Assembly: GCF_023055435.1 (NCBI RefSeq)
Contig: NW_025963802.1
Coordinates: forward strand, 7,998,001 to 8,062,000
Reading direction: 5' to 3'
Origin: Haliotis rufescens
Taxonomy: Eukaryota
DNA: 64,000 nt
The notes beneath the pieces were generated by a model. That model had not been told where the DNA came from. It saw nothing but the letters and a program-made list of their open reading frames with translations, and ran no database searches. A program made the position numbers and the translations under genes. Position 1 is the stretch's first letter; each line of letters starts with the position of its first letter. Positions 1-64,000 of the stretch are shown piece after piece.

Positions 1-525
1 TGGTGGTGCTGATGATGGCGATGATATGTTGCAATGGTGGTGCTGATGATGGCGATGATGTGTTGCAATGGTAATGCTAATGATGGCGATGATGTGTTGC
101 AATGGTGATGCTGGTGATATGTTGCGATGGTGATGCTGCTGATGGCGATGATGTGTTGCAATGGTGATGCTGTTGATGCTGGTGATATGTTGCAATGGTG
201 ATGCTGATGATGGCGATGAAGTGTTGCAATGGTGATGCTGATGATGGCGATGGTGTGTTGCAATGGTGATGCTGATGATGGCGATGAAGTGTTGCAATGG
301 TAGTGCTAATGATGGCGATGGTGTGTTGCAATGGTGATGCTGATGATGGCGATGATGTGTTGCAATGGTAATGCTGATGATGGCGATGGTGTGTTGCAAT
401 GTTGGTGCTGATGATGGCGATGATGTGTTGCAACGGTGATGCTGATGTTGTGTTGCAATGGTACTGCTAATGATGGCGATGGTGTGTTGCAGTGGTGGTG
501 CTGATGATGGCAATGATATGTTGAA
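1..525. repeat. 34-bp minisatellite (tggtgatgctgatgatggcgatgatgtgttgcaa)n, continues off the left edge
   Basis: Unit repeats at 1, 35, 69 and onward. The His-rich ORF 77..433 is only its translation. Confidence 0.95.
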
Positions 526-884
526 TCAACACTATGGTGTATGCAAAGAAAAGTAAATATGGAAATTTATTTGTTTAACTACAACTATTGAATGTTTTTG
601 GTTTCGCGCAACACTTAACAGTATGTCAGCTCAGTGTGTTTGAATTACCGGATGTGACGTAAGTTGTTTGAATTTACCAATGAGGTCACCACCCCGGCCC
701 CATAAATATTCTCAGCAATAAAAGTTCCTGTGACACGAAATAAAACAAGAACCTGATCAAAGAAGACGCACACATGTGAAAGAATTCATATTTTCAAACA
801 GACAATGGACCAGGAAAACAGGTGTAGACATTTAATGTCTAGCACAGAAATGACAAGAGAAAGATACAATTAAACACGTCAGTT

Positions 885-1865
885 GCGTGTTGCGTGTGGG
901 CCACCTCTAGCTTGGATGCATACAATGCATCTCCTTCGCATTGAACGGATCAAACGTCTCACACAGTATTGATGGGTGGCATCCAATACCTCCACCAGCC
1001 TGTCTCCCAGTTCTTGTACTGTAGTCGGAGCACGTGATAAACGTCGGAGACGGCGTTCCTTTTATCCTACATGTGTTAAATGGGAGAAAGATCTGGAGAG
1101 CTAGTAGGCCATGGGATCACATTCACGTTGTTCTGTCCAAGTGCTTGTTGAACAATCCGGGCTACATGGGGTCGGGCGTTGAAATGCTGAAAAAAAACCA
1201 TGCCAGGTCCATGTTGATTCAAAAACGGCACAACGATAGGCTGGTGACCTCGTCACGGTAACGCTGCCCGTTCTAAATTCCATTGGTCACTTGCAAACGA
1301 TTCCTCTGTCACTCGGTGATTCCTCCACCATAACACTGACTCACCCGAAACGGGTCTTCCTCCACAACACAGTTCTGAGCGTAACGTTCACCGCGACGTC
1401 GGTAAACTCGTATTCGGCCATGCTGTCGGAGAGGTGAAATCGGTGAACAGAACCTGTCTCAACTGAACTGTCGTCAAACGCACTCGCTGTCTACACCACT
1501 GCAGACGCAATTGGCGGTGCTTGTTGGTCAGAATTGGGCGTCTGGATGTCCTCCTCGCAACAATCCCGTAACGTCTAGGATGGCGACGCACAGTCTGTGC
1601 CGATATTCGACAAAGACCAGGGATGGTTCTTGCAGTGATTGTTGCAGGCTGGAACCTGATTTCGCTGATGGGTGGTTCGAATCCAACGATCCTGACGGAC
1701 GCTCGTAACGGGGCACCTGTCGCTCCTTGGTCGGTCTCTGACAGTGTTTGTTTGCCGCCAGCCACTGCTGCCATTTCTTCCTAATGGTGTTTCTGTGCAC
1801 GTTCAATCGCCTAGCAACTTCACGCTGCGACGTTCCTGACTGGAGCATACCAATGGCTCTCAAGC
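885..1865 (-). mobile_element. Degenerate Tc1/mariner transposase (frameshifted, 5' end lost in the gap)
   Basis: Minus-strand peptides: RAIGMLQSGTSQREVARRLNVHRNTI (HTH), ISAQTVRR...RRPILTNKHRQLRLQWC...VLFTD, QHxNARPH, WPTSSPDLSPI, CIQARGG. These are Tc1-family motifs split across frames. Confidence 0.9.
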
Positions 1866-2023
1866 NNNNNNNNNNNNNNNNNNNNNNNNNNNNNNNNNNN
1901 NNNNNNNNNNNNNNNNNNNNNNNNNNNNNNNNNNNNNNNNNNNNNNNNNNNNNNNNNNNNNNNNNNNNNNNNNNNNNNNNNNNNNNNNNNNNNNNNNNNN
2001 NNNNNNNNNNNNNNNNNNNNNNN
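1866..2023. other. Assembly gap (158 N)
   Basis: Run of N. Confidence 1.
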
Positions 2024-3155
2024 GTATGTGTGTAGAAAAAGCACAGTAAAGTCCTAACTCTCAGGCACAATATAGTAGTAATTAAATAAGTGGAGTAAGA
2101 TTGAACACAGTTTAGTACGTGGTAAGAGTTGAAATCTTACTTCACTAATATAATTATTACTATATATATAAGAATATATATATGTATATATATTCTTTTA
2201 TTACGGCTACTCTGCAACTATTTGCTACCGTAAGTTTGTTTTTAGCCCGAAACGTATGATAAGAAGCTGACAATAACCGTCCAATAATACCACACACGTG
2301 AGCCTGAGAAATCCCATGATAAGTTGGTGATAACAGTGATAGAGATGGTGACGTCACTTCCGAAACGAAGTCTTGTGGGTGAATTGGTCCCTAACACATT
2401 CGTCACCACTCGCCCCTTTCAGTAACCTGCAAGAAGACTTGTCCCCCTATCGATAAATGCTATGTGCTAAAATGCGACAAACCAATCAGAATGCGCATAT
2501 GACTTCGTTCAAAGAATCCCTCAGGTATAATTTTTGCTATTACATGTGTCTTGCATTTAAAAACATACAATCCAGTCAAATGTGTTCAATCAAACTGTAT
2601 AATACTGTAAGTCCCGATGCGATTTTAGTAGCGTCTACAATATATACAATATGTGGGGAATATACATGAATCATTACGGAACGATATGACAATTATTTTA
2701 GCAATGTCCGTTTGCGCTTAGACGGAACCCAGTCGCAGGGCAATAGTCGCTATTCGGCCTGTCCCGGAGTAACAAAGTTGGTCACGAATGATATATCATA
2801 GTGGAATAGAGTTTTAATAGAACGGATCCTCGAGGCTGATATATGTTACATTACTGTTGAACGAAGATTGCCTACCTGTCGCCACGTTCTCACGGACAGG
2901 ACACGGGGCTGTTTCTGGATGATCTGGTACGTGCAGGCCTGGTGATGTAGACGTTGCACGATGCCCATCACGAGTCGCCATTCTAGTACGGTGTTCCTAA
3001 AGACACGCATATTTTTCATTATGCCCTCGCTATTGAAACGAATATGATTCAGCATTTAAGTCATGTCTGACGATGGTGGAATCCATTTAGTGTGGATTCG
3101 AACCCCAGGTTCGTACCGTCATGGTCCTACGTGTGTCGGCACCATACCCATACTG

Positions 3156-3325
3156 CGTGGGGATTCCAGGTTAGAATATTCCCCCAGCTACCTGTGCTTG
3201 TAAGAGGCCACTTACTGGTGAATTGTTTTATACTGTGGCATCCTAATCCAGACTGGATTACTTGAGGCCACCATAATGGCTTGAATGCTTTGCGGGTGTG
3301 ACGTAAAACAACAAACAAACACAAA
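3156..3325 (+). mobile_element. Old, diverged copy of short retroposon family A
   Basis: cgtggggattccaggttagaatattcc...taagaggc...gcgggtgtgacgtaaaacaacaaacaaac resembles the family A head and (caaa)n tail. Confidence 0.6.
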
Positions 3326-4552
3326 TAGTGGTATATGTCTAGTCTCATATTAAAACTGGCCGTCTTGACACGACTGAGGTATAAAGTGCGGTAAACTCCA
3401 TGATCATGTACTGAACTGTTGACCGGACAATGAAGTGAAGCCCATGCGCGATCCACTGTCATCCTCGGATCTGTGAATACTGTGTACTATCTGCACGAAC
3501 TGATAACTCGCTGTGAAGTGGAGCAGTACATACATCAACATTGCTTCGAGTTGTTAATCACAGTTATAGATACATATAGACACTTTCCGAATTTAATCTG
3601 TAAGGGACTGAAGAAGGGGGGATCTTGGGGACGTAGCTGCATTTTGTATCGAAATTAGACATTTATTCAGCTACAGCTACAAAACTATACATTTTTTATT
3701 TTAAAACTATATATAAGAGAAGGCTTTTCTAAAGAAAGACACCTTGCAACGATGTTATTTTTGTGACAAGCAATTTCTTTCTGTCAATAGTCTGAAGCAT
3801 TATTATTTTTTCCAGTGTTTTCGGCGACAATTCATACTTTTCGATAACATCATCCTCGACGTCAGAAGAAAACACTTAACAGACAAAATGCGCACAATGC
3901 ATGTCATATTATTACACCCACCTTTTGAAATGGCGATCCTTCAACCAAGATGAATGAGTGGATGTGTGTCCTCTGTATCGGGAAGTTGTTGTGGCTTGTG
4001 GCCTCCCTGCATGCTTTATCTGATAAATCCGTTGTATAACCTACATATTGCATTTCCGTTTTGATACTGTGAGCGATGACAGTCAGTAATTATAATAACA
4101 TGCTATGGAGCGTTTATCAGTGAATACAAGGTTCAGCTCGGCTCTTTGCTATGTGCAGTGGGCTGCAGGAACGCAATGGTGTGGTTACAACATAGCCTAC
4201 CGACACCAATAGTGGCGTATATATGGAGAATTTTAATCAAGTAAAGCAGGACTTGATACAATTGGCGGCCATCTTGATGAAATGCCGATCATGTTGGATT
4301 TCTGGTTGCTAACCATTTGTCACAAATTACCCAAAGCATGCACATTTATGTGCTTTTTGTATGACGTATCATCATTTGAACGACGAAACCAACGGGCCGT
4401 CATCTGCCCCACTACTTGCCTCTGAAATGTGCTTGCATCATAGTTGTATGATTTAGATAGTTGTAAAGTTTACACATTTTATTGTCAAAAGACAAATGGA
4501 TCAGCCACAAGTTGTGAGACGTACGTATTCTTATATAATGATATGACAACAG

Positions 4553-4932
4553 AGGTGAGGTGAAATGAGTTTTAACGTCGCGTCCAAGATTATTGCATTT
4601 ATATAGCGACGTGCATTCACATGTGTGTGTGCGTGTGCGTGCGCGCGTGTGTGTGTATGCGTGTGTGTGTGCTTGTCTACTAGTCCGGACTAATTTTATA
4701 GTGCTTGCCCACTGAGATACCATGCCGCCGTTTGACATGAATACCCCACTCAGACACAGTATACTGACTCTGGACCAACCAGTCCTTGTTTTAGCCCCTT
4801 AATGCCGAGCGCCAGACAGGGTAACCATAAGTACCATATTTTAACGTATTTTGGTATGACGCGGCCGGGGATCGAACCCTGGACCGTCCCCTCTCCGGTC
4901 GGACGCTCTACCACTAGACATTTGAGGCGGTC
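4553..4932 (-). mobile_element. tRNA-derived SINE, family C (Meta-SINE-like central domain)
   Basis: Minus strand has a tRNA-like head (..tctagtggtagagcgtcc...ggttcgatccccggcc), then cataccaaaa...ccctgtctggcgctcggcattaaggg, and a (cacct)n tail. Other copies at about 27202-27432 and 57582-58061. Confidence 0.8.
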
Positions 4933-5068
4933 TTGATAAAAACTGAAGAAAACTTAATAAATGCATGATAACGTATACAAAGAGGGCATCAAAGTTTAGA
5001 TTATGCATCAAAATGACAATATATACTCAGCCTCATTATTAAAGGGTAACCTAGGTATGTAGGGTGTC

Positions 5069-5338
5069 GACACGTGAAGATCCGGGGTAGAATAGGTCTT
5101 CAGCAACCCATGCTTGCAGTAAAAGGCGACCATGCTTGTCGTAAGAGGCTACTAACGGGATCGGGATCGGGTGGTGAGGCTCGCTGACATGGTTGATTCA
5201 TGTAATCGTATCCAAATATAGCGTGGGTCGATGCTCATGATGTCAGTCACTGGATTGACTGGTCCACACTCGAATATTTACAGGCCGTCATATAGCTAGA
5301 ATATTGCTGAGTGCAGCGTTAAACAACACCACCAAATT
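5069..5338 (+). mobile_element. Short retroposon family A, full-length copy with TSD tagggtgtc
   Basis: Runs from cgtgaagatccggggtagaatagg to gctgagtgcagcgttaaacaac, flanked by tagggtgtc (5060-68 and 5339-47). More than 20 copies or fragments occur in the window, e.g. near 5820, 6310, 12020, 19620, 25565, 30115, 31360, 32220, 46430, 46808, 48350, 49410, 51115, 53630, 59560, 60900, 62455, 63465. Confidence 0.85.
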
Positions 5339-6504
5339 TAGGGTGTCAAACAAGAACATATGCCAACAAGAGGCAATAGGTCTGAGTATGTAGACAATGT
5401 GATTAACAATTGAAGGAAAATGTTGCCTATGTCACACTGATTGGGTAGCTTTTATGAAACTGGAAACTGGACGACTTTTAGATACGGTGAAAAGTGCAAA
5501 ATTAATTGATGGTGATGGAAGAAAGCTCCAAAACCATCCGCCTGGACGCAACGAATGGTTTAACCCATGCACCTGCAATACATGACAAGTTAGTCAATGT
5601 GGGTATATAACAAGAAAACATTGATGCAGAGCATCAAAGTTCCCCGCCATACGTGATGCCTCACAAACGCATAATTATGATGTTACTGAAAGGCATGAAG
5701 AAAGTTATATAAGTCACAAATAACACAACGTGGTTGTGGAAAAAACATTATTTTGAGTATTGGGCAATAAAGTTGATACATTTGCATAGGGTAGGTATAT
5801 TTAAAAATTATTTTTTTTGTTTTACACCGCACTCAGCAGTATTACAGCCATATGACGGCGATCTGTAAATAATCGAGTCTGGACCAGATAATCCAGTGAT
5901 TGACACCAAGAGCATGGAACTACCAATCCTGTTCGTCGCCTCTTACAGCAAGCATGGGTTGCTGAAGACCTATTCTAACCTGGGTCTTTATTTAAAAAGT
6001 AGATCGAAGGCAATGGAAGTAATTTCTGGCACAAATGTAAACATGTGGAAATAGTATAAAAACTGCCAACAACATTGGCAGATGCACATACTCAAATAAT
6101 AGATCACATTCTTTTTACACTTGGCATTTGGTTATAATAATGTAAATGAAAATACTAAGGGCTTCATATGGCAAATCAGTCATACTAGATAAGGTCTTTT
6201 TGCCACAACCACAGATGCACATACTCAAAATATTATCCCGTAGTTGGAGAACATTTCAATACCGGGACTAATCAATAACGGATTCCTCGTCTCGTTTTAC
6301 GTTTGATTGATTGGTTTGTCGTTTAACGCCACACTCAGCAATATTCCAGCTATCTGACGGCGTTCTGTAAATAATCGAGTCTGAACCAGACAATCCAGTG
6401 ATTAATATCAATATCGATGCCATGCACCAACCAAAGGCTGGCCACCCGATCCCGTTAGTCGCCTCTTACGACAAGCATAGTCGCCTGATATACTGTAAAG
6501 ATGT

Positions 6505-6985
6505 AACATAACAATTCATCCATGCTACTAAACAGAAGTAATACGGCTTGTCCATTCGGATCAGTCTGACCCAAACCAGTCCGCTGATGAGAGTCAAATA
6601 ATGCATACGAATCAAAATCCGTAAAAATTGCAATGGAGACATCTTTAAAAGTTACCCAAAGTGACTGCTTCATTATTTGGAGCACCTGTGACGGGGCCAT
6701 AAAACTGATCTGTTATGTAGACAATATCGCTTGAGGCAGTGGCTGCCGGGAGCTGATTATGACCTACAAAATACCCCTCATTGCCTTCGGTGTTAACTAT
6801 GTGAGTGTAGAGAGCTGTGCCTTCATCCAACAGATTATCGAGGTCAGTGGAACACGGTACTGACGCAAATAGATTTTAGCCCTGGGACACAAAGTATATG
6901 ATAGCGACCAGAGCTACGGCTGTACATTGAATTCCATTAAACGGTTGAAAAATACTACAGCCTTGATGAAACATCGCCGACACAC
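6505..6985 (-). pseudogene. Decayed herpes-tegument-N-like (peptidase C76-type deubiquitinase) domain, probably a Helitron/Helentron relic
   Basis: Manual minus-strand translation: FHQGCSIFQPFNGIQCTAVALVAII..*..DLDNLLDEGTALY..GYFVGHNQLP..[frameshift]..YALFDSHQRTGLGQTDPNGQAVLLLFSSMDELLCYI. It contains the G-x-Q-C and F-D-S-H catalytic motifs, one stop and one frameshift. Confidence 0.75.
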
Positions 6986-8049
6986 TACTCCGATTTTGTT
7001 ATGACTTTGCTACCAAACGTTTCACATGTGGCTATGTGCGGTGCACTGATTAAAAAGCACGGGGGACTGGGTTAATTCAAAATACGGAACATAACTATTC
7101 CAAATATTTTCAGTGAACATGAGCATCCAAACAATAAAAAGTGTGGTATGTAGAATGTGGAATTCAGCCATATTACATTTAAATTGAGATGTCGTCGTTG
7201 TTCATGAATAAGCATATTCAGAACATATTTTATATTATGCTGTTATTTACGATCTCCGGAGTTCTTCTTTTGTATAAACCGTGAAAATCAGAAAATTAGT
7301 CCTTGAGGAAAAAAGGGACATCGGGTTACACATGAATGGTTTAATAAGGTCAGCTAATGACCAGAAACGGCCATATGCATCAATTAACTACATAAAGACG
7401 ATTTTGAAGTATCTCTTATTGCTGGAAAAGAATAGCATCAACATTCCACGCACATGATTTGTATGTTTTGTTTCCGTAAATGCGTGGCTTGAAATTTCAA
7501 ATAAACCAACATGTCGACATACATGCTACAAAATTAACGTTTCCCGTATACTTCCCCGCCTTCAGGGCGGGGAAGAATGATTCATTCTAGGTGCAACTCT
7601 TGAAAGTTATTAAATGCATTTCCCCTTAAAATTATATGTATGCAAGTAGTGTCTGTTAAGTTTTTGAAATATATTGTTTGTGTCCGGTCTAGTGCACAGA
7701 TAACACACATGTCGTAGTGTAATGAGGATTATTTCAACGGAAGTCAGAACAAACGCTCTGGAACATAAACTTCAAAATAAATATACACGTTCATAAATAT
7801 GTAAGGACACATCACATGCAATCATCTGAGTATTCATTCACAACGCCACACGGACGACATCATATTATAGTAACAGAGCCGATGGGGTAGCTCGTCCGCT
7901 CGTCAAGCCGAAAACCCGGTTTCGATTCCCCATATTCCCCAATGTGTGAAGCCATTTCTGGTGTCCCCCACCATGATATTGCTGGAATAGTGCTAAGAGG
8001 GGTCCAAAACCATATTTACTCACTCACTCGCGTGTTTTCATTAGAGTGG

Positions 8050-8297
8050 GTGAGTTGGGTTTAACGCCGCTTTAAGTGTCGTAGCTTAATGTGGGAGGAA
8101 AGCCCTAAGTGATGCAGGTCTCGGACGTTTACCACTTCGGTGAAACCCACGAGCACGGGCATGCTGACAATCCTATACACATAATCGGGACTAACCGAGA
8201 TTCGAACTCATAATCATAGGTTTCTGGCGTGCCCAAGGGACGCAACTCTGCACAGCGAATCGTGGCGCCTTAGACGACTGAGCCACCCGTGCCCCCT
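8050..8297 (-). mobile_element. tRNA-derived SINE, family D
   Basis: Minus-strand head ggggcacgggtggctcagtcgtctaaggcgc...gttcgaatc and tail ..gcggcgttaaacccaactcac. Related copies at about 12300-12572 and 19115-19396, with fragments near 29870 and 50050. Confidence 0.8.
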
Positions 8298-9474
8298 TGT
8301 TTTCATTAGAAGAGAGAAATATTTATACGAACATTAATAACAAAACTGACTCGTGTTGGAAAATATTGAAAATACCTTATAAGCACATTGCTAGAATACA
8401 ACTTCAGAAGAGACACGCGTGTAAACAAAACTTCACCCACGATGATTCACATTTAGTTTTGTCACCCCCCAAAATATAATTCTAAAACCTTATTTGTCTA
8501 TTTTACAAATATTGTATAACCTGAATATATCGTGAAATCAAAAGTAAATAGTTATGGATAATCATTGTTAGATAAATGGTATCTGACAGACACTCGCGTA
8601 GTAATCTCTATGGGAAGATCTAGAGACCATATGTTGGGAATATTGGTTTACATTGGTTGGAGACGACAAATTGGTTAAAGCATTTCTTATTAACTTTTTG
8701 TGAAAAAACTAATTGGGTCCGACACCATAGATAATAAAAAAATGTAAATTGTATAACTAAAGCAGTGCGAGTGGCCGCGTGCTGTTTAGACGATGACGAT
8801 AACAGGTACACCTAGTCGACGGGAAAGTTCTGCACTGTTTTGATTCCCTCTCGCGTTATAACAGAACTCTACTCCAACGTCCACTGAACATCAATTAATA
8901 TTGATGCAATCTATATCGTTTACAGGTATTATCTTTATCTATGTGCTTCCTCTATGGTAAACTAATCAATAGAATAGGTAACGAGATCGTAGAGTCTAAA
9001 TCATAATTGTAATCAACTGTCAGTATCCTACTCGGTCATGCCGTCAAAAGCATTCATTGTTACATCCAATGTATATAAAGTAACAGCGTTAGAATATTGT
9101 ATTTAGCTACTCGTGTATTCAATATATTCCGATATCATTGTCATATCTAATTGGCTCATTTTGTCACGCCACAGCCGAGCAATGATCTTCTTGCTCCCTC
9201 GACTCAACATCTAATACTGATGCTATCTTTTACAGCGAATACACAGTTTTAAAGCCATCTTCACCGCCTCAGTCCACTTCATTACATCGTCGGCCAGAAC
9301 CCGAGACATTATGATCTCTGCTCATAGTTTTACGAAAATCAAAGTAATTGGTATAGTCAACTTTATACACGGAATACTTCAGAAATAACACGAAAAAAAA
9401 TCACGATAAACTGGTCGGTAGCGAGTACACATTTTGTTCGGTTTTGTCCGGTTAGTAAATTCGATTTTTACATC

Positions 9475-9482
9475 ACTTCCGG
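9475..9482 (+). promoter_or_regulatory. ETS-type site (ACTTCCGG) in the presumed promoter of Arf-like gene 1
   Basis: acttccggcca about 300 bp upstream of the ATG. The same motif precedes genes 2 and 3. Confidence 0.45.
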
Positions 9483-9782
9483 CCATCGTGTCTTGCGAAA
9501 GCACTCTCCTACCCAGAGTTCCCAGCGCGTGACACCTTCGTTACACTCTCGGTAACAAAGAGAGCTCCGCGAACGGACTATCGCTGTGAGGAGCTTGCCG
9601 CGAACGGACTATCGCTGTGAGGAGCTTGGCGAAACATATAAACAGTGACGGAGAAGGAAGAAGTGTGGAGGAACGCGGGTTAGGCGTTTATATCCTGATG
9701 ACGGTGAATGAAACCGCTGACTTTGGAGGAGTACTACCGTCAAACGAACTTCACGTTTATAACTACACAGAAAACGACGAAA

Positions 9783-12700
9783 ATGGGACATTCTCTCTGT
9801 AAACTTGCAACACTCGGGTGGAAGAAAGATATGAAAATTATTATATTTGGTGCGTAGATCTACTGTTTTACATACTTAGAGCCAGAGACCATATATGGTC
9901 TCTGTTAGAACATTCATTTCAGATGGCACAACTACCGATGCCCCTAGTTCATGAGTAGCCGAGCATGTGGAGCAACAGTAGTCGGCGAGATCTGATAGTC
10001 AAGAAAATGTTTTCTTGACTGGCCCAATGCCAGGTATCGCGGCTAGCTCAACAGTAGGGTCAAGTTTTGACGATTTAGACCCCGGGCCCTTTCTCCATAG
10101 ATCATGACAGTTGACAGTTCTGTGTTTTATTTAAATTTGTTACAGAAAAATATATGATTTAATTTGACGTTATGAGAAACTTTCAGTTGGAATGGTTAGT
10201 GTGCTGAGTTTAATGTTCATAGTGCTAATATTTGCGTTACCCTACTGTATTTCCTTTGTATATCGAGCCTTTATATATAAAGCCCCTGCTTACGTTGATT
10301 TTTTTAAATTGATAGCCACTGCTAAGGATTAAATTAACCTTATTTACGTGCCAATGCGATATTTGAATTTCCAATGTTACAAAATGTATCCAGTTCTGCA
10401 TAGTTGTACCTAACCATGATGATACTTGCACTTTATGAGCTGAATCTGAGGGTAAGTTTTTTAAATGAGCTACGCCCTCCAAACAAGAGCTGCGTGAACA
10501 ATAGCCAGAGCCGTGATTGTGTCTGCATGACTAGCTGAGAGCTCTGTTGGGACCCAATTGACATGCAAGACAATAACATACTGACTAGGCTACTGTTGAG
10601 TGAGTGAGTTTGGTTTTACGCCGCTTTTAGCAATATTCCAGCAATATCACGGCGGGGGACATCAGAAATGGGCTTCACACATTGCACCCATGTCGGGAAT
10701 CGAACCCGGGTCTTCGGCGTGACGAGCGAACGCTTTAACCACTAGGCTACCCGACCGCCCCAGGCTACTGTTGAACCTCATCACTCATGTCAACTACAGG
10801 CAATGATTTCTCCCCACTGCATTTGAATACCATACATTTGACCAAACTCAGCTAATCCCTATCCCTTCTTGTCACAGATGTGAACAGAATAAGGGTAGGA
10901 TTGCTAATTTTATTTTAGAGCCAACCTCTAATTGGCTGCTTTTCACTACTGTATAACCATGTTCCCTTGGAATTCTTCAAAGCCGGGGACATTACCATGG
11001 TTACAAATAGAACTAGAAGTCACCTCATTGAAGATCAACATGAGGCTGTAGAATAGAAAAGTCCATTCCATGCATCATGTGCATATCTGCTTTGGTCTGT
11101 CATCTTTAACATGTTCAACACAATCTTCTTTCTTGCATTAGGTCTTGATGCTGCTGGAAAAACAACCATTCTGTACGTCCTAACGCAAGGAGAAGTGGTG
11201 ACAACCATTCCTACAATTGGTATGTCTGTATGTTTGGATATGTTTTTTGTGCCCCGACCTAAAAGGGCGGGTGGGTATATTGTTATACCAAGGAATTTCC
11301 TCCCTCCTTCTGAGGACATTTTTGTGTGTGACCTATAACCATGATAACTTAAAAACTACTTCATAGATTTTTTTCAAATGTGGTGAACACCTTTTATACC
11401 TATAGGAGAGGTGCAGCTTTTAATTCATTTTTTTACTTGCACATATATGTGATCCATAACTAGAAAACTGTTGCATGGATTATTTTCAAATTTAGGGACC
11501 AGTTTCCATACTAATCATGCTAATAGAAGAGATGCAGTGCAAAGTTTAATTTTGATATGTGTATTTTCTGAAAAAAATATGATTCTTTACCAGTGCTTGC
11601 ATGTCTTGAAATTAGAATATTTTTTTAACTTTTACATTTATGCAAGCTATAACTGAAAAAATACTTCACGGATTCTTTTAAATTGGGGATACAGTTTCTA
11701 TGCCATTAGGAGAGGTGCAGTGCAAAGTTTGATTTCATGTTTTGAACTTAGAAGTACATCATGTATGTTGGAATCGAAGTCGAGGGTATTAGTGAGCCCT
11801 GCTCAGTTTTTGTCTTGTTTGTTTAGTATTTTGATAGGTAAGTAGCAGCAGTGATATTAACTTGACTTTTGTCTCAGAATATCAACACTCTAACAGTAGG
11901 CAAGTACAAGGCTATGTTTATTGTGTAAATATAATCATGATAATGCTATGTAGATACGTTATGACTTTGGTTATGTTGGAGAGTGAGTTTGGTTCAATCA
12001 TGTTAATGTTTAATGTTTAATGCCACACTCAGATTTATTCTAGCTATATGACAGTGGTCTGTAAATCATCCAGTCTGGACCTGACAATCCAGTGATTGAT
12101 ATCATGAGCATTGATCCACGCAATTGAGACACGATGACATGCAGCAACCAAGTCAGTGAGTCTGATTACCCAGGTCCTTCAGTCGCCTCTTACAACAAGC
12201 ATGGGTTGCTGAAGACCAATTCAAATCTTCACGGGTCATGATGACTCTGGGTCAGAAAAGCAGATCCCAACAGAGCATATACACAGCATGTTCTATTGTG
12301 AGGGAGTTGGGTTTAACGCCGCTATTAACAGTATTCCAGTTATATCACGGCGTGTCAGCTTAATGTGGGAGGAAAGCCCGAAGTGATGCAGGTCTCAGAC
12401 GTTTACCACTTCGGTGAAACCCAGAGCACAGGTATGGTGCTGACAAAGCTATAAACATAATCGGGGCGAATTGGGATTCGAACCCACAATCCTAGGTTTC
12501 TTGCATGCCCAAGGGACGTAACTCTGCACAGCGAATCGCAGCGCCTTAGACGACTGGGCCACCCGTGCCCCCTGTTCTAGTGTGACGCCCATGTTATCTT
12601 GTACATATTGTGTGTTGACATGATCAGTGATGATAGGTATTAGTGCTATTTTTTGCATGTCATGTAAGAACCCATGACATAACCATGCAAATTTATACAC

Positions 12701-15700
12701 TGTGTTTTATTTCAGGTTTTAATGTGGAGCATTTTACACATAAGAATATCAGAATAGTGGCGTGGGATGTTGGCGGAAGGGACAAAGCTGTAAGTAGTTT
12801 TAATAACATCGCTCTGGACAATTGTCAAACACATTTACCATGTAAAAAGAGTTAAAAAATTGCATGTTTAGGGCTTTTCACCAGTTCAGGAATGTGGATT
12901 GTTGAATGAATTAGGTTTTCACTGTAATCCATTTTGACAAGGCAGTTGTTTGTTTCCTTGCCTAAAGTGAAAGACTTGATGGTTTCACTGTTTAGGCTAC
13001 TGATTTCTGATAGGGCTGGGACGAGTCCTGATTTACTACCTAGGTACCCGATCCCCTACTACCCGACCCTACCCTACCTGGGTACCCACTGCAGGTCTCA
13101 AGAGTTGAGAACAAAATGTCTGATTGGGAAATGTTTTACCGCAGCCCTGGGCAAAACTCTTTAGGTACATGTATCAAACGATCAGATCGTGCGTACACTG
13201 AAGTTAACTGAAGCTTTATCTGTAGTCAGACATGTACAAGTCAAAAGGAATGTCTGCATCGTAAGACGGAAAGGCGAACTTTAGCATGTTTAGCAACTTG
13301 TAGTTTAACCACTGAGCTATAATGAGTTTTTGTCATTAAACAATATATCAGGTGACTAGCCACAGGTCTGGGTAGTACTGTGGGTACCCGGGTCCTACTC
13401 AGGACCCACCCGAGTACCCGAGTTTCCCGTCCCAACCCTAATTTCTGAAATGAATAGACAATGACAATAACAGTCCCTCTGTGCAGTTTATGTTTATTCC
13501 TGCATCACAATGGCTTTTGAGACAAGGAATTCTGAAGCAATTATTAGATCATGGCTGAATACTATAGAATATGAACTGGGTATATAAAACAATGAAAATA
13601 AATATTGGGTAAGATATAATTTTGGCCACATTATATTTTCCCAAATATTGAAAGAAGAAATGTTCAGCATTAAACTTGTGTTACAATGGTTACATATGAG
13701 ATGTCTGATGCAGCTTGTCCAAACTGTACATCGTACAAGTACTGAAAAGGTTTGCGCCATGAAATTATTGTGAGTGGCTAACAATTGCCTTAACTTAACC
13801 TGGAGAGATTTTTGACACCCTGATAAGATTGACAAAGGACAAAGCTACTTATAACTTTTGCATTTCATTTTTGTAAGTAGGAAGGGGCTTGGTTCAGTTT
13901 CAGTTTATTTCTCTGAAAAACGACAAATGATGGTACAAGAGTATATATATGCATACACACAAAATCGAGGCATACGAATGTTCACTCGGTGTACATGTAA
14001 TATATAAAAAATAAAGACCATGTTAGTCCAACATCTTCTTTTTATCAGTTTCAGACATAGTACTTTGACTTTCTCATGACAGCTCTTCAGTGTAACTGAC
14101 AATGACATATGAATGATGTCATACTTATGACAACGTCATAAATTACAAATGTGACGTGATAATGTATTTACACACTCCAGCGAAGACACCACATAATATA
14201 ACAATTGTAGAGAGACATTTGAAGTAAAATCTACAGTATATTGTAAAGTAGATTGTGAGGTATTTCTACAAATACTGTAGATTTTAACCCTTGCCATCGG
14301 TGAAATGATAACCCAAGGTCAGTCAGTAATTTTTTAACTATAGGCACATGTGTGGTTGTAGTTGACAAGGGAGGTTGGAGTAGGGTTTATTCAACAGTAA
14401 AGAACTGATTGGCTTATGTCTGGACTAGTCGGTGACAGCTAAGTGAACTTTCCTGATTAAACTTTTGACAATGAGGACAATGTGTAATTGAGTATATTAT
14501 TTGATAATTCATGCACTGGCTGGTTTGACAATGTGTAGAAGTAAACAAAAGAAATATGCATCTTTACATTATTTGTTTCTTGTTGGTCTGAAAAATAAAT
14601 GCATCATAAAACTATTGCAAGTGTGTGTCATCCCCACATTTTGCAATACTGTCTTGCTCGCAAAACTGTCCAGATTTACCATGTTTACAGTATCAAGTAT
14701 AGGGGTGTCGCGATAAATTGAAATATCGATTAATTGCTGTTGGTAAGCACTTAAAGTCAATAAATCAATTGTTAAATCAGTTTCCAATCAATAGTATCGA
14801 TTTCAGTTAGGAATATTGATAATTTCTATTGTACATGCAATGCTGTTCAAATTTGTTTTTCTTTTGATCATGAGTGCTAGTAATTTACACATGATAATGT
14901 TGAAGTTTCTTTTTCTTAAATTATTTATAGGGTAAAGAAAAAACAAGTCAGTCATATCTCAAACTTAACTTTTTATTTGTTGTTATGGTTATCACATTCA
15001 AAGGAAACTACAGTTCCAAGGTTTAATTCAACTCTAAAATCCATCTAAAATGATACACTGAAAACTATCGATATTTATCGCAATAGTTGTTTGGAATATC
15101 AATAGTTATCGCAATAGTTTCTTTCAATATCAATAGTTATCGCATTAGTGATTTCCAGACCAATAGTCACCCCTAATCAAGTATGGTCCTTGTCTGAAGA
15201 TACCAAAGAAGCAGTAGTTTGTTCAGTCCTCCTCACTTCCTCTTTTCCAGCGGAGCTTGTACCGACACTACTTCCCTGGAGCATCAGCACTCATGTTTGT
15301 CATAGACAGCACTGATCAGGATAGGCTTGAAGAGATGACTGATGAGGTGAAGAGATTGGTGATGGACCCAGAGCTGGGAGAGGCTGTGATTCTGCTCCTG
15401 GCCAACAAGCAGGACATGGGCTCGGCCATGAGTGTGGAGGAGATCAAGGAAAAAATGAACTACAACAAATTATGTGAGCAAAGACCTTCTGGGAAAAGTG
15501 AGTGTGTTTCTGTTTTAGTTTTAGTCAAGATCTGCAGGCAATGTCAGCTTAGCTTATGTCATGCGTCTCTGTTGGTTGTCATATAAGCAGTATGAGCTTG
15601 TGTCATCGGTCTGTCTGTCAGTTGTCATACAAGCAGTGTGAGCTTATGGCATGGGTCTGTTTGGCTGTTGTCATACAAGCAGTATGAGCTTGTGTCATCG

Positions 15701-17017
15701 GTCTGTCTGTCCGTTGTCATACAAGCAGTGTGAGCTTATGTCATGGGTCTGTTTGTCTGTTGTCATACAAGCAGTGTAAGCTTATGTCATTGGTCTGTTT
15801 GTCCGTTGTCATACAAGCAGTATGAGCTTATGTCATGGGTCTGTTTGTCCGTTGTCATACAAGCAGTGTAAGCTTATGTCATTGGTCTGTCTGTCCGTTG
15901 TCATACAAGCAGTGTGGGGTGATGTCATTGGTATGACATTATGTCATCGGTCTAAGCCCGTTTGTTGTGATACAAGCAGTATGATGTCATGGGCCATGAA
16001 TGAGAGTGGCACCACAGTGTTCTGTTTACTATGACGTCGCTGCATTGTGACCTTGTTGGCTGACATCATAGCTCTGAGACGTCTTCATTGGAATGTCGCT
16101 ACATATTAGATATTGGGGGAAGTATGTATTAAATGCACACATGTTCATCACTTTGCCAAAACATGTGCACACTAACTGAGAAATAAGGTTTTACTCATAA
16201 GCTGTCAAAATATCTACTGTGAGTGTTTGCTCTACATGCCTCGATTGTAAATTGTGAACTTTGAGTGAATTTTTCCCCCTGGTGACCCAAGGTAGAGAAG
16301 CTTTTGGCACTGTGAACCTATTCTTCCCCAGAATCTAGGCTGGTCATTGGTTTGAAATGTTAATATCGACATTAAAGTATAACGATACAGCAATCAATAA
16401 TATAATTAAATTCTGGATGTGTATATATAAAATTTATCTACATGTATGTAGATCTGCAATTAGTCAATGTAGTGCTAAATATGATCTACACTGAGCAGAT
16501 AAATGTTTAAAATTGAATATTCTGCCTTCTCATTGTCCTTCCTGTCTATAGTACAATGTACAAGTATCCACGGATACTTGGGGCCCTAGAAATCTAACTG
16601 GAATAACCATTATTAAGAGGCAAACATACTGCTTATGTCTAAGTGCTTATGACAAATAGTGATCATGACAACAATGACAATTATATCCATGCTGACTGAA
16701 TATCATATTGTGGTCAATATTGATGGAAAAGTGACATTTCTTTTTCAGAAATGAACATATTTGGATGTTCAGCAGTGACGCCTGAGGGTCAAGGTGACTT
16801 GCTTAAGGCACTGGATTGGCTGAGTGAAGAATTGGTGCCGAAGTCTGGCTACTGGTTCCAGTCCTGGTATTCATCTGAAACTGGGAAAACGAAGGACAAA
16901 ACTAATAAGGCTCCATCCCAGGAAGGCTCAGATAGTGACAAGAAACCCTGGACATTCTCATCTTATGTGAAGGGGACGATTACAACTTTCAAAAGCTTGC
17001 TGCCAAGATTGTGGTAG
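9783..17017 (+). CDS. Arf/Arl-like small GTPase 1, 244 aa; exons 9783-9849, 11142-11219, 12716-12789, 15251-15497, 16749-17017
   Basis: Joined [37 protein letters not shown]...TTIPTIGFNVE...WDVGGRDK...ANKQD...CSAV. All introns are GT-AG, total 735 nt in frame. AATAAA at 17728. Confidence 0.93.
10600..10761 (-). mobile_element. tRNA-derived SINE, family B, with 13-bp TSD aggctactgttga
   Basis: Head ggggcggtcgggtagcctagtggttaaagcg...gggttcgattccc (A/B boxes) and tail gctaaaagcggcgtaaaacc+(ctca)n. Other copies near 7882, 23375, 24615, 26690, 27008, 30758, 34252, 39625, 42598, 49038, 56550, 56815, 60134, 63098. Confidence 0.9.
11245..11820 (+). mobile_element. Probable non-autonomous Helentron/HINE-like repeat in intron 2 of gene 1
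   Basis: T-run start with a GC-rich hairpin (gccccgacc...gggcgggtggg), internal diverged repeats (..cttca.ggatt..tcaaat..gg..aggagaggtgcag), and a ..cttgtt end. A similar start lies at 18085 (ttattatccctgccacgaag...gtccgtccatccgtc). Confidence 0.45.
12300..12572 (-). mobile_element. SINE family D copy
   Basis: Near full-length match to the 8050-8297 copy. Confidence 0.8.
13011..13440. mobile_element. hAT-type MITE, 430 bp
   Basis: TIR tagggctgggacg...cgtcccaacccta with a perfect 8-bp TSD atttctga (13003-10 and 13441-48). Confidence 0.9.
14700..15175. mobile_element. hAT-type MITE, 476 bp
   Basis: TIR taggggtg...caccccta with a perfect 8-bp TSD atcaagta (14692-99 and 15176-83) and subterminal atcgat/atcgca repeats. 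Confidence 0.9.
15540..15990. repeat. About 46-bp minisatellite in intron 4 of gene 1
   Basis: gtcatacaagcag recurs at 15670, 15716, 15762, 15808 and onward. Confidence 0.9.
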
Positions 17018-18449
17018 AACTTCATATGATAAAGAACTTTCTGTGATATGACTCTGGGGATTCCAGTTTAGAATTGAAACCTACGCTGGTCGTAAGAAGT
17101 GATTAAATGGACTGATTGCTCAGGCTCGCTGACTTGATTGATAGCGTGTCAGTGTGTCCCCGATGGTGTGGATTGTTTCTCATCATATCAATTACGGGTT
17201 TGTCTGGCCCAGACCACTTACGTTATTGTTCTGCAAGTCGGGTTGAGTGATGGAGGAAGCATGTGCAAACTATGGTTTAAGGAATAAGATTTTGTGATGT
17301 ATATTTTATGTGCATTTCAGTTACTTTTACTTTCATCAATAGTGATACGTAAACATCAATTGGCCAACCTTGCTCCTTTCCTGAACGGCAAAGAAAGGTC
17401 TCTTTTCAGCAGAGTGACCTAAACATCACTGGACATAGCTTATTAATGTTTATTTGCATGCCCTCAAGCAAGACATATACGTTTGTCATACACCTTTTCG
17501 TGTATTAGAGCTATGCCAGTAGAAGCCGGAGCACCGGTCAAATTCTGAAAGTAGGCCTAATATACTTCATTGCACCGTTTCCTTGCTGTATCCAACTGTG
17601 ATATTGTTTGTTGTTTATCATGTTTATGGATACAATTGTATTTGGATATTGATTGAACATTTGTTACTGTTGTTGAATATCATATTTTATATCAGGGTGT
17701 TTTATGACATGACAACTATAACCATGTAATAAAAGAATATATTTTATGCACTGTCTTGCAGTTGTGACTAAGACTAAATCTTACTGGATCAAGTTCCTGT
17801 CATTTACCCATCAGATGACACAATATATACTACTCAAAAGAAATTAAAGAACACCTGATTCTTTCCTATTCATAGTTAATCTGTCATGGGTGTTCTTTAA
17901 CTTCAACTGAGTATATTTGTAATTATCAAAGTGTTTGTGTGTGTATTTTACTCCAAATGTTGTATTTTTTTTCTAAAAAACCCTTTTTTTTAACTGATTT
18001 CTTTTTACCTATGCCATGGTTTGTAGGAAACATAATTTGACCTTTTCTTGTGTGCAATATTGTGTGCCAAGAATACAGTTCATTATTATCCCTGCCACGA
18101 AGTGTGAGGGGGATATAGGAATGGGGGCTGTCTGTCCGTCCATCCGTCACATTTCATTTCTGGAGCATAGTGTTTAATATTTTACAGTGAAACTTTGCAT
18201 ATGTATCAAACACATGCTGAACTAGTGCCTTTTGATGTTTTGGGGTTTCTAAAAAAATAATAACCCTGTTTTCTTGTTTCTATATAGCTTAAACAATTGA
18301 GCACCTGTTTATGAATGAGCTCCTAAACATTCGTTACATTCTCGGTAGAGAGTAGACTGGTTCCTGTTTCCGTTTGTTCCTACGACAGACTGGAAAGCAG
18401 AGCAAGAGCAGCGACACCAAGCGGAGGATCCGGGAACAGAGAGCTCCGC

Positions 18450-18510
18450 CAAGCTCCTTCCCAGCGCGTGACACCTTCGTTACACACGGGCTATTGCTGT
18501 GAGGAGCTTG
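18450..18510. mobile_element. Tiny TIR element (caagctcc...ggagcttg) with 10-bp TSD agagctccgc
   Basis: TSD at 18440-49 and 18511-20. Relatives at 36589-36672 (9-bp TSD) and about 9520-9628. Confidence 0.7.
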
Positions 18511-19618
18511 AGAGCTCCGCGAAAATAAGGGAGATAACGCTTAAGTAAAGAGACAACTCTATTGAAGTGCCAGACAAAGGCACGCCGCTAGTTAAAAATA
18601 AGCAACACGTTAAATTACCTGCATGTATACTGTTCACTGTGGCACTGGATATATACTCTCACTCAGCAGCCCATTTTATCAATTATAATTTGTCTGTTGG
18701 ACACTCATTGATTTACAGACTGCTGGCATAAAATTACTATGTCTGGCGTAAATGATAACCTCACGAGCCCACTCACGTGTTGAAGGGTATAGGCAGACAG
18801 ACTTTATTCAGTATTTTAGGCCCAAAGCCAATAATACAAACAAGATGGAAAATAATTAATATTATTTACATGCTGAATAAACGGCTGGAATGCATAACAC
18901 TTTGTTCCAGGTATAGATGATTTGCTTAATTCTGATCTTTAGTCCTTGACAAAGGTATTTAATCAAACATTTAATAATATGGATATTGTCAATGAGGAGT
19001 ATATTATGACTATGCTGAATGTCATCAAATTGATTGTCGCTACACCCACTATTTTCGAGTGTTTTACGTCAATCAGCAACTCCAGCTTATCCACAACGGC
19101 CTGTAAGTAATAGAGTGAGTGAGTTAATTAGGTTTAACGCTGCTTTGAACAGTTTCCCAGTTATATCACGGCGCATCAGGTTAATGTAGGAGGAAAGCCC
19201 GAAGAAGTGCAGGTCTCAGACGTTTACCACTTTGGTGAAACCCAAGAGCACGGGTACGGTGCTGATAAACCCATAAACATAATCGGGGCAAACTGGGATT
19301 CGAACCTACAACCACGGGTTTTTTGGCGTGCCCAAGGAACACAACATTTGCACAGCGAATTGCAGCGCCTTAGACGACCGGGCCACCCGTGCCCCAATGA
19401 AAGTAAAAATCTGGCCAGGCTAAAGAGGGCCCAGTTGCTTAAAGCGATCTTAGAGTCTGTGTTAGAGTATGGGAGTTACGATCGTCATAGCACTAGGATC
19501 GCTTTGTGCAAGTGTACCCAGAGGTTGATAGAATGAGCATCAACCTACACCTTCGGGGCACGATGGCACACAGCCAGGTCACACCATCCTATCCCTATAT
19601 TCCACCTCTTGCGATAAG

Positions 19619-19887
19619 TTGGTTGGTTGGTTTGTTGTTTAACGCCGCACTCAGCAATGCTACAGCTATATGACGGCGGTCTGTAAATAATCGAGTCTGG
19701 ACCAGACAATCCAGTGATTGATATCATGAGCATCGATCCACGCAATTGGGATCGATGGCATGCTTCAACCAAGTCAGCGAGCCTGACCACCCGATCCCGT
19801 TAGTCGCCTTTTACTACAAGCACAGTCACCTTTTATGGCAAGCATGGGTTGCTGGAGACCTATTCTACCCCGGAATCTTCGCGGGTG
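19619..19887 (-). mobile_element. Retroposon family A, full-length copy with 12-bp TSD tcttgcgataag
   Basis: The TSD flanks both ends. The 5' end reads cacccgcgaagattccggggtagaatagg on the minus strand. Confidence 0.88.
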
Positions 19888-20429
19888 TCTTGCGATAAGA
19901 ACTGGCTACTAAAGGGATATCTCATCCCCACAATCCCAACAGAGAATCATGCAGGGATTTATATAACAGTGTTGTTACGCCTATATGATGACTGCTTCTT
20001 GTGTAAGACTTGATTTGTTTTCGGTGCGTGGGTCTTTGACACAGAACGCACAGACACACTGCTATCGTTTTCCGTGTGCAGATATGACCTGAAACACACT
20101 GCACTTATCTACAAACACTTTATTAAACGGATTTACCTTGGGATGTTTCAAACATATATTTTTTATTGTTTAATCAAGCATCGGATAAATTATAGAACTT
20201 TTTTTTGTATTTATTGAGAATTACCTTATTCATTGCGGTATTACTAGTGGTATTTGTTTTTGTTGTTTAACACTGCACTCCACAATATCCCAGCTGCATG
20301 GCGGTTATCATTTAAAGCACATGATGAGTATAATGTTCAATTTCTAAATTAATGAAATTGTCTGAAATGTAATATATTGATGTATCCCCTTTATAAAGAG
20401 GTTCCTGTATTTACATATCCGCGTTCAGG

Positions 20430-20492
20430 GACGACGTCGTGATTGGCCTGCCCTTCTATGACGTCACAGGCTTGACGACGTCGTCGCCCAAT
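20430..20492 (+). promoter_or_regulatory. CpG-rich promoter-like module: two CCAAT boxes around a perfect CRE (TGACGTCA, 20459-66)
   Basis: attgg near 20442, tgacgtca at 20459, palindrome gacgacgtcgtc at 20474-85, ccaat at 20488. Lies 135-200 bp upstream of ORF 20627. Confidence 0.5.
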
Positions 20493-20626
20493 GGCATTTG
20501 CCTGGAGACGACAGCATGGAACAGTCAGCAATATGGCGTTGGGCATAATTGGTCGCTTTGATGCAGTGCGCCATGTCAGTATGTCGCAATGATGCTACGA
20601 CTGTTAGACACTAGCAGACACTGAGA

Positions 20627-21196
20627 ATGGGGTGTATCCATAGCCGCGTGGGTCCGGCCCCAACTGCAGACAAAGAGAAGCCGGGGCTCAGGTCCGAGTC
20701 CAGATTCTCTAGGTTTAAGAAGCTGTTTAGGTCGAAGACAAAGACAGTCCCAAAGGATAAAACTACTGTTTTCTTGGCAATTGACCATAGCGGGAAATTA
20801 TCTCAGAAACCCGAACCAAAGAAGAAGAAGGAGGTCTATCGCCGCTCATGCATGCAGTCTGTGATGGCTGACCCCAAGTCTCTGAAACTTACGCCCTTCG
20901 GCTTCTCACGTCGGGATGTCATGCCACCAATAGAGAAAGAGGAGGAGGTTGAGGTCACTGTGGTGTTCACAGTTTGGGACAGCCAGATTATCATCAACCA
21001 TGACCACGTGTCCCGAGACGATGGATTCCGGGTCGTCGAGAGGACGTTCCTGGTACCAAAGTCTGACAAATCGGCTCGCAGGATCGTCAACGGCCTGAGC
21101 GTTGCTGCAGAGGAGGACGCTATGAAGAAGAGGAGGGAGAAGGCGGAGAAGAAGAAGGAGGAGGAGGCAAAGAAGGAGGGGAAGGTGGAGGAGTAG
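20627..21196 (+). CDS. Intronless orphan protein, 189 aa, MGC N-terminus, basic N-half, Lys/Glu-rich tail
   Basis: Uninterrupted GC-rich ORF in an AT-rich background, with an upstream CRE/CCAAT module and AATAAA at 21326 and 21371. No domain recognised. Confidence 0.6.
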   Translation: MGCIHSRVGPAPTADKEKPGLRSESRFSRFKKLFRSKTKTVPKDKTTVFLAIDHSGKLSQKPEPKKKKEVYRRSCMQSVMADPKSLKLTPFGFSRRDVMPPIEKEEEVEVTVVFTVWDSQIIINHDHVSRDDGFRVVERTFLVPKSDKSARRIVNGLSVAAEEDAMKKRREKAEKKKEEEAKKEGKVEE

Positions 21197-23564
21197 AGGT
21201 CTCGATGCCGTCCAGGGTGTGGCCAATCTAAAATAGGAGAGGGAGACCTGCGGGAGGTCAGAGAAAATTCGTTCTCCTGCAAAGTCCGACTGAAGATCAC
21301 ACAACGAGTGCGCGAGATCTTGTGCAATAAACAAAAGTGCACAATGAAACATCATTTTGTGATCTGGCCTAATAAAAACTGCCTTATCTACAGCATCCTC
21401 TAAAAATAACCAACTTGGCCTCTCTGTGTGTAATTCGAAATGGAACTACCATGTTGGAAATAAGACTGTGAAAGGACACAAAACAATACCTGCTCCAGAA
21501 GTGATTTTTTTGCCATTATATGCCCTCTTTACACATGAGGAAATGGACCTCTTACTTTGTGCTAAGCTGATGTTCAACTTGAAACAATTACGCTATCTTG
21601 AGATCTTGTGAAAGACATACTCGTTAATTTTAGTTTTCCTGTACAGATGAGGAAATGGTCCACCTATTTGTTGATGAGATCGATATATTGAAATAGAATA
21701 TTTGAGAATCTTCATCACTTGTGAAAAGACAACACAAGAGAAGGACATTGTAACACGAATTTTGTCCTACACAAAGAAACATGCATGTTTGTGTTCGTTT
21801 GAGGAGACCTACATATGAATGTAGGTAAGCAGTTAGCATATGTTTGTAGCATAAGGGACAGTGAAAGGACACTTTCAACTTGAACTTTCAGATTTGGATG
21901 ATTGATCGGTCTGAAGTTCCACGTGATAAATCTGCAATGTGTATGTAAGCTATGTCTTTATAGTATCTTTGAGATTTGACTATGTTAACATGTGTAAATC
22001 TTGAATCTCTGTTAAAGAGGAGATGAATCTTTTCTGTTGTGATGCTACTATGATAGATGTAAAGTGGAGATTAATTGCTCATATGTAATTAACCCGAAGA
22101 AATTGATGTACCGTCGACATTTAGCATCTGATGATATGGACATCCAAGGTTACGCGACGGATGCTATTTGTGTTCAAGCATTGTAGGGCATCTCTTGAAA
22201 TGTTGCTTGGGTCAGTTTGTTTCGCCTCTGGATGAATTCAGTTTCAAGATTTGGACAAAGATCCTTCGAGATAGAACCAAGCATGATATAGATCATACCA
22301 ATGGTAGTTTTTTGTGAAACACTTCATGGGTTTATACGGTGTGTAGCTCTGGTAAATGAGAAATGGGGTAAGTGTGCGGCATGTTGAACCATTACTGAAT
22401 ATACATTTACCTGATTCAATTTGAAACCATGAAAAGAATAACAAAATAATATAAATACAGTTTTAGGTTTATGTATGATAACTTACTTTTAGTGTTCTAT
22501 TACGGGTTGTATTTCTTGCCACAAAAAAAGGAAAATATTTATATGATATTAAAAAATATAATATGTAAAACATGTACATATTTCAGCATGTCTAAAAAAT
22601 AATATGTTTTCCGAATGTTATACAATATTTATACCGTTATATGTATGTCTTGTTTTAAATAAAACCACCTTGGACTATACCGTTGTGCCATGTGCTTCCC
22701 TGAAATACCCCCCAGTGAAGAAACAGGAGGTTTTGTTTATGGCTCTCTAACAAGTGGAAAAAAACTGTCAAGCGTTCTCCGGTGTCTCTAGTTCTAACAT
22801 CGTTTTTTTTCACCATTAAAGCAAATATTAAAATAGGTTGGAAAATAATAGCCTATTGTAAGACTGATATAACTGATTTAGTCAAAGGTTCGCGCGACGT
22901 CTAAAGTATTGGATTAGAGACCGACCATTTGATATTCGGGAGGTTGGGTGTGGTGTGGAGGTGGGGTGGGGTGATGTGGGGTGGGGTGCGTGGGTGGTGG
23001 GCTGGGATTTTATATCCACACCAGATATTTTTTTCAGCTGCAAAACCAGATATTTTTTAAAACTAAAAAAAACCCTATGCATTTCAGCAATGTAATATTT
23101 GTGGCAGTAACAATATGAATATCAAAAATAGTCGGCCTCTTTTTACACATTGACACATTAATGTTCAGACTTTTCCTTGAGAAAACAACTTGGTGAGTTT
23201 TTTAGTATATGAAAGCAATGTCAGTTGGGTGACGGCAAAACGGCAATTAATTGATATTACCCTAAATGTAATATGTCACTATAATTTAAATGTCACACAC
23301 AGAGAACATTAATTTTGTCAGGTGATATGAAGACCGGGAAAGAAGGCAAAATGTGCCGGGTATATTGATCACCTCGCCTGGTTGGGTAGCCTGGTTTAAG
23401 AGTTGGAAATCCGGGTTTGATTTCTCAATATGGGTGGGTGCAATGTGGATGAAGGCATATTGCGGTGACCCCCACTGGGATGTTTTTGGAATATTGCAAT
23501 AAATAATATATAAATATTGCAAAACGTAAAACCCGACTGATTCACTAAATTTATTAATTCAGGG

Positions 23565-23565
<1 letters not shown>

Positions 23566-23620
<55 letters not shown>
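23566..23620. repeat. (TG)n microsatellite
   Basis: Direct reading. Another lies at 43430-43473. Confidence 0.98.
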
Positions 23621-23622
<2 letters not shown>

Positions 23623-23945
23623 CTTAGGTTTCACACACATATATTAAATGGTTCGGTGGACATGCTAAGTGTCATTAATTTGATGTTTTCAGCGAGTGCA
23701 ACGATTGACGACGACGTAAAACCTTTGCAACGGCGAGGCTTCAAGGTGTATGAAACCCTGGGATATGAGGTTTCAATCCACTCCGACAGTTCACAGCGCA
23801 TTGACCAAGCCGTTGCAGAGTTGATGTCACTGCCTAAAATAAAGCAAAAACCTATTGCCGAAGAATGTTTGTGTGTGTGTTTCCAAGCGTGAATATTTTA
23901 CGCGCGCTTCTAACATTAGAATTTGCCGGATTATACAGTGCAACG

Positions 23946-23988
23946 ACTTCCGGCCACCGTGGATTTGACAGGTAAACAAAACCACGAG
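23946..23988 (+). promoter_or_regulatory. Conserved upstream module of Arf-like gene 2 (ETS ACTTCCGG, TGACAG, forkhead-like GTAAACA)
   Basis: acttccggccaccgtggatttgacaggtaaacaaa is identical at 30974 upstream of gene 3. Confidence 0.65.
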
Positions 23989-24227
23989 GTCGTTGTTTTG
24001 TTTACCTGTCATATCCACGCTGGCAAAATAGCGACTGCAACAAGATGAAGTGTGTGTAACAGCGAAGGCGATGATTAGATTGTGTATGAGGTGATTAGAG
24101 GTGTATGTCTATGCATAGCCTAACTCAAGTCATACTTTTCAAAACAACGAGATAGGGAGGTTTATGGAAGAGCCGACCGTGTTAGCAACTGAAAAGGTAT
24201 TTGCTGTGTGTTTTGTCCCAACTCAAC

Positions 24228-27200
24228 ATGGGGCAGTATTTCTGCAAACTTGGATGGTTTAAGAAGAAGGATGTTAGACTGCTTATGCATGGTAGGTATA
24301 ATTTCATTTCGTTTTGTTCCTATTGAGTCATTACCATATAGTTTCGTTTGGAAAATATCGAAAATATTGGTAGCTCAAGATCCGAACATGAAGCACTAGC
24401 TCCGAAGTCGAAGCTATGTACTGCTTATATGTTACTATCAGGCATACATACTTGTTTCTAAAACATGACCATACGAATTGGGATGGGATTTAAGAAATAA
24501 AATGTTCCAGTTAAACTGTAACAAATAGACTCTCATTTCGGAGAAAAAATGTTTGCCTTGACACAGTGACTTATACATTGTATAATAATAGTATCTCCAT
24601 GCTGTACCATATAGAAGGAGCGGTCTAGTGGTTAAAGCGTTCGCTCGTTACGCCGAAGACCCGGGTTCGATTCCCGACATGGGTACAATGTGTGAAGCCT
24701 ATTTCTGGTGTCCCCCGCCGTGATATTTCTGGAATATTGCAAACAGCGGCGTAAAACCATACTCACTCACTCCACTGTACCATATAGCTTTGTTTTGAGC
24801 CCCCGTTGAATTATGCGATGCTAAATATAGCAGTCCAACCAACGTAGACTCGTGTGCGCGAGAAATTCGTTGGGAAATATCTGATAAGAAGTTGATATAG
24901 TGGCGTCACTTGCCGGGGGACGCCATGGTAGCGAACAGGTCGTGCAATCGAGGGTATTTGATCTCAACAGATTAGATAAACTGACAATGTCACACGCATA
25001 GTTGGATAGCGAGTAGGTGAGTTCAAAATTAAAGTCGCATCGGCAATATAGCGACTGCAACAAGGAAGTGTATTTTCTTGAGTTGAGAACCAGATAACAC
25101 GTACAAATAAACTGTGTCTCATCTGTGTTAATTGGTCGACCTGAAACCAACCGTATAGTCAGGATTTTGTCCTCATTGAACGAGCTAAACAACAATCTAC
25201 AACTCATGATAAAACACAATTCTACAGAACTGAGTGATGTAAGAATGTTCTTTTTATGCGGGGTGATGCATGGTCAACCTTATTTACTTCCAGGACTCGA
25301 TGCTGCAGGGAAGACCACGATAATGTACATGCTTAAACTCGGAGAGGTTGTTTCAACCATTCCAACAATTGGTGAGCCTGATTGGAGATAACTTTCTGAA
25401 TTTATAAATGTTTAGAATATCCCTTGAGGGCCGACATTATATAATGAGCGAAGCATTTCAAATTCTGATTAATGGGCTTATTAATACAGAACAAGTAACT
25501 CGTAACTGTCAGCTTCCCGTCATCAATCACTGCACTGTACTGCACAGCTCATTAATAGGGTTTTGTTTGTTTGCTATATGACGGCCGTCTGTAAAAAATT
25601 GTCTGGACCAGACAATCCAGTGACTTACATCAAGAGTATCGATCTACGTAATTGGAATGCGATGACATGCATCAACAAAGGCAGCGAGTCTGACTACGCG
25701 ATCCCTTTAGTCGTCACATACGACAAGCGTAGTCGCCTTTTACGGCAAGCATGGGTTGCTGAAGACCGATTCTACCTGGGTTCTTCACGGGTCCAGCGAT
25801 AGGATGGCCTTATAAAAATATATATATTCATCAAGAATCTGACAACATCCATTCTATACTTCTGTTTGCAGTCATAAAGACCAATTCAAACCCGCATATT
25901 CATGGGTTTCATGGTAGGGAAAATTTTCGATTGAAATTTAAAATGGTTCTTAATTCACGCTTTGTTCGAAATTTCAGGTTTCAATGTGGAGACGGTTACA
26001 TACAAGAATATCAACATCACGTCCTGGGATGTGGGTGGCAGAGGCGCTATCGTGAGTTGGGATGCTCATTCCTGTATTTTTTGTTTGTCGATTGTGAAAA
26101 ATAATGTGCAGATCACTTAAAACTCATGCTTTCATTTGCATTTTTAGCTCAGGTTAACCGGAAGTCCATGTGAGCTTATGTCGTTGCTGTAATCCATGGT
26201 CCCGCCATCCAACCGTCATAAATATTTCGACCAAGCATATGATGCTTACTGTCTTTTTTTTTCAGCGCCCCCTGTATCGCCACTACTACCCCGGCACCGA
26301 CGCCGTCCTGTTCGTGGTTGACAGCAATGACCTGGAACGTATGGAGCAAGCCAGGGACGAGCTGGTACGTTTGCTTGAGGAAAAGGACCTCAAGGACACC
26401 GTCTTCCTCGTACTGGCCAACAAGCAGGACCTGCCAGGCGCCATGACAGTTCCAGAGGTTGCCAAGGCAGTGGACTTCCAGGGGATACTGAAAACTCATA
26501 GTAAGTTGAAAGAATAATATAAGTGTAAGATTGTTATAGTTTTGTAAACTTATACTTTGAAATGATCACCAGACTAGACACTTTGAACATCCTTGTACAT
26601 GTTCGGACCCATGCGTGTATGTTCATAGTGGGAACTTTGGGAACTCCCTCTCACACCTTTGACATATTGAACTATTCTAACAACGAATGAATGAATGAGT
26701 ATGGTTTTACACAATATTCCAGCTATATCACCGTGGGAGACAGAAGAAATTGGTTTCACACATTGTACCCATGTGGGCATCGAGCCCGAATTTTCAGAGT
26801 GACACTCAAACGATTTAACCAGTTGGCTGCCCCACTGCCCCTCTACCATCGATCAAAAAGTTACTGACTATCTGTACGGAGTGAATAAATGGTATAAGTC
26901 CCGAGGCTTGCGGACACATGTGTTTCTCAATCACATAAAGACATCATCTTAGTCAATCTATTGTTTGAAAGACGTGGCATAAATTTGCCTGTGACACTAT
27001 AAACATTGAGTGGGTGAGTGAGTATGGTTTTACGACGCTTTAGCAATATTCCAGCAATACGCCGGCGGACACGAAAAATGGGCCTCACACATTGTATCAA
27101 TGTGAGGAATCGAACCCGTGCATTCGGTGTGACGAGCCTAACAACTAGGCTACCCGACCGCCCCCTATAAATATTTGATGACATAACTTTTGTTGACATT

Positions 27201-27768
27201 TAAGGTGAGGTGAAATACCATGCCGCAGTTTAACATGAATACCCCACTCAGACACAGTATACTGACTCCAAACCGACCAGTCCTTGTTTTAGCCCCTTAA
27301 TGCCGAGCGCCAGACAGGGTAACAACACGTACCATCTTTTAACGTCTTTTGACGTATGACGCGGCCGGGGATCGAACCCCGGACCTTCCGCTCTCCGGGC
27401 GGACGCTCTACCACTAGACCAAGGAAGCGGTCTGACAGTTAAGCTGTTGTAGGGGAACTACAGTGCCGTGACGCTATTGTTTAGTTATGATAAATGAAAC
27501 ACATTAAAATGCTCACTATTGGCTTATTCTAGGAGCGACCATCATAGGATGCAGTGCTATCTCAGGTGAGGGACTTAATGACGCCCTGCACTGGATGTCA
27601 CAGGAATTTGCCGAGGGGAGGTCACGGCAAAGCCCGGATGCTAACCCTAGTGACCCGGAAACAGATGCAACCTCGGAGAAGAAGACTGAAAAGTCTCCCT
27701 GGTCTCTGTCCACTTACATGAAAGGAACACTGGAGTCTCTGAAAGCGTTTTTACCGAAACTAGGTTGA
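24228..27768 (+). CDS. Arf/Arl-like small GTPase 2, 228 aa; exons 24228-24291, 25294-25371, 25978-26051, 26266-26500, 27533-27768
   Basis: [33 protein letters not shown]...STIPTIGFNVETV...[17 protein letters not shown]...ANKQD...CSAISGEG...AFLPKLG. GT-AG introns, 687 nt in frame. AATAAA at 27811. Confidence 0.95.
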
Positions 27769-30700
27769 ACACCTACGTGTACGATAACGGGTCTTGGTTT
27801 AATTCGAGAAAATAAAGCACACATGTTATGTTATATCAGAGACCATAAGATTGAGGGACAGTCATCTTAGCTATGTGCTTGTACTGCACAGTAGGGCTTC
27901 CACGAGTCCAATTTTTTGGACTCGAGTACCCGAGGAGGGAAACTCGACTCGTACTCGAGTACCCGAAAGTAGGACGTCCTTTAAGAATATTGGTTCATTA
28001 GATCAAAATTGCTATCTAAAAGTATTAAAACATGTTATAAGTATAATTGAAATGCACTGAAATGTAAATAGAAAGCGTCCACGGAACTTATTTATCTGTC
28101 AAAGTGTATGAAAGTGTTCAGTGTTAATGTTTGCTTGTAACTGCACTAATCTTAATCACGACCTTCAAAAACATTACGTCACGTCTACAAATACTACTAT
28201 ACATATTGAACACAAACCAAGTTTTTTTTTCTGACGATCAGCTTTTCATTCGACACCTGCCAATAAGCACGAACAATAATTCGCAGGAAGAAAATCGATA
28301 ATGTGCATCACGTGACATACACGTATACACAGCTGGTGGGCTGCAAGACTAAGGCCGCTAAATATGGAAATATACGTAGTACTATAAGTTCATTCATTCA
28401 TGAGTTGGTCACGTTTTCAAATTGTACCAAACTGTCGACCTGTCGCTTGATTTGTAAGCACTGAAATAGCACATATATACCAGCTAATCAGTTGTTAATC
28501 TGTGTAAGGGAATACACTTGGCATTTGAGTCGGAGCAAAGAAGCAATAATCGCCTTGATACATTCATAATTACGTCTAGGATTACACCATACCACTGTTG
28601 CAGCCCGATGTAGTAGGTAGGGAGCGGCAAAAGCCAGGGGATGGAGTGAGACTGCACAGGAATCAGAATTGTCAAAACGGCATGTTCTATATATACTGTT
28701 CAACTTTTAACAGGGATATTTTTTTTTCCATAATAAACAAAACTGATTCTCATATGTCAAATGGGTTTTTTAAACAGAATGGCATGTTTATCCCTTTCAA
28801 ACGTTGAGTAGAATACATACCCCACACCGGCCATTTTATGAAAAACAAAACTAAACATACTAAACATCGGTACATTTGGAAGCTTTGAAGGTGAAAAGGC
28901 ATACTAGAAGTACACTAATTACAACACTATAACTTACTTATTATGAAAATTGCCAAATTATAAAACGCACCCCTATTTTTTGCCAAATCCTGTATCTGGT
29001 TGTAATTGTGTGTGTAAAGGGCTTCATGTGCAACAGATATTGATGCCTCGCTGAAGCCCTCCGACGTTAGAAGGACAAGTTTAATAGGGTGCCTATCTAG
29101 ACTCGCCGAGAGGAGTTAATACTGGATAATAATGAGAAAACTGTTTGTCTTCGATTTGATAGTGAGCGAGGAAAGATTTAATCTTGCATCGGCAATAAGA
29201 AGATATTCTTTGATTTGTTGGTGACTATGAGGACATATTGACAGAGTACTCCCTCCTTCATGGTTGAATACGGATTATGGTGTACATCTTGTACTTGTTA
29301 TATGAACTGGTTGATGAACCAATATATCGGCATATGAATCGGTTTGTATTCTCACATGTAAACAACAAATTCAAAGAGTTAATTGTATCACATGTTCACC
29401 TCTTGGGAATAAATATCGTTGCCTGAAAGAAGTATTGTTATTTGTGACGGAGTTGTTTGGTCACCAAGGTGGGAAATGTCCGGACAAGCCGTGGTGAATC
29501 TGGGATTCGAACCCGCAACCCTCGGATTTAGTAACCACTAACACTAGATAGTTAGTCCTGTACAGTCAGGTGATTAAAGTATAAGAAGGTAGGTTATCTC
29601 GGTATATTGCTGAAACTGAAGCCTCGGTGACTCATAAATCCACCAACCCCTTTTAAGAATAATGTGGGGTCCAAGTGGGACACCGCAATTCAGTTCCGTC
29701 CCTTAGCTGTGCCAGGATCAGCTGATCTTTGGTTCTCTGTCGTGTTATACTCCATATATCACCAGTATATTGCTGCTCGATTGCTCGTGGGTTTCGCGGA
29801 ACTGGAATTAGTTGGATATCTGATTTACTGTTTAAAGCGTGGTTATACCCAACTCACTAATACGTACGTAGCCAAGTCGTCGAAGTAACGCTCCGCGATT
29901 CGCTGTGCAGAGTTGCGTCCCTTAGGGGTGCCAGAACCGTATAATCGTGGGTTTGAATCACGGTTCGCTCACGTAATGTTTCTACGTTTGTCAGCAAGAG
30001 ATCCGCCTGGGACCTGCAACACTTCGGAATTTCCCCTGTTATCAAGCGTTGTTATGTGTTGTTCAAACTCACTCCCTAATGAGTATATGTGTAGACAGGC
30101 TTTACACGTATGTTTGTTTAACGCCGAACTCCATCTATATGACTCCGGACTGTAAATATTCGAGTCTGGACCAGACGATCCAGTGACATACATTATGAGC
30201 ATCGATCCATGCAATAGGGATACGATGAAATGCATCAACCAAGTCAGCGAGTCTGACCATCCGATCCCGTAGTCGCCTCATACGACAAGCATAGTCGCCT
30301 CTTATGTCAAGCATGGGTTGCGGAAGACCTATTCTCTACAGGGATCTTGACGGGTCCTTTACAAGTTTGAATGGAATTACTCTTGTATTCTTGATGTTTC
30401 GTGGGACGTTATTCATTCGCTTCGGACCCTCGAAATATCTCGTGATACAACCAACACATAGAAACGTAAATATTTCATCCAAACTGCGGTTTATTGTAGA
30501 CTGAGATACATGTAACAGTTCTTGTAAATTCTTTGTTTAACAGAATTTTTTTTCGGTGAAAATAAGCCGCATATTATTCAGTGAAAGGAGAAACTGAACA
30601 ACTGAATTTTCTTTTCACAAAACGTTTGTTCAGGGCACCCACCATGCCAAGCGAACAATCCTCTGTTGTTAAACACGAATGCTTGTCTAAGAGGTGACAA

Positions 30701-30966
30701 ACGAGGTCGGGTGGTCAAACACACAATAATAATCACGAAGCTCTCAGAATCTGTAAAGAGTGGGTGAGTATGTTCTTACGCCGCATTTCGCAATATTCCA
30801 GCAACATCCCGGCGCGGGACACCAGAAATGGGCTTCACACATTGTACCCAGAATCTGTAAAGAACTTTCAGCTTCGGAAACAAAATATGTCAAAGCATAT
30901 ATCCTAGCGCACGTCCACGGATATTATACGTGCGCTTCCATGATAAAACTGTGCAGATTGTACACC

Positions 30967-31016
30967 GTGACGTACTTCCGGCCACCGTGGATTTGACAGG
31001 TAAACAAACTCACGAG
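30967..31016 (+). promoter_or_regulatory. Conserved upstream module of Arf-like gene 3 (half-CRE + ETS + GTAAACA)
   Basis: gtgacgtacttccggccaccgtggatttgacaggtaaacaaactcacgag. A diverged version lies at 47424 and 61515 upstream of genes 4 and 5. Confidence 0.65.
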
Positions 31017-31126
31017 ATGGGGGCGGTATATGTAACAGTCGTTGTTGGCGATGATTGTGTCATTCGCTCAGTGACAACTGACAAGGTAGCTGTGTTTCCG
31101 TGTCCGTGACAGTCCCAACTGTCAAC

Positions 31127-33957
<2,831 letters not shown>

Positions 33958-35349
33958 ACACATCCCTGTTTTGATAATGGCACAATAGCCTATTGCAGAG
34001 CTTCCGGTCCCATTTAAAAACGAGGCTTGAGAGCCAGGGCCCCGTTCCACAAAGCGAGCGTAGCTCCCGTACTTTAACATAGACTTACGTCAGTCGTAGC
34101 ACTACGATGGTTTTGTGGATCTCGGCAATTATGCATTCGGGGACTCTACGTTCATTTTCGTTTTGATAATTATAACTTGATAAAAAGTCCATTGTAGTTT
34201 GTATTAAATTAGCGTAAATATTATGGAGTGCGAGGTCGTCATCTTTCTCAGTGAAGCCCATTTCTGGTGTCCCCCGCCGTGATATTGCTGGAATATTGCT
34301 AAAAGCGGCGTAAAACCATACTCACTCACTCACTCTTTCTCAGATTCAGATTCAATAGACCACCGACGGTGGTACAAGAGCATACAGAAATTATAAAGAT
34401 GAATATAATATGTACACCAAGAAGGCTGTGCGCATTTAGATTTAGCATTCAAAGTGGTAAATACAAATTATACATATTTTGATAGACGTTTAAGCTCGTT
34501 TAGTTTGGTTGTTAGAAAAAGGCTTTTTAGTGAAAACACATTTGACCAAGTTAAATATCGTCTAGGAATACGTGAAAATCATTTGTTATCACAAGCTTGA
34601 CTTCGATATATAATGGAAATCACCTGTTATTGCTGGAGAGGTACAGAGAACATAGACGTTGTTCAGAAAGGCAAATCCGTTTTGAATTGCGCAAGTTAAC
34701 CCTTTTGTTACACTATTTATGTGTTCATGTATATCTGGTGTAGTCTCTCATACGTCTTTCAATTATTTTAGTGTTAAAACACCGAACCACTGATCATGTC
34801 GAACACGTGGCTTACTAATAACAGCAAGAGGAGTATTTATTTACATTTATAGGAGTTCATAGTTCAAGGATTAACCAAATTCTCCCCTTTGAGTAAACAG
34901 ATTTCTGAAAAACACTGATGGGTCAATTATTTATCAGATGTGTTTTAGTAACTGTAAGTGTTATATATACAACATGGTTGAACAGCACACAACGCTAAGT
35001 GTTAGGTTTCAGTGCTTTCGTCTGCTGCAGCAGTACAGAACAATTATTCCTCCGAAATAGTTTGCTGAAATGTTAGATATTAGGAATATTGATTATGTTA
35101 TATTTGGTTATTATTTGTAATATATATATTCAACTGTTTCTTATTCTCCTTTATCTTATCCTACACAGACCGGTCTACTATGTTTCTGAAGGGGTCAAAG
35201 CTGACCCGTTTAATCACTGATGCATAACTTTGTTTTGATGACACTGTAGACGAAACGAACTATAGACGAAAGTTGTCAGCCCCAAAGGGTGTCGCGCGCT
35301 GGAAAGGCGCTTGTTCGGTTCGAAGTAAAAGGGAGCTCTTTGCGATGTT

Positions 35350-36906
35350 GTTGTTTTTTCTATGCTAAATCAAGTTTTAGAAGAAGAAAAAAGAATCGCA
35401 TAAAGAAGGATGAATATTCAAACGTGCACGTTGTGTTTTAATTCACTTAACTGAGCCAGCTTAGTGGAAGCGATGATATGGGAAGAGTAACGAAGGTTCC
35501 ACCCGCTGGGAAGGAACTTGTTTTCGGTAAAGGTCAAAGGGAGATAACTCAGTAAACGGTTTCATACACTCATACAGTGTTTTGTAATTAGCAGAATATC
35601 TGCAGAGTGGAAATGGATGTCGTTTCATGCGTAGCACACCGACTATTTCAGTTTCATGCGGGTCCAACAGGCTTATTCCATTACCACCATACTACAGCGA
35701 TATGACTCTTTGGGTTTGAGCCGTGTCGTTGATGGTCAAAGGGAAGTAACTATAAATCCTGTTTTCATTTGCCAACAGTCTTACCTCCCTTGGAGGCAAG
35801 CGACGTAACTCTTGATTTGATGTGCGCTATTATCTCCCTTTGATCAGGGGAACACACCGTGTGTGAAGTTTTAAGCGAGACACTGTACGGAGTTTGGGCA
35901 AGGGAGTAAACTCTTGTACAAACACGATTACCTCCCTTTGACCACAAACAAAACCACTGTCGCCTACCACATGCATGGTTCTCTGCGCTGTTTGTTTTCT
36001 ATGTCAAGTCCATGTTTAGAAGAAACCAGAATCGCATAAAGGAGGATGAATATGCAATCGTGAACGTTTTAATACACGTAACTGAACCAACTCAGAGGCA
36101 GCGATGATATCGTAAGAGTAACGAAGGTTCCACCCGCTGGGAAGGAACTTGTTTTCGGTTAAAGGTCAAAGGGAGATAACTCAGTAAACGGTTTCATTCA
36201 CTCATACAGTGTTTTGTAATCAGCAAAATATCTGCAGAGTGGAAATGGATGTCGTTTCATGGGTAGCACACCGACTATTTCAGTTTCATGCGGGTCCAAC
36301 CGGCTTATTCCATTACCTCCATACTACAGCGATATGACTCTTTGGGTTTGAGCCGTGTCGTTGATGGTCAAAGGGAAGTAACTATAAATCCTGTTTTCAT
36401 TTGCCAAACAGTCTTACCTCCCTTGGGGTAAGGGACATAAATAACTCTTGATTTGCTGTGCAGTATTATCTCCCTTTGATCAGGGGAACACGCCGTGTGT
36501 GAAGTTTTAAGCGAGACACTGTACGGAGTTTAGGCAAGGGAGTTAACTCTTGTACAAACACGATTACCTCCCTTTGACCACGAACAAACAAGCTCCTTCC
36601 CAGCGCGTGACACCTTCGTTACACTCTCGGTATAGAGAGCTCCGGGAACGTACTATCGCTGTGAGGAGCATGACGAACAAAAACCACTGTCGCCTACCAC
36701 ATGCATGGTTCTCTGCGCTTTTTGTTATCTAGGTCAAGTCCATGTTTAGAAGAAACCAGAATCGCATTAAGGAGGAAGAATATGCAATCGTGAACCGTGA
36801 ACGTTTTAATACACGTAACTGAACCAGCTTAGTGGAAGCGATGATATCGGAAGAGTAAGCATGTTTTCGGTTGAAGGTCAAAGGTAGACAACTCAGTAGG
36901 TAAACG
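35350..36906. repeat. About 620-630-bp tandem repeat array, left part
   Basis: The gcagaatatctgcagagtgg motif recurs at 35591 and 36223 (632-bp period). The repeated MDPHETEIVGVL ORFs are its translation. Confidence 0.9.
36589..36672. mobile_element. Tiny TIR element, 84 bp, with 9-bp TSD acgaacaaa
   Basis: Present in one unit of the tandem array and absent from sister units (empty site gaccacaaacaaaaccactg). Confidence 0.85.
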
Positions 36907-38184
36907 GCCCTGTTTATCAGCATGATCAGCTGTTCATTCAGACCCAAACATTAATGAATAGGCCTAAACATTTGATTGTATATTTATTTATGTATGTTAT
37001 TATGTAAACAATCTTTCTTTTATTAACTATAACTACGAAGTAAAATTATTCATATACAAAAATATATACTCGTCAAAATGTGATTTATTAATATTGAATA
37101 GCCAATATTCTCATGCTACTGTTCAGCATCTGTTCATTCACAGACCCATTTACCTTAGTAAATGTGATCAAGTTTCTGCTTGCATAAAGCAATGTAAAGA
37201 TATTTCTATAATCAGAGCTCCAGATAACTTTTTTTGAGCAATTGAGGTTTTACTCTAGGGTTTCTATATTAAAAGGGTTATAAGTATAACATTTTTCATA
37301 GGGTAACCAATATTATTTCACTCATCCATTCATCACTCTATTGGGATTTTCCCAAAATTAGTGAACATTTATTATTATATGTATATAACTGTACTTAATA
37401 ATATTGGCTTGACTCAGATAGTAAATTAGCTCATAATTGTGTTTCAGAAATTAGCCCTGTTGTATGATTGCTGAAAAAGCTTCATTGGGTATTAATGCGT
37501 GCTGTTTTTATACATTTGAGTTTTTCCTTAAATGCATGCGTTTTTGTACACAAGATAATCAGTAATTGGGTTTTGAATATTTTTGGGGAGTATTTTACAC
37601 AAATATGCAGCTTATCTGTAGCTCTGAATAGGGTACACACACATTTTGATAATGAACACCATAAAAAACGACCATGAATGTGTCTTCAACTTGTGTATTG
37701 TTGATTTATTCCATGTTTGCAAGTGAATTTAGATATTATTATTTTGGTTGATTCATTGTAAATGCTTGTTCTTGTTGCTTTGTGTTAAATTCCTGTTTTT
37801 AAGGAGCCATACAAACGATAACAAGCCTGAAGCTTCCGATGGAAGAATTACTCAAGGAGGCCTGGGAAACTCAGTTTTGTACAATTTTCTATTATTGGTA
37901 AACTCTATAAGTAAATCACTAGAGGAATTTGAGGTTGTTCGACATGTAACATTACTACAGTGTAGTAATATTTTCACCTGCATTTTCATATAATTAATAA
38001 CACTTATAAAAAATTAAAAGCTACATGCTTATTTTCTTAATTCTTAAGAGGGTGAACGAAGTCGTCTCCAGGCAGCTGCGGTTCCCTCCATCTTCCCACA
38101 TCCATCATGCACCGGTACATCAGCACTACCAACTCGACCAAAGAGGGCACATCAACTCCGTGAAGAATAGCAGACATAGCTTTA

Positions 38185-39558
38185 TTGAATGTGTTGTCGG
38201 AGGTGGAAATCGGTATTGGAGAGGATTGTGCTATCACAAGCCCAAGTAGCTTGAATGAGCCTTTTGAAACATGTGAAAGTAACTCTCAGTCTACTCAGTG
38301 CAGTTTGTTAGGAAGTTGTTCCATAGAAACCTACATCAATAATCCCAAAGCTGTTTTGTACTTTGCTGGTTTCCAAGATTATGACGATTTCATGTTTTTC
38401 TTTCACTCGCTTGGTCCAGCAGTTTTTGAACTGAACTATCAATGTGAACTCTTGCACCCAAAAGACCAATTGTTTTTACCGTATACAACGTAATAAGCGC
38501 CCCGCTCTAATAAGCGCCCACGGCGGTATTTGCTAATATATTGGCTAGTGAACAATACCAATTAGCACCCCTCACGATTGATCAATGTTCAAGACGTATT
38601 TATTCGCGTACAATACACACTCGTGTGTTATATGTACCCTTAATAATGGGCAATTAAATTCTAGAAAAATATATTTGTCGTACATAAACATTTCAGGCTG
38701 TCAGCATAAACCACGAAATGTATCTTTCAACTATGTTTTTTTTCATCAAAATAATATTCTAATAAGAGACCCCTTTTTCTAATTTTGAGAGCGCCCTGGG
38801 CACTTATTACGTCGATTGCGGTAAGTCTAATGAAATTAAGACAGACCAAAGATGACATTGAATTAAGTTTCTTGTTTGGCATATCATCATCCACTGTTTC
38901 CAAAATTGTAATAACATGGATCAATTTCTTATATTTCCAACTGAAGGAACTACAGATACTGCCATCAAGAGCAACTGTAGATGATCACATGCCAACAGAT
39001 TTCGGTGAGAAGTTTAAAAACACTAGCATCATTGTGGATGCAACAGAGATACCAACAAAGAAGCCATCTCATGTTGATGCTCAGAGCATGACATGGTCCA
39101 GCTATAAACATCAAAACACATTGAAAACCATGATCGGTTGCACACCCAGAGGGGCAGTCTCATTTATTAGCGAATCTTTTGGGGGGTCTGCAAGTGACAG
39201 ACAGATCATAGAACAATCTCCTTTACTTAACCCATTACATGGTTTGTTTAAAAAACAGGATAGCATTATGGCTGACAGGGGCATTATGGTTCAAGACTTA
39301 TTTGCAGCCCAAAATGTTCAAGTAAACACTCCAACTATGATAAAAGGCAAATCACAGTTAGAACCAGAAGATGTTGTTAAGGACAGAAGAATTGCTTCTA
39401 AAAGAATCCATGTTGAACAGATAATTGGTCTGAGTAAGACTTTCAAAATTCTGAAAAAACATCTCCTACAAAGTAAAGTAGTACTTGGATCGCTGATTGT
39501 TTATGTTTGTTTTGCTATTTCAAATTTCAGAAATTCAATTGTAAATGAATTTGCTTGA
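38185..39558 (+). pseudogene. DDE_Tnp_4-type transposase, interrupted by a MITE
   Basis: ..HPKDQLFL[MITE]SLMKLRQ..IIVDATEI..WSSYKHQNTLK..GGSASDRQI..IMADRG..RIHVEQIIG. Confidence 0.88.
38479..38821. mobile_element. TA-targeting (Tc1/mariner-pogo-type) MITE, 343 bp, inside the transposase
   Basis: TIR ccgtatacaacgtaataagcgccc / gggcacttattacgtcgattgcgg, flanked by TA. Removing it restores the frame QLFLSLMKLRQ. Confidence 0.88.
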
Positions 39559-40781
39559 AGCATCTCTTCTTTGTGATATCTGTGACTGAAATTTGTAGTA
39601 GTAGTAGAATTTTTGTTCAGTAGTGTGAGTGATTGAGAATTGTTTTACACCGCTTTTAGCAATATTCCAGCAATATAATGGCGGAGGACACCAGAAATGA
39701 GCTTCACCCATGTTACCCATGTCGGGAATTGAACCCGGGTCTTCGACGTGGACGAGCAAACACTTTAGCCACAAGGCCACCCCACTGCCTTATACAGTAG
39801 TAATATAATCGGTATGGTCACATGGCCTATAGTATAGTTTTCCGTAATAATAAGTGGTCATGTGAGAGCTCGTAATTTCAAAAACATGTTTCATATACAG
39901 AGCAACAGATTTATGGAGATGTACATTTCTTGTATTTAGCTAATTGACCAATTGAATGTGTGTTGTTAAAGCTATGAAAAGGTAAATACCTTATTCTTAT
40001 CACAGAGTACCTAGGGCATATAAACCTAATATGATACTCATCTTCAACAAAATCTAAATGACAATATGTATATAAAGTATTAGAGTTACCTACATTTGTA
40101 AACCTGTTCAGTGAAATCTGGAGGAAATCCAAAATCTCTCTCTCTTGAGTGTCTGAATAATTATATGTGTATATATGGAACATTAGTTGAGTACTGTGTA
40201 TATTCTTCAAATGGAATCGTCATGAATCTTCAACTTCACACTAAACTGTCTTAATGGTAGCTAAATCATATTGGACATGTGCATGATTTACAATTCAAAT
40301 TGCTTTTTCATTGCAAATATAGATCAAGGCACAGAATATGCATGATGTATGCACAACATAATAATTTGTATTAATATAACATTTGATGTTGACATGAGCA
40401 TGTGAAACAAATTGATATTTGGAAAAGATGTGAACTTATTTGGATTTTTTTTTCTTTAAGTGATACAGAATTTACACCCAAGCATAAAATGATACTTTAG
40501 TTATAAAGACTGACGAACAGTCACCATTTGTCACAATAAGTTTCCAAAATGTTGATTTGACGCTGGAGACCAATTACCGAATAAGAGAAAAGACCATCAT
40601 CAACAAAAAGTCCAAGGAATATTTCTATTAGATCTGGATATAACTGTATGACATTTTTAGATTTTGAGTTTATTTCAACCTGAATGTGCTAAATACACAA
40701 ACACAAACTCCCAATGGGAATCAAACATACATGTTAGGTTATTACCATTTGTACATACACAAGCTCGGACTCATAAATGCC

Positions 40782-43427
40782 TCAATGATGTTTCCAGGGG
40801 AAAAAACCATGATTTACATGTCTTAGATATTTGGTATAGAACGGTTCAAGTTTTGGAATTAATGAGTACTGACAGAAATCTTTATCAACACTGACCTTTT
40901 CTACAAACATGTTACAGAATGTGTAAACAACAAAATAGCAAAATTGACGCCTTGCTAAGTACATCTGTCCCTGTACCTGGCAGTAGTAGTGACTACTGGG
41001 ATTTAAACAAATCTGATTGTTTACATTGTAATGAAGATATGGACAATTTTTACCAGGTTTAATGTGATCATTCCTTCCAGCATATGGACATTTCACCTCA
41101 ACCAAGTTATCAGCATCAATAATGGCATCTGGCCTAGCACCCAGATAGGGTTCAGAACAGGAAACAAATAGACCTGCTTTTTTTGTTTTGATATTGTACA
41201 TGGACTCAAATTTTGAAAGTGCTCTTTTCTCATACTGCTTTCCAAGAATTACAGGCTTACATGATAATATTTTTGTGGACAATTGATTTACATAACTTCT
41301 CCTTATTTCTTCGGTTGGTCCTTTTGGTCACTTCACCAAACCTTGAGGCTGTGAGGTGCCACTTTCTTTCTGTGTGCCACACTGGGTTCAGGGACTGGTC
41401 TTGCATTGCTGCCTCAATATCTTTCGCAGATTCCTCAGTTACCTGTAAAGAAAAACAAAAGTCAAGACATAAAAGAGATGTCCCAAACAATATTTTTTCA
41501 CATAGTTTGTTTTACATGTCAGTAATCTGAAAAATTCCTAATATACAAGTCTATTTTTCTTTTACAAGGGAACTAATCTGCTTGATCATGATTAGGCATT
41601 TTCAAAATTAGTTAATTGCATTTTACAAATGACTCATTAACACACAACCCCAAACAGTAAGATGTTGCTATGTTTCCTCACAAGCTATGATTTTAACTGT
41701 GTATTACAAAGATCAAATCTGAAAGACTTTAGGTTTTACAGAAATTTACATGTACATGTATTATACAGCAGAATTTCCAGTGTTGTGTACCTTCAGTGCC
41801 ATGTCAACCATGTACTCTGTAAATGGCTATTTAAGGTGTGATAAGGTATTTAGTGATGGTCCTCAGCAGCTGTCTGGACATCAGCCTTTGGGTGAAGATA
41901 TCTTAGGGCGATATTATGAGATGACTTTGAGCAGTAGTTTGTTATCATGTTGCGCACATGATCATTATAGCCACTCATCTGTCTGTATTTATGTGGCCTT
42001 AGATCTTCCAGCATATGCTGAGACCATTTTCTTTTTGATGGCAGTTCTTCAGCTGTTACGGGTGATCCTGAATACAATATTTTGATACTACATTGCCATA
42101 ATAATCCTGTTCAAAACAACACTTATACAAATATTTAAAACCTTTTTCCACTCCAATATCCAACACGTAAGTATTTAGTCATATACAGTTTCTCTTTTAT
42201 ATACAAAATCATAAACCATCATAACTTTTCTAAGGCATTTAGATATATATATAATGAGGAACCCCCCTTAACCTCATAATAAAGAAGTTGATATCCATAT
42301 ATGCTCTTCCTCATCATAACATTGTAGTTGAGTCCCAGGTATGATATTTCCTTGGCTGTAATATGACCTACCTTTGTACGATTTTTTGGGCTTGTGGAAC
42401 AACTGCAAGTTTCCCGTACAGCTCTTTCCAACTTGCACTCTGCCAGTTGAGATGAAATGCTCCAACATCAACAGCACCGCAGCGATGTGCTTACAGGTTG
42501 AATGTGGTCCTTTCCCTGCAGGACACTCTCAGTGGGAGTTGACTGGCTCCCCGGTCTTCTCTATCTTCAGCTTGTAATTGTATGTGACCTAGGATAGAAT
42601 GAGTGAGTACGTATGGTTATGCACCAGTTTTAGCAATATTCCAGCTCTTTCACAGCTAGAGACACTAGAAATGGGCTTCACACATTGAACCCTTTTAGGG
42701 AATCGAACCTGGCCCTTCAGCAAGACAAGTAAACACTTAGACCACTAGGCTACCACCATTAACCCAAGCATAGAAGTCATGCATAAAATGTAATGTATGT
42801 GCAATTAATTTCCCATTAATAAATTCGCTTTCAATCAGTTTGGTGTCAAGAAATGTATTTTGGATTAGCATCATCTTTGAGTACAAATTTCATTATAATT
42901 TAAAATGGTTTTCTTTTTTCTTTTCATTTTATGGTGTGTAAATATTTTTCCTTGTTTTTCATAGATGCACTGACGATGCCACTTAAGTATACATCAGTAG
43001 ATGCACGTATATGAACAGTGCATGCCAGCACCCTGTCCCCCTCAAACATCAGAGAACCTTTCTCTATGGCCTTGATATCATGTGCAGCTTGGTTGTCTCC
43101 TGCCATACGGTAGATAAAATAACCCTCAATGGTTTCTTTGGAAATGGGAGGCAGTAGTTGACGATGGGAAGGCATCAGCTGTTGAAATCCTGACATTGGC
43201 CATGATGTATCTCCTGGACGTGGGATGGAGACAGATGGCCCGAAAAAAAATCATCATTTCTGTCATAAGATTCAAGTCTGAAATGAAAATTAAATATATT
43301 TTAACTTGTGCAACTACTATTTCAGATTTGCATTAGTGCATAATATTATAGGAAAATAATTCATATCATTATCACTATGACTAATATATCTCATAAATGA
43401 CATGCATCAATCATGAATAAGCAATGA

Positions 43428-43475
<48 letters not shown>

Positions 43476-44464
43476 AGAGTGTGAGAGAAAATATATTCTC
43501 ACCCCTTCCCTCCTTTAATTTCTTTTTTGGGGGAAAATATTTTCATTTTGACAAGGACATTGACATTAAAGCAAACTTTCCTGTTTTATAAAATACCTAG
43601 AGAAAAAAAAGGTTATTGTTAATGTGACATAGACTCGACAAGTTTCAGTAATCATTTCATGGACACAGAAATGTTATTAAGCACTGCACTGTACACCTAT
43701 CATAAGTCATTCAGAATTTTGATGCCCCTATCATGACGAAAAGGAAGAGTAAAATTTTGATATAACACTATAATTTGACAAACATCTATATTTTGTGAAT
43801 ACAACAGGTTTCAAAGTTGTATAATCCTTCTGGGTTTTAATGTCGACTTGCAAGAATTATGGGAAAATCTTCCGCCCGAAACCCCCATCCTAAAGTAATA
43901 TGTCCAATGCATTGACGCTCAATCCTTTTAATTTTTTTTAAAACAAATCTTGGCGGATACGGGCGGAAGTCGTACCAGTCTTCCTGACTGCTGATCATGT
44001 TCATAAAAAGCCCCGCTAAACTACAAAAGCAATCGGGTGTTCGAAAACAGGTGACGTCTCTGGAGTGCGGTGAATGTTAACAGACGACGCAACGGAGACT
44101 GCGCCTTTTATCGAGGATTTACATAATCTGAGACCGGGAGCCACAGTTGGTACTTTGGTTATGGGTAACTATACAGTAGGTCATGGTTTCATGGAAGGCA
44201 ACAACTGAAATATATCGATAGTTGATTTTGTCAGTCACAGTAGGCCTGACAGTTACAGATATGGCGCTTATTTGACAGGCAAGAAAAGGGCCTAGTAGAA
44301 ATTGCGGTGCATATCGCAGATTATGAATGTAAGCATACTTGGGTTACATAATAAGTTACATACCTCTCAATCAGTTCAAGTTTCCTTCCAGCTGTCGAAG
44401 CTTTTCGTTGAAAGAGCGCACATTTGAGTTTTGGCACGGACCATAGCAGGTACTGGCTGGTCAT
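40782..44464 (-). pseudogene. Spliced SAP-like + SWIM zinc finger + YqaJ (lambda-exonuclease-like) gene of the transposon, with stop and frameshifts
   Basis: Exon 1 (44464-44364) reads MTSQYLLWSVPKLKCALFQRKASTAGRKLELIER. Later segments: *ECPAGKGPHSTCKHIAAVL (SWIM); WHTERKWHLTASRFG..GKQYE..LGARPDA..VEVKCPY..YYCQVQGQM (YqaJ). Confidence 0.85.
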
Positions 44465-44601
44465 GTTTACATAAACTTGGCTACGGCTCTACTTGAAATT
44501 CGCGCTAAACGATTCGCAGCACATTCTAATTGCGGAACCGTTACAGAGTATGACCACTAGTACACGCACGCCCCTGGCGGATAAGTACGGCGGTACTCCC
44601 C

Positions 44602-46075
44602 ATTAGCAGAATATCTGCAGAGTGGAAATGGATATCGTTTCATGGGTAGCAAACCGACTATTTCAGTTTCATGCGGGTCCAACCGGCTCATTCCATTACC
44701 TCCAGCGATATGACTCTTTGGGTTTGAGCCGTGTCGTTGTTTTTTCTATGCCAAATCCACTTTTAGAAGAAGAAAAAAGAATCGCATAAAGAAGGATGAA
44801 TATTCAAACGTGCACGTTGTGTTTTAATTCACGTAACTGAGCAGGCATGGTGGAAGCGATGATATCGGAAGAGTAACGAAGGTTCCACCCGCTGGGAAGG
44901 AGCTTGTTTTCGGATGAAGATCAAAGGGAGACAACTCAGTAAACGATTTCATACACTCATACAGTGTTTTGTAATTAGCAGAATACCTGCAGAGTGGAAA
45001 TAGATGTCGTTTCATGCGTAGCACACCGACTATTTCAGTTTCATGCGGGTCCAACCGGCTTATTCCATTACCTCCATACTACAGCGATATGACTCCTTTG
45101 GGTTTGAGCCGTGCCGTTGATGGTCAAAGGGAAGTAACTATAAATTCTGTTTTCATTTGCCAAACTGTCTTACCTCCCTTGGGGGCAAGGGACGTAACTC
45201 TTGATTTGATGTGCGTTATTATCTCCCTTTGATCAGGGAACACACCGTGTTTGAAGTTTTAAGCGAGACACTGTACGGAGTTTAGGCAAGGGAGTTAACT
45301 CTTGTACAAACACGATTACCTCCCTTTGACCACAAACAAAACCACTGCCGCCTCCTTTATGCTGTTTGTTTTCGATGTCAAGTCCATGTTTAGAAGAAAC
45401 CAGAATCGCATAAAGGAGGATGAATATGCAATCGTGAACGTTTTGATACACGTAACTGAACCATCTTAGTGGCAGCGATGGTATTGGAAGAGTAACGAAG
45501 ATTCCATCCGCTTGGAAGGAACTTGTTTTCGGATGAGGATCAAAGGGAGACAACTCAGTAAACGATTTCATACACTCATACAGTGTTTTGTAATTAGCAG
45601 AATACCTGCAGAGTGGAAATAGATGTCGTTTCATGGGTAGCACACCGACTATTTCAGTTTCATGCGGGTCCAACCGGCTTATTCCATTAACCATACTACA
45701 GCGATATGACTCCTTTGGGTTTGAGCCGTGCCGTTGATGGTCAAAGGGAAGTAACTATAAATCCTGTTTTCATTTGCCAAACAGTCTTACCTCCCTTGGA
45801 GGCAAGGGACGTAACTCTTGATTTGCTGTGCGGTATTATCTCCCTTTGATCAGGGGAACAAACCGTGTGTGAAGTTTTAAGTGAGACACTGTACGGAGTT
45901 TAGGCAAGGGAGTTAACTCTTGTACAAACACGATTACCTCCCTTTGACCACAAACAACACCACTACCGCCTCCTTTGCGCTGTTTGTTTTCGATGTCAAG
46001 TCCATGTTTAGAAGAAACCAGAATAGCATAAAGGAGGAAGAACGTTGAGTTTTCATTCACATAACTGAACCAGCT
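44602..46075. repeat. About 620-bp tandem repeat array, right part
   Basis: Same unit as 35350-36906; period 619 bp (44978 to 45597). Confidence 0.9.
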
Positions 46076-46536
46076 TGGCAGAGCTTCTATCCCAATTAAG
46101 TGTTGAAGCTCAGGGCATGAGATCAAGAGTCCAGTGGAATTCATGGGACGTGGGGTCGAACTCCGTCAAAAGCTTATACTTTTTTTTGTAGTTTGCCACC
46201 TAGGAAAAGCTATACCCATACAGGAAGAAAGGAAAATATTACATATCCCATTCAATTGTTATTTACCTGTGTATGCAAGTGTTCATAGTCTCAAATGCAT
46301 CACCGCTAAAGACTGTTTTCTCTTTTACCTTATTATCAGCATTGCAGTTTGGATTTGGACTTGAGAGCTTAGTTTTACACATATTGACACTCAAGCTCTA
46401 TGCATGAGAGTTGGTTACACGCACGGCTTGAAGATCCGGGGTAGAATAGGTCTTAGAATAGGATCGGATGGTCAGGCTCGCTGACTTGCCTAATGTATGT
46501 CATCGTATCCCAATTGCGTGGATCGATGCTCATCGA

Positions 46537-49500
46537 TAAATCACTAGATTGTCTGGTCCAGACTCGATTATATACAGACCGCCGTAATATAGCTGGAATA
46601 TTGCTGAGTGCGGCGTTAAACTACAAACAACAACATGCACAACATTAATTACTGAAGCCGAAGGGTGTATGGACGTAAGACATTATAACTGTGACAGGTT
46701 CTGTGAATATAGCATCGTGGTGTTCATGATAAAATGATGGCCAAACTCATAAAATATATAACTGAAAGATTAAACGAATAAACTCATTTGTCTCATTATT
46801 ATTTGAGCCGTGAAGATCCGCGAAAGGAATAGGTCTTCAGCAACCCATGCTTGCCGTAAGAGTCGCCTATGCTTGTCGTAAGAGGCGACTAACGGGATCG
46901 GGTGGTCAGGCCCGCTGACTTGGTTGATGCATGTCATCGAATGTCAATTGTCTGGATCGATGCTCATGATATCAGTCACTGGATTGTCTGGTCCAGACTC
47001 GATTATTTACAGACCGCCATCATATAACTTGGCTATTTCTGAGTGCGGTGTCAAACAACAAAGAAACAAAAGCTAATGTCGATATGTATTGAGGCGATTG
47101 ATCAATACACAATTTCATGATCAATTCGTGTTTGCATTCCATTCAATGCTTGTTTTAATACTGTAGCTGTAATACCGGGTAACACACCATACGGTCCTTG
47201 TTTATAGTTACGGACAGAGAAAGTAGATCTATATGTTTTCTGTCACAAATGAAGAAAAAATACATTGTTTGAATCAAACCCCAGACTCGTCTTCACTCAA
47301 CGTTATCACCTTGTCTGGTTACAGTGGATGTTGCATCTATGATCATGATTAACGTAGTAGATAACGTACTTTGACCTAGTCCAGATCAAAATCCGGTATC
47401 AATAACAGTCAACGATAAATAGCGTGACGTACGTCCGCCCAGCGTGTTTGTGCCAGGTTAACAACTCCACGGTGTGGGGTCGGTATATATATATATACTT
47501 GTACACACCAGCCTACTTGGCGATATATTCAAGTACTATTGATGAGGACCGGTCGCATTACGAAACTACGGTGTCTTGAACTTCCAGCTGACACAGGCTA
47601 CGGTCGACAGACGGAATGGGGCAATATATTAGTATGCTGCCATGGCTAAGGAAGGAAGTGGTAGTTCTCATGCATGGCACGTATATAGTACTTATTACCT
47701 TCAAGATAGTCATCGAGTCGTATTTAAAGACTGGAAGACCAAAAGTAACACGTGACCTGAATACGTCATATATTAGATTTAATATAATAATTAATTGGCC
47801 TACCTAGTTAGATCTGTGTCTTTGAAAGATTGAGCATGGGTTTATCTTTTATCCATATTCTTTTATTTTTCAAACGATAACCGCTCCGTTTAAAAAAGAA
47901 GTGACATATTTTATTTTCCAATTTCCGCATGATCACAATTTCACGCAAAAAAATGTTTAAAACTCAGATTTTACAGCCAGGTCTTGAGGAACAGAAAAAC
48001 GTTAATTAATCCACGAACAATGTTAAAAGGAATCCTATTTAGTTAGTTAAGGGACTGTAGCGTGTTCCATAATTATAAAGTAAACAATGTACCATCTTGG
48101 TCTTTCTGCTGATTTGAGTTTGAATTGCAGTGCGTGACGTTTAAAGGTATTCTACAAAGGTTTACAATTACGTACACCATTCAGACCAGTGTTTTTTAAC
48201 CAGGCCGACTTACTTAAACTTCCTTGTTTTTTACTATTGAAATAGCAGTTAGCTTATGACCTTTCATTAAAACTCTGTTTATTTCACCCGACTGATAATT
48301 ACTGCTTTAAGCAATCATTATAGCAACGATATTATATTATTGATAATTATTGTTTAACGCCGCTCTCAGCAATATTCCAGCCATATGACGGCGGTCTGTA
48401 AATAATCGAGTCTGAACCAGACAATCCAGTGATTGATCGATGAGCATCGATCCACGTAATTGCGATAGGATGACATGCATCAACCAAGTCAGCGAGACTG
48501 ACTACCCGATCCCATTAGTTGCCTTTTACGCCAAGCATAGTCACCTTTTAGGGCAAGCATGGGTTGCTTAAGACCTATTCTACCCTAGATTTTCACGGGT
48601 CTATATATTGATTACAAAAGCAGAAAATTAATGGTAAATTATGGTAATGGTTCTTGTTTTAATCTATTTTTAATGTTTCTTGAAAGAAAATGGAAAACTA
48701 CACACGGGAAATTCAGAATGACAACCCCTTTGTACAAATGCATATACATATTATCACATTACATGTATATTATAAAGATATCATTATATCATACAAATAA
48801 CCAAACGAACTTAATGTGATCATGGTCGCTTTATCCAGTCACATGTGTCCTTATATTTCAGGGCTTGATAATGCAGGGAAATCCACGCTGTGTTACCTGC
48901 TAACATCACGACTTCACGGCACACCGCCAACCCGCTGTGAGTAGGACCCTGCAATACAATGTATTTAAATGATAAATTATAAGTCTGCATTTCACTGGGG
49001 TCAGTTTAACTCTCCAAGTATACATCGAAAGAAATATGGGGCGGTTGGGTAGCCTAGTGGTTAAAAGTGTTTGCTCGTCATGCCGAAGACCCAGGTTCGA
49101 TTCCCCACATGGGTACAATGTGTGAAGCCCATTTCTGGTGTCCTCCGCCGTGATGTTGCTGGAATATTGCTAAAAGAGGCGTGAAACCACTCATCACTCA
49201 CTCACTCACTCACTCACTCACTCACTCACTCACTCACTCGAAAGAAATATTAATCTGTGAATGCCAATAAACTCACGCCAGCTTCTACAAATATAAAACT
49301 CGTGTTTTTTCGTTCATTTATATTTCACCTCATTTGTTATGTATTAACTGTATAGAACAATTCGTGTTGTGTGATGTTAATGTAGTACATACCGAAATGT
49401 GTTTGATGTTTTACGCCCCACTCAGCACTATTCCTGCTCTATGACGGCGGCCTGTAATTAATCGAGTCTGGACCAGACAATCCTGTGATTGATATCATGG

Positions 49501-49950
49501 GTATCAATCTACACTTGGGATATGATGAGTTGCATCACCCGACCATCCGATCCGTGAGTCGGGTTGCTGAAGACGACTCAAGCCCGGATCTTCACGGGTT
49601 AGATAACTGACTTATGCATCGTTTGTCGTGACTGTATGCCATGCCAGTAATAACGATGGTTTATGTTTCAGATGATGCCAAAAAGACATTAGTCTACAAC
49701 AACATCAAGTTGACACTGATTGACGGGGGGCAGAGAAGGCGTGGGGTGAGTTATGTCACATGGTTTAAGATCAACTACTCAAATAACACAGCAACACAAA
49801 TAAGCTTTGGAATTACATAAAATGTAACGGACTAAAACGGCTAGGTTCGGGATGTTTCAGTATTGCTGTACTTATACGTCGACACAATGTGTGATCTACA
49901 TTAATTTTTCAGGTCGCCTTTTAAGACAAGCAAAGCATATGACTTATTCT
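46537..49950 (+). repeat. Segmental duplication copy 1 (matches 60618-64000)
   Basis: Near-identical collinear sequence including introns and shared SINE insertions, offset about 14.08 kb. Confidence 0.95.
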
Positions 49951-51048
49951 GACCAAGAATCCATTTGATTGCCATTGGTCCTTTGCGAGTGCCTGACCGT
50001 GTGTGTTTGGTGTCCTGATGATGCTTGTTGGTATGTCGCCATCAAGTCTACGTTTGTTGTTTTCACCAAAGCGGTAAACGTCTAAGAGTTCATCGCGTCG
50101 GACATTCGTCGGACATCAAGCTGACGCATGCGCTGAAATACTATTCAACGTTGCTTTGAAACAAATAACCCCACTCCCAAGTTAGGCCTAGACACTGTAA
50201 TGCATAATGGTAGTAGCCTGTGACGGCTGGAGAGCAGCGCCCCGCCGCATCAGGCCGCTGTTCATGAGATGATTGTCCCCCATCCCCAGTATCCCCGGCA
50301 CAACTACAAACACATCGACGTCGTCCTGTTCATGGTAGACAGCAACGACCGGGACCGTATACAGGAGGCCCAGGACGAACTGAGACTTGACGCTCAGGAT
50401 GCAGCACTCAAGAACACCCCCTTCCTTGTCCTCGCCAACAAGCAGGACCTGCCGGCCGCCCTGACAGCACCAGAGGTTGCCGAGGCAATGGACTTCCAGG
50501 AAATACTCAAAGCTCACAGTAAGTTGCAGATAAAATTATTCTTATACTGTTTTCTTTCTTTTCCATCATGTTGTTTGTTTGTTGTTTAACGCCGCACTCA
50601 TAATAAACATTATTAACGTAAACATTGTCGCCGTCAGAGTACACATGGAACCACAAAGAGAGTTCGCTATATTCGTTATTTCGTCATAAGCGTGTTCGTT
50701 ATATCCATCAATTCTTTTAGATAAAATAGACAGCAAATGGCCGGGACAAAATCCTGTTCGTTATATCCGTCAATTCGTTGTAAGCGTCTTCGTTATAAAC
50801 GTAGTTTACTTTACATGCTTCCAGGGGCCAACATTATAGGATGCAGCATTCTCTCAAGGTCAGGCATTAAAGACGCCTTGGATTGGCTGACACAAGAATT
50901 CCAGAGTCCCTGTAAAGGCTCGAAAGCTTCCCCTTACAAGGAAGAGATCGATGAAGCCATAGTTGGGAAACGCGAGGCTTGGTCCATTTTTACCTACATA
51001 AGAGACATATTTGAATATTTGAAAAGATACCTACCTAAATTGAAATGA
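47616..51048 (+). CDS. Divergent Arf-like protein 4 (possible pseudo-GTPase), 220 aa; exons 47616-47676, 48862-48936, 49672-49745, 50290-50518, 50825-51048; intron 1 has a GC donor
   Basis: MGQYISMLPWLRKEVVVLMHGLDNAGKSTLCY..HGTPPTRYDAKKTLVYNNIKLTLIDGGQRRRGYPRHNY..ANKQD..CSILSRSG..RYLPKLK. 663 nt, no stop or frameshift, same intron phases as genes 1-3. Confidence 0.8.
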
Positions 51049-51469
51049 TCCAGAGACTATTACATACCCGAAATATTAAACAGACTGTTTGGCCATGGTA
51101 ACACCACCATGTTTGGTTGGTTGGTGTGTTGTTTAACGCCGCTCTCAGCAATATTCCAAGTATATTAGGGCGGTCTGTTAATAATCGAATCTGGACCAGA
51201 CAAACGAGTGATTGACATCTAAGCATCGATTTACGCAATTGGGATACGAGGACATGCAGGAACCATGTCAGCGAGCATGTCCATCCGACCCTGTTAGTCT
51301 CCTCTTACAACAAGCATGGGTTGCTGAAGATAAATTCTAACATGGAATCTTCAGGGGAACACAATACTGAGGTTGGGTGTCATGTTTCGTCACCCTTCAC
51401 ATCTGGCAGACTGATTCCTTGTTAAATTCTTTGGATCAACAAAGTTTCATATTTCCCTCGGACTCATTG

Positions 51470-51810
51470 GATTGTACATTATATGATCGAGTGTTGACAT
51501 CGTGCACAGATTGGATTGCACATTATATGATCGAATGTTGACATCGTGCATAGATTGGATTGTACATTATATGATCGAATGTTGACATGGGTGCACAGAT
51601 CGGATTGTACATTATATGATCGAATGTTGACAAGGGTGCATAGATTGGATTGTACATTATATGATCGAATGTTGAAAAGGGTGCATAGATTGGATTGCAC
51701 ATTATATGATCGAATGTTGACATTGTGCACAGATTGGATTGTACGTTATATGATCGAATGTTGACAAGAGTGCATAGATTGTATTGTACATTATTCGATC
51801 GAATGTTAGT
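51470..51810. repeat. 44-45-bp minisatellite, about 8 units
   Basis: atatgatcga recurs at 51481, 51525, 51569, 51614, 51659, 51704. Confidence 0.93.
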
Positions 51811-52349
51811 GTTGTTTATTTGATTGAATGTTGAAATTGTGTACATACATGTATATCTCATCACTGGAGGTGTGTTTCAAACTTTCACTTAATGTAAATG
51901 TGAATATGTGTGCTTTTTTTGTTTTACGGACATTATCATCATTGCCACATGCTGTGGATGTATTATTTATAACTAATAAATCGCTTAACTTGTAAGTTCT
52001 TGCAACGCCTTTTTAAGTATCCCACAATATCCACATATACGATACAGTGGTTGATCGAGGTTTCTGTTTTACATTTTCCACAGCAATGAAACGGCAGGGG
52101 GACACAAAAATGGACTTCACAAGATTGTACCGGAAACGCTTTTTAATGAATGGGCTATCACACTGCCATTATTTCGCTGACAGAAAGATAGTTTATTATA
52201 GTCTCGCCTTAAAAATAAAGTGCATACGGAACATATTAAAATATACATAATGCGCCATCCCTCATCTTGGGATTGAGATGCTAAATTAAATTTAAATAAT
52301 AATTTAAATTCTCTTAAGAAATTGTTATTTTAATCTGAACATACATCAA

Positions 52350-53250
52350 ATAAAGAGTTTGCAAGATTTTGATATTAGGGGCAACAGTCGTGCAAATGAA
52401 TTCGAGTGGCGTATAGCAGCCTGTGTCTACACGTAGGGGGGCTACCCACGCGTCTGCACATCGACAGCGCTCCCTTGTGACATACTCTCTGTAATAAAGG
52501 CTTCATCCCCATAGTCTGTCTTAAAGGCGCGGTTAACCCGGGAGTTTATTTCCTGTCCTGCCATTTCTGCTATTTTGAGACACTTTATTGTCTCGTTCTA
52601 ATCTTCTTTATACTTCTTGAAAAGGACGTTCTGTACAAAAGATACAATAGTTTAAATCTTGAGTCCGTTGGGACCATCAAATACGTCAGGGAGGTTTATA
52701 GCGTTCAATTTGACACGTATACGTTTGATCCAGTTGTTCTTATTAAATAAAGCTTGTCGTCTAGCCCATCGGAACACATTGTATGTGAGTGTTTGTGTCT
52801 AGGCTATTCAGTCTTGTGTAGACCGAAGAATTTGAATTTGGATATTAATAATCCCTGCTCCCGATTGGCCGAGCTTGCTACTGCTTTAGCCATGCGCGAG
52901 TAATCTAAATGCTCTGTTATCAATAGTAACTGTCAGCAATTTCAAGAAGTATATTTCCACATTAAAGACAGTCTGTCCTTGGTGTTGCCAAACGTCTACA
53001 GGAAAGAACTTTACATTTCTCCTGGTGCACAATGTTTGTTCATATCGCACCAGTTATGAAGACATTCTAAGAAAGCATTTGGGTCTGCTTCATATTTCTG
53101 CTAGAAGTACTGATACGGTTTATAGGCTAATACAGTTCCTCATCGTCGTTCCTCATCCTATATGCAATCCATTTAAAGTAGTAATGCGTTCGTTGAATTT
53201 GTTGCCCTCTTCTCCTATTGAACCACTTAAATTCTCGGTAAGCCTCACAC
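52350..53250 (-). mobile_element. Highly decayed LINE ORF2 fragment (post-RT region)
   Basis: Minus-strand peptides FLECLHNWCDMNK and EHLDYSRMAKAVASSANREQGLLISKFKFFG resemble the thumb region of non-LTR reverse transcriptases. Many stops. Confidence 0.5.
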
Positions 53251-54030
53251 AACGTTTAACACTTGTATATACAGATACAATAGCTTGATACGTTTGTCCA
53301 CACATACCAAGGAGTACTGAGAAAAAAAGATTTGATGTAATTACCGAAATGTATACAAATATTTGAAGAAACAATTATTCATCTGTTTTGCAATAAATGT
53401 AAAATAATCCTGGTGACAGAAGGTTTAAACAGTTACAAAAGGCACATTTTCTAAGAAGAGCCAAGCAAATTTGAATTGCGGCTTGACATAGAAGGACAAT
53501 GATGGAGTCACGTGATCATGACAGCGATCAGAGAATGGTAATGTTACGGAGTGAGTGCCAAGACAGGGGCTGGTACATCACGCCCTGGAAATGTTAAATG
53601 TTTGAAGATCTCTATTGGTCCTATCTACCCTCGTGGGGATGCCGTGTTAGAATAGTCTCCCGGCAGTCGATGCCGGTCGTAAGGGACGATCGGGTGGTCA
53701 GGCTCGGTGACGTGGTTGATTGCATGTCGGCCTACCCCGACGGCGAGGATCGTTGCTCATAACATCAATCACTTGGTTGTCTGACCTAGATCGATTATTT
53801 ACAGGCCGCCGTCATATAGCCGGAATACTGCTGAGTGCGACGTTAAACAACAAACAAACAAAACAAATACATTGACAAAAAGGAAACCGTATTTCGTCCA
53901 ACACACGACCTAGAAATTGTAATAGCCCGGTGTGGATTAGGGGCCCCACCTATGTCTTTACGGCTGTACGAACTGATCACTCAACCTTCTGGTGCTACCT
54001 TCACTTTTCGACATTAAACAGCACTTTACG

Positions 54031-55059
54031 ACATTAATCGGTACATTTCATCATTAATCGGTACATTTCATCATTAATCGGTACATTTCACCATTAATCG
54101 GTACATTTCATCATTAATCGGTGCATTTCATCATTAATCGGTACATTTCATCATTAATCGGTGCATTTCATCATTAAACGCTGCATTTCATCATTAATCG
54201 GTACATTTCATCATTAATCGGCACATTTCATCATTAATCGGTACATTTCATCATTAATCTGTGCATTTCATCATTAACTGGCACATTTCATCATTAATCG
54301 GTACATTTCATCATTAATCTGTGCATTTCATCATTAACTGGCAAATTTCATCATTAATCGGTACATTTCATCATTAATCGGTGCATTTCATCATTAATCG
54401 GTACATTCCATCATTAATCGGTACATTTCATCATTAATCGGTGCATTTCATCATTAATCGGTACATTTCATCATTAACTGGCACATTTCATTATTAGTCG
54501 GCACATTTCATCATAAATCGGTACATTTCATCATTAATCTGTGCATTTCATCATTAACTGTCACATTTCATCATTAATCGGTACATTTCATCATTAATCG
54601 GTACATTTCATCATTAATCGATGTACTTCATCATTAATCGGTGCATTTCATCATTAATCGGTACATTCCATCTTTAATCGGTACATTTCATCATTAATCG
54701 GTGCATTTCATCATTAATCGGTACATTTCATCATTAACTGGCACATTTCATTATTAGTCGGCACATTTCATCATAAATCGGTACATTTCATCATTAATCG
54801 GTGCATTTCATCATTAATCGGTGCATTTCATCATTAATCGGTACATTCCATCATTAATCGGTACATTTCATCATTAATCGGTGCATTTCATCATTAATCG
54901 GTACATTTCATCATTAACTGGCACATTTCATTATTAGTCGGCACATTTCATCATAAATCGGTACATTTCATCATTAATCGGTGCATTTCATCATTAATCG
55001 GTGCATTTCACCATTAATCGGTACATTTCATCATTAATCGGTGCATTTCATCATTAATC
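54031..55059. repeat. 20-bp minisatellite (cattaatcggtacatttcat)n, about 51 units
   Basis: Direct reading, with recurring variant blocks. Confidence 0.98.
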
Positions 55060-57464
55060 TATTGGACTGGTTTATGGTATTTTTGGTTTGGAGAATAATG
55101 GGATATATAAAATACATTACTGCTTTGTCTTTTTTTTATCTATTCCTTTCTGTTACAATGGATGAAACGTTTCTGCGTTTGGCAAAGCTAAACAAAACTG
55201 TTAAATCAAGACAATTCTCACACTCATAGCCAGTTTACATACACTATCGCCAGGTCTGGAGGGGATCAAAACACGATATATTGGTTGTCACGTGAAGTAT
55301 AAGAAAAAGGGCGGGGGTACGTGTCTGATGCATATTTATGACACCTCAATAAGAAACACCGAAAGATATCCAGTAACGACCGAGATATTGCAGCATGTTT
55401 AAGTATCTGCAATCTACCCTACACAATTCACATCCGAATTCAGCTCGCGTACCCGGTTCAACTTCACACGAAGCTATACTTACACGCGCTAATACTTAAG
55501 TAAACAAACAAGACGTCGCAGACTATCACGTGACCTAATTCCTTGATAGCGGTGTTGAGTCTTAGATTGCGTGTTAACCTTCTTCCGGGTAGCCTGGCCT
55601 GCCCCGACCCATGGGTAGTGTTTGAACACCTTGTTCAGTTTTGTTACATGCAATCGACAGTACATATGCTGCCGTCGACGAGGTGATACGTATTTTATGG
55701 AGGACGTGAGTATATAGTGGTCACATTAAGTCTTTCCATAAAGTTGTGTGTGACTAGGAATCAAGTAGTAGTATTGGCGTTGGCAAGGTGGAGATTTCGC
55801 TCATTCAAACGTACTCATTCTGATAATGTAACCTTCACCTTAACCTTATGACCAGCTAAAGTCTTACCCATAGTAAGAAACAGACATTCACGTAGTCTGT
55901 CTCACAGTCTCTGAAGCATAATCTCTTCCTTCCATCCAGCCCTTACTGTTACCTTATAGCTCTAAACGAAGTCTAGATTTTCCATAGGTTCAGGATCTCC
56001 TTTTCATTTCAAATGAATTTTTTTGTTTCGACGAAAATAATTTACTTTCAGAGACTAATCGTAGGTCTAAATGTAAGAGCAAGGCACATTGTATACAAAT
56101 GTTAAGGCTGAAATAAGGGTATGTTTAGAAATAACGTGAAAATATGAATACATCGAGACATATTATATCCTAATTATGTCCTGAATACATGACACGTGTT
56201 ATGGATAACAACTTGGTAAAGGGGCAAGGAGTAGCCCTGAAAGGTCGTTACAAAGAATTATGAACTTGTTATCAAGAACAAAATGCCATGTATTCGTGTT
56301 CTTCAAGCTTCCAAATGCCTATCGAAGATTTTGGGATTATATAATTAAGATCCTCAAAGTAAAACATTTGGTGTTAAATGCTGCAGTTTGTTTCATTGCT
56401 TTATGAGTGAGTGCGTGAGTGAGTATGATGTTACGTGTAGCATTCCAGTCATAACCAGGATTCGAACCTGACAAGCCAAGTCATTAGCCACTGTATCAGT
56501 TTCCCCAACACACCACTCCCTATTGTTGTAAGCTACCTTAATGGGATGATGAGTGAGAGAGTGAGTATGGTTTTACGCCGCTTTTAGTAATATTCCAGCA
56601 ATATCACGGCGGGGGACACTAGAAATGGGCTTCACACATTGTACCATGTGGGGAATCGGACCCAGGTCTTCGGTGTGACGAGCGAACGCTTTAACCGCTA
56701 GGCTACCGCACTGCTCCTTATGTGATAATGTAATTAGTTGTAAAAAGATAGATATAACATTCCTGTCACTGTTACCAGATAAAGACATGCACTAACACGG
56801 CCTTAATTCGTTGTGAGTGAGTGAGTGAGTTAGTATGGGTTAACGCCGCTTTTAGCAATGTTCCAGCAATATCACGGCGGGGGTACACCAGAAATAGGCT
56901 TCACACATTGTACACATTGGGCAAGTAAAACGGTATCTACGAGCTCGTAAAGGGCACGAGTGTAGTAATTTATTTATTGCTCGCTTAAACTCAGCAAATT
57001 AAACTACCCGGTATCTAAATTCAACGTCGAAAAAAAATGTTGTGTCAACGTTCGTTGAAATACACTCGTTATAAGAACGGTATCAAAACGCGCTTTCATA
57101 TTTTGATAATGTGTAACAGACAGGCAGACATATCCATATCCTAATTTAAACAGAATATTTTAATATTGGGGATTGAGTAGCCCATGTGGTGCGACCAGAA
57201 TCGTCCAGTGAGTTGAGCATTAAATAGCATGGACGAGGCAGTCTGTAATCATCCAAGAGAAGTAACCCTCGTATACACAAGTTGGAGAGGGGCTCTACTA
57301 CACTCTCCCAAAGCCATAGCCTTGTTTGTTTTACCCGTTTTAAGAAACCATTTGTTCGTTTTATACTGTACATCTTCAATAATGTTACAATATGTGGTGC
57401 CCCATAATTCTGCACCGTAACAAACTATAGACACAATCATAGCATTAAATATTTTAAATAAATA

Positions 57465-58276
57465 CCGTATTCGACCAAATAAGCGCACAGGGCGCTCTCA
57501 AAATTAGAAATAGGGGGCTCTTAGAGTTGAGAGATCGTATATTTCGTGGTTTATGCTGACAGCCTGAAATGATACAAAAGAGGTGAGGTGAGGTGAAATG
57601 GGGTTTAAATTCTGGAAAAATATATCTGTCGTGAAAATACGCACAGACTTTTCTTTTGTATCAGACCGCCTCCGTGGTCTAGTGGTAGAGCGTCCGCCCG
57701 GAGAGCGGAAGGTCAGGGGTTCGATCCCCGGCCGCTGTAACTCCAAGATTATTGCACTTATATAGCGACGTGCATGTACGTGTGTGTGTGTGGCTGCTTG
57801 TACTAGTCCGGACTGATGCCGATTTATAGGGCTAGCCCACTGAGATACCATGCCGCAGTTTAACATGAATAACCCACTCAGACACAGTATACTGACTCCG
57901 AGCCGACCAGTCCTTGTCTTTGCCCCTTAATGCCGAGCGCCAGACAGGGTAACAACAAGTACCATCTTTTTTACGTCTTTTGGTATGACGCGGCCGGGGA
58001 TCGAACCCCTGACCTTCCGCTCTCCGGGCGGACGCTCTACCACTAGACCACGGAGGCGGTCTGATACAAAAGAAAAGTCTGTGCGTATTTTCACGACAGA
58101 TATATTTTTCCAGAATTTAATTGCCCGTAATTATGGGTGCATATAGCACACGAGTGCGTATTATACACGAATAAATATGTCCTGTGTACATTGATCAATC
58201 GGAAGGGTGCTAATTGGGATTGTTCACTAGCAAATATCGCCGTGGGCGCCGTGGGCGCCTATTACGTTGAATATGG
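57465..58276 (-). mobile_element. Second copy of the TA-MITE (same family as 38479-38821), itself carrying a SINE
   Basis: Reverse-complement similarity to 38479-38821, with TA flanks at 57463-64 and 58277-78. Confidence 0.82.
57582..58061 (-). mobile_element. SINE family C copy with 12-bp TSD tgatacaaaaga
   Basis: TSD at 57570-81 and 58062-73. Confidence 0.88.
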
Positions 58277-60617
58277 TATTGTCAGGGAATAACTTTCTTT
58301 TGATATCTGCATAGTGTCATAATGGCCTTGTTACTCGCGAGGCAATAGTAGCTAGTGCTTTAGTCAAAACAAGTTCAGGCTTGAACAAAATACCCCAAAA
58401 TCGATAAAACGACACAGTTTAAATATATACACCAATAAATTTTCACCTGTCATACGTTCTTAGATGTTAACTATTTTTGAATACTGTAACTTTAGTTTTC
58501 TTCAAGTTTACCTTCATACCTGTGGTGTTGCAAACATATTCTAAGGCACAAATCTTCTTTTGTAGATTTAAAGGTGTATCAACATTAGATGACACGTCAT
58601 AAGCATGCATAAGTGCATATATTTCTAGACAGTCTTTAGTAATAAAGACGGTTTGTCCATACAATTTACAAATATATTTATGAATATTAAAAACATCTGT
58701 GGGCTAAGAATGCATCCTTGACGGGTACCTATGTTACACTTTAACAAGTTCAAGTATTTAGATAACCCAGCAGGTATTCTAACACAGGCACACAGTTTAG
58801 CATACATTGCTTTAATAATAGACAAAAACATTTAAAAGGCACCACTATCAGATACAAACAACTCCATTGATCCCTAATGAGACGGAAGATCCTGAACCTG
58901 TGGAAAATGCAGATTTGCTATAACGTTACAGTAATCGCTTAGTAGAAGGGGATGTAACATGGTTCAGGGACTGTGAGACTGACTGCTCTTACTTTGACTC
59001 CCCGTGTATTGCAATGGGTAAATCTTTAGCTGGTGGACAAATGGGGTTGACGGTGACATTACCAGAATGAGTACATGCTTGAAAGTTTAAGCAAGTTATA
59101 AATTAATGTATTTATTACTAACTGAAACTTTACTCGTGATCACAATTCACGATTGGATATCGTTCTTATTGCGAGTGTATTTCAACAAACGTGGTAACAA
59201 CGGCTTTTATCGACGTTGAATGTAGATAATGTGCTGAGTATAGGTGGGTTATAAATAAATTACTACACTCGCCCCTCTTGATACCGTTGTTTTTTCAAAA
59301 CGTATCTGACTCGGCCGTTCGTTAGATGCGTTTTGAAATGCACTCATTGTATACTATACGGTATCGAACGGGATTCGTTTAGTAATCTATATTTCTGACA
59401 GCTAGCGTCTGCTTACTTGTCAAGAACAAATACTCAAACAGTAAACCGTGACTGTTATTTCGACAGACTAGCTTGCAGTGGCACACTTTATGTGACTTCA
59501 AAGATTTTTGTATGAACATTATTTTCTTGAAATTACATTGAACACTATCAGGTGTGTACATCGTATCCCAAGTGTATCCCAGATCGATGATCACGATGTC
59601 AATCACTGGATTGCTTGGTCCAGACTCGATTGTTTACAGACCGCCGTCATAAAGCTGGAATATTGTTGAGTGCGGCGTTAAACAACAAACAAGCAAACAT
59701 AAAGGAATTAGACCTTTTTCCTCGCTTGTATGTTTTTGACATAGAACAACAAGCATAGAGGTAAAACAATTACACAATTACAGTTCCTTACAAAAACAGT
59801 ACAAGTAAACATGCACCATGTGTCATAGGTGTCCATAGTTAGACTCACTCAAGAAATTGAAAGCTTTGTTCACTCATTTTAGACATAAATGGGTCGTGTC
59901 AAAATGACAAAACTTGCAATTAATGGAAAGAAAAGTTACAGGTGTTCAATCATGAATCAAAAGTCTGCCATTAAATATATATATTTCCCACAATAAGAGC
60001 AATGGGACACAGTACACAATAATAAGAAGGAAGGCACTTGTGTGGCGTTTAAAGGCCTACCATGTCGGTATGAAATGACCTGGTCACATCTAAAAATGCA
60101 ACCAAAATTTACAGCGTCTCTTATACGATGTTCGGGGCGGTCGGGTAGCCTAGTGGTTAAAGCGTACAATGTGTGAAGCCCATTTCTGGTGTCCCCCGCC
60201 GTGATATTGCTGGAATATTGCTAAAACAGCGTAAGACCATACTCACTCACTCACTTATACTATGTTGGTGTTTTGCAGGGGAAGAAACTTGCCCGACATT
60301 TGGCAGTGTACAAAGGAACAGAAGCAATCATATTCCCTCGTTCGAGGTGCCGGCCATGTAGGATGTTCTCGGTGGTCACGATACCACAAAATGACTTCAT
60401 GCAGCAACCTTTAACCTGAGTGGAGAACTTGACCTTGACCTTGACCCTGACTTCACTTACAGATTTTTTTATTTCTACTGGAATGTAAAACTTTCATTTT
60501 CATTTCTCTTTCAATTTGAAGAAACTCTCAACACACTCAAACAGTGATGGGATATGTTAGAATCATCCACACTGTCGTTTATATTTTCGCTTTAACATGT
60601 CATATTATGTTTGGCTG

Positions 60618-63600
60618 TAAATCACTAGATTGTCTGGTCGAGACTCGATTATATACAGACCGCGGTAATATAGCTGGAATATTGCTGAGTGCGGCGTTAA
60701 ACAACAAACAACAACATGCACAACATGGCGTGTTCTAATTTCTGAAGCCGATCGAAGGGTGTATGGACGTAAGACATTATAACTGTGACAGGTTCTGTGA
60801 ATATACCATCGTGGTGTTCATGATAAAATGATGGCCAAACTCATAAAATATATAACTGAAAGATTAAACGAATAAACTCATTTGTCTCATTATTATTTGA
60901 GCCGTGAAGATCCGGGAAAGAATAGGTCTTCAGCAACCCATGCTTGCCGTAAGAGTCGCCTATGCTTATCGTAAGAGACGACTAACGGGATCGGGTGGTC
61001 AGGCTCGCTGACTTGGTTGATGCATGTCATCGAATGTCAATTGTTTGGATCGATGCTCATGATATCAATCACTGGATTGTCTGGTCCAGACTCGATTATT
61101 TACAGACCGCCATCATATAACTTGGCTATTTCTGAGTGCGGTGTTAAACAACAAAGAAACAAAAGCTAATGTCGATATGTATTGAGGCGATTGACGTTCA
61201 CAATTGCATGATCAATTCGTGTTTGCATTCCATTCAATGCTTGTTTTTAATACTGTAGGTGTAATACCGGGTAACACACCATACGGTCCTTGTTTATAGT
61301 TACGGACGGAGAAAGTAGATCTATATGTTTTCTGCCACAAATGAAGAAAAAATACATTGTTTGAATCAAACCCCAGACTCCTCTTCACTCAACGTTATCA
61401 CCTTGTCTTGTTACAGTGTATGTTGCATCTATATGATCATGATTAACGTAGATAACGTACTTTGACCTAGTCCAGATCAAAATCCGGTATCAATAACAGT
61501 CAACGATAAATAGCGTGACGTACGTCCGCCCAGCGTGTTTGTGCCAGGTTAACAACTCCACGGTGTGGGGTCGGTATATATATATACTTGTACACACCAG
61601 CCTACTTGGCGATATATTCAAGTACTATTGATGAGGACCGGTCGCATTACGAAACTACGGTGTCTTGAACTTCCAGCTGACACAGGCTACGGTCGACAGA
61701 CGGAATGGGGCAATATATTAGTATGCTGCCATGGCTAAGGAAGGAAGTGGTAGTTCTCATGCATGGCACGTATATAGTACTTATTACCTTCAAGATAGTC
61801 ATCGAGTCGTATTTAAAGACTGGAAGACCAAAAGTAACACGTGACCTGAATACGTCACATATTAGATTTAATATAATAATTAATTGGCCTACCTAGTTAG
61901 ATCTGTGTCTTTGAAAGATTGAGCATGGGTTTATCTTTTATCCATATTTTTTTTATTTTTCAAACGATAACCGCTCCGTTTAAAAAAGAAGTGACATATT
62001 TTATTTTCCTATTTCCGCATGATCACAATTTCACGCAAAAAATGTTTAAAACTCAGATTTTACAGCCAGGTCTTGAGGAACAGAAAAACGTTAATTAATC
62101 CACGAACAATGTTAAAAGGAATCCTATTTAGTTAGTTAAGGGACTGTAGCGTGTTCCATAATTATAAAGTAAACAATGTACCATCTTGGTCTTTCTGCTG
62201 ATTTGAGTTTGAATTGCAGTGCGTGTCGTTTAAAGGTATTCTACAAAGGTTTACAATTACGTACACCATTCAGACCAGTGTTTTTTAACCAGGTCGACTT
62301 ACTTAAACTTCCTTGTTTTTTACTATTGAAATAGCAGTTAGCTTATGACCTTTCATTAAAACTCTGTTTATTTCACCCGACTGATAATTACTGCTTTAAG
62401 CAATCATTATAGCAACGATATTATATTATTGATAACAATTTCTTTGTTTAGTTCGTTTGTTGTTTAACGCCGCTCTCAGCAATATTCCAGCTATATGACG
62501 GCGGTCTGTAAATAATCGAGTCTGAATTCATTCATTCATTCATTCATGCATCAACCAAGTCAGCGAGCCTGACCACCCGCTCCCGTTAGTCGCCTTTTAC
62601 GCCAAGCATAGTCACCTTTTAGGGCAAGCCAGGGTTGCTGAAGACCTATTCTATCCGAGATCTTCACGGGTCTATATATTGATTACAAAAGCCGAAAATT
62701 AATGGTAAATTATGGTAATGGTTCTATTTTTAATGTTTCTTGAAAGAAAATGGAAAATTACACACGGGAAATTCAGAATGACAACCCCTTTGTACAAATG
62801 CATATACATATTATCACATTACATGTATATTATAAAGATATCATAATATCATACAAATAACCAAACGAACTTAATGTGATCATGGTCGCTTTATCCAGTC
62901 ACATGTGTCCTTATATTTCAGGGCTTGATAATGCAGGGAAATCCACGCTGTGTTACCTGCTAACATCACGACTTCACGGCACGCCGCCAACCCGCTGTGA
63001 GTAGGACCCTGCAATACAATGTATTTAAATGATAAATTATAAGTCTGCATTTCACTGGGGTCAGTTTAACTCTCCAAGTATACATCGAAAGAAATATGGG
63101 GCGGTCGGGTAGCCTAGTGGTTAAAAGTGTTTGCTCGTCATGCCGAAGACCCAGGTTCGATTCCCCACATGGGTACAATGTGTGAAGCCCATTTCTGGTG
63201 TCCTCTGCCGTGATGTTGCTGGAATATTGCTAAAAGCGGCGTGAAACCACACTCTCACTCACTCACTCACTCACTCACTCACTCACTCACTCACTCACTC
63301 GAAAGAAATATTAATCTGTGAATGCCAATAAACTCTCGCCAGCTTCTACAAATATAAAACTCGTGTTTTTTCGTTCATTTTTATTTCACCTCATTTGTTA
63401 TGTATTAACTGTATAGAACAATTCGTGTTGTGTGATGTTAATGTAGTACATACCGAAATTTGTTTGTTGTTTTACGCCCCACTCAGCACTATTCCAGCTC
63501 TATGGCGGCGGCCTGTAAATAATCGAGTCTGGACCAGACAATCCTGTGATTGATATCATGGGTATCAATCTACACTTGGGATATGATGACTTGCATCACC

Positions 63601-64000
63601 CGACCATCCGATCCGTGAGTCGGGTTGCTGAAGACGACTCAAGCCCGGATCTTCATGGGTTAGATAACTGAACTAAGCATCGTTGGTTGTGACTGTATGC
63701 CATGCCAGTTATAACGGCGGTTTATGTTTCAGATGATGCCAAAAAGACATTAGTCTACAACAACATCAAGTTGACACTGATTGACGGGGGGCAGAGAAGG
63801 CGTGGGGTGAGTTATGTCACATGGTTTAAGATCAACTACTCAAATAACACAGCAACACAAATAAGCTTTGGAATTACATAAAATGTAACGGACTAAAACG
63901 GCTAGGTTCGGGATGTTTCAGTATTGCTGTACTTATACGTCGACACAATGTGTGATCTACATTAATCTTCAGGTCGCCTTTTAAGACAAGCAAAGCATAT
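60618..64000 (+). repeat. Segmental duplication copy 2 (continues past the window)
   Basis: Matches 46537 onward; the junction falls inside a family A retroposon. Confidence 0.95.
61705..63806 (+). CDS. Divergent Arf-like protein 5 (duplicate of gene 4), partial; exons 61705-61765, 62922-62996, 63733-63806; rest beyond the window
   Basis: Same peptide as gene 4 exons 1-3. The only coding difference seen is a synonymous aca/acg. GC donor at 61766. Confidence 0.8.

Follow-up and report, generated by a model that had tools for sequence, protein, structure and literature searches.

A tandem cluster of probable Arl20-family GTPase genes in Haliotis rufescens

Arl20 and other ARF-family proteins lacking the catalytic glutamine

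Arl20 is an Arf1-derived group of GTPases, defined across holozoans and invertebrates by Vargova et al. 2021 (PMC8358228). Its features are seen from Capsaspora and choanoflagellates to sponges, annelids, molluscs and amphioxus, and its gene structure combines three group-specific introns with one common to Arf1 and Arf4 (PMC8358228). All 15 of the 15 published Arl20 sequences that we compared (PMC8358228 supplement) carry Arg at the position of Arf1 Gln71 together with a C-terminal extension; neither the Arg replacement nor the C-terminal tail helix is mentioned in the main text of PMC8358228. The Arl20 branch originated before animals and was lost in vertebrates. Our literature search for Arl20 found only this defining paper, and abalone papers mentioning ADP-ribosylation factor contained nothing on the cluster genes described below.

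Other ARF-family members are also missing the glutamine needed for canonical hydrolysis. ARL10, ARL13A/B, ARL15 and ARL16 are without the switch II glutamine and have been discussed as atypical GTPases or pseudoGTPases (PMC12722892). These proteins belong to other orthology groups, whereas Arl20 has an Arg, kept in 15/15 of the published sequences compared, within a switch II that is otherwise Arf1-like. Arl20 is absent from that review because humans lack it.

Gene models and promoter box of the cluster

We analysed a window of 64,000 nt from H. rufescens (contig C24). A P-loop scan located exons encoding GLD(A/N)AGK(T/S) at 11141, 25293, 31886, 48861 and 62921 on the + strand, and a five-exon model was built around each, using AG acceptors and GT donors except for one GC donor in g4 and g5. 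The window thus holds five Arf-like genes, all on the + strand with five exons each, intron phases of 1,1,0,1 in every gene and stop-free predicted proteins of 244 (g1), 228 (g2), 228 (g3), 220 (g4) and 220 aa (g5). These begin with MGHSLC, MGQYFC, MGQHLS, MGQYIS and MGQYIS, respectively. Exons 4 and 5 of g5 lie past the window end, at about 350-578 and 885-1108 of L002, and the gene ends about 1.1 kb beyond the window.

9475..9490, + strand: g1 promoter box ACTTCCGGCCATCGTG, 308 nt upstream of the ATG; one of three exact genome copies
9783..17017, + strand: g1, Arl20-type, 244 aa; exons 9783-9849, 11142-11219, 12716-12789, 15251-15497, 16749-17017
23946..23961, + strand: g2 promoter box ACTTCCGGCCACCGTG, 282 nt upstream of the ATG
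24228..27768, + strand: g2, Arl20-type, 228 aa; exons 24228-24291, 25294-25371, 25978-26051, 26266-26500, 27533-27768
30974..30989, + strand: g3 promoter box ACTTCCGGCCACCGTG, 153 nt upstream of the ATG
31127..33957, + strand: g3, Arl20-type, 228 aa; exons 31127-31196, 31887-31964, 32480-32553, 33187-33421, 33728-33957
47431..47446, + strand: g4 diverged promoter box ACGTCCGCCCAGCGTG, 3 mismatches, 185 nt upstream of the ATG
47616..51048, + strand: g4, derived Arl20-type, 220 aa; exons 47616-47676 (GC donor), 48862-48936, 49672-49745, 50290-50518, 50825-51048
61522..61537, + strand: g5 diverged promoter box, sequence as in g4, upstream of g5
61705..64000 (window end), + strand: g5, near-copy of g4; exons 61705-61765, 62922-62996, 63733-63806

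The models agree closely with annotated proteins. The g2 model is identical to H. rufescens RefSeq XP_046365106.1 (P0126), which we used for the g2 whole-protein searches and structure. Gap-free alignments of equal length were obtained between g1 and H. cracherodii RefSeq P0189 (235/244 identical) and between g3 and H. cracherodii RefSeq P0138 (223/228), and g4 has exactly the same residues 22-220 as P0129 and P0130, two RefSeq models with first exons different from ours. In RefSeq, g2, g4 and g5 at least are already annotated as Arf-like. Exon 4 of g1-g4 matched Pfam Arf (PF00025) with E values of 1e-16 to 4e-23 (3e-20 for g1, 4e-23 for g2). A preliminary description of this DNA had reported at least five same-strand paralogues with the same intron phases, open frames and MGxxx(S/C) starts, and the five gene models confirm this. 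Exons were joined in silico for alignment, dN/dS and trees only.

In the 1.33 Gb genome, the C-terminal exon is present in six copies: five in the cluster and a broken one on contig C1, where we found a single dead copy of g1. Other GTPase arrays are present in the same genome.

A 16-nt box holding an ETS-like ACTTCCGG core is found 153-308 nt upstream of all five start codons. Five matches occur in the window, each upstream of a gene, compared to 0.4 expected by chance, and the exact 16-mer has three copies in the 1.33 Gb genome, all within the cluster. The g2 box sits within a 35-nt block identical to g3. Because a family-specific box precedes every start codon, the copies have kept one promoter, in agreement with the shared promoter module that had been proposed.

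Family membership and stability of the array

We consider it very probable that the five-gene array is a conserved tandem Arl20-family cluster comprising four paralogue types, g1 to g4, together with g5, which was recently copied from g4. Like LgiArl20b and LgiArl20a of Lottia gigantea (PMC8358228), the abalone proteins have an Arf1-like G domain, an MG start and the WDVGGR switch II; the last is found in g1-g3, whereas g4/g5, with the sequence IDGGQR, still have an Arg at the corresponding place in the alignment. They also share with Arl20 a C-terminal extension of ~40-60 aa whose end is aromatic and hydrophobic, and 52-64 residues follow the xWL motif of helix alpha5 in the cluster genes versus ~10 in Arf1. 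Four introns, one of them common to Arf1, are a further likeness to this group, which is found in invertebrates and unicellular holozoans (PMC8358228). In the abalone cluster they lie before GLDAAGK (phase 1), at PTIG|F (phase 1), after GGRxxx (phase 0) and before strand beta6 (phase 1), and all four have the same positions and phases in the Arl20a orthologue on contig C357. H. rufescens Arf1 has just one of them, the PTIG|F phase-1 intron, and lacks the other three. Judging by the number of introns, by the differences from Arf1 and by the paralogue on C357, we infer that these are the published Arl20 positions. Lottia has two Arl20 genes, whereas the abalone has the Arl20a orthologue, four tandem b-like types and a fifth, recent copy.

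Compared to canonical Arf1, Arf4 and Arf6, the cluster proteins have the same fold, 55-57% identity, NKQD, a myristoylation-type N-terminus and the PTIG|F intron. Unlike canonical Arfs, they carry Arg at the position of the catalytic Gln71, are 220-244 aa long rather than about 180, end in a tethered C-terminal helix and differ in three intron positions. The H. rufescens Arf1 and Arf6 loci read DVGGQ.

The tree we built represented Arl20 by database proteins with Arl20 characters and took its Arf6 and Arl19 outgroups from genome matches. The cluster genes and 31 proteins of Arl20 character from molluscs, an annelid, a hemichordate and sponges grouped apart from Arf1 (93/95), and proteins with Arg at the Gln71 position formed one group (93/95). 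The Haliotis genes lie inside this Arg group, adjoining pectinid bivalve genes, which occur once per species among the matches listed. We assign the cluster genes putatively to Arl20 on the basis of the characters they have in common with it and of database proteins that show these characters too. If the genes belong to this old branch, their odd features were inherited rather than invented in abalone. The preliminary description had instead proposed a lineage-specific family. This central inference fails because the proteins fall in a known, conserved orthology group in which the features are already there (PMC8358228), an outcome that the description itself had named as evidence against it.

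Whole-protein searches ranked fused double-Arf gene models at the top, and only matches that spanned over 85% of the query proved useful. A profile search with the C-terminal exon returned only three genuine clusters, from Haliotis and Gigantopelta; the matches P0003, P0004 and P0006 were rejected as unrelated repeat proteins. With the tail of P0038, matches came from Haliotis only, and we take the tail to evolve too fast for word-based searches.

Within Haliotis the array is stable and shows no fast turnover. A single closest counterpart was found for each of g1, g2 and g3 in H. cracherodii as well as in H. asinina; for g4, one was found in H. cracherodii. Across the four types, the amino-acid sequences have diverged from those of H. 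cracherodii by 2.2-3.9%, and pairwise dN/dS is 0.12-0.43. All these genes are intact, and purifying selection acts on them. What is specific to abalone is the expansion to four paralogue types, the g4/g5 pair with its rewritten switches and the dead g1 copy on C1.

An alternative reading is that the genes form a lineage-specific, fast-diversifying birth-and-death family serving cell-autonomous defence or stress responses, similar to the IRG and GIMAP expansions. Such families are likewise tandem arrays of GTPase paralogues, some of which have altered catalytic motifs, and the arrangement on one strand with a common promoter, the dead copy on C1, the recent g4-to-g5 duplication, the long g4 branch (1.35) and the other GTPase arrays of this genome would all fit. 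However, IRG and GIMAP are unrelated GTPase classes, and the abalone genes are few, with only six loci in 1.33 Gb, stable in number from one species to the next and under purifying selection. The features that mark the family are ancestral to Arl20 throughout the holozoans, each of g1-g3 has a single closest counterpart in H. cracherodii and in H. asinina, at 2-4% amino-acid divergence from the former, and dN/dS is below 0.45 for every pair with estimable dS. Nothing that we found links the genes to immunity. We therefore regard a defence array of this kind as highly improbable, and the birth-and-death pattern suggested earlier is contradicted by the same counterparts and divergence values.

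The g4/g5 pair and predicted biochemistry

The N-terminal helix and the switches had been described as strongly diverged among the paralogues. For the N-terminal helix this is correct (29-47% identity among g1-g3), yet switch I is the best-kept part among these three genes (75-91% identity), and strong divergence of the switches is seen in g4/g5 only. There, switch I changes from PTIGFNVE to PPTRYDAK and switch II of g4 reads IDGGQRRRG, turning the G3 DxxG into DGGQ. The region from switch I to switch II of g4 is 34% identical to g2, compared to 60% over the remainder of the G domain (p = 0.005), and the g4 branch in the tree is long (1.35). Both genes retain the P-loop, NKQD, CSI and the C-terminal tail. 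The loss of the Arf switch I sequence and of the DxxG glycine was seen in 0/15 of the published Arl20 sequences compared. We consider g4/g5 a candidate pseudoGTPase, one that would probably not switch.

Could g4 and g5 be decaying, non-functional copies whose intron 1 donor is lost and whose switches were eroded by drift? The exon 1 donor is GC instead of GT, the RefSeq models omit the MGQ exon and start at MAKEGS or within intron 1, the DxxG glycine is gone and switch I is unrecognisable. However, both copies have an open frame through each of the five exons, and the coding sequences differ at just 1/663 sites, a synonymous change, while the introns differ at 50/2737 (1.8%; coding sequence versus intron, p = 3e-4). 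The H. cracherodii orthologue of g4 differs at only 5/199 residues, a number as low as that for g2 and g3. Exon 1 resembles g2 about as much as the rest of the protein does, and a model without it would be missing strand beta1 of the fold. Decay thus seems quite unlikely. It is also rather unlikely, if somewhat less so, that the duplication is an assembly artefact in which two haplotypes of one locus were placed in tandem, in which case the true array would have four genes. The g4 and g5 units, 14.1 kb each, are 96-98.5% identical, a range overlapping the heterozygosity that would be expected in marine molluscs, and only one g4-type protein was found for H. cracherodii. Against this, both units lie in one contig at regular spacing and with their own flanks, RefSeq annotates two proteins, and indels and minisatellite length distinguish the units.

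The altered catalysis proposed in the preliminary description is borne out at the level of sequence, as g1-g3 carry Arg instead of Arf1 Gln71 and g4/g5 no longer have the DxxG glycine. Because g1-g3 keep the P-loop, the Thr of switch I, DVGG, NKQD and CSA/SCA, they would be expected to bind guanine nucleotide. They would not hydrolyze GTP by the usual Gln-dependent, ArfGAP-assisted route, and so might be long-lived GTP-state proteins or be switched off in some other way.

By itself this small and conserved tandem array of genes from a named ARF subfamily is ordinary; what makes it valuable is that it points to Arl20, a group in which no protein has been studied. It is tempting to speculate, and we do so tentatively, that Arl20 is an ancient, unstudied Arf class with Arg for the catalytic Gln and a tethered C-terminal amphipathic helix, of which the abalone has four paralogues, with g4/g5 as a natural Arf-fold pseudoGTPase under purifying selection. 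The cluster offers a natural series for the Arf fold without its catalytic glutamine, from g1-g3, which are Arf1-like but for the Arg, to g4/g5 with rewritten switches.

The two membrane anchors proposed earlier stand as candidates, one at the N-terminus, where an MG start is combined with Ser or Cys as the sixth residue, and the other a C-terminal helix that follows a disordered linker. Proteins g1-g3 may attach to membranes through a myristoylated N-terminal helix, and g1 and g2 could also be palmitoylated at Cys6. The tethered C-terminal amphipathic helix may act as a second membrane-binding or a self-regulating element. The AF2 model of g2 matches Arf1, Arf6 and Arl1 in the GTP form (Foldseek TM 0.93, rmsd 1.6 A), and its C-terminal extension of ~50 residues has a short predicted helix at its end (pLDDT about 52). 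The hydrophobic moment of this helix is moderate in g2 and g3 (0.32-0.35).

Gene models and the shared upstream box

A six-frame scan of the window for the Arf-type P-loop motif GLD(A/N)AGK(T/S) returned five P-loop exons, all on the + strand, at 11141, 25293, 31886, 48861 and 62921. Gene models were built from the open stretches around these exons and the bases read at each boundary, with the 3' part of g5 taken from the adjoining genome stretch (L002). Each of the five resulting models has five exons, AG acceptors, GT donors and the intron phase pattern 1,1,0,1, which confirms the tandem array of Arf-like genes noted in the preliminary description:

9783-17017, + strand: g1, 244 aa
24228-27768, + strand: g2, 228 aa
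31127-33957, + strand: g3, 228 aa
47616-51048, + strand: g4, 220 aa
from 61705 to ~1.1 kb beyond the window end, + strand: g5, 220 aa, a near-copy of g4

Only the donor after exon 1 in g4 and g5 departs from this, being GC instead of GT. Pfam places exon 4 of each gene in the Arf family (PF00025; E 1e-16 to 4e-23), and the last exons gave no family match in the Pfam search. The g2 model is identical to XP_046365106.1 (P0126), annotated as "ADP-ribosylation factor 1-like [Haliotis rufescens]". Compared with their RefSeq counterparts in H. cracherodii, g1 is identical at 235/244 residues (P0189) and g3 at 223/228 (P0138); because both alignments are gap-free and of equal length, they support every splice choice, even that of the second donor where g1 exon 4 offers two.

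When the 800 nt preceding each ATG were compared by Blast, g2 and g3 proved to share an identical block of 35 nt. g1 also carries the first 16 nt of this block in its upstream region, as do g4 and g5 with three mismatches. With a tolerance of up to three mismatches, ACTTCCGGCCAYCGTG has five matches in the window, all on the + strand, against 0.4 expected by chance; each of the five start codons has one of them 153-308 nt ahead of it, bearing out the shared promoter module proposed earlier. The exact 16-mer has three copies in the whole genome, all within this cluster. The core of the box, ACTTCCGG, is a putative ETS site by its fit to the consensus, and in g3, g4 and g5 it is closely preceded by TGACGT, a putative CRE half-site.

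Relationship to Arl20

Arl20, an Arf1-derived ARF-family group, comprises Arf1-like genes that invertebrates and unicellular holozoans have and vertebrates lack; its hallmark is three specific intron positions plus one common to Arf1 and Arf4 (Vargova et al. 2021, PMC8358228). The supplementary sequences of that study come from Capsaspora, two choanoflagellates, Amphimedon, Adineta, Lottia (two genes), Capitella and amphioxus. In 15/15 published Arl20 sequences examined from this supplement, the position of Arf1 Gln71 is occupied by Arg, and in the same 15/15 there is a C-terminal extension with an aromatic and hydrophobic end. The main text does not contain the words glutamine, catalytic, switch II or amphipathic, nor does it discuss the Arl20 tail.

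The window genes share these characters with the published members. Switch II of g1-g3 reads WDVGGR, and in all window genes 52-64 residues follow helix alpha5, ending in PW(S/T)xS(S/T)Y(M/V)KG...LP(K/R)L. Judged by sequence, we consider the window genes to be new members of Arl20, a known group, and not a new family. Since this conserved group already has these features, the interpretation in the preliminary description is only partly supported, and its proposal of a lineage-specific invention fails.

For intron comparison, we used abalone Arf1 (contig C2, stretch L006) and a further Arl20 gene at C357:638694-645400 (stretch L004; exons near 2700-2780, 7395-7469, 8326-8565 and 9069-9310). From its sequence, the C357 gene is clearly the orthologue of Lottia Arl20a; it reads WDIGSRDK, has NKMD replacing NKQD, and its tail ends in DYCSRAYSAIKCLF. 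Its four introns have the same positions and phases as those of the window genes. H. rufescens Arf1 has only the phase-1 intron at PTIG|F in common with the window genes; its two other introns follow QNTQ(G) and ANKQ. With one position in common and three that Arf1 lacks, the window genes fit the published Arl20 pattern, by count rather than residue by residue.

Two maximum-likelihood trees were built from spliced window proteins, database proteins, and abalone Arf1, Arf6, Arl19-like and Arl20a rows assembled from genome matches. Among these rows, all proteins that carry Arg in place of Q71 formed one group apart from Arf1 (support 93/95). This group draws on Haliotis, Gigantopelta, four scallops, Solemya, Owenia, Glandiceps, five sponges and environmental sequences. 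The Arg label takes two changes on the tree, solely because the motif pattern used missed the WDLGGR of Argopecten.

Copy number and age of the cluster

The Haliotis genes cluster together (support 92/78), adjoining the scallop genes, which occur once per species among the matches listed. In the tree, H. cracherodii and H. asinina each supply a single closest counterpart for g1, g2 and g3; for g4 there is one, from H. cracherodii. At the amino-acid level, the H. rufescens and H. cracherodii proteins have diverged by 3.7% (g1), 3.9% (g2), 2.2% (g3) and 2.5% (g4). Among paralogues, pairwise Nei-Gojobori estimates gave dN/dS of 0.12-0.43, with dS of 0.5 for g2/g3, ~1 for g2/g4, and saturation against g1. 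The fast birth-and-death array that had been envisaged is not borne out by these values and single counterparts; the cluster is instead old and stable.

In the whole 1.33 Gb genome the tail exon has just six loci: the window holds five, and the sixth, on contig C1, lies in a segmental copy of g1. The stretch holding this copy (L001, C1:35243000-35252999, minus strand) duplicates window positions 10185-19000 at 85-94% identity, and exon 1 would fall just beyond it. Because exon 4 carries a 17-nt deletion and NKQD has become NKPG, the C1 copy is a pseudogene.

Between g1 and g2, at 20627-21196 (+ strand), lies a 189-aa open frame that is Lys/Glu-rich, gave no Pfam match, and starts with MGCIHS, a start of the myristoylation and palmitoylation type. 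It has three intact genome copies with 90% amino-acid identity (window, C24:9079250-9079813 and C1:35242341-35242907). The C1 copy adjoins the dead g1 copy and was thus duplicated along with g1. Elsewhere, C101:24947153-25249872 holds a tandem array of another ARF-family gene, Arl19-like in sequence, with at least 7 copies ~20 kb apart, a bigger expansion than the window cluster. One copy examined (C101:25154001-25164000, L007) has an unusual P-loop, GLHVVGKT.

Predicted biochemistry and the g4/g5 pair

AlphaFold2 on P0126, standing for g2, with 64 aligned relatives, predicted an Arf fold for residues 14-177 (pLDDT mostly 80-96), disorder for 181-209, and a helix for 210-222 at low confidence (~52). 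The best Foldseek matches of this model were GTP-form Arf1, Arf6 and Arl1 (TM 0.93, rmsd 1.6 A), whereas GDP forms matched less well (3.6-4.4 A). The tail has a hydrophobic moment of 0.32-0.42 in g1-g3, compared with 0.69 in g4. A second membrane anchor is one possible role for the tail; folding back onto the G domain is another.

The switch II Gln of GTPases positions the attacking water, so its replacement would block canonical intrinsic and GAP-assisted hydrolysis. g1-g3 would thus be expected to bind GTP and membranes without the usual shut-off by ArfGAPs. The switch II Gln is likewise missing from ARL10, ARL13, ARL15 and ARL16, which are treated as atypical (PMC12722892). The presence of Arg in every published Arl20 sequence examined, from filasterean to amphioxus, argues that this residue has a role of its own beyond marking a loss.

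g4 and g5 sit in 14.1-kb units that are 96-98.5% identical. Their coding sequences have one difference in 663, which is synonymous, compared to 50/2737 aligned intron sites (Fisher p = 3e-4). This contrast indicates constraint on the coding sequence under either reading of g4 and g5, as distinct loci or as a pair of haplotypes. The g4 branch is very long (1.35 in the maximum-likelihood tree), and the changes cluster in the switch regions. Between g4 and g2, switch I, interswitch and switch II are 34% identical and the other G domain 60% (p = 0.005); for g2 and g3, the same regions give 68% and 74%. From switch I into the interswitch, PTIGFNVE in g2 corresponds to PPTRYDAK in g4, and switch II of g4 reads IDGGQRRRGYP versus WDVGGR in g2. 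The DxxG glycine is gone from g4, while GLDNAGKS, NKQD, CSI and the tail are retained.

While g4 and g5 could be pseudogenes, given the GC donor after exon 1 and RefSeq models that lack the MGQ exon, we consider this improbable. Residues 22-220 of our models are those of the RefSeq models P0129 and P0130, in which the first exon differs, being either MAKEGS (GT donor after 47660) or a start within intron 1. However, a protein without exon 1 would be missing strand beta1, and exon 1 resembles g2 about as much as the other protein parts do, which favours GC-AG splicing. From the motifs lost and kept, we read g4/g5 as a putative non-switching derivative, not as a dead gene.

The spacers and introns also contain repeats. 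Between g3 and g4, a 257-aa open frame (38785-39558, + strand) matches HTH_Tnp_4 and DDE_Tnp_4 (E 1e-39), identifying it by sequence as a Harbinger/PIF-type transposase. A short dispersed repeat, probably a SINE-like element, occurs in introns and spacers at 10608-10742, 27018-27167, 30828-30920 and 56625-56740. A run of 158 N occupies 1866-2023, and there are four minisatellites:

1-523: window start, 34-nt unit x 16
15551-15932: g1 intron 4, 46-nt unit x 8
51466-51807: directly 3' of g4, 45-nt unit x 8
54032-55059: between g4 and g5, 20-nt unit x 51

What the first reader, a model, noticed from the sequence alone, without database searches (positions are those of the whole stretch)
16949..17017. 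Conserved C-terminal amphipathic helix appended to the Arf fold
Seen: after a variable polar linker, all four complete genes end in a 22-aa motif: [88 protein letters not shown]. Hydrophobic residues fall at 3, 6/7, 11, 14, 17/18 and 21 (helical periodicity). The motif survives even in the most divergent gene 4. Canonical Arfs stop right after helix 5. Inference: a second, nucleotide-independent membrane-targeting or tethering helix.
Basis: partly seen in the sequence, partly recalled or inferred. Interest (0 to 1): 0.7.

Follow-up and report, generated by a model that had tools for sequence, protein, structure and literature searches.

The report
Arl20 GTPases' overlooked tail helix
These abalone genes most likely belong to Arl20, a barely studied animal branch of the Arf membrane-traffic switches. 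They end in a conserved tail predicted to form a greasy-sided helix that likely anchors them to membranes, and they lack the amino acid that normally lets Arf proteins switch off.

Summary
The tail is real. Window 16949-17017 ends the last exon of a five-exon Arf-family gene. RNA-like contigs from four runs splice that exon onto the GTPase core. Three more tandem paralogs, and a fifth running off the window, end in the same motif. The tail is under purifying selection (g2/g3 pN/pS 0.10) and has lipid-binding class-A helix geometry.

It is not an abalone novelty. Sequence, intron pattern and trees place the genes in Arl20, a holozoan family lost in vertebrates and named in one paper (PMC8358228). 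By eye, 14 of 19 Arl20 sequences seen in its supplement carry such a tail, back to sponges and Capsaspora; 18 of 19 have Arg, none Gln, at the catalytic Gln71 site. Word searches of its main text found neither trait.

Likely mechanism (about 60%, untested): a second membrane anchor uncoupled from the nucleotide switch, backing a weakened N-terminal helix on a GTPase that ordinary ArfGAPs probably cannot turn off. Caveats: moments are moderate in g2/g3, AlphaFold confidence in the tail is low, and Arl20 monophyly is unresolved against Arl17-like proteins. The scan's notes held no similar earlier finding.

The parts
16949..17017 (+). Gene 1 C-terminal amphipathic tail (22 aa + stop)
   Evidence: in spliced contigs of 4 runs
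9783..9849 (+). Gene 1 exon 1 (Met-Gly start, short N-terminal segment)
11142..11219 (+). Gene 1 exon 2 (P-loop to switch 1)
12716..12789 (+). Gene 1 exon 3 (interswitch and G3 box)
12778..12780 (+). Gene 1 Arg codon at the position of catalytic Gln71 of Arf1
15251..15497 (+). Gene 1 exon 4 (switch 2 to G4 box)
16749..17017 (+). Gene 1 exon 5 coding part: strand 6, helix 5, polar linker of about 37 aa, tail; the 3' UTR continues to about 17710, AATAAA-type signal at 17728
24228..27768 (+). Gene 2 (exons 24228-24291, 25294-25371, 25978-26051, 26266-26500, 27533-27768); Arg71 codon 26040-26042; matches database protein P0002 (XP_046365106.1)
27700..27768 (+). Gene 2 tail
31127..33957 (+). Gene 3 (exons 31127-31196, 31887-31964, 32480-32553, 33187-33421, 33728-33957); Arg71 codon 32542-32544; Phe51 of the aromatic triad replaced by Leu
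33889..33957 (+). Gene 3 tail
47616..51048 (+). Gene 4 (presumed exon 1 47616-47676 with GC donor, then 48862-48936, 49672-49745, 50290-50518, 50825-51048); G3 glycine and aromatic triad lost, P-loop and G4 box kept: likely pseudo-GTPase
50980..51048 (+). Gene 4 tail, the most amphipathic (muH 0.67)
61705..64000 (+). Gene 5, first three exons; a 96-98.5% identical duplicate of the gene 4 block, with exons 4-5 and an identical tail beyond the window (L004)

Best explanation
The motif is the C-terminal tail of a tandem cluster of Arf-family GTPases, most likely Arl20, and it is predicted to fold into a basic, class-A amphipathic helix that likely works as a second membrane anchor outside the nucleotide switch. 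Shown here: the tail is coded, spliced into transcript-like contigs of gene 1, conserved, in register with tails of Arl20-like proteins from other molluscs, sponges and amphioxus, and paired with Arg in place of catalytic Gln71. Inferred: the helix folds only on contact with lipid; a polar linker of 27-37 aa keeps it uncoupled from the interswitch; it makes up for a shorter, less amphipathic N-terminal helix. Also inferred: without Gln71, ordinary ArfGAP-driven hydrolysis is slow or replaced, so the proteins would stay on one membrane as long-lived GTP-loaded effector platforms rather than cycle on and off like Arf1. The abalone paralogs keep the anchor while their effector surfaces diverge.
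For: Coding and transcribed. Selection: g2/g3 tail pN/pS 0.10, against 0.21-0.63 in G-domain exons and 0.86 in the linker. Tail identity between red abalone and H. asinina orthologs is 18/22, 20/22 and 18/22, against 75-78% for the G domain and 57-66% for the linker. The frameshifted C1 copy has Tyr-to-Asp at the most conserved tail column. A 17-column profile from 14 non-abalone proteins picks the four tails in register, scoring 13.2, 12.5, 10.9 and 7.5 (shuffle p 0.0005-0.005); controls score at most 5.0 for 41 extensions of Gln71 proteins and at most 0.7 for windows in four G domains. Across 24 aligned, non-independent rows, 137 of 146 hydrophobic residues lie within 90 degrees of one face, 13 of 13 acidic residues lie opposite, and 31 of 54 Lys/Arg flank at 90-135 degrees; net charge is +1 to +3. 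N-terminal residues 2-13 have mean muH 0.36 in these rows (g1 ortholog 0.26, g2 0.12) against 0.59 +/- 0.07 in 29 canonical Arfs. Both AlphaFold models give an Arf fold, a disordered linker and a terminal helix. Gln71 is critical for GAP-stimulated hydrolysis (PMC6724607, section read). Precedent for myristoyl plus C-terminal amphipathic helix targeting: Irgb10 (PMC3681737, passages). Family placement.
Against: No binding or localisation data exist. Per-sequence moments are moderate and not significant for g3 (p 0.07 and 0.19) or for g2 on the Eisenberg scale (p 0.08); helices inside the G domain reach equal moments. The tail has block-mean pLDDT of about 42-50 in both models, so the models do not establish the helix. 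A one-sided helix is equally what a protein-binding helix looks like. Three choanoflagellate Arl20s have no tail, and two more sequences are unclear. A basic residue at position 71 need not block hydrolysis: human TRIM23 has Lys there and its K458I mutant is called GTPase-dead (PMC12075517, passages; that K458 is this position is recalled). Trees do not resolve Arl20 as one clade: Arl17-like rows, which also carry Arg, interleave.
Confidence: 0.6

Rival explanations
1. The tail folds back onto its own G domain, into the groove that holds the N-terminal helix in Arf-GDP, and acts as a substitute autoinhibitory hasp. It would be released on GTP loading and only then bind membrane, so the anchor would be nucleotide-dependent.
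For: The N-terminal helix is short and weakly amphipathic in these proteins. Helix 5 ends near the N-terminal groove (recalled structure). The N-terminal extension is autoinhibitory in Arf-GDP (PMC6724607).
Against: Neither model packs the tail with confidence. Linker length varies freely. The tail is strongest in gene 4, whose switch region is broken.
Confidence: 0.17
2. The helix is a protein-binding element, for self-association, for hetero-assembly among the paralogs, or for docking on a receptor or effector, rather than a lipid anchor.
For: Specific residues are conserved beyond mere hydrophobicity: Tyr in 18 of 24 rows and Lys in 20 of 24. Arl4D self-associates through its C-terminal motif with lipid (PMC12974503, passages). 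Irgb10 needs oligomerisation plus its helix.
Against: The charge layout fits interfacial lipid binding. Overall tail identity across phyla is low for a fixed protein partner.
Confidence: 0.18
3. The tail is a lineage-specific or nearly neutral extension with no conserved role.
For: Moments are moderate in g2/g3, and there is no Pfam or Atlas match above lead level.
Against: Purifying selection, in-register conservation from sponge to abalone, and decay in the pseudogene copy.
Confidence: 0.05

Closest known systems
Arl20 (Vargova et al. 2021, PMC8358228; e.g. Lottia Arl20a/b, Branchiostoma Arl20a/b, Oscarella, Amphimedon, Capsaspora)
   Same: Arf1-like G domain, Arg at position 71, Tyr/Phe often replacing Trp78, polar linker plus terminal amphipathic segment, three private introns plus the one shared with Arf1/Arf4. 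P0234 reads identical to OcaArl20 by eye; the C357 gene of this genome matches LgiArl20a through the tail.
   Different: The paper names the family from introns and phylogeny only; its main text has no hit for amphipathic, glutamine, Q71 or hydrolysis. Abalone has a tandem expansion to five copies with a divergent likely pseudo-GTPase (genes 4/5), plus a pseudogene.
Class I/II Arfs (Arf1, Arf4)
   Same: Fold (Foldseek best hits are Arf1/Arf6/Arl1, TM-target up to 0.89), 47-53% identity, Gly2, intact P-loop and G4 box.
   Different: They keep Gln71, have a strong N-terminal amphipathic helix, stop about 9 residues after the helix-5 Trp, and have other introns. A clade of the window genes with Arf1 is rejected (AU p 0.022).
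Arl4A/C/D
   Same: Arf-like GTPases with a C-terminal membrane-contacting extension (PMC12974503, passages).
   Different: Their tail is a polybasic cluster; here it is a hydrophobic-faced helix behind a linker of 27-37 aa. The Arl4-like gene of this genome is separate (L027).
Arl17 and TRIM23
   Same: Arf1-derived paralogs that often lack Gln71: Arg or Cys in Arl17 sequences seen, Lys in human TRIM23.
   Different: Arl17 carries one to three copies of a C-terminal domain of about 100 residues and TRIM23 has N-terminal TRIM domains; neither is present here.
Immunity-related GTPase Irgb10 (myristoyl group plus C-terminal alpha-K helix)
   Same: Two-anchor design with a C-terminal amphipathic helix needed for targeting (PMC3681737, passages).
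   Different: A different GTPase family; a functional analogy only. No immune role is shown for Arl20.

Membership tests
Arl20 | Three unique intron positions | tested here: inconclusive
   Genes 1-4 have introns in Gly24 (phase 1), before Arg75 (phase 0) and near residue 152 (phase 1). The borders examined in this genome's Arf1-, Arf4-, TRIM23-, Arl1- and Arl19-type genes differ. The LgiArl20a-like gene on C357 shares the first two; its third lies two codons downstream. The count fits the paper, but the positions there are figure colours I could not see.
Arl20 | One intron shared with Arf1 and Arf4 | tested here: met
   Phase-1 intron in Gly50 in genes 1-3 (equivalent place in gene 4) and in the Arf1-type and Arf4-type genes L044 and L050.
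Arl20 | Separation from Arf1, Arf6 and Arl19 in a G-domain tree | tested here: met
   With the position-71 column removed, canonical Arf1/Arf6/Arl19 rows fall on one side of a branch (90/77) and the window genes group with scallop proteins (85/92). Window genes plus Arf1 as a clade is rejected, AU p 0.022 (LG+G4 model without mixture).
Arl20 | Monophyly with reference Arl20 sequences | tested here: inconclusive
   Quick tree: window genes, molluscan proteins and OcaArl20 at SH-aLRT 96.5, with one Arl17-like intruder, amphioxus outside. Careful tree: weak, 58/86, three intruders. One clade of 16 rows is not rejected, AU p 0.167.
Arl20 | Shared sequence signature (Arg at 71, terminal helix): seen here in the paper's supplement, not stated by the paper | tested here: met
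   By eye, Arg in 18 of 19 and a tail helix in 14 of 19 reference sequences seen; Arg in genes 1-3 and at the aligned column of gene 4.
Canonical Arf (class I/II) | Catalytic Gln71 | tested here: not met
   Arg in all window genes.
Canonical Arf (class I/II) | Strong myristoylated N-terminal amphipathic helix and an end just after helix 5 | tested here: not met
   Gly2 is present but N-terminal muH is 0.12-0.46 against 0.59; extensions of 46-56 aa in genes 1-3. Myristoylation itself was not tested.
Arl17 | One to three copies of the novel C-terminal domain of about 100 residues | tested here: not met
   The proteins end within about 60 residues of helix 5; definition from PMC8358228.
Arl4 | C-terminal polybasic cluster; mostly intronless genes | tested here: not met
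   Tail net charge +2 to +3 spread along a helix; four introns.
Lipid-binding class-A amphipathic helices | Hydrophobic face, Lys/Arg at the interface, acidic residues opposite (definition recalled) | tested here: met
Lipid-binding class-A amphipathic helices | Folds on and binds lipid bilayers or monolayers | not testable with these tools
   Needs CD and flotation assays.

The most novel reading that the evidence does not exclude
Arl20 is an Arf branch, older than animals and lost in vertebrates, that has uncoupled membrane binding from the GTP switch. It holds on by a C-terminal amphipathic helix and carries an arginine where the catalytic glutamine should be, making it either permanently on or dependent on an unknown, non-ArfGAP way of hydrolysis. 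Abalone expanded it into a fast-diverging cluster with a switch-dead member, as defence GTPase families do.
Probability: 0.35. Interest if true: 0.72.

Novelty: new variant of a known kind. Interest (0 to 1): 0.52.

Why it matters
The textbook rule for Arf proteins is that GTP loading exposes an N-terminal helix, so activation and membrane binding are one event. Arl20 has a name but no described biochemistry in the library searched. If its tail is a constitutive anchor and Arg71 changes hydrolysis, it would be a natural Arf that breaks both halves of the rule, kept for over 700 million years (age recalled) in sponges, molluscs, annelids, rotifers and amphioxus. It gives the first cheap, testable handles on the family: a peptide, a deletion and one residue. 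It also warns that C-terminal tagging, the usual practice for Arfs, may disturb these proteins, and that database labels such as 'ARF1-like' are misleading for them.

Tried and rejected
Tail as an abalone invention: rejected. The first search with the last exons found only 6 Haliotis proteins, but full-length profile searches found tailed relatives in other molluscs, sponges and amphioxus.
Lone tail-like hit on C68 (E 5.15): it lies in a frame running through a common repeat, with no Arf exons near; treated as chance.
Peroxisomal PTS1 signal: the PRL/PKL triplet is followed by one more residue, so it is not terminal (rule recalled). No CaaX box.
Transmembrane helix: too charged (mean hydrophobicity 0.44-0.64, net +2 to +3).
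Known domain: Pfam gives nothing for the tail above chance; Atlas hits for residues 160-228 are all under 0.9.
Expression of gene 4: no contig covered its exons in 4 runs laid; these runs were chosen by gene 1, so this is no evidence either way. No listed holder is on record as RNA.
First IQ-TREE run timed out without support values; rerun.
A tail-region search from P0019 found only 4 close relatives.
The Gln71 proteins with extensions (41 of 70) look mostly like odd gene models and served only as negative controls.
Literature on an immune role of these genes in abalone or oyster: listings showed nothing specific; none was opened.
Earlier scan notes concerned archaeal and viral Arf-like proteins and were not used.

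Full report
Setting. The window is G000:C24:7998001-8062000 of a 1.33-Gb animal genome. Database protein P0002, named Haliotis rufescens by NCBI, matches the exons of gene 2 letter for letter, so this is red abalone.

Observation. The motif at 16949-17017 and the three others are present as described. Genes 1-4 each have five exons with open frames, for 244, 228, 228 and 220 aa; gene 4 needs a GC donor after its presumed first exon, and two database models use other starts. The tail shares its exon with strand 6 and helix 5. In 4 of 4 runs laid, a contig joins 15497 to 16749 and continues through the tail with 0-1 differing letters; RNA status is the tool's guess, but the joins fall on exact intron borders. 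A fifth gene duplicates gene 4 (block identity 96-98.5%, last exon identical). A roughly 16-kb copy of the gene 1 region on C1 has a 17-base loss in exon 4 and Tyr-to-Asp in the tail.

More than chance? Single tails have moderate moments: muH 0.49, 0.48, 0.44 and 0.67 with shuffle p 0.028, 0.034, 0.072 and 0.005; on the Eisenberg scale p is 0.043, 0.083, 0.19 and 0.005. Selection gives the stronger evidence. Between genes 2 and 3 the tail has 10 synonymous and 3 replacement differences (pN/pS 0.10), lower than any G-domain exon compared (0.21-0.63). Against H. asinina orthologs the tail is 82-91% identical, the G domain 75-78% and the linker 57-66%. Two AlphaFold models give an Arf fold, a disordered linker and a terminal helix at low confidence; Foldseek on the first returns Arf1, Arf6 and Arl1.

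What family. Profile searches returned tailed relatives in Gigantopelta, Patella, scallops, clams, mussels, cephalopods, amphioxus and sponges, and a sixth abalone gene on C357. All carry Arg where Arf1 has Gln71. In the supplement of Vargova et al. 2021 (PMC8358228) I saw 19 Arl20 sequences. By eye, 18 have Arg at that site (Ciona has Gly), 14 end in an amphipathic-looking segment, 3 choanoflagellate proteins have no tail, and 2 are unclear. P0234 reads identical to their Oscarella Arl20, and the C357 gene matches Lottia Arl20a through the tail. The paper defines Arl20 by three unique introns plus one shared with Arf1 and Arf4. The window genes have exactly that pattern when compared with this genome's Arf1-, Arf4-, TRIM23-, Arl1- and Arl19-type genes. 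I could not see the figure colours that give the paper's positions, and the last intron differs by two codons between the cluster and the C357 gene. Trees built without the position-71 column put the window genes away from Arf1/Arf6/Arl19 and among Arl20-like rows. A clade with Arf1 is rejected (AU p 0.022) and an Arl20 clade is not (p 0.167), but Arl17-like proteins interleave and support is weak. The careful tree used 37 of 49 rows; 12 were dropped as near-duplicates or long branches, gene 4 among them. I put Arl20 membership at about 85%.

The tail is a family trait. A profile from 14 non-abalone proteins finds the four window tails in register, three residues from the end, scoring 13.2, 12.5, 10.9 and 7.5. 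The C357 tail scores 13.4, the pseudogene tail 5.4, the best of 41 control extensions 5.0, and G-domain windows at most 0.7. Over 24 related rows the helix has hydrophobic residues on one face (137 of 146), all 13 acidic residues opposite, and Lys/Arg mostly at the flanks; the commonest residues are a Tyr (18 of 24) and a Lys nine places on (20 of 24). The N-terminal segment is shorter in most rows and less amphipathic than in canonical Arfs (0.36 against 0.59).

Mechanism. In Arfs the myristoylated N-terminal helix is autoinhibitory in the GDP state and binds membrane in the GTP state, and Gln71 is critical for GAP-stimulated hydrolysis (PMC6724607). The best reading (0.6) is that Arl20 adds a C-terminal lipid-binding helix on a flexible linker, which would hold the protein on a membrane whatever the nucleotide, while Arg71 slows or reroutes hydrolysis. 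All of this is inferred. Against it: a one-sided helix can bind protein, the models do not fix its position, and TRIM23 stays active with a basic residue at the same site (residue equivalence recalled). The rivals are a fold-back hasp (0.17), a protein-binding or oligomerising helix (0.18) and no conserved role (0.05). Gene 4 has lost the G3 glycine and the aromatic triad but keeps the P-loop, the G4 box and the strongest tail, which fits a membrane-bound decoy or scaffold.

Comparison and novelty. The closest working parallels are the polybasic tail of Arl4 (PMC12974503) and the myristoyl plus alpha-K helix design of Irgb10 (PMC3681737); neither is membership. A whole-word search for Arl20 found only the naming paper, in two versions. 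Its main text has no hit for amphipathic, glutamine, Q71 or hydrolysis, and its table rows seen list no extra domain or transmembrane region for six Arl20s. Further searches listed nothing on this tail. The library lacks most subscription journals, so 'not in print' holds only for these searches. The family is known by name; the tail and Arg71 appear undescribed; the abalone cluster is a local expansion.

What I saw of each paper. PMC8358228: passages by word search, part 1 of 2 of section 12, supplement passages, supplement part 76 and some table rows; no figures. PMC6724607: passages and section 6. PMC3681737, PMC12075517 and PMC12974503: passages only. All others: search listings only. Figure colours in the supplement and closed preprint supplements could bear on the intron test.

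Verdict. Observation confirmed; interpretation partly supported and reframed. New variant of a known kind; interest 0.52.

Noticed in passing
window 20627-21196 (+): Intronless 189-aa ORF between genes 1 and 2, starting Met-Gly-Cys (possible myristoyl plus palmitoyl anchor), basic, with no Pfam match. Two 90% identical open copies lie elsewhere: C1:35242341-35242907 and C24:9079250-9079813.
   Followed up: partly
window 26266-26500 / 33187-33421 and 27622-27699 / 33811-33888: Genes 2 and 3 show patchy synonymous divergence (linker pS 0.06, exon 4 pS 0.17, against 0.51-0.74 in exons 2-3 and 0.62 in the tail), suggesting gene-conversion tracts that stop short of the tail.
   Followed up: partly
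window about 46500-59800 against 60600 to beyond the window (L004, L005): Tandem duplication of about 14 kb at 93-98.5% identity carrying genes 4 and 5; it may be a young duplication or two haplotypes in the assembly.
   Followed up: partly
G000:C1 about 35239800-35255100 (L014, L015): Inverted copy of window about 7600-23500 with a frameshifted gene 1 and an intact copy of the orphan ORF.
   Followed up: partly
L036:1702-8317 (G000:C357): Separate Arl20a-type gene with Ser in place of the G3 glycine as well as Arg71, and a strongly conserved Cys-containing tail shared with Lottia and cephalopods.
   Followed up: yes
G000:C101:24.9-25.3 Mb (L029-L035): Cluster of at least seven Arl19-type genes, some with stops or frameshifts; they keep Gln71 and have no tail.
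   Followed up: partly
P0121, P0123, P0129, P0136, P0140, P0139: Arl17-like proteins also carry Arg (or Cys in the paper's set) at position 71 and mix with Arl20 in trees; P0139 from an unnamed record has an Arl20-like terminal helix. A common origin of Arl17 and Arl20 is untested.
   Followed up: partly
L045 (G000:C112): The abalone TRIM23-type gene has Gln at position 71, unlike human TRIM23.
   Followed up: no
window 38830-39558, 40782-41201, 42924-43196: Transposon-like ORFs between genes 3 and 4 (DDE transposase-like and exonuclease-like by recalled motifs).
   Followed up: no
G000:C8:0.58-0.76 Mb and C13:6.5 and 41.6 Mb: Arrays of intronless small-GTPase ORFs that match the Arf profile weakly; identity not examined.
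   Followed up: no

What the first reader, a model, noticed from the sequence alone, without database searches (positions are those of the whole stretch)
48862..50518. Genes 4/5: switch regions rewritten while the frame is preserved (candidate pseudo-GTPase or decoy)
Seen: [15 protein letters not shown] becomes RLHGTPPTRYDAKK, WDVGGR becomes IDGGQR (DxxG lost with the exon still 74 nt), and the G5 Ala becomes Ile. The P-loop GLDNAGKS, NKQD, splice phases and C-terminal helix are kept, and exon length changes are multiples of 3. Established: F51 and W66 of the Arf effector-binding triad map to the altered positions. Inference: purifying selection on the fold but a new or non-switching surface.
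Basis: partly seen in the sequence, partly recalled or inferred. Interest (0 to 1): 0.7.

Follow-up and report, generated by a model that had tools for sequence, protein, structure and literature searches.

The report
Abalone Arf-like GTPase with rewritten switches
An abalone carries a spliced, intact copy of a little-studied small GTPase gene whose two switch regions have been rewritten while the rest of the protein is conserved, so it likely acts as a membrane-bound protein that no longer flips on and off like an ordinary GTPase.

Summary
Genes 4 and 5 encode the same 220-aa protein, the divergent member of a five-gene abalone cluster that is probably Arl20 (Arg at the catalytic Gln71 position, C-terminal tail). 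The five-exon transcript is spliced in 6 of 6 putative-RNA runs laid (six studies, five organism labels). It uses a GC donor, which gives a myristoylation-type N-terminus that the public models miss. On the gene-4 branch dN/dS is 1.45 in the switch region (not different from 1; background 0.19) and 0.33 elsewhere (below 1, p=6e-5). Kept: P-loop, G2 Thr48, G3 Asp67, NKQD. Lost: Gly50, Phe51, Asn52-Val53, Trp66, Gly70, Ile74, Arg75, Tyr81 and G5 Ala160; the effector face turns basic (+8). Most likely a membrane-anchored, non-switching atypical GTPase, like the RGK proteins, though nucleotide binding is untested. 'Decoy' is unsupported and a recent pseudogene is unlikely. Positive selection is not shown, and gene 5 may be an assembly duplicate. 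New variant of a known kind.

The parts
47616..47676 (+). Gene 4 exon 1 (start MGQYIS, Gly2/Ser6 myristoylation-type motif, strand beta1); followed by a GC splice donor
   Evidence: X2 contig covers 47519-47675 and its spacing to exon 4 is exactly 150 nt
48862..48936 (+). Gene 4 exon 2: P-loop GLDNAGKS and rewritten switch I; TPPT with G2 Thr at 48921-48932; one codon shorter than in genes 1-3
   Evidence: spliced in X4, X11, X13
49672..49745 (+). Gene 4 exon 3 (74 nt): interswitch and G3 region IDGGQRRRG (49719-49745)
   Evidence: ungapped DNA alignment to genes 2 and 3; spliced
50290..50518 (+). Gene 4 exon 4: end of switch II (6 nt shorter, acceptor probably slid), beta4-alpha4 core, NKQD at 50437-50448
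   Evidence: spliced at this acceptor
50825..51048 (+). Gene 4 exon 5: G5 CSIL (50842-50853), alpha5, linker, amphipathic C-terminal helix (50980-51045), stop
   Evidence: exon 4-5 join in X1, X2, X4, X6
60618..64000 (+). Start of the tandem copy that holds gene 5: exons 61705-61765, 62922-62996, 63733-63806; exons 4-5 lie beyond the window (64350-64578 and 64885-65108 in window numbering, locus L001)
   Evidence: same protein, 1 synonymous difference
9783..17017 (+). Gene 1, WDVGGR paralogue with C-terminal helix (5 exons)
24228..27768 (+). Gene 2, WDVGGR paralogue (= P0011)
31127..33957 (+). Gene 3, WDVGGR paralogue (= P0125)

Best explanation
Genes 4/5 are a spliced, conserved duplicate of a probable Arl20-type Arf GTPase whose switch machinery has been rewritten, so the protein likely sits on membranes, likely still holds a guanine nucleotide loosely, and likely no longer hydrolyses it or toggles between two shapes. 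Shown: transcript, intact frame, motif gains and losses, region-specific dN/dS. Inferred: (1) the N-terminal Gly2/Ser6 motif and the amphipathic C-terminal helix anchor it; (2) the P-loop, Thr48, Asp67 and NKQD keep GDP/GTP-Mg binding, loosened by Ala160Ile; (3) Arg71 removes intrinsic hydrolysis; (4) loss of Gly70, Arg75, Trp66, Asn52-Val53, Gly50 and Ile74 uncouples nucleotide state from the interswitch toggle; (5) the old hydrophobic effector patch is replaced by a basic surface with a new, unknown partner, so activity would be set by expression and location.
For: Spliced contigs in 6 of 6 putative-RNA runs laid, while DNA-like run X15 reads through intron 3. Codon model on the gene-4 branch: omega 0.33 outside the switches (versus 1, p=6e-5) and 1.45 inside (versus background 0.19, p=6e-8; versus the rest of the gene, p=1e-9); the three tree shapes gave 1.45-1.72 and 0.33-0.35. 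Cross-run variants in exons 2-4 are 6 nonsynonymous and 8 synonymous (pN/pS 0.25, p=0.01). Gene 4 versus 5: 1 of 663 coding bases differ against 25 of 1974 unique intron bases (p=0.01). A substitution-only neutral simulation kept the frame in 0 of 5000 runs at 0.6 substitutions per site, while a much younger copy of gene 1 (L004) is already frameshifted. The lost residues are those tied to gamma-phosphate sensing and the toggle (PMC3012027) and to effector binding (PMC4956616); G5 Ala changes speed exchange in RAS (PMC8295990). AlphaFold gives an Arf fold (best match 4c0a, rmsd 1.9) with a core above 90 pLDDT but switch I at 39 and switch II at 57, against 71-82 and 78 for gene 2. Net charge of the switch stretch is +7 against at most +4 in 252 other Arf domains.
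Against: No biochemistry or protein evidence. Switch omega is not above 1 (p=0.23), so relaxation and adaptation cannot be separated; fitted alone the switch gives 0.56 (versus 1, p=0.27). The exon 5 variants shown are 7 nonsynonymous and 0 synonymous; with them pN/pS is 0.51, p=0.10, and hid 81 rows. Present-day constraint on the new switch is only a hint (p=0.03 with all runs plus P0001, 0.26 with the three fully counted runs). Neutral drift reaches +8 charge in 3-4% of simulations, a test chosen after seeing the data. HMMER aligns D-GGQ with gaps, which would keep Gly-Gly-Gln. Low pLDDT may reflect conflict with the alignment, and the folded model (P0122) lacks the true exon 1. No orthologue was found outside close Haliotis relatives.
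Confidence: 0.55

Rival explanations
1. It is still a working switch with new specificity: the D-G-G-Q loop re-registers so that a Gly senses the gamma-phosphate and the Gln (perhaps with one of the three Arg) restores catalysis.
For: Thr48, Asp67, Asp26, Asp96, Arg99 and Glu106 are kept. HMMER's alignment to Arl1 places GGQ and an Arg in register using two one-residue gaps.
Against: The DNA of exon 3 aligns without gaps to genes 2 and 3, so the change is V68G plus G70Q with Arg71 kept. Trp66, Asn52-Val53, Gly50 and Ile74 are lost under either alignment. Switch II is 2 residues shorter.
Confidence: 0.17
2. It is a nucleotide-free (class I) pseudoGTPase used only as a fold or scaffold.
For: Ala160Ile in the guanine pocket and loss of Gly70. 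The best fold matches include Sec7-bound Arf1 forms, which is weak evidence.
Against: G1 Lys-Ser, G2 Thr, G3 Asp and G4 NKQD were all spared while only 15 of 45 switch residues match gene 2. That pattern suggests selection to keep binding.
Confidence: 0.13
3. It is a transcribed duplicate that recently lost its function and is decaying.
For: Switch omega is not different from 1. Exon 5 shows 7 nonsynonymous and 0 synonymous variants in the rows shown. Intron 1 has a GC donor. No H. asinina orthologue was found.
Against: Omega is 0.33 outside the switches. All four introns are spliced. No frameshift or stop was listed in the coding exons covered in five organism labels. pN/pS is 0.25 in exons 2-4, and the damage is confined to one functional surface.
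Confidence: 0.1
4. It is a decoy that soaks up pathogen effectors or host regulators that bind Arf proteins.
For: Tandem expansion and fast change of an interaction surface; solved complexes of bacterial proteins with Arf1/3/6 exist (titles).
Against: The common effector-binding triad and hydrophobic pocket (PMC4956616) are the very part destroyed. Escape from a binder would fit better than mimicry, and there is no immune-expression evidence here.
Confidence: 0.05

Closest known systems
Arl20 (Vargova et al. 2021, PMC8358228)
   Same: Arf1-derived invertebrate group. Arg at the Gln71 position in 18 of 19 Arl20 sequences seen in the supplement and in all five genes here; most have a C-terminal tail; paralogue pairs are common; 4 of 19 also lack Gly70, and 2 rotifer copies lack Asp67.
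   Different: All 19 keep a PT-x-G switch I, which gene 4 does not. Gene 4 also loses Trp66, Arg75, Tyr81 and Ala160 and has deletions in both switches. No function for Arl20 was found in print.
RGK GTPases (Rad, Rem, Gem/Kir; PMC4081519)
   Same: G1 and G4 kept, switch I divergent, DxxG glycine lost, and thought to deviate from the GDP/GTP switch.
   Different: Ras subfamily, not Arf. RGK lose the G2 motif and keep G5, whereas gene 4 keeps Thr48 and changes G5 Ala. The resemblance is convergent.
Atypical ARLs (ARL10, 13, 14, 15, 16) and pseudoGTPase classes I-III (PMC12722892)
   Same: Arf-family members lacking the catalytic Gln or with abnormal nucleotide behaviour.
   Different: Those are old conserved paralogues; this is a lineage-restricted copy beside its intact siblings, with the whole effector face replaced.
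Arf1/Arl1
   Same: Fold and best sequence matches (1moz E 4e-24; PF00025 E 2.5e-35; 4c0a).
   Different: Lacks the wDvGGqxxxRxxW signature (recalled) and the F51/W66/Y81 triad; has a tail of about 50 residues.

Membership tests
ARF family GTPase | Arf profile match and fold | tested here: met
   PF00025 122 bits against cutoff 22.3; Foldseek Arf1 rmsd 1.9
ARF family GTPase | P-loop Asp26 and alpha3 network (Asp96, Arg99, Glu106) | tested here: met
   alignments; residues from PMC3012027
ARF family GTPase | N-terminal myristoylation motif (Gly2) | tested here: met
   MGQYIS in exon 1, in frame through the GC donor; the modification itself is not tested
Canonical switching Arf | G3 DxxG with Gly70, Trp66, Arg75, N-[VI] toggle motif | tested here: not met
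   a gapped register that keeps GGQ remains possible
Canonical switching Arf | Catalytic Gln71 | tested here: not met
   Arg in register in all five genes
Canonical switching Arf | Effector triad Phe51/Trp66/Tyr81 | tested here: not met
   Asp/Ile/Asn (triad from PMC4956616)
Arl20 | Three group-specific intron positions plus one shared with Arf1/Arf4 | tested here: inconclusive
   Four coding introns here, at the same positions in genes 1-5; the paper's supplementary figure 11 with the positions was not seen
Arl20 | Monophyly with reference Arl20 sequences | tested here: inconclusive
   The reference sequences were not in my tree. Gene 4 nests with genes 2/3 (UFBoot 94), and these with unnamed WDVGGR protein P0140 (79); deeper nodes are 20-75
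Arl20 | Arg at position 71 and a C-terminal tail (my reading of the supplement, not the paper's definition) | tested here: met
PseudoGTPase class II (binds, cannot hydrolyse) | Guanine nucleotide binding | not testable with these tools
   G1, G2 Thr, G3 Asp and G4 present; G5 Ala changed
PseudoGTPase class II (binds, cannot hydrolyse) | No GTP hydrolysis or conformational switch | not testable with these tools
   inferred from motif loss only
Pseudogene | Disabling lesions, no splicing, dN/dS near 1 throughout | tested here: not met
   exon 5 variants point the other way

The most novel reading that the evidence does not exclude
A young Arf-family pseudoGTPase caught being born: a probable Arl20 duplicate whose whole effector face was adaptively rebuilt into a fixed basic surface on a doubly membrane-anchored, switch-less G domain. 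Its intact siblings sit beside it as controls, and it would be the extreme case of a repeated tendency of Arl20 duplicates to lose the G3 glycine.
Probability: 0.25. Interest if true: 0.68.

Novelty: new variant of a known kind. Interest (0 to 1): 0.45.

Why it matters
PseudoGTPases are mostly known as old, finished products. Here the switch-less candidate, its intact siblings and cross-species variation are all available, so the steps from switch to non-switch can be tested directly. It also gives a handle on Arl20, a group absent from vertebrates with no functional study found, and it corrects public gene models that miss the myristoylation-type N-terminus. The limits are that it is lineage-restricted, has no known partner or phenotype, and degenerate Arf paralogues are not rare.

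Tried and rejected
Compensating frameshifts as the cause of the rewrite: rejected; the exons align codon for codon and exon 3 aligns without gaps to genes 2 and 3. Upstream acceptors for exon 4: rejected; contigs join at 50290. The N-termini of P0121 (GT donor after 47660), P0122 and P0001 (intron read-through): not supported by the X2 contig, though minor isoforms are not excluded. Arl17: rejected; the tail here is about 50 aa, not the roughly 100-residue Arl17 domain. A switch-region search for distant orthologues returned only P0001 among 2 candidates; the 50% representative library gave no second close relative among the best 150 shown. These searches have limited reach (the exon-4 search did not list H. 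asinina P0279 in its top 120). No run was on record as RNA, and contig depth cannot rank expression. Earlier scan findings: none by sequence or place. Literature: 'ADP-ribosylation factor' + Haliotis + expansion gave 2 unrelated papers; Arl20 + GTPase gave only the defining paper; a toggle-residue search gave 0. No complex prediction was run, as there is no candidate partner.

Full report
Setting. The window is G000:C24:7998001-8062000. Database models of genes 2-5 are labelled Haliotis rufescens on a contig of the same length as C24. Five Arf-like genes lie head to tail on the + strand, each with five coding exons and introns at the same positions and phases. Gene 4 runs 47616-51048. Gene 5 lies in a tandem repeat offset by about 14 kb (96.8% identical over 8.3 kb). 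It encodes the same 220-aa protein, with one synonymous difference. A DNA search with exon 2 found only these two copies in the genome.

Observation. In Arf1 numbering (from PMC3012027 and PMC4956616, passages read), gene 4 keeps Gly2, Asp26, Lys30, Ser31, Thr45, Pro47, Thr48, Asp67, Asp96, Arg99, Glu106 and NKQD. It changes Gly50Tyr, Phe51Asp, Asn52Ala, Val53Lys, Trp66Ile, Val68Gly, Gly70Gln, Ile74Gly, Tyr81Asn and Ala160Ile, and it loses one residue in switch I and two in switch II, including the exon-4 Arg75. Position 71 is Arg in all five genes. Exon 3 aligns without gaps to genes 2 and 3 (32 of 74 bases each), though with a gap to gene 1, so DGGQ is best read as substitution in register. 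HMMER prefers a gapped register that keeps GGQ. Comparing acceptors suggests that a new AG arose just inside ancestral exon 4 and cut off the Arg75 codon (inference).

Transcription. The run search listed 24 runs, none on record as RNA. I laid 6 of the 14 small-share putative-RNA runs and 1 of the 4 DNA-like holders. All 6 hold spliced contigs. X11 and X13 each join exons 2-3-4 in one contig at the predicted boundaries, and X4 joins exons 2-3. X1, X2, X4 and X6 join exons 4-5. One X2 contig reaches from exon 1 to exon 5 with 150 letters between 47675 and 50290, exactly 1+75+74. This supports the GC donor after 47676 and the MGQYIS start, which P0121, P0122 and P0001 lack. X15 reads through intron 3, as DNA should. 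These runs span six study codes and five organism labels. Contigs cannot give expression level, and cannot separate gene 4 from gene 5.

Selection. Switch-region identity is 15 of 45 for genes 4 and 2, 34 of 48 for genes 2 and 3, and 33 of 48 for genes 1 and 2. In the rest of the G domain it is 67, 80 and 50 of 107. My four-sequence codon model gives the gene-4 branch omega 1.45 in the switches and 0.33 elsewhere, against backgrounds of 0.19 and 0.22. The non-switch value is below 1 (p=6e-5; 0.40, p=0.002 fitted alone). The switch value differs from background (p=6e-8) but not from 1 (p=0.23; 0.56, p=0.27 fitted alone). Apparent gene conversion between genes 2 and 3 and near-saturated synonymous sites limit these estimates. 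Variants read from the runs in exons 2-4 are 6 nonsynonymous and 8 synonymous (pN/pS 0.25, p=0.01). The exon 5 rows shown are 7 and 0, which brings the total to 0.51 (p=0.10), and hid 81 rows. In the three fully counted runs, exons 2-3 differ at 2, 0 and 1 of 149 bases and exon 4 at 6 of 230 each. That hints that the new switch sequence is now held, but is not significant (p=0.33). Genes 4 and 5 differ at 1 of 663 coding bases and 25 of 1974 unique intron bases (p=0.01). A copy of gene 1 on C1 (L004, about 85-94% DNA identity) already has a frameshift and has lost NKQD, whereas gene 4 has stayed intact over a far longer branch (0 of 5000 neutral simulations survive 0.6 substitutions per site).

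Age and family. A tree on 114 non-switch columns of 28 sequences nests gene 4 with genes 2/3 (UFBoot 94), as sister to gene 2 plus its H. asinina counterpart (78/72). This weakly suggests an origin before those species split. The only named orthologue found is H. cracherodii P0001. In PMC8358228 (passages, section 10 part 1, and supplement passages read), Arl20 is an Arf1-derived group missing from vertebrates. Of 19 Arl20 sequences displayed (the first 22 of 172 mentions), 18 have Arg at position 71, 4 lack Gly70, 2 lack Asp67, and all keep PT-x-G. Genes 1-3 resemble them closely, so the cluster is probably Arl20. The intron figure and a joint tree were not available to me. Among 277 Arf domains in hand, 25 failed a switch I or G3 pattern, of which 5 are gene-4/5 forms: degenerate switches exist elsewhere, but this is an extreme case.

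Structure. AlphaFold on P0122 (77 sequences, wrong first 13 residues) gives an Arf fold with core pLDDT above 90, switch I 39, switch II 57, a disordered linker and a C-terminal helix. Gene 2 folded the same way (75 sequences) gives 71-82 and 78 in the switches. Foldseek's best match is Arf1. The tail helix is more amphipathic in gene 4 (moment 0.69) than in genes 1-3 (0.32-0.42). The switch stretch carries net charge +8 against 0 to +2 in genes 1-3; by a common pattern it is +7 against at most +4 in 252 other domains, and neutral drift reaches +8 in 3-4% of simulations.

Mechanism. The parent group already lacks the catalytic Gln. Gene 4 then lost the residues that PMC3012027 links to gamma-phosphate sensing and the interswitch toggle, and the effector triad and pocket of PMC4956616, while sparing the phosphate, Mg and guanine contacts except G5 Ala. 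In RAS, changes at that Ala speed exchange (PMC8295990, passages). The most likely product is a membrane-anchored G domain that binds nucleotide loosely, does not switch, and presents a new basic face (0.55). It would work like RGK proteins (PMC4081519, passage) or a class II pseudoGTPase (PMC12722892, passages) without belonging to either lineage. Rivals: re-registered working switch (0.17), nucleotide-free scaffold (0.13), decaying gene (0.10), decoy (0.05).

Novelty. I found no paper on this gene or on Arl20 function, and no earlier scan note; subscription journals are not covered. Atypical ARLs and degenerate Arl20 paralogues are known, so this is a new variant of a known kind. Interest 0.45.

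Noticed in passing
window 47677-47682 and 61766-61771: Intron 1 of genes 4/5 has a GC donor (GT in genes 1-3). Public models P0121, P0122 and P0001 miss exon 1 and so the myristoylation-type N-terminus.
   Followed up: yes
window 9783-33957: Genes 1-3 are probable Arl20 members with Arg in place of catalytic Gln71 and a C-terminal amphipathic helix; databases call genes 2 and 3 'ARF1-like' or 'ARF-like'.
   Followed up: partly
L004 (G000:C1:35247319-35252129, minus strand): Dispersed copy of gene 1 with introns, a frameshifting deletion in exon 4 and NKQD changed to NKPG: a probable pseudogene.
   Followed up: partly
window 46537-60617 versus 60618 onward (L001, L002): Tandem repeat of about 14 kb with uneven divergence (2-3% at the 5' end, 0.2% just 3' of the gene): recent duplication with conversion, or an uncollapsed haplotype.
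   Followed up: partly
window 27533-27768 and 33728-33957: The tails of genes 2 and 3 are nearly identical in protein over the last 40 residues, suggesting gene conversion or strong constraint.
   Followed up: no
G000:C101:24947919-25249122: A second cluster of at least seven Arf-like exon matches with a different exon layout.
   Followed up: no
PMC8358228 supplement: Limpet, sponge and two choanoflagellate Arl20 paralogues lack the DxxG glycine, and two rotifer copies lack the aspartate: degenerate Arl20 duplicates recur.
   Followed up: partly
window 44600-46076, 35337-36900, 51466-51807, 54001-55060: Tandem repeat arrays; the 44.7-46.0 kb array matches 35.3-36.6 kb at 93%. Many short interspersed repeats also lie in the introns.
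   Followed up: no
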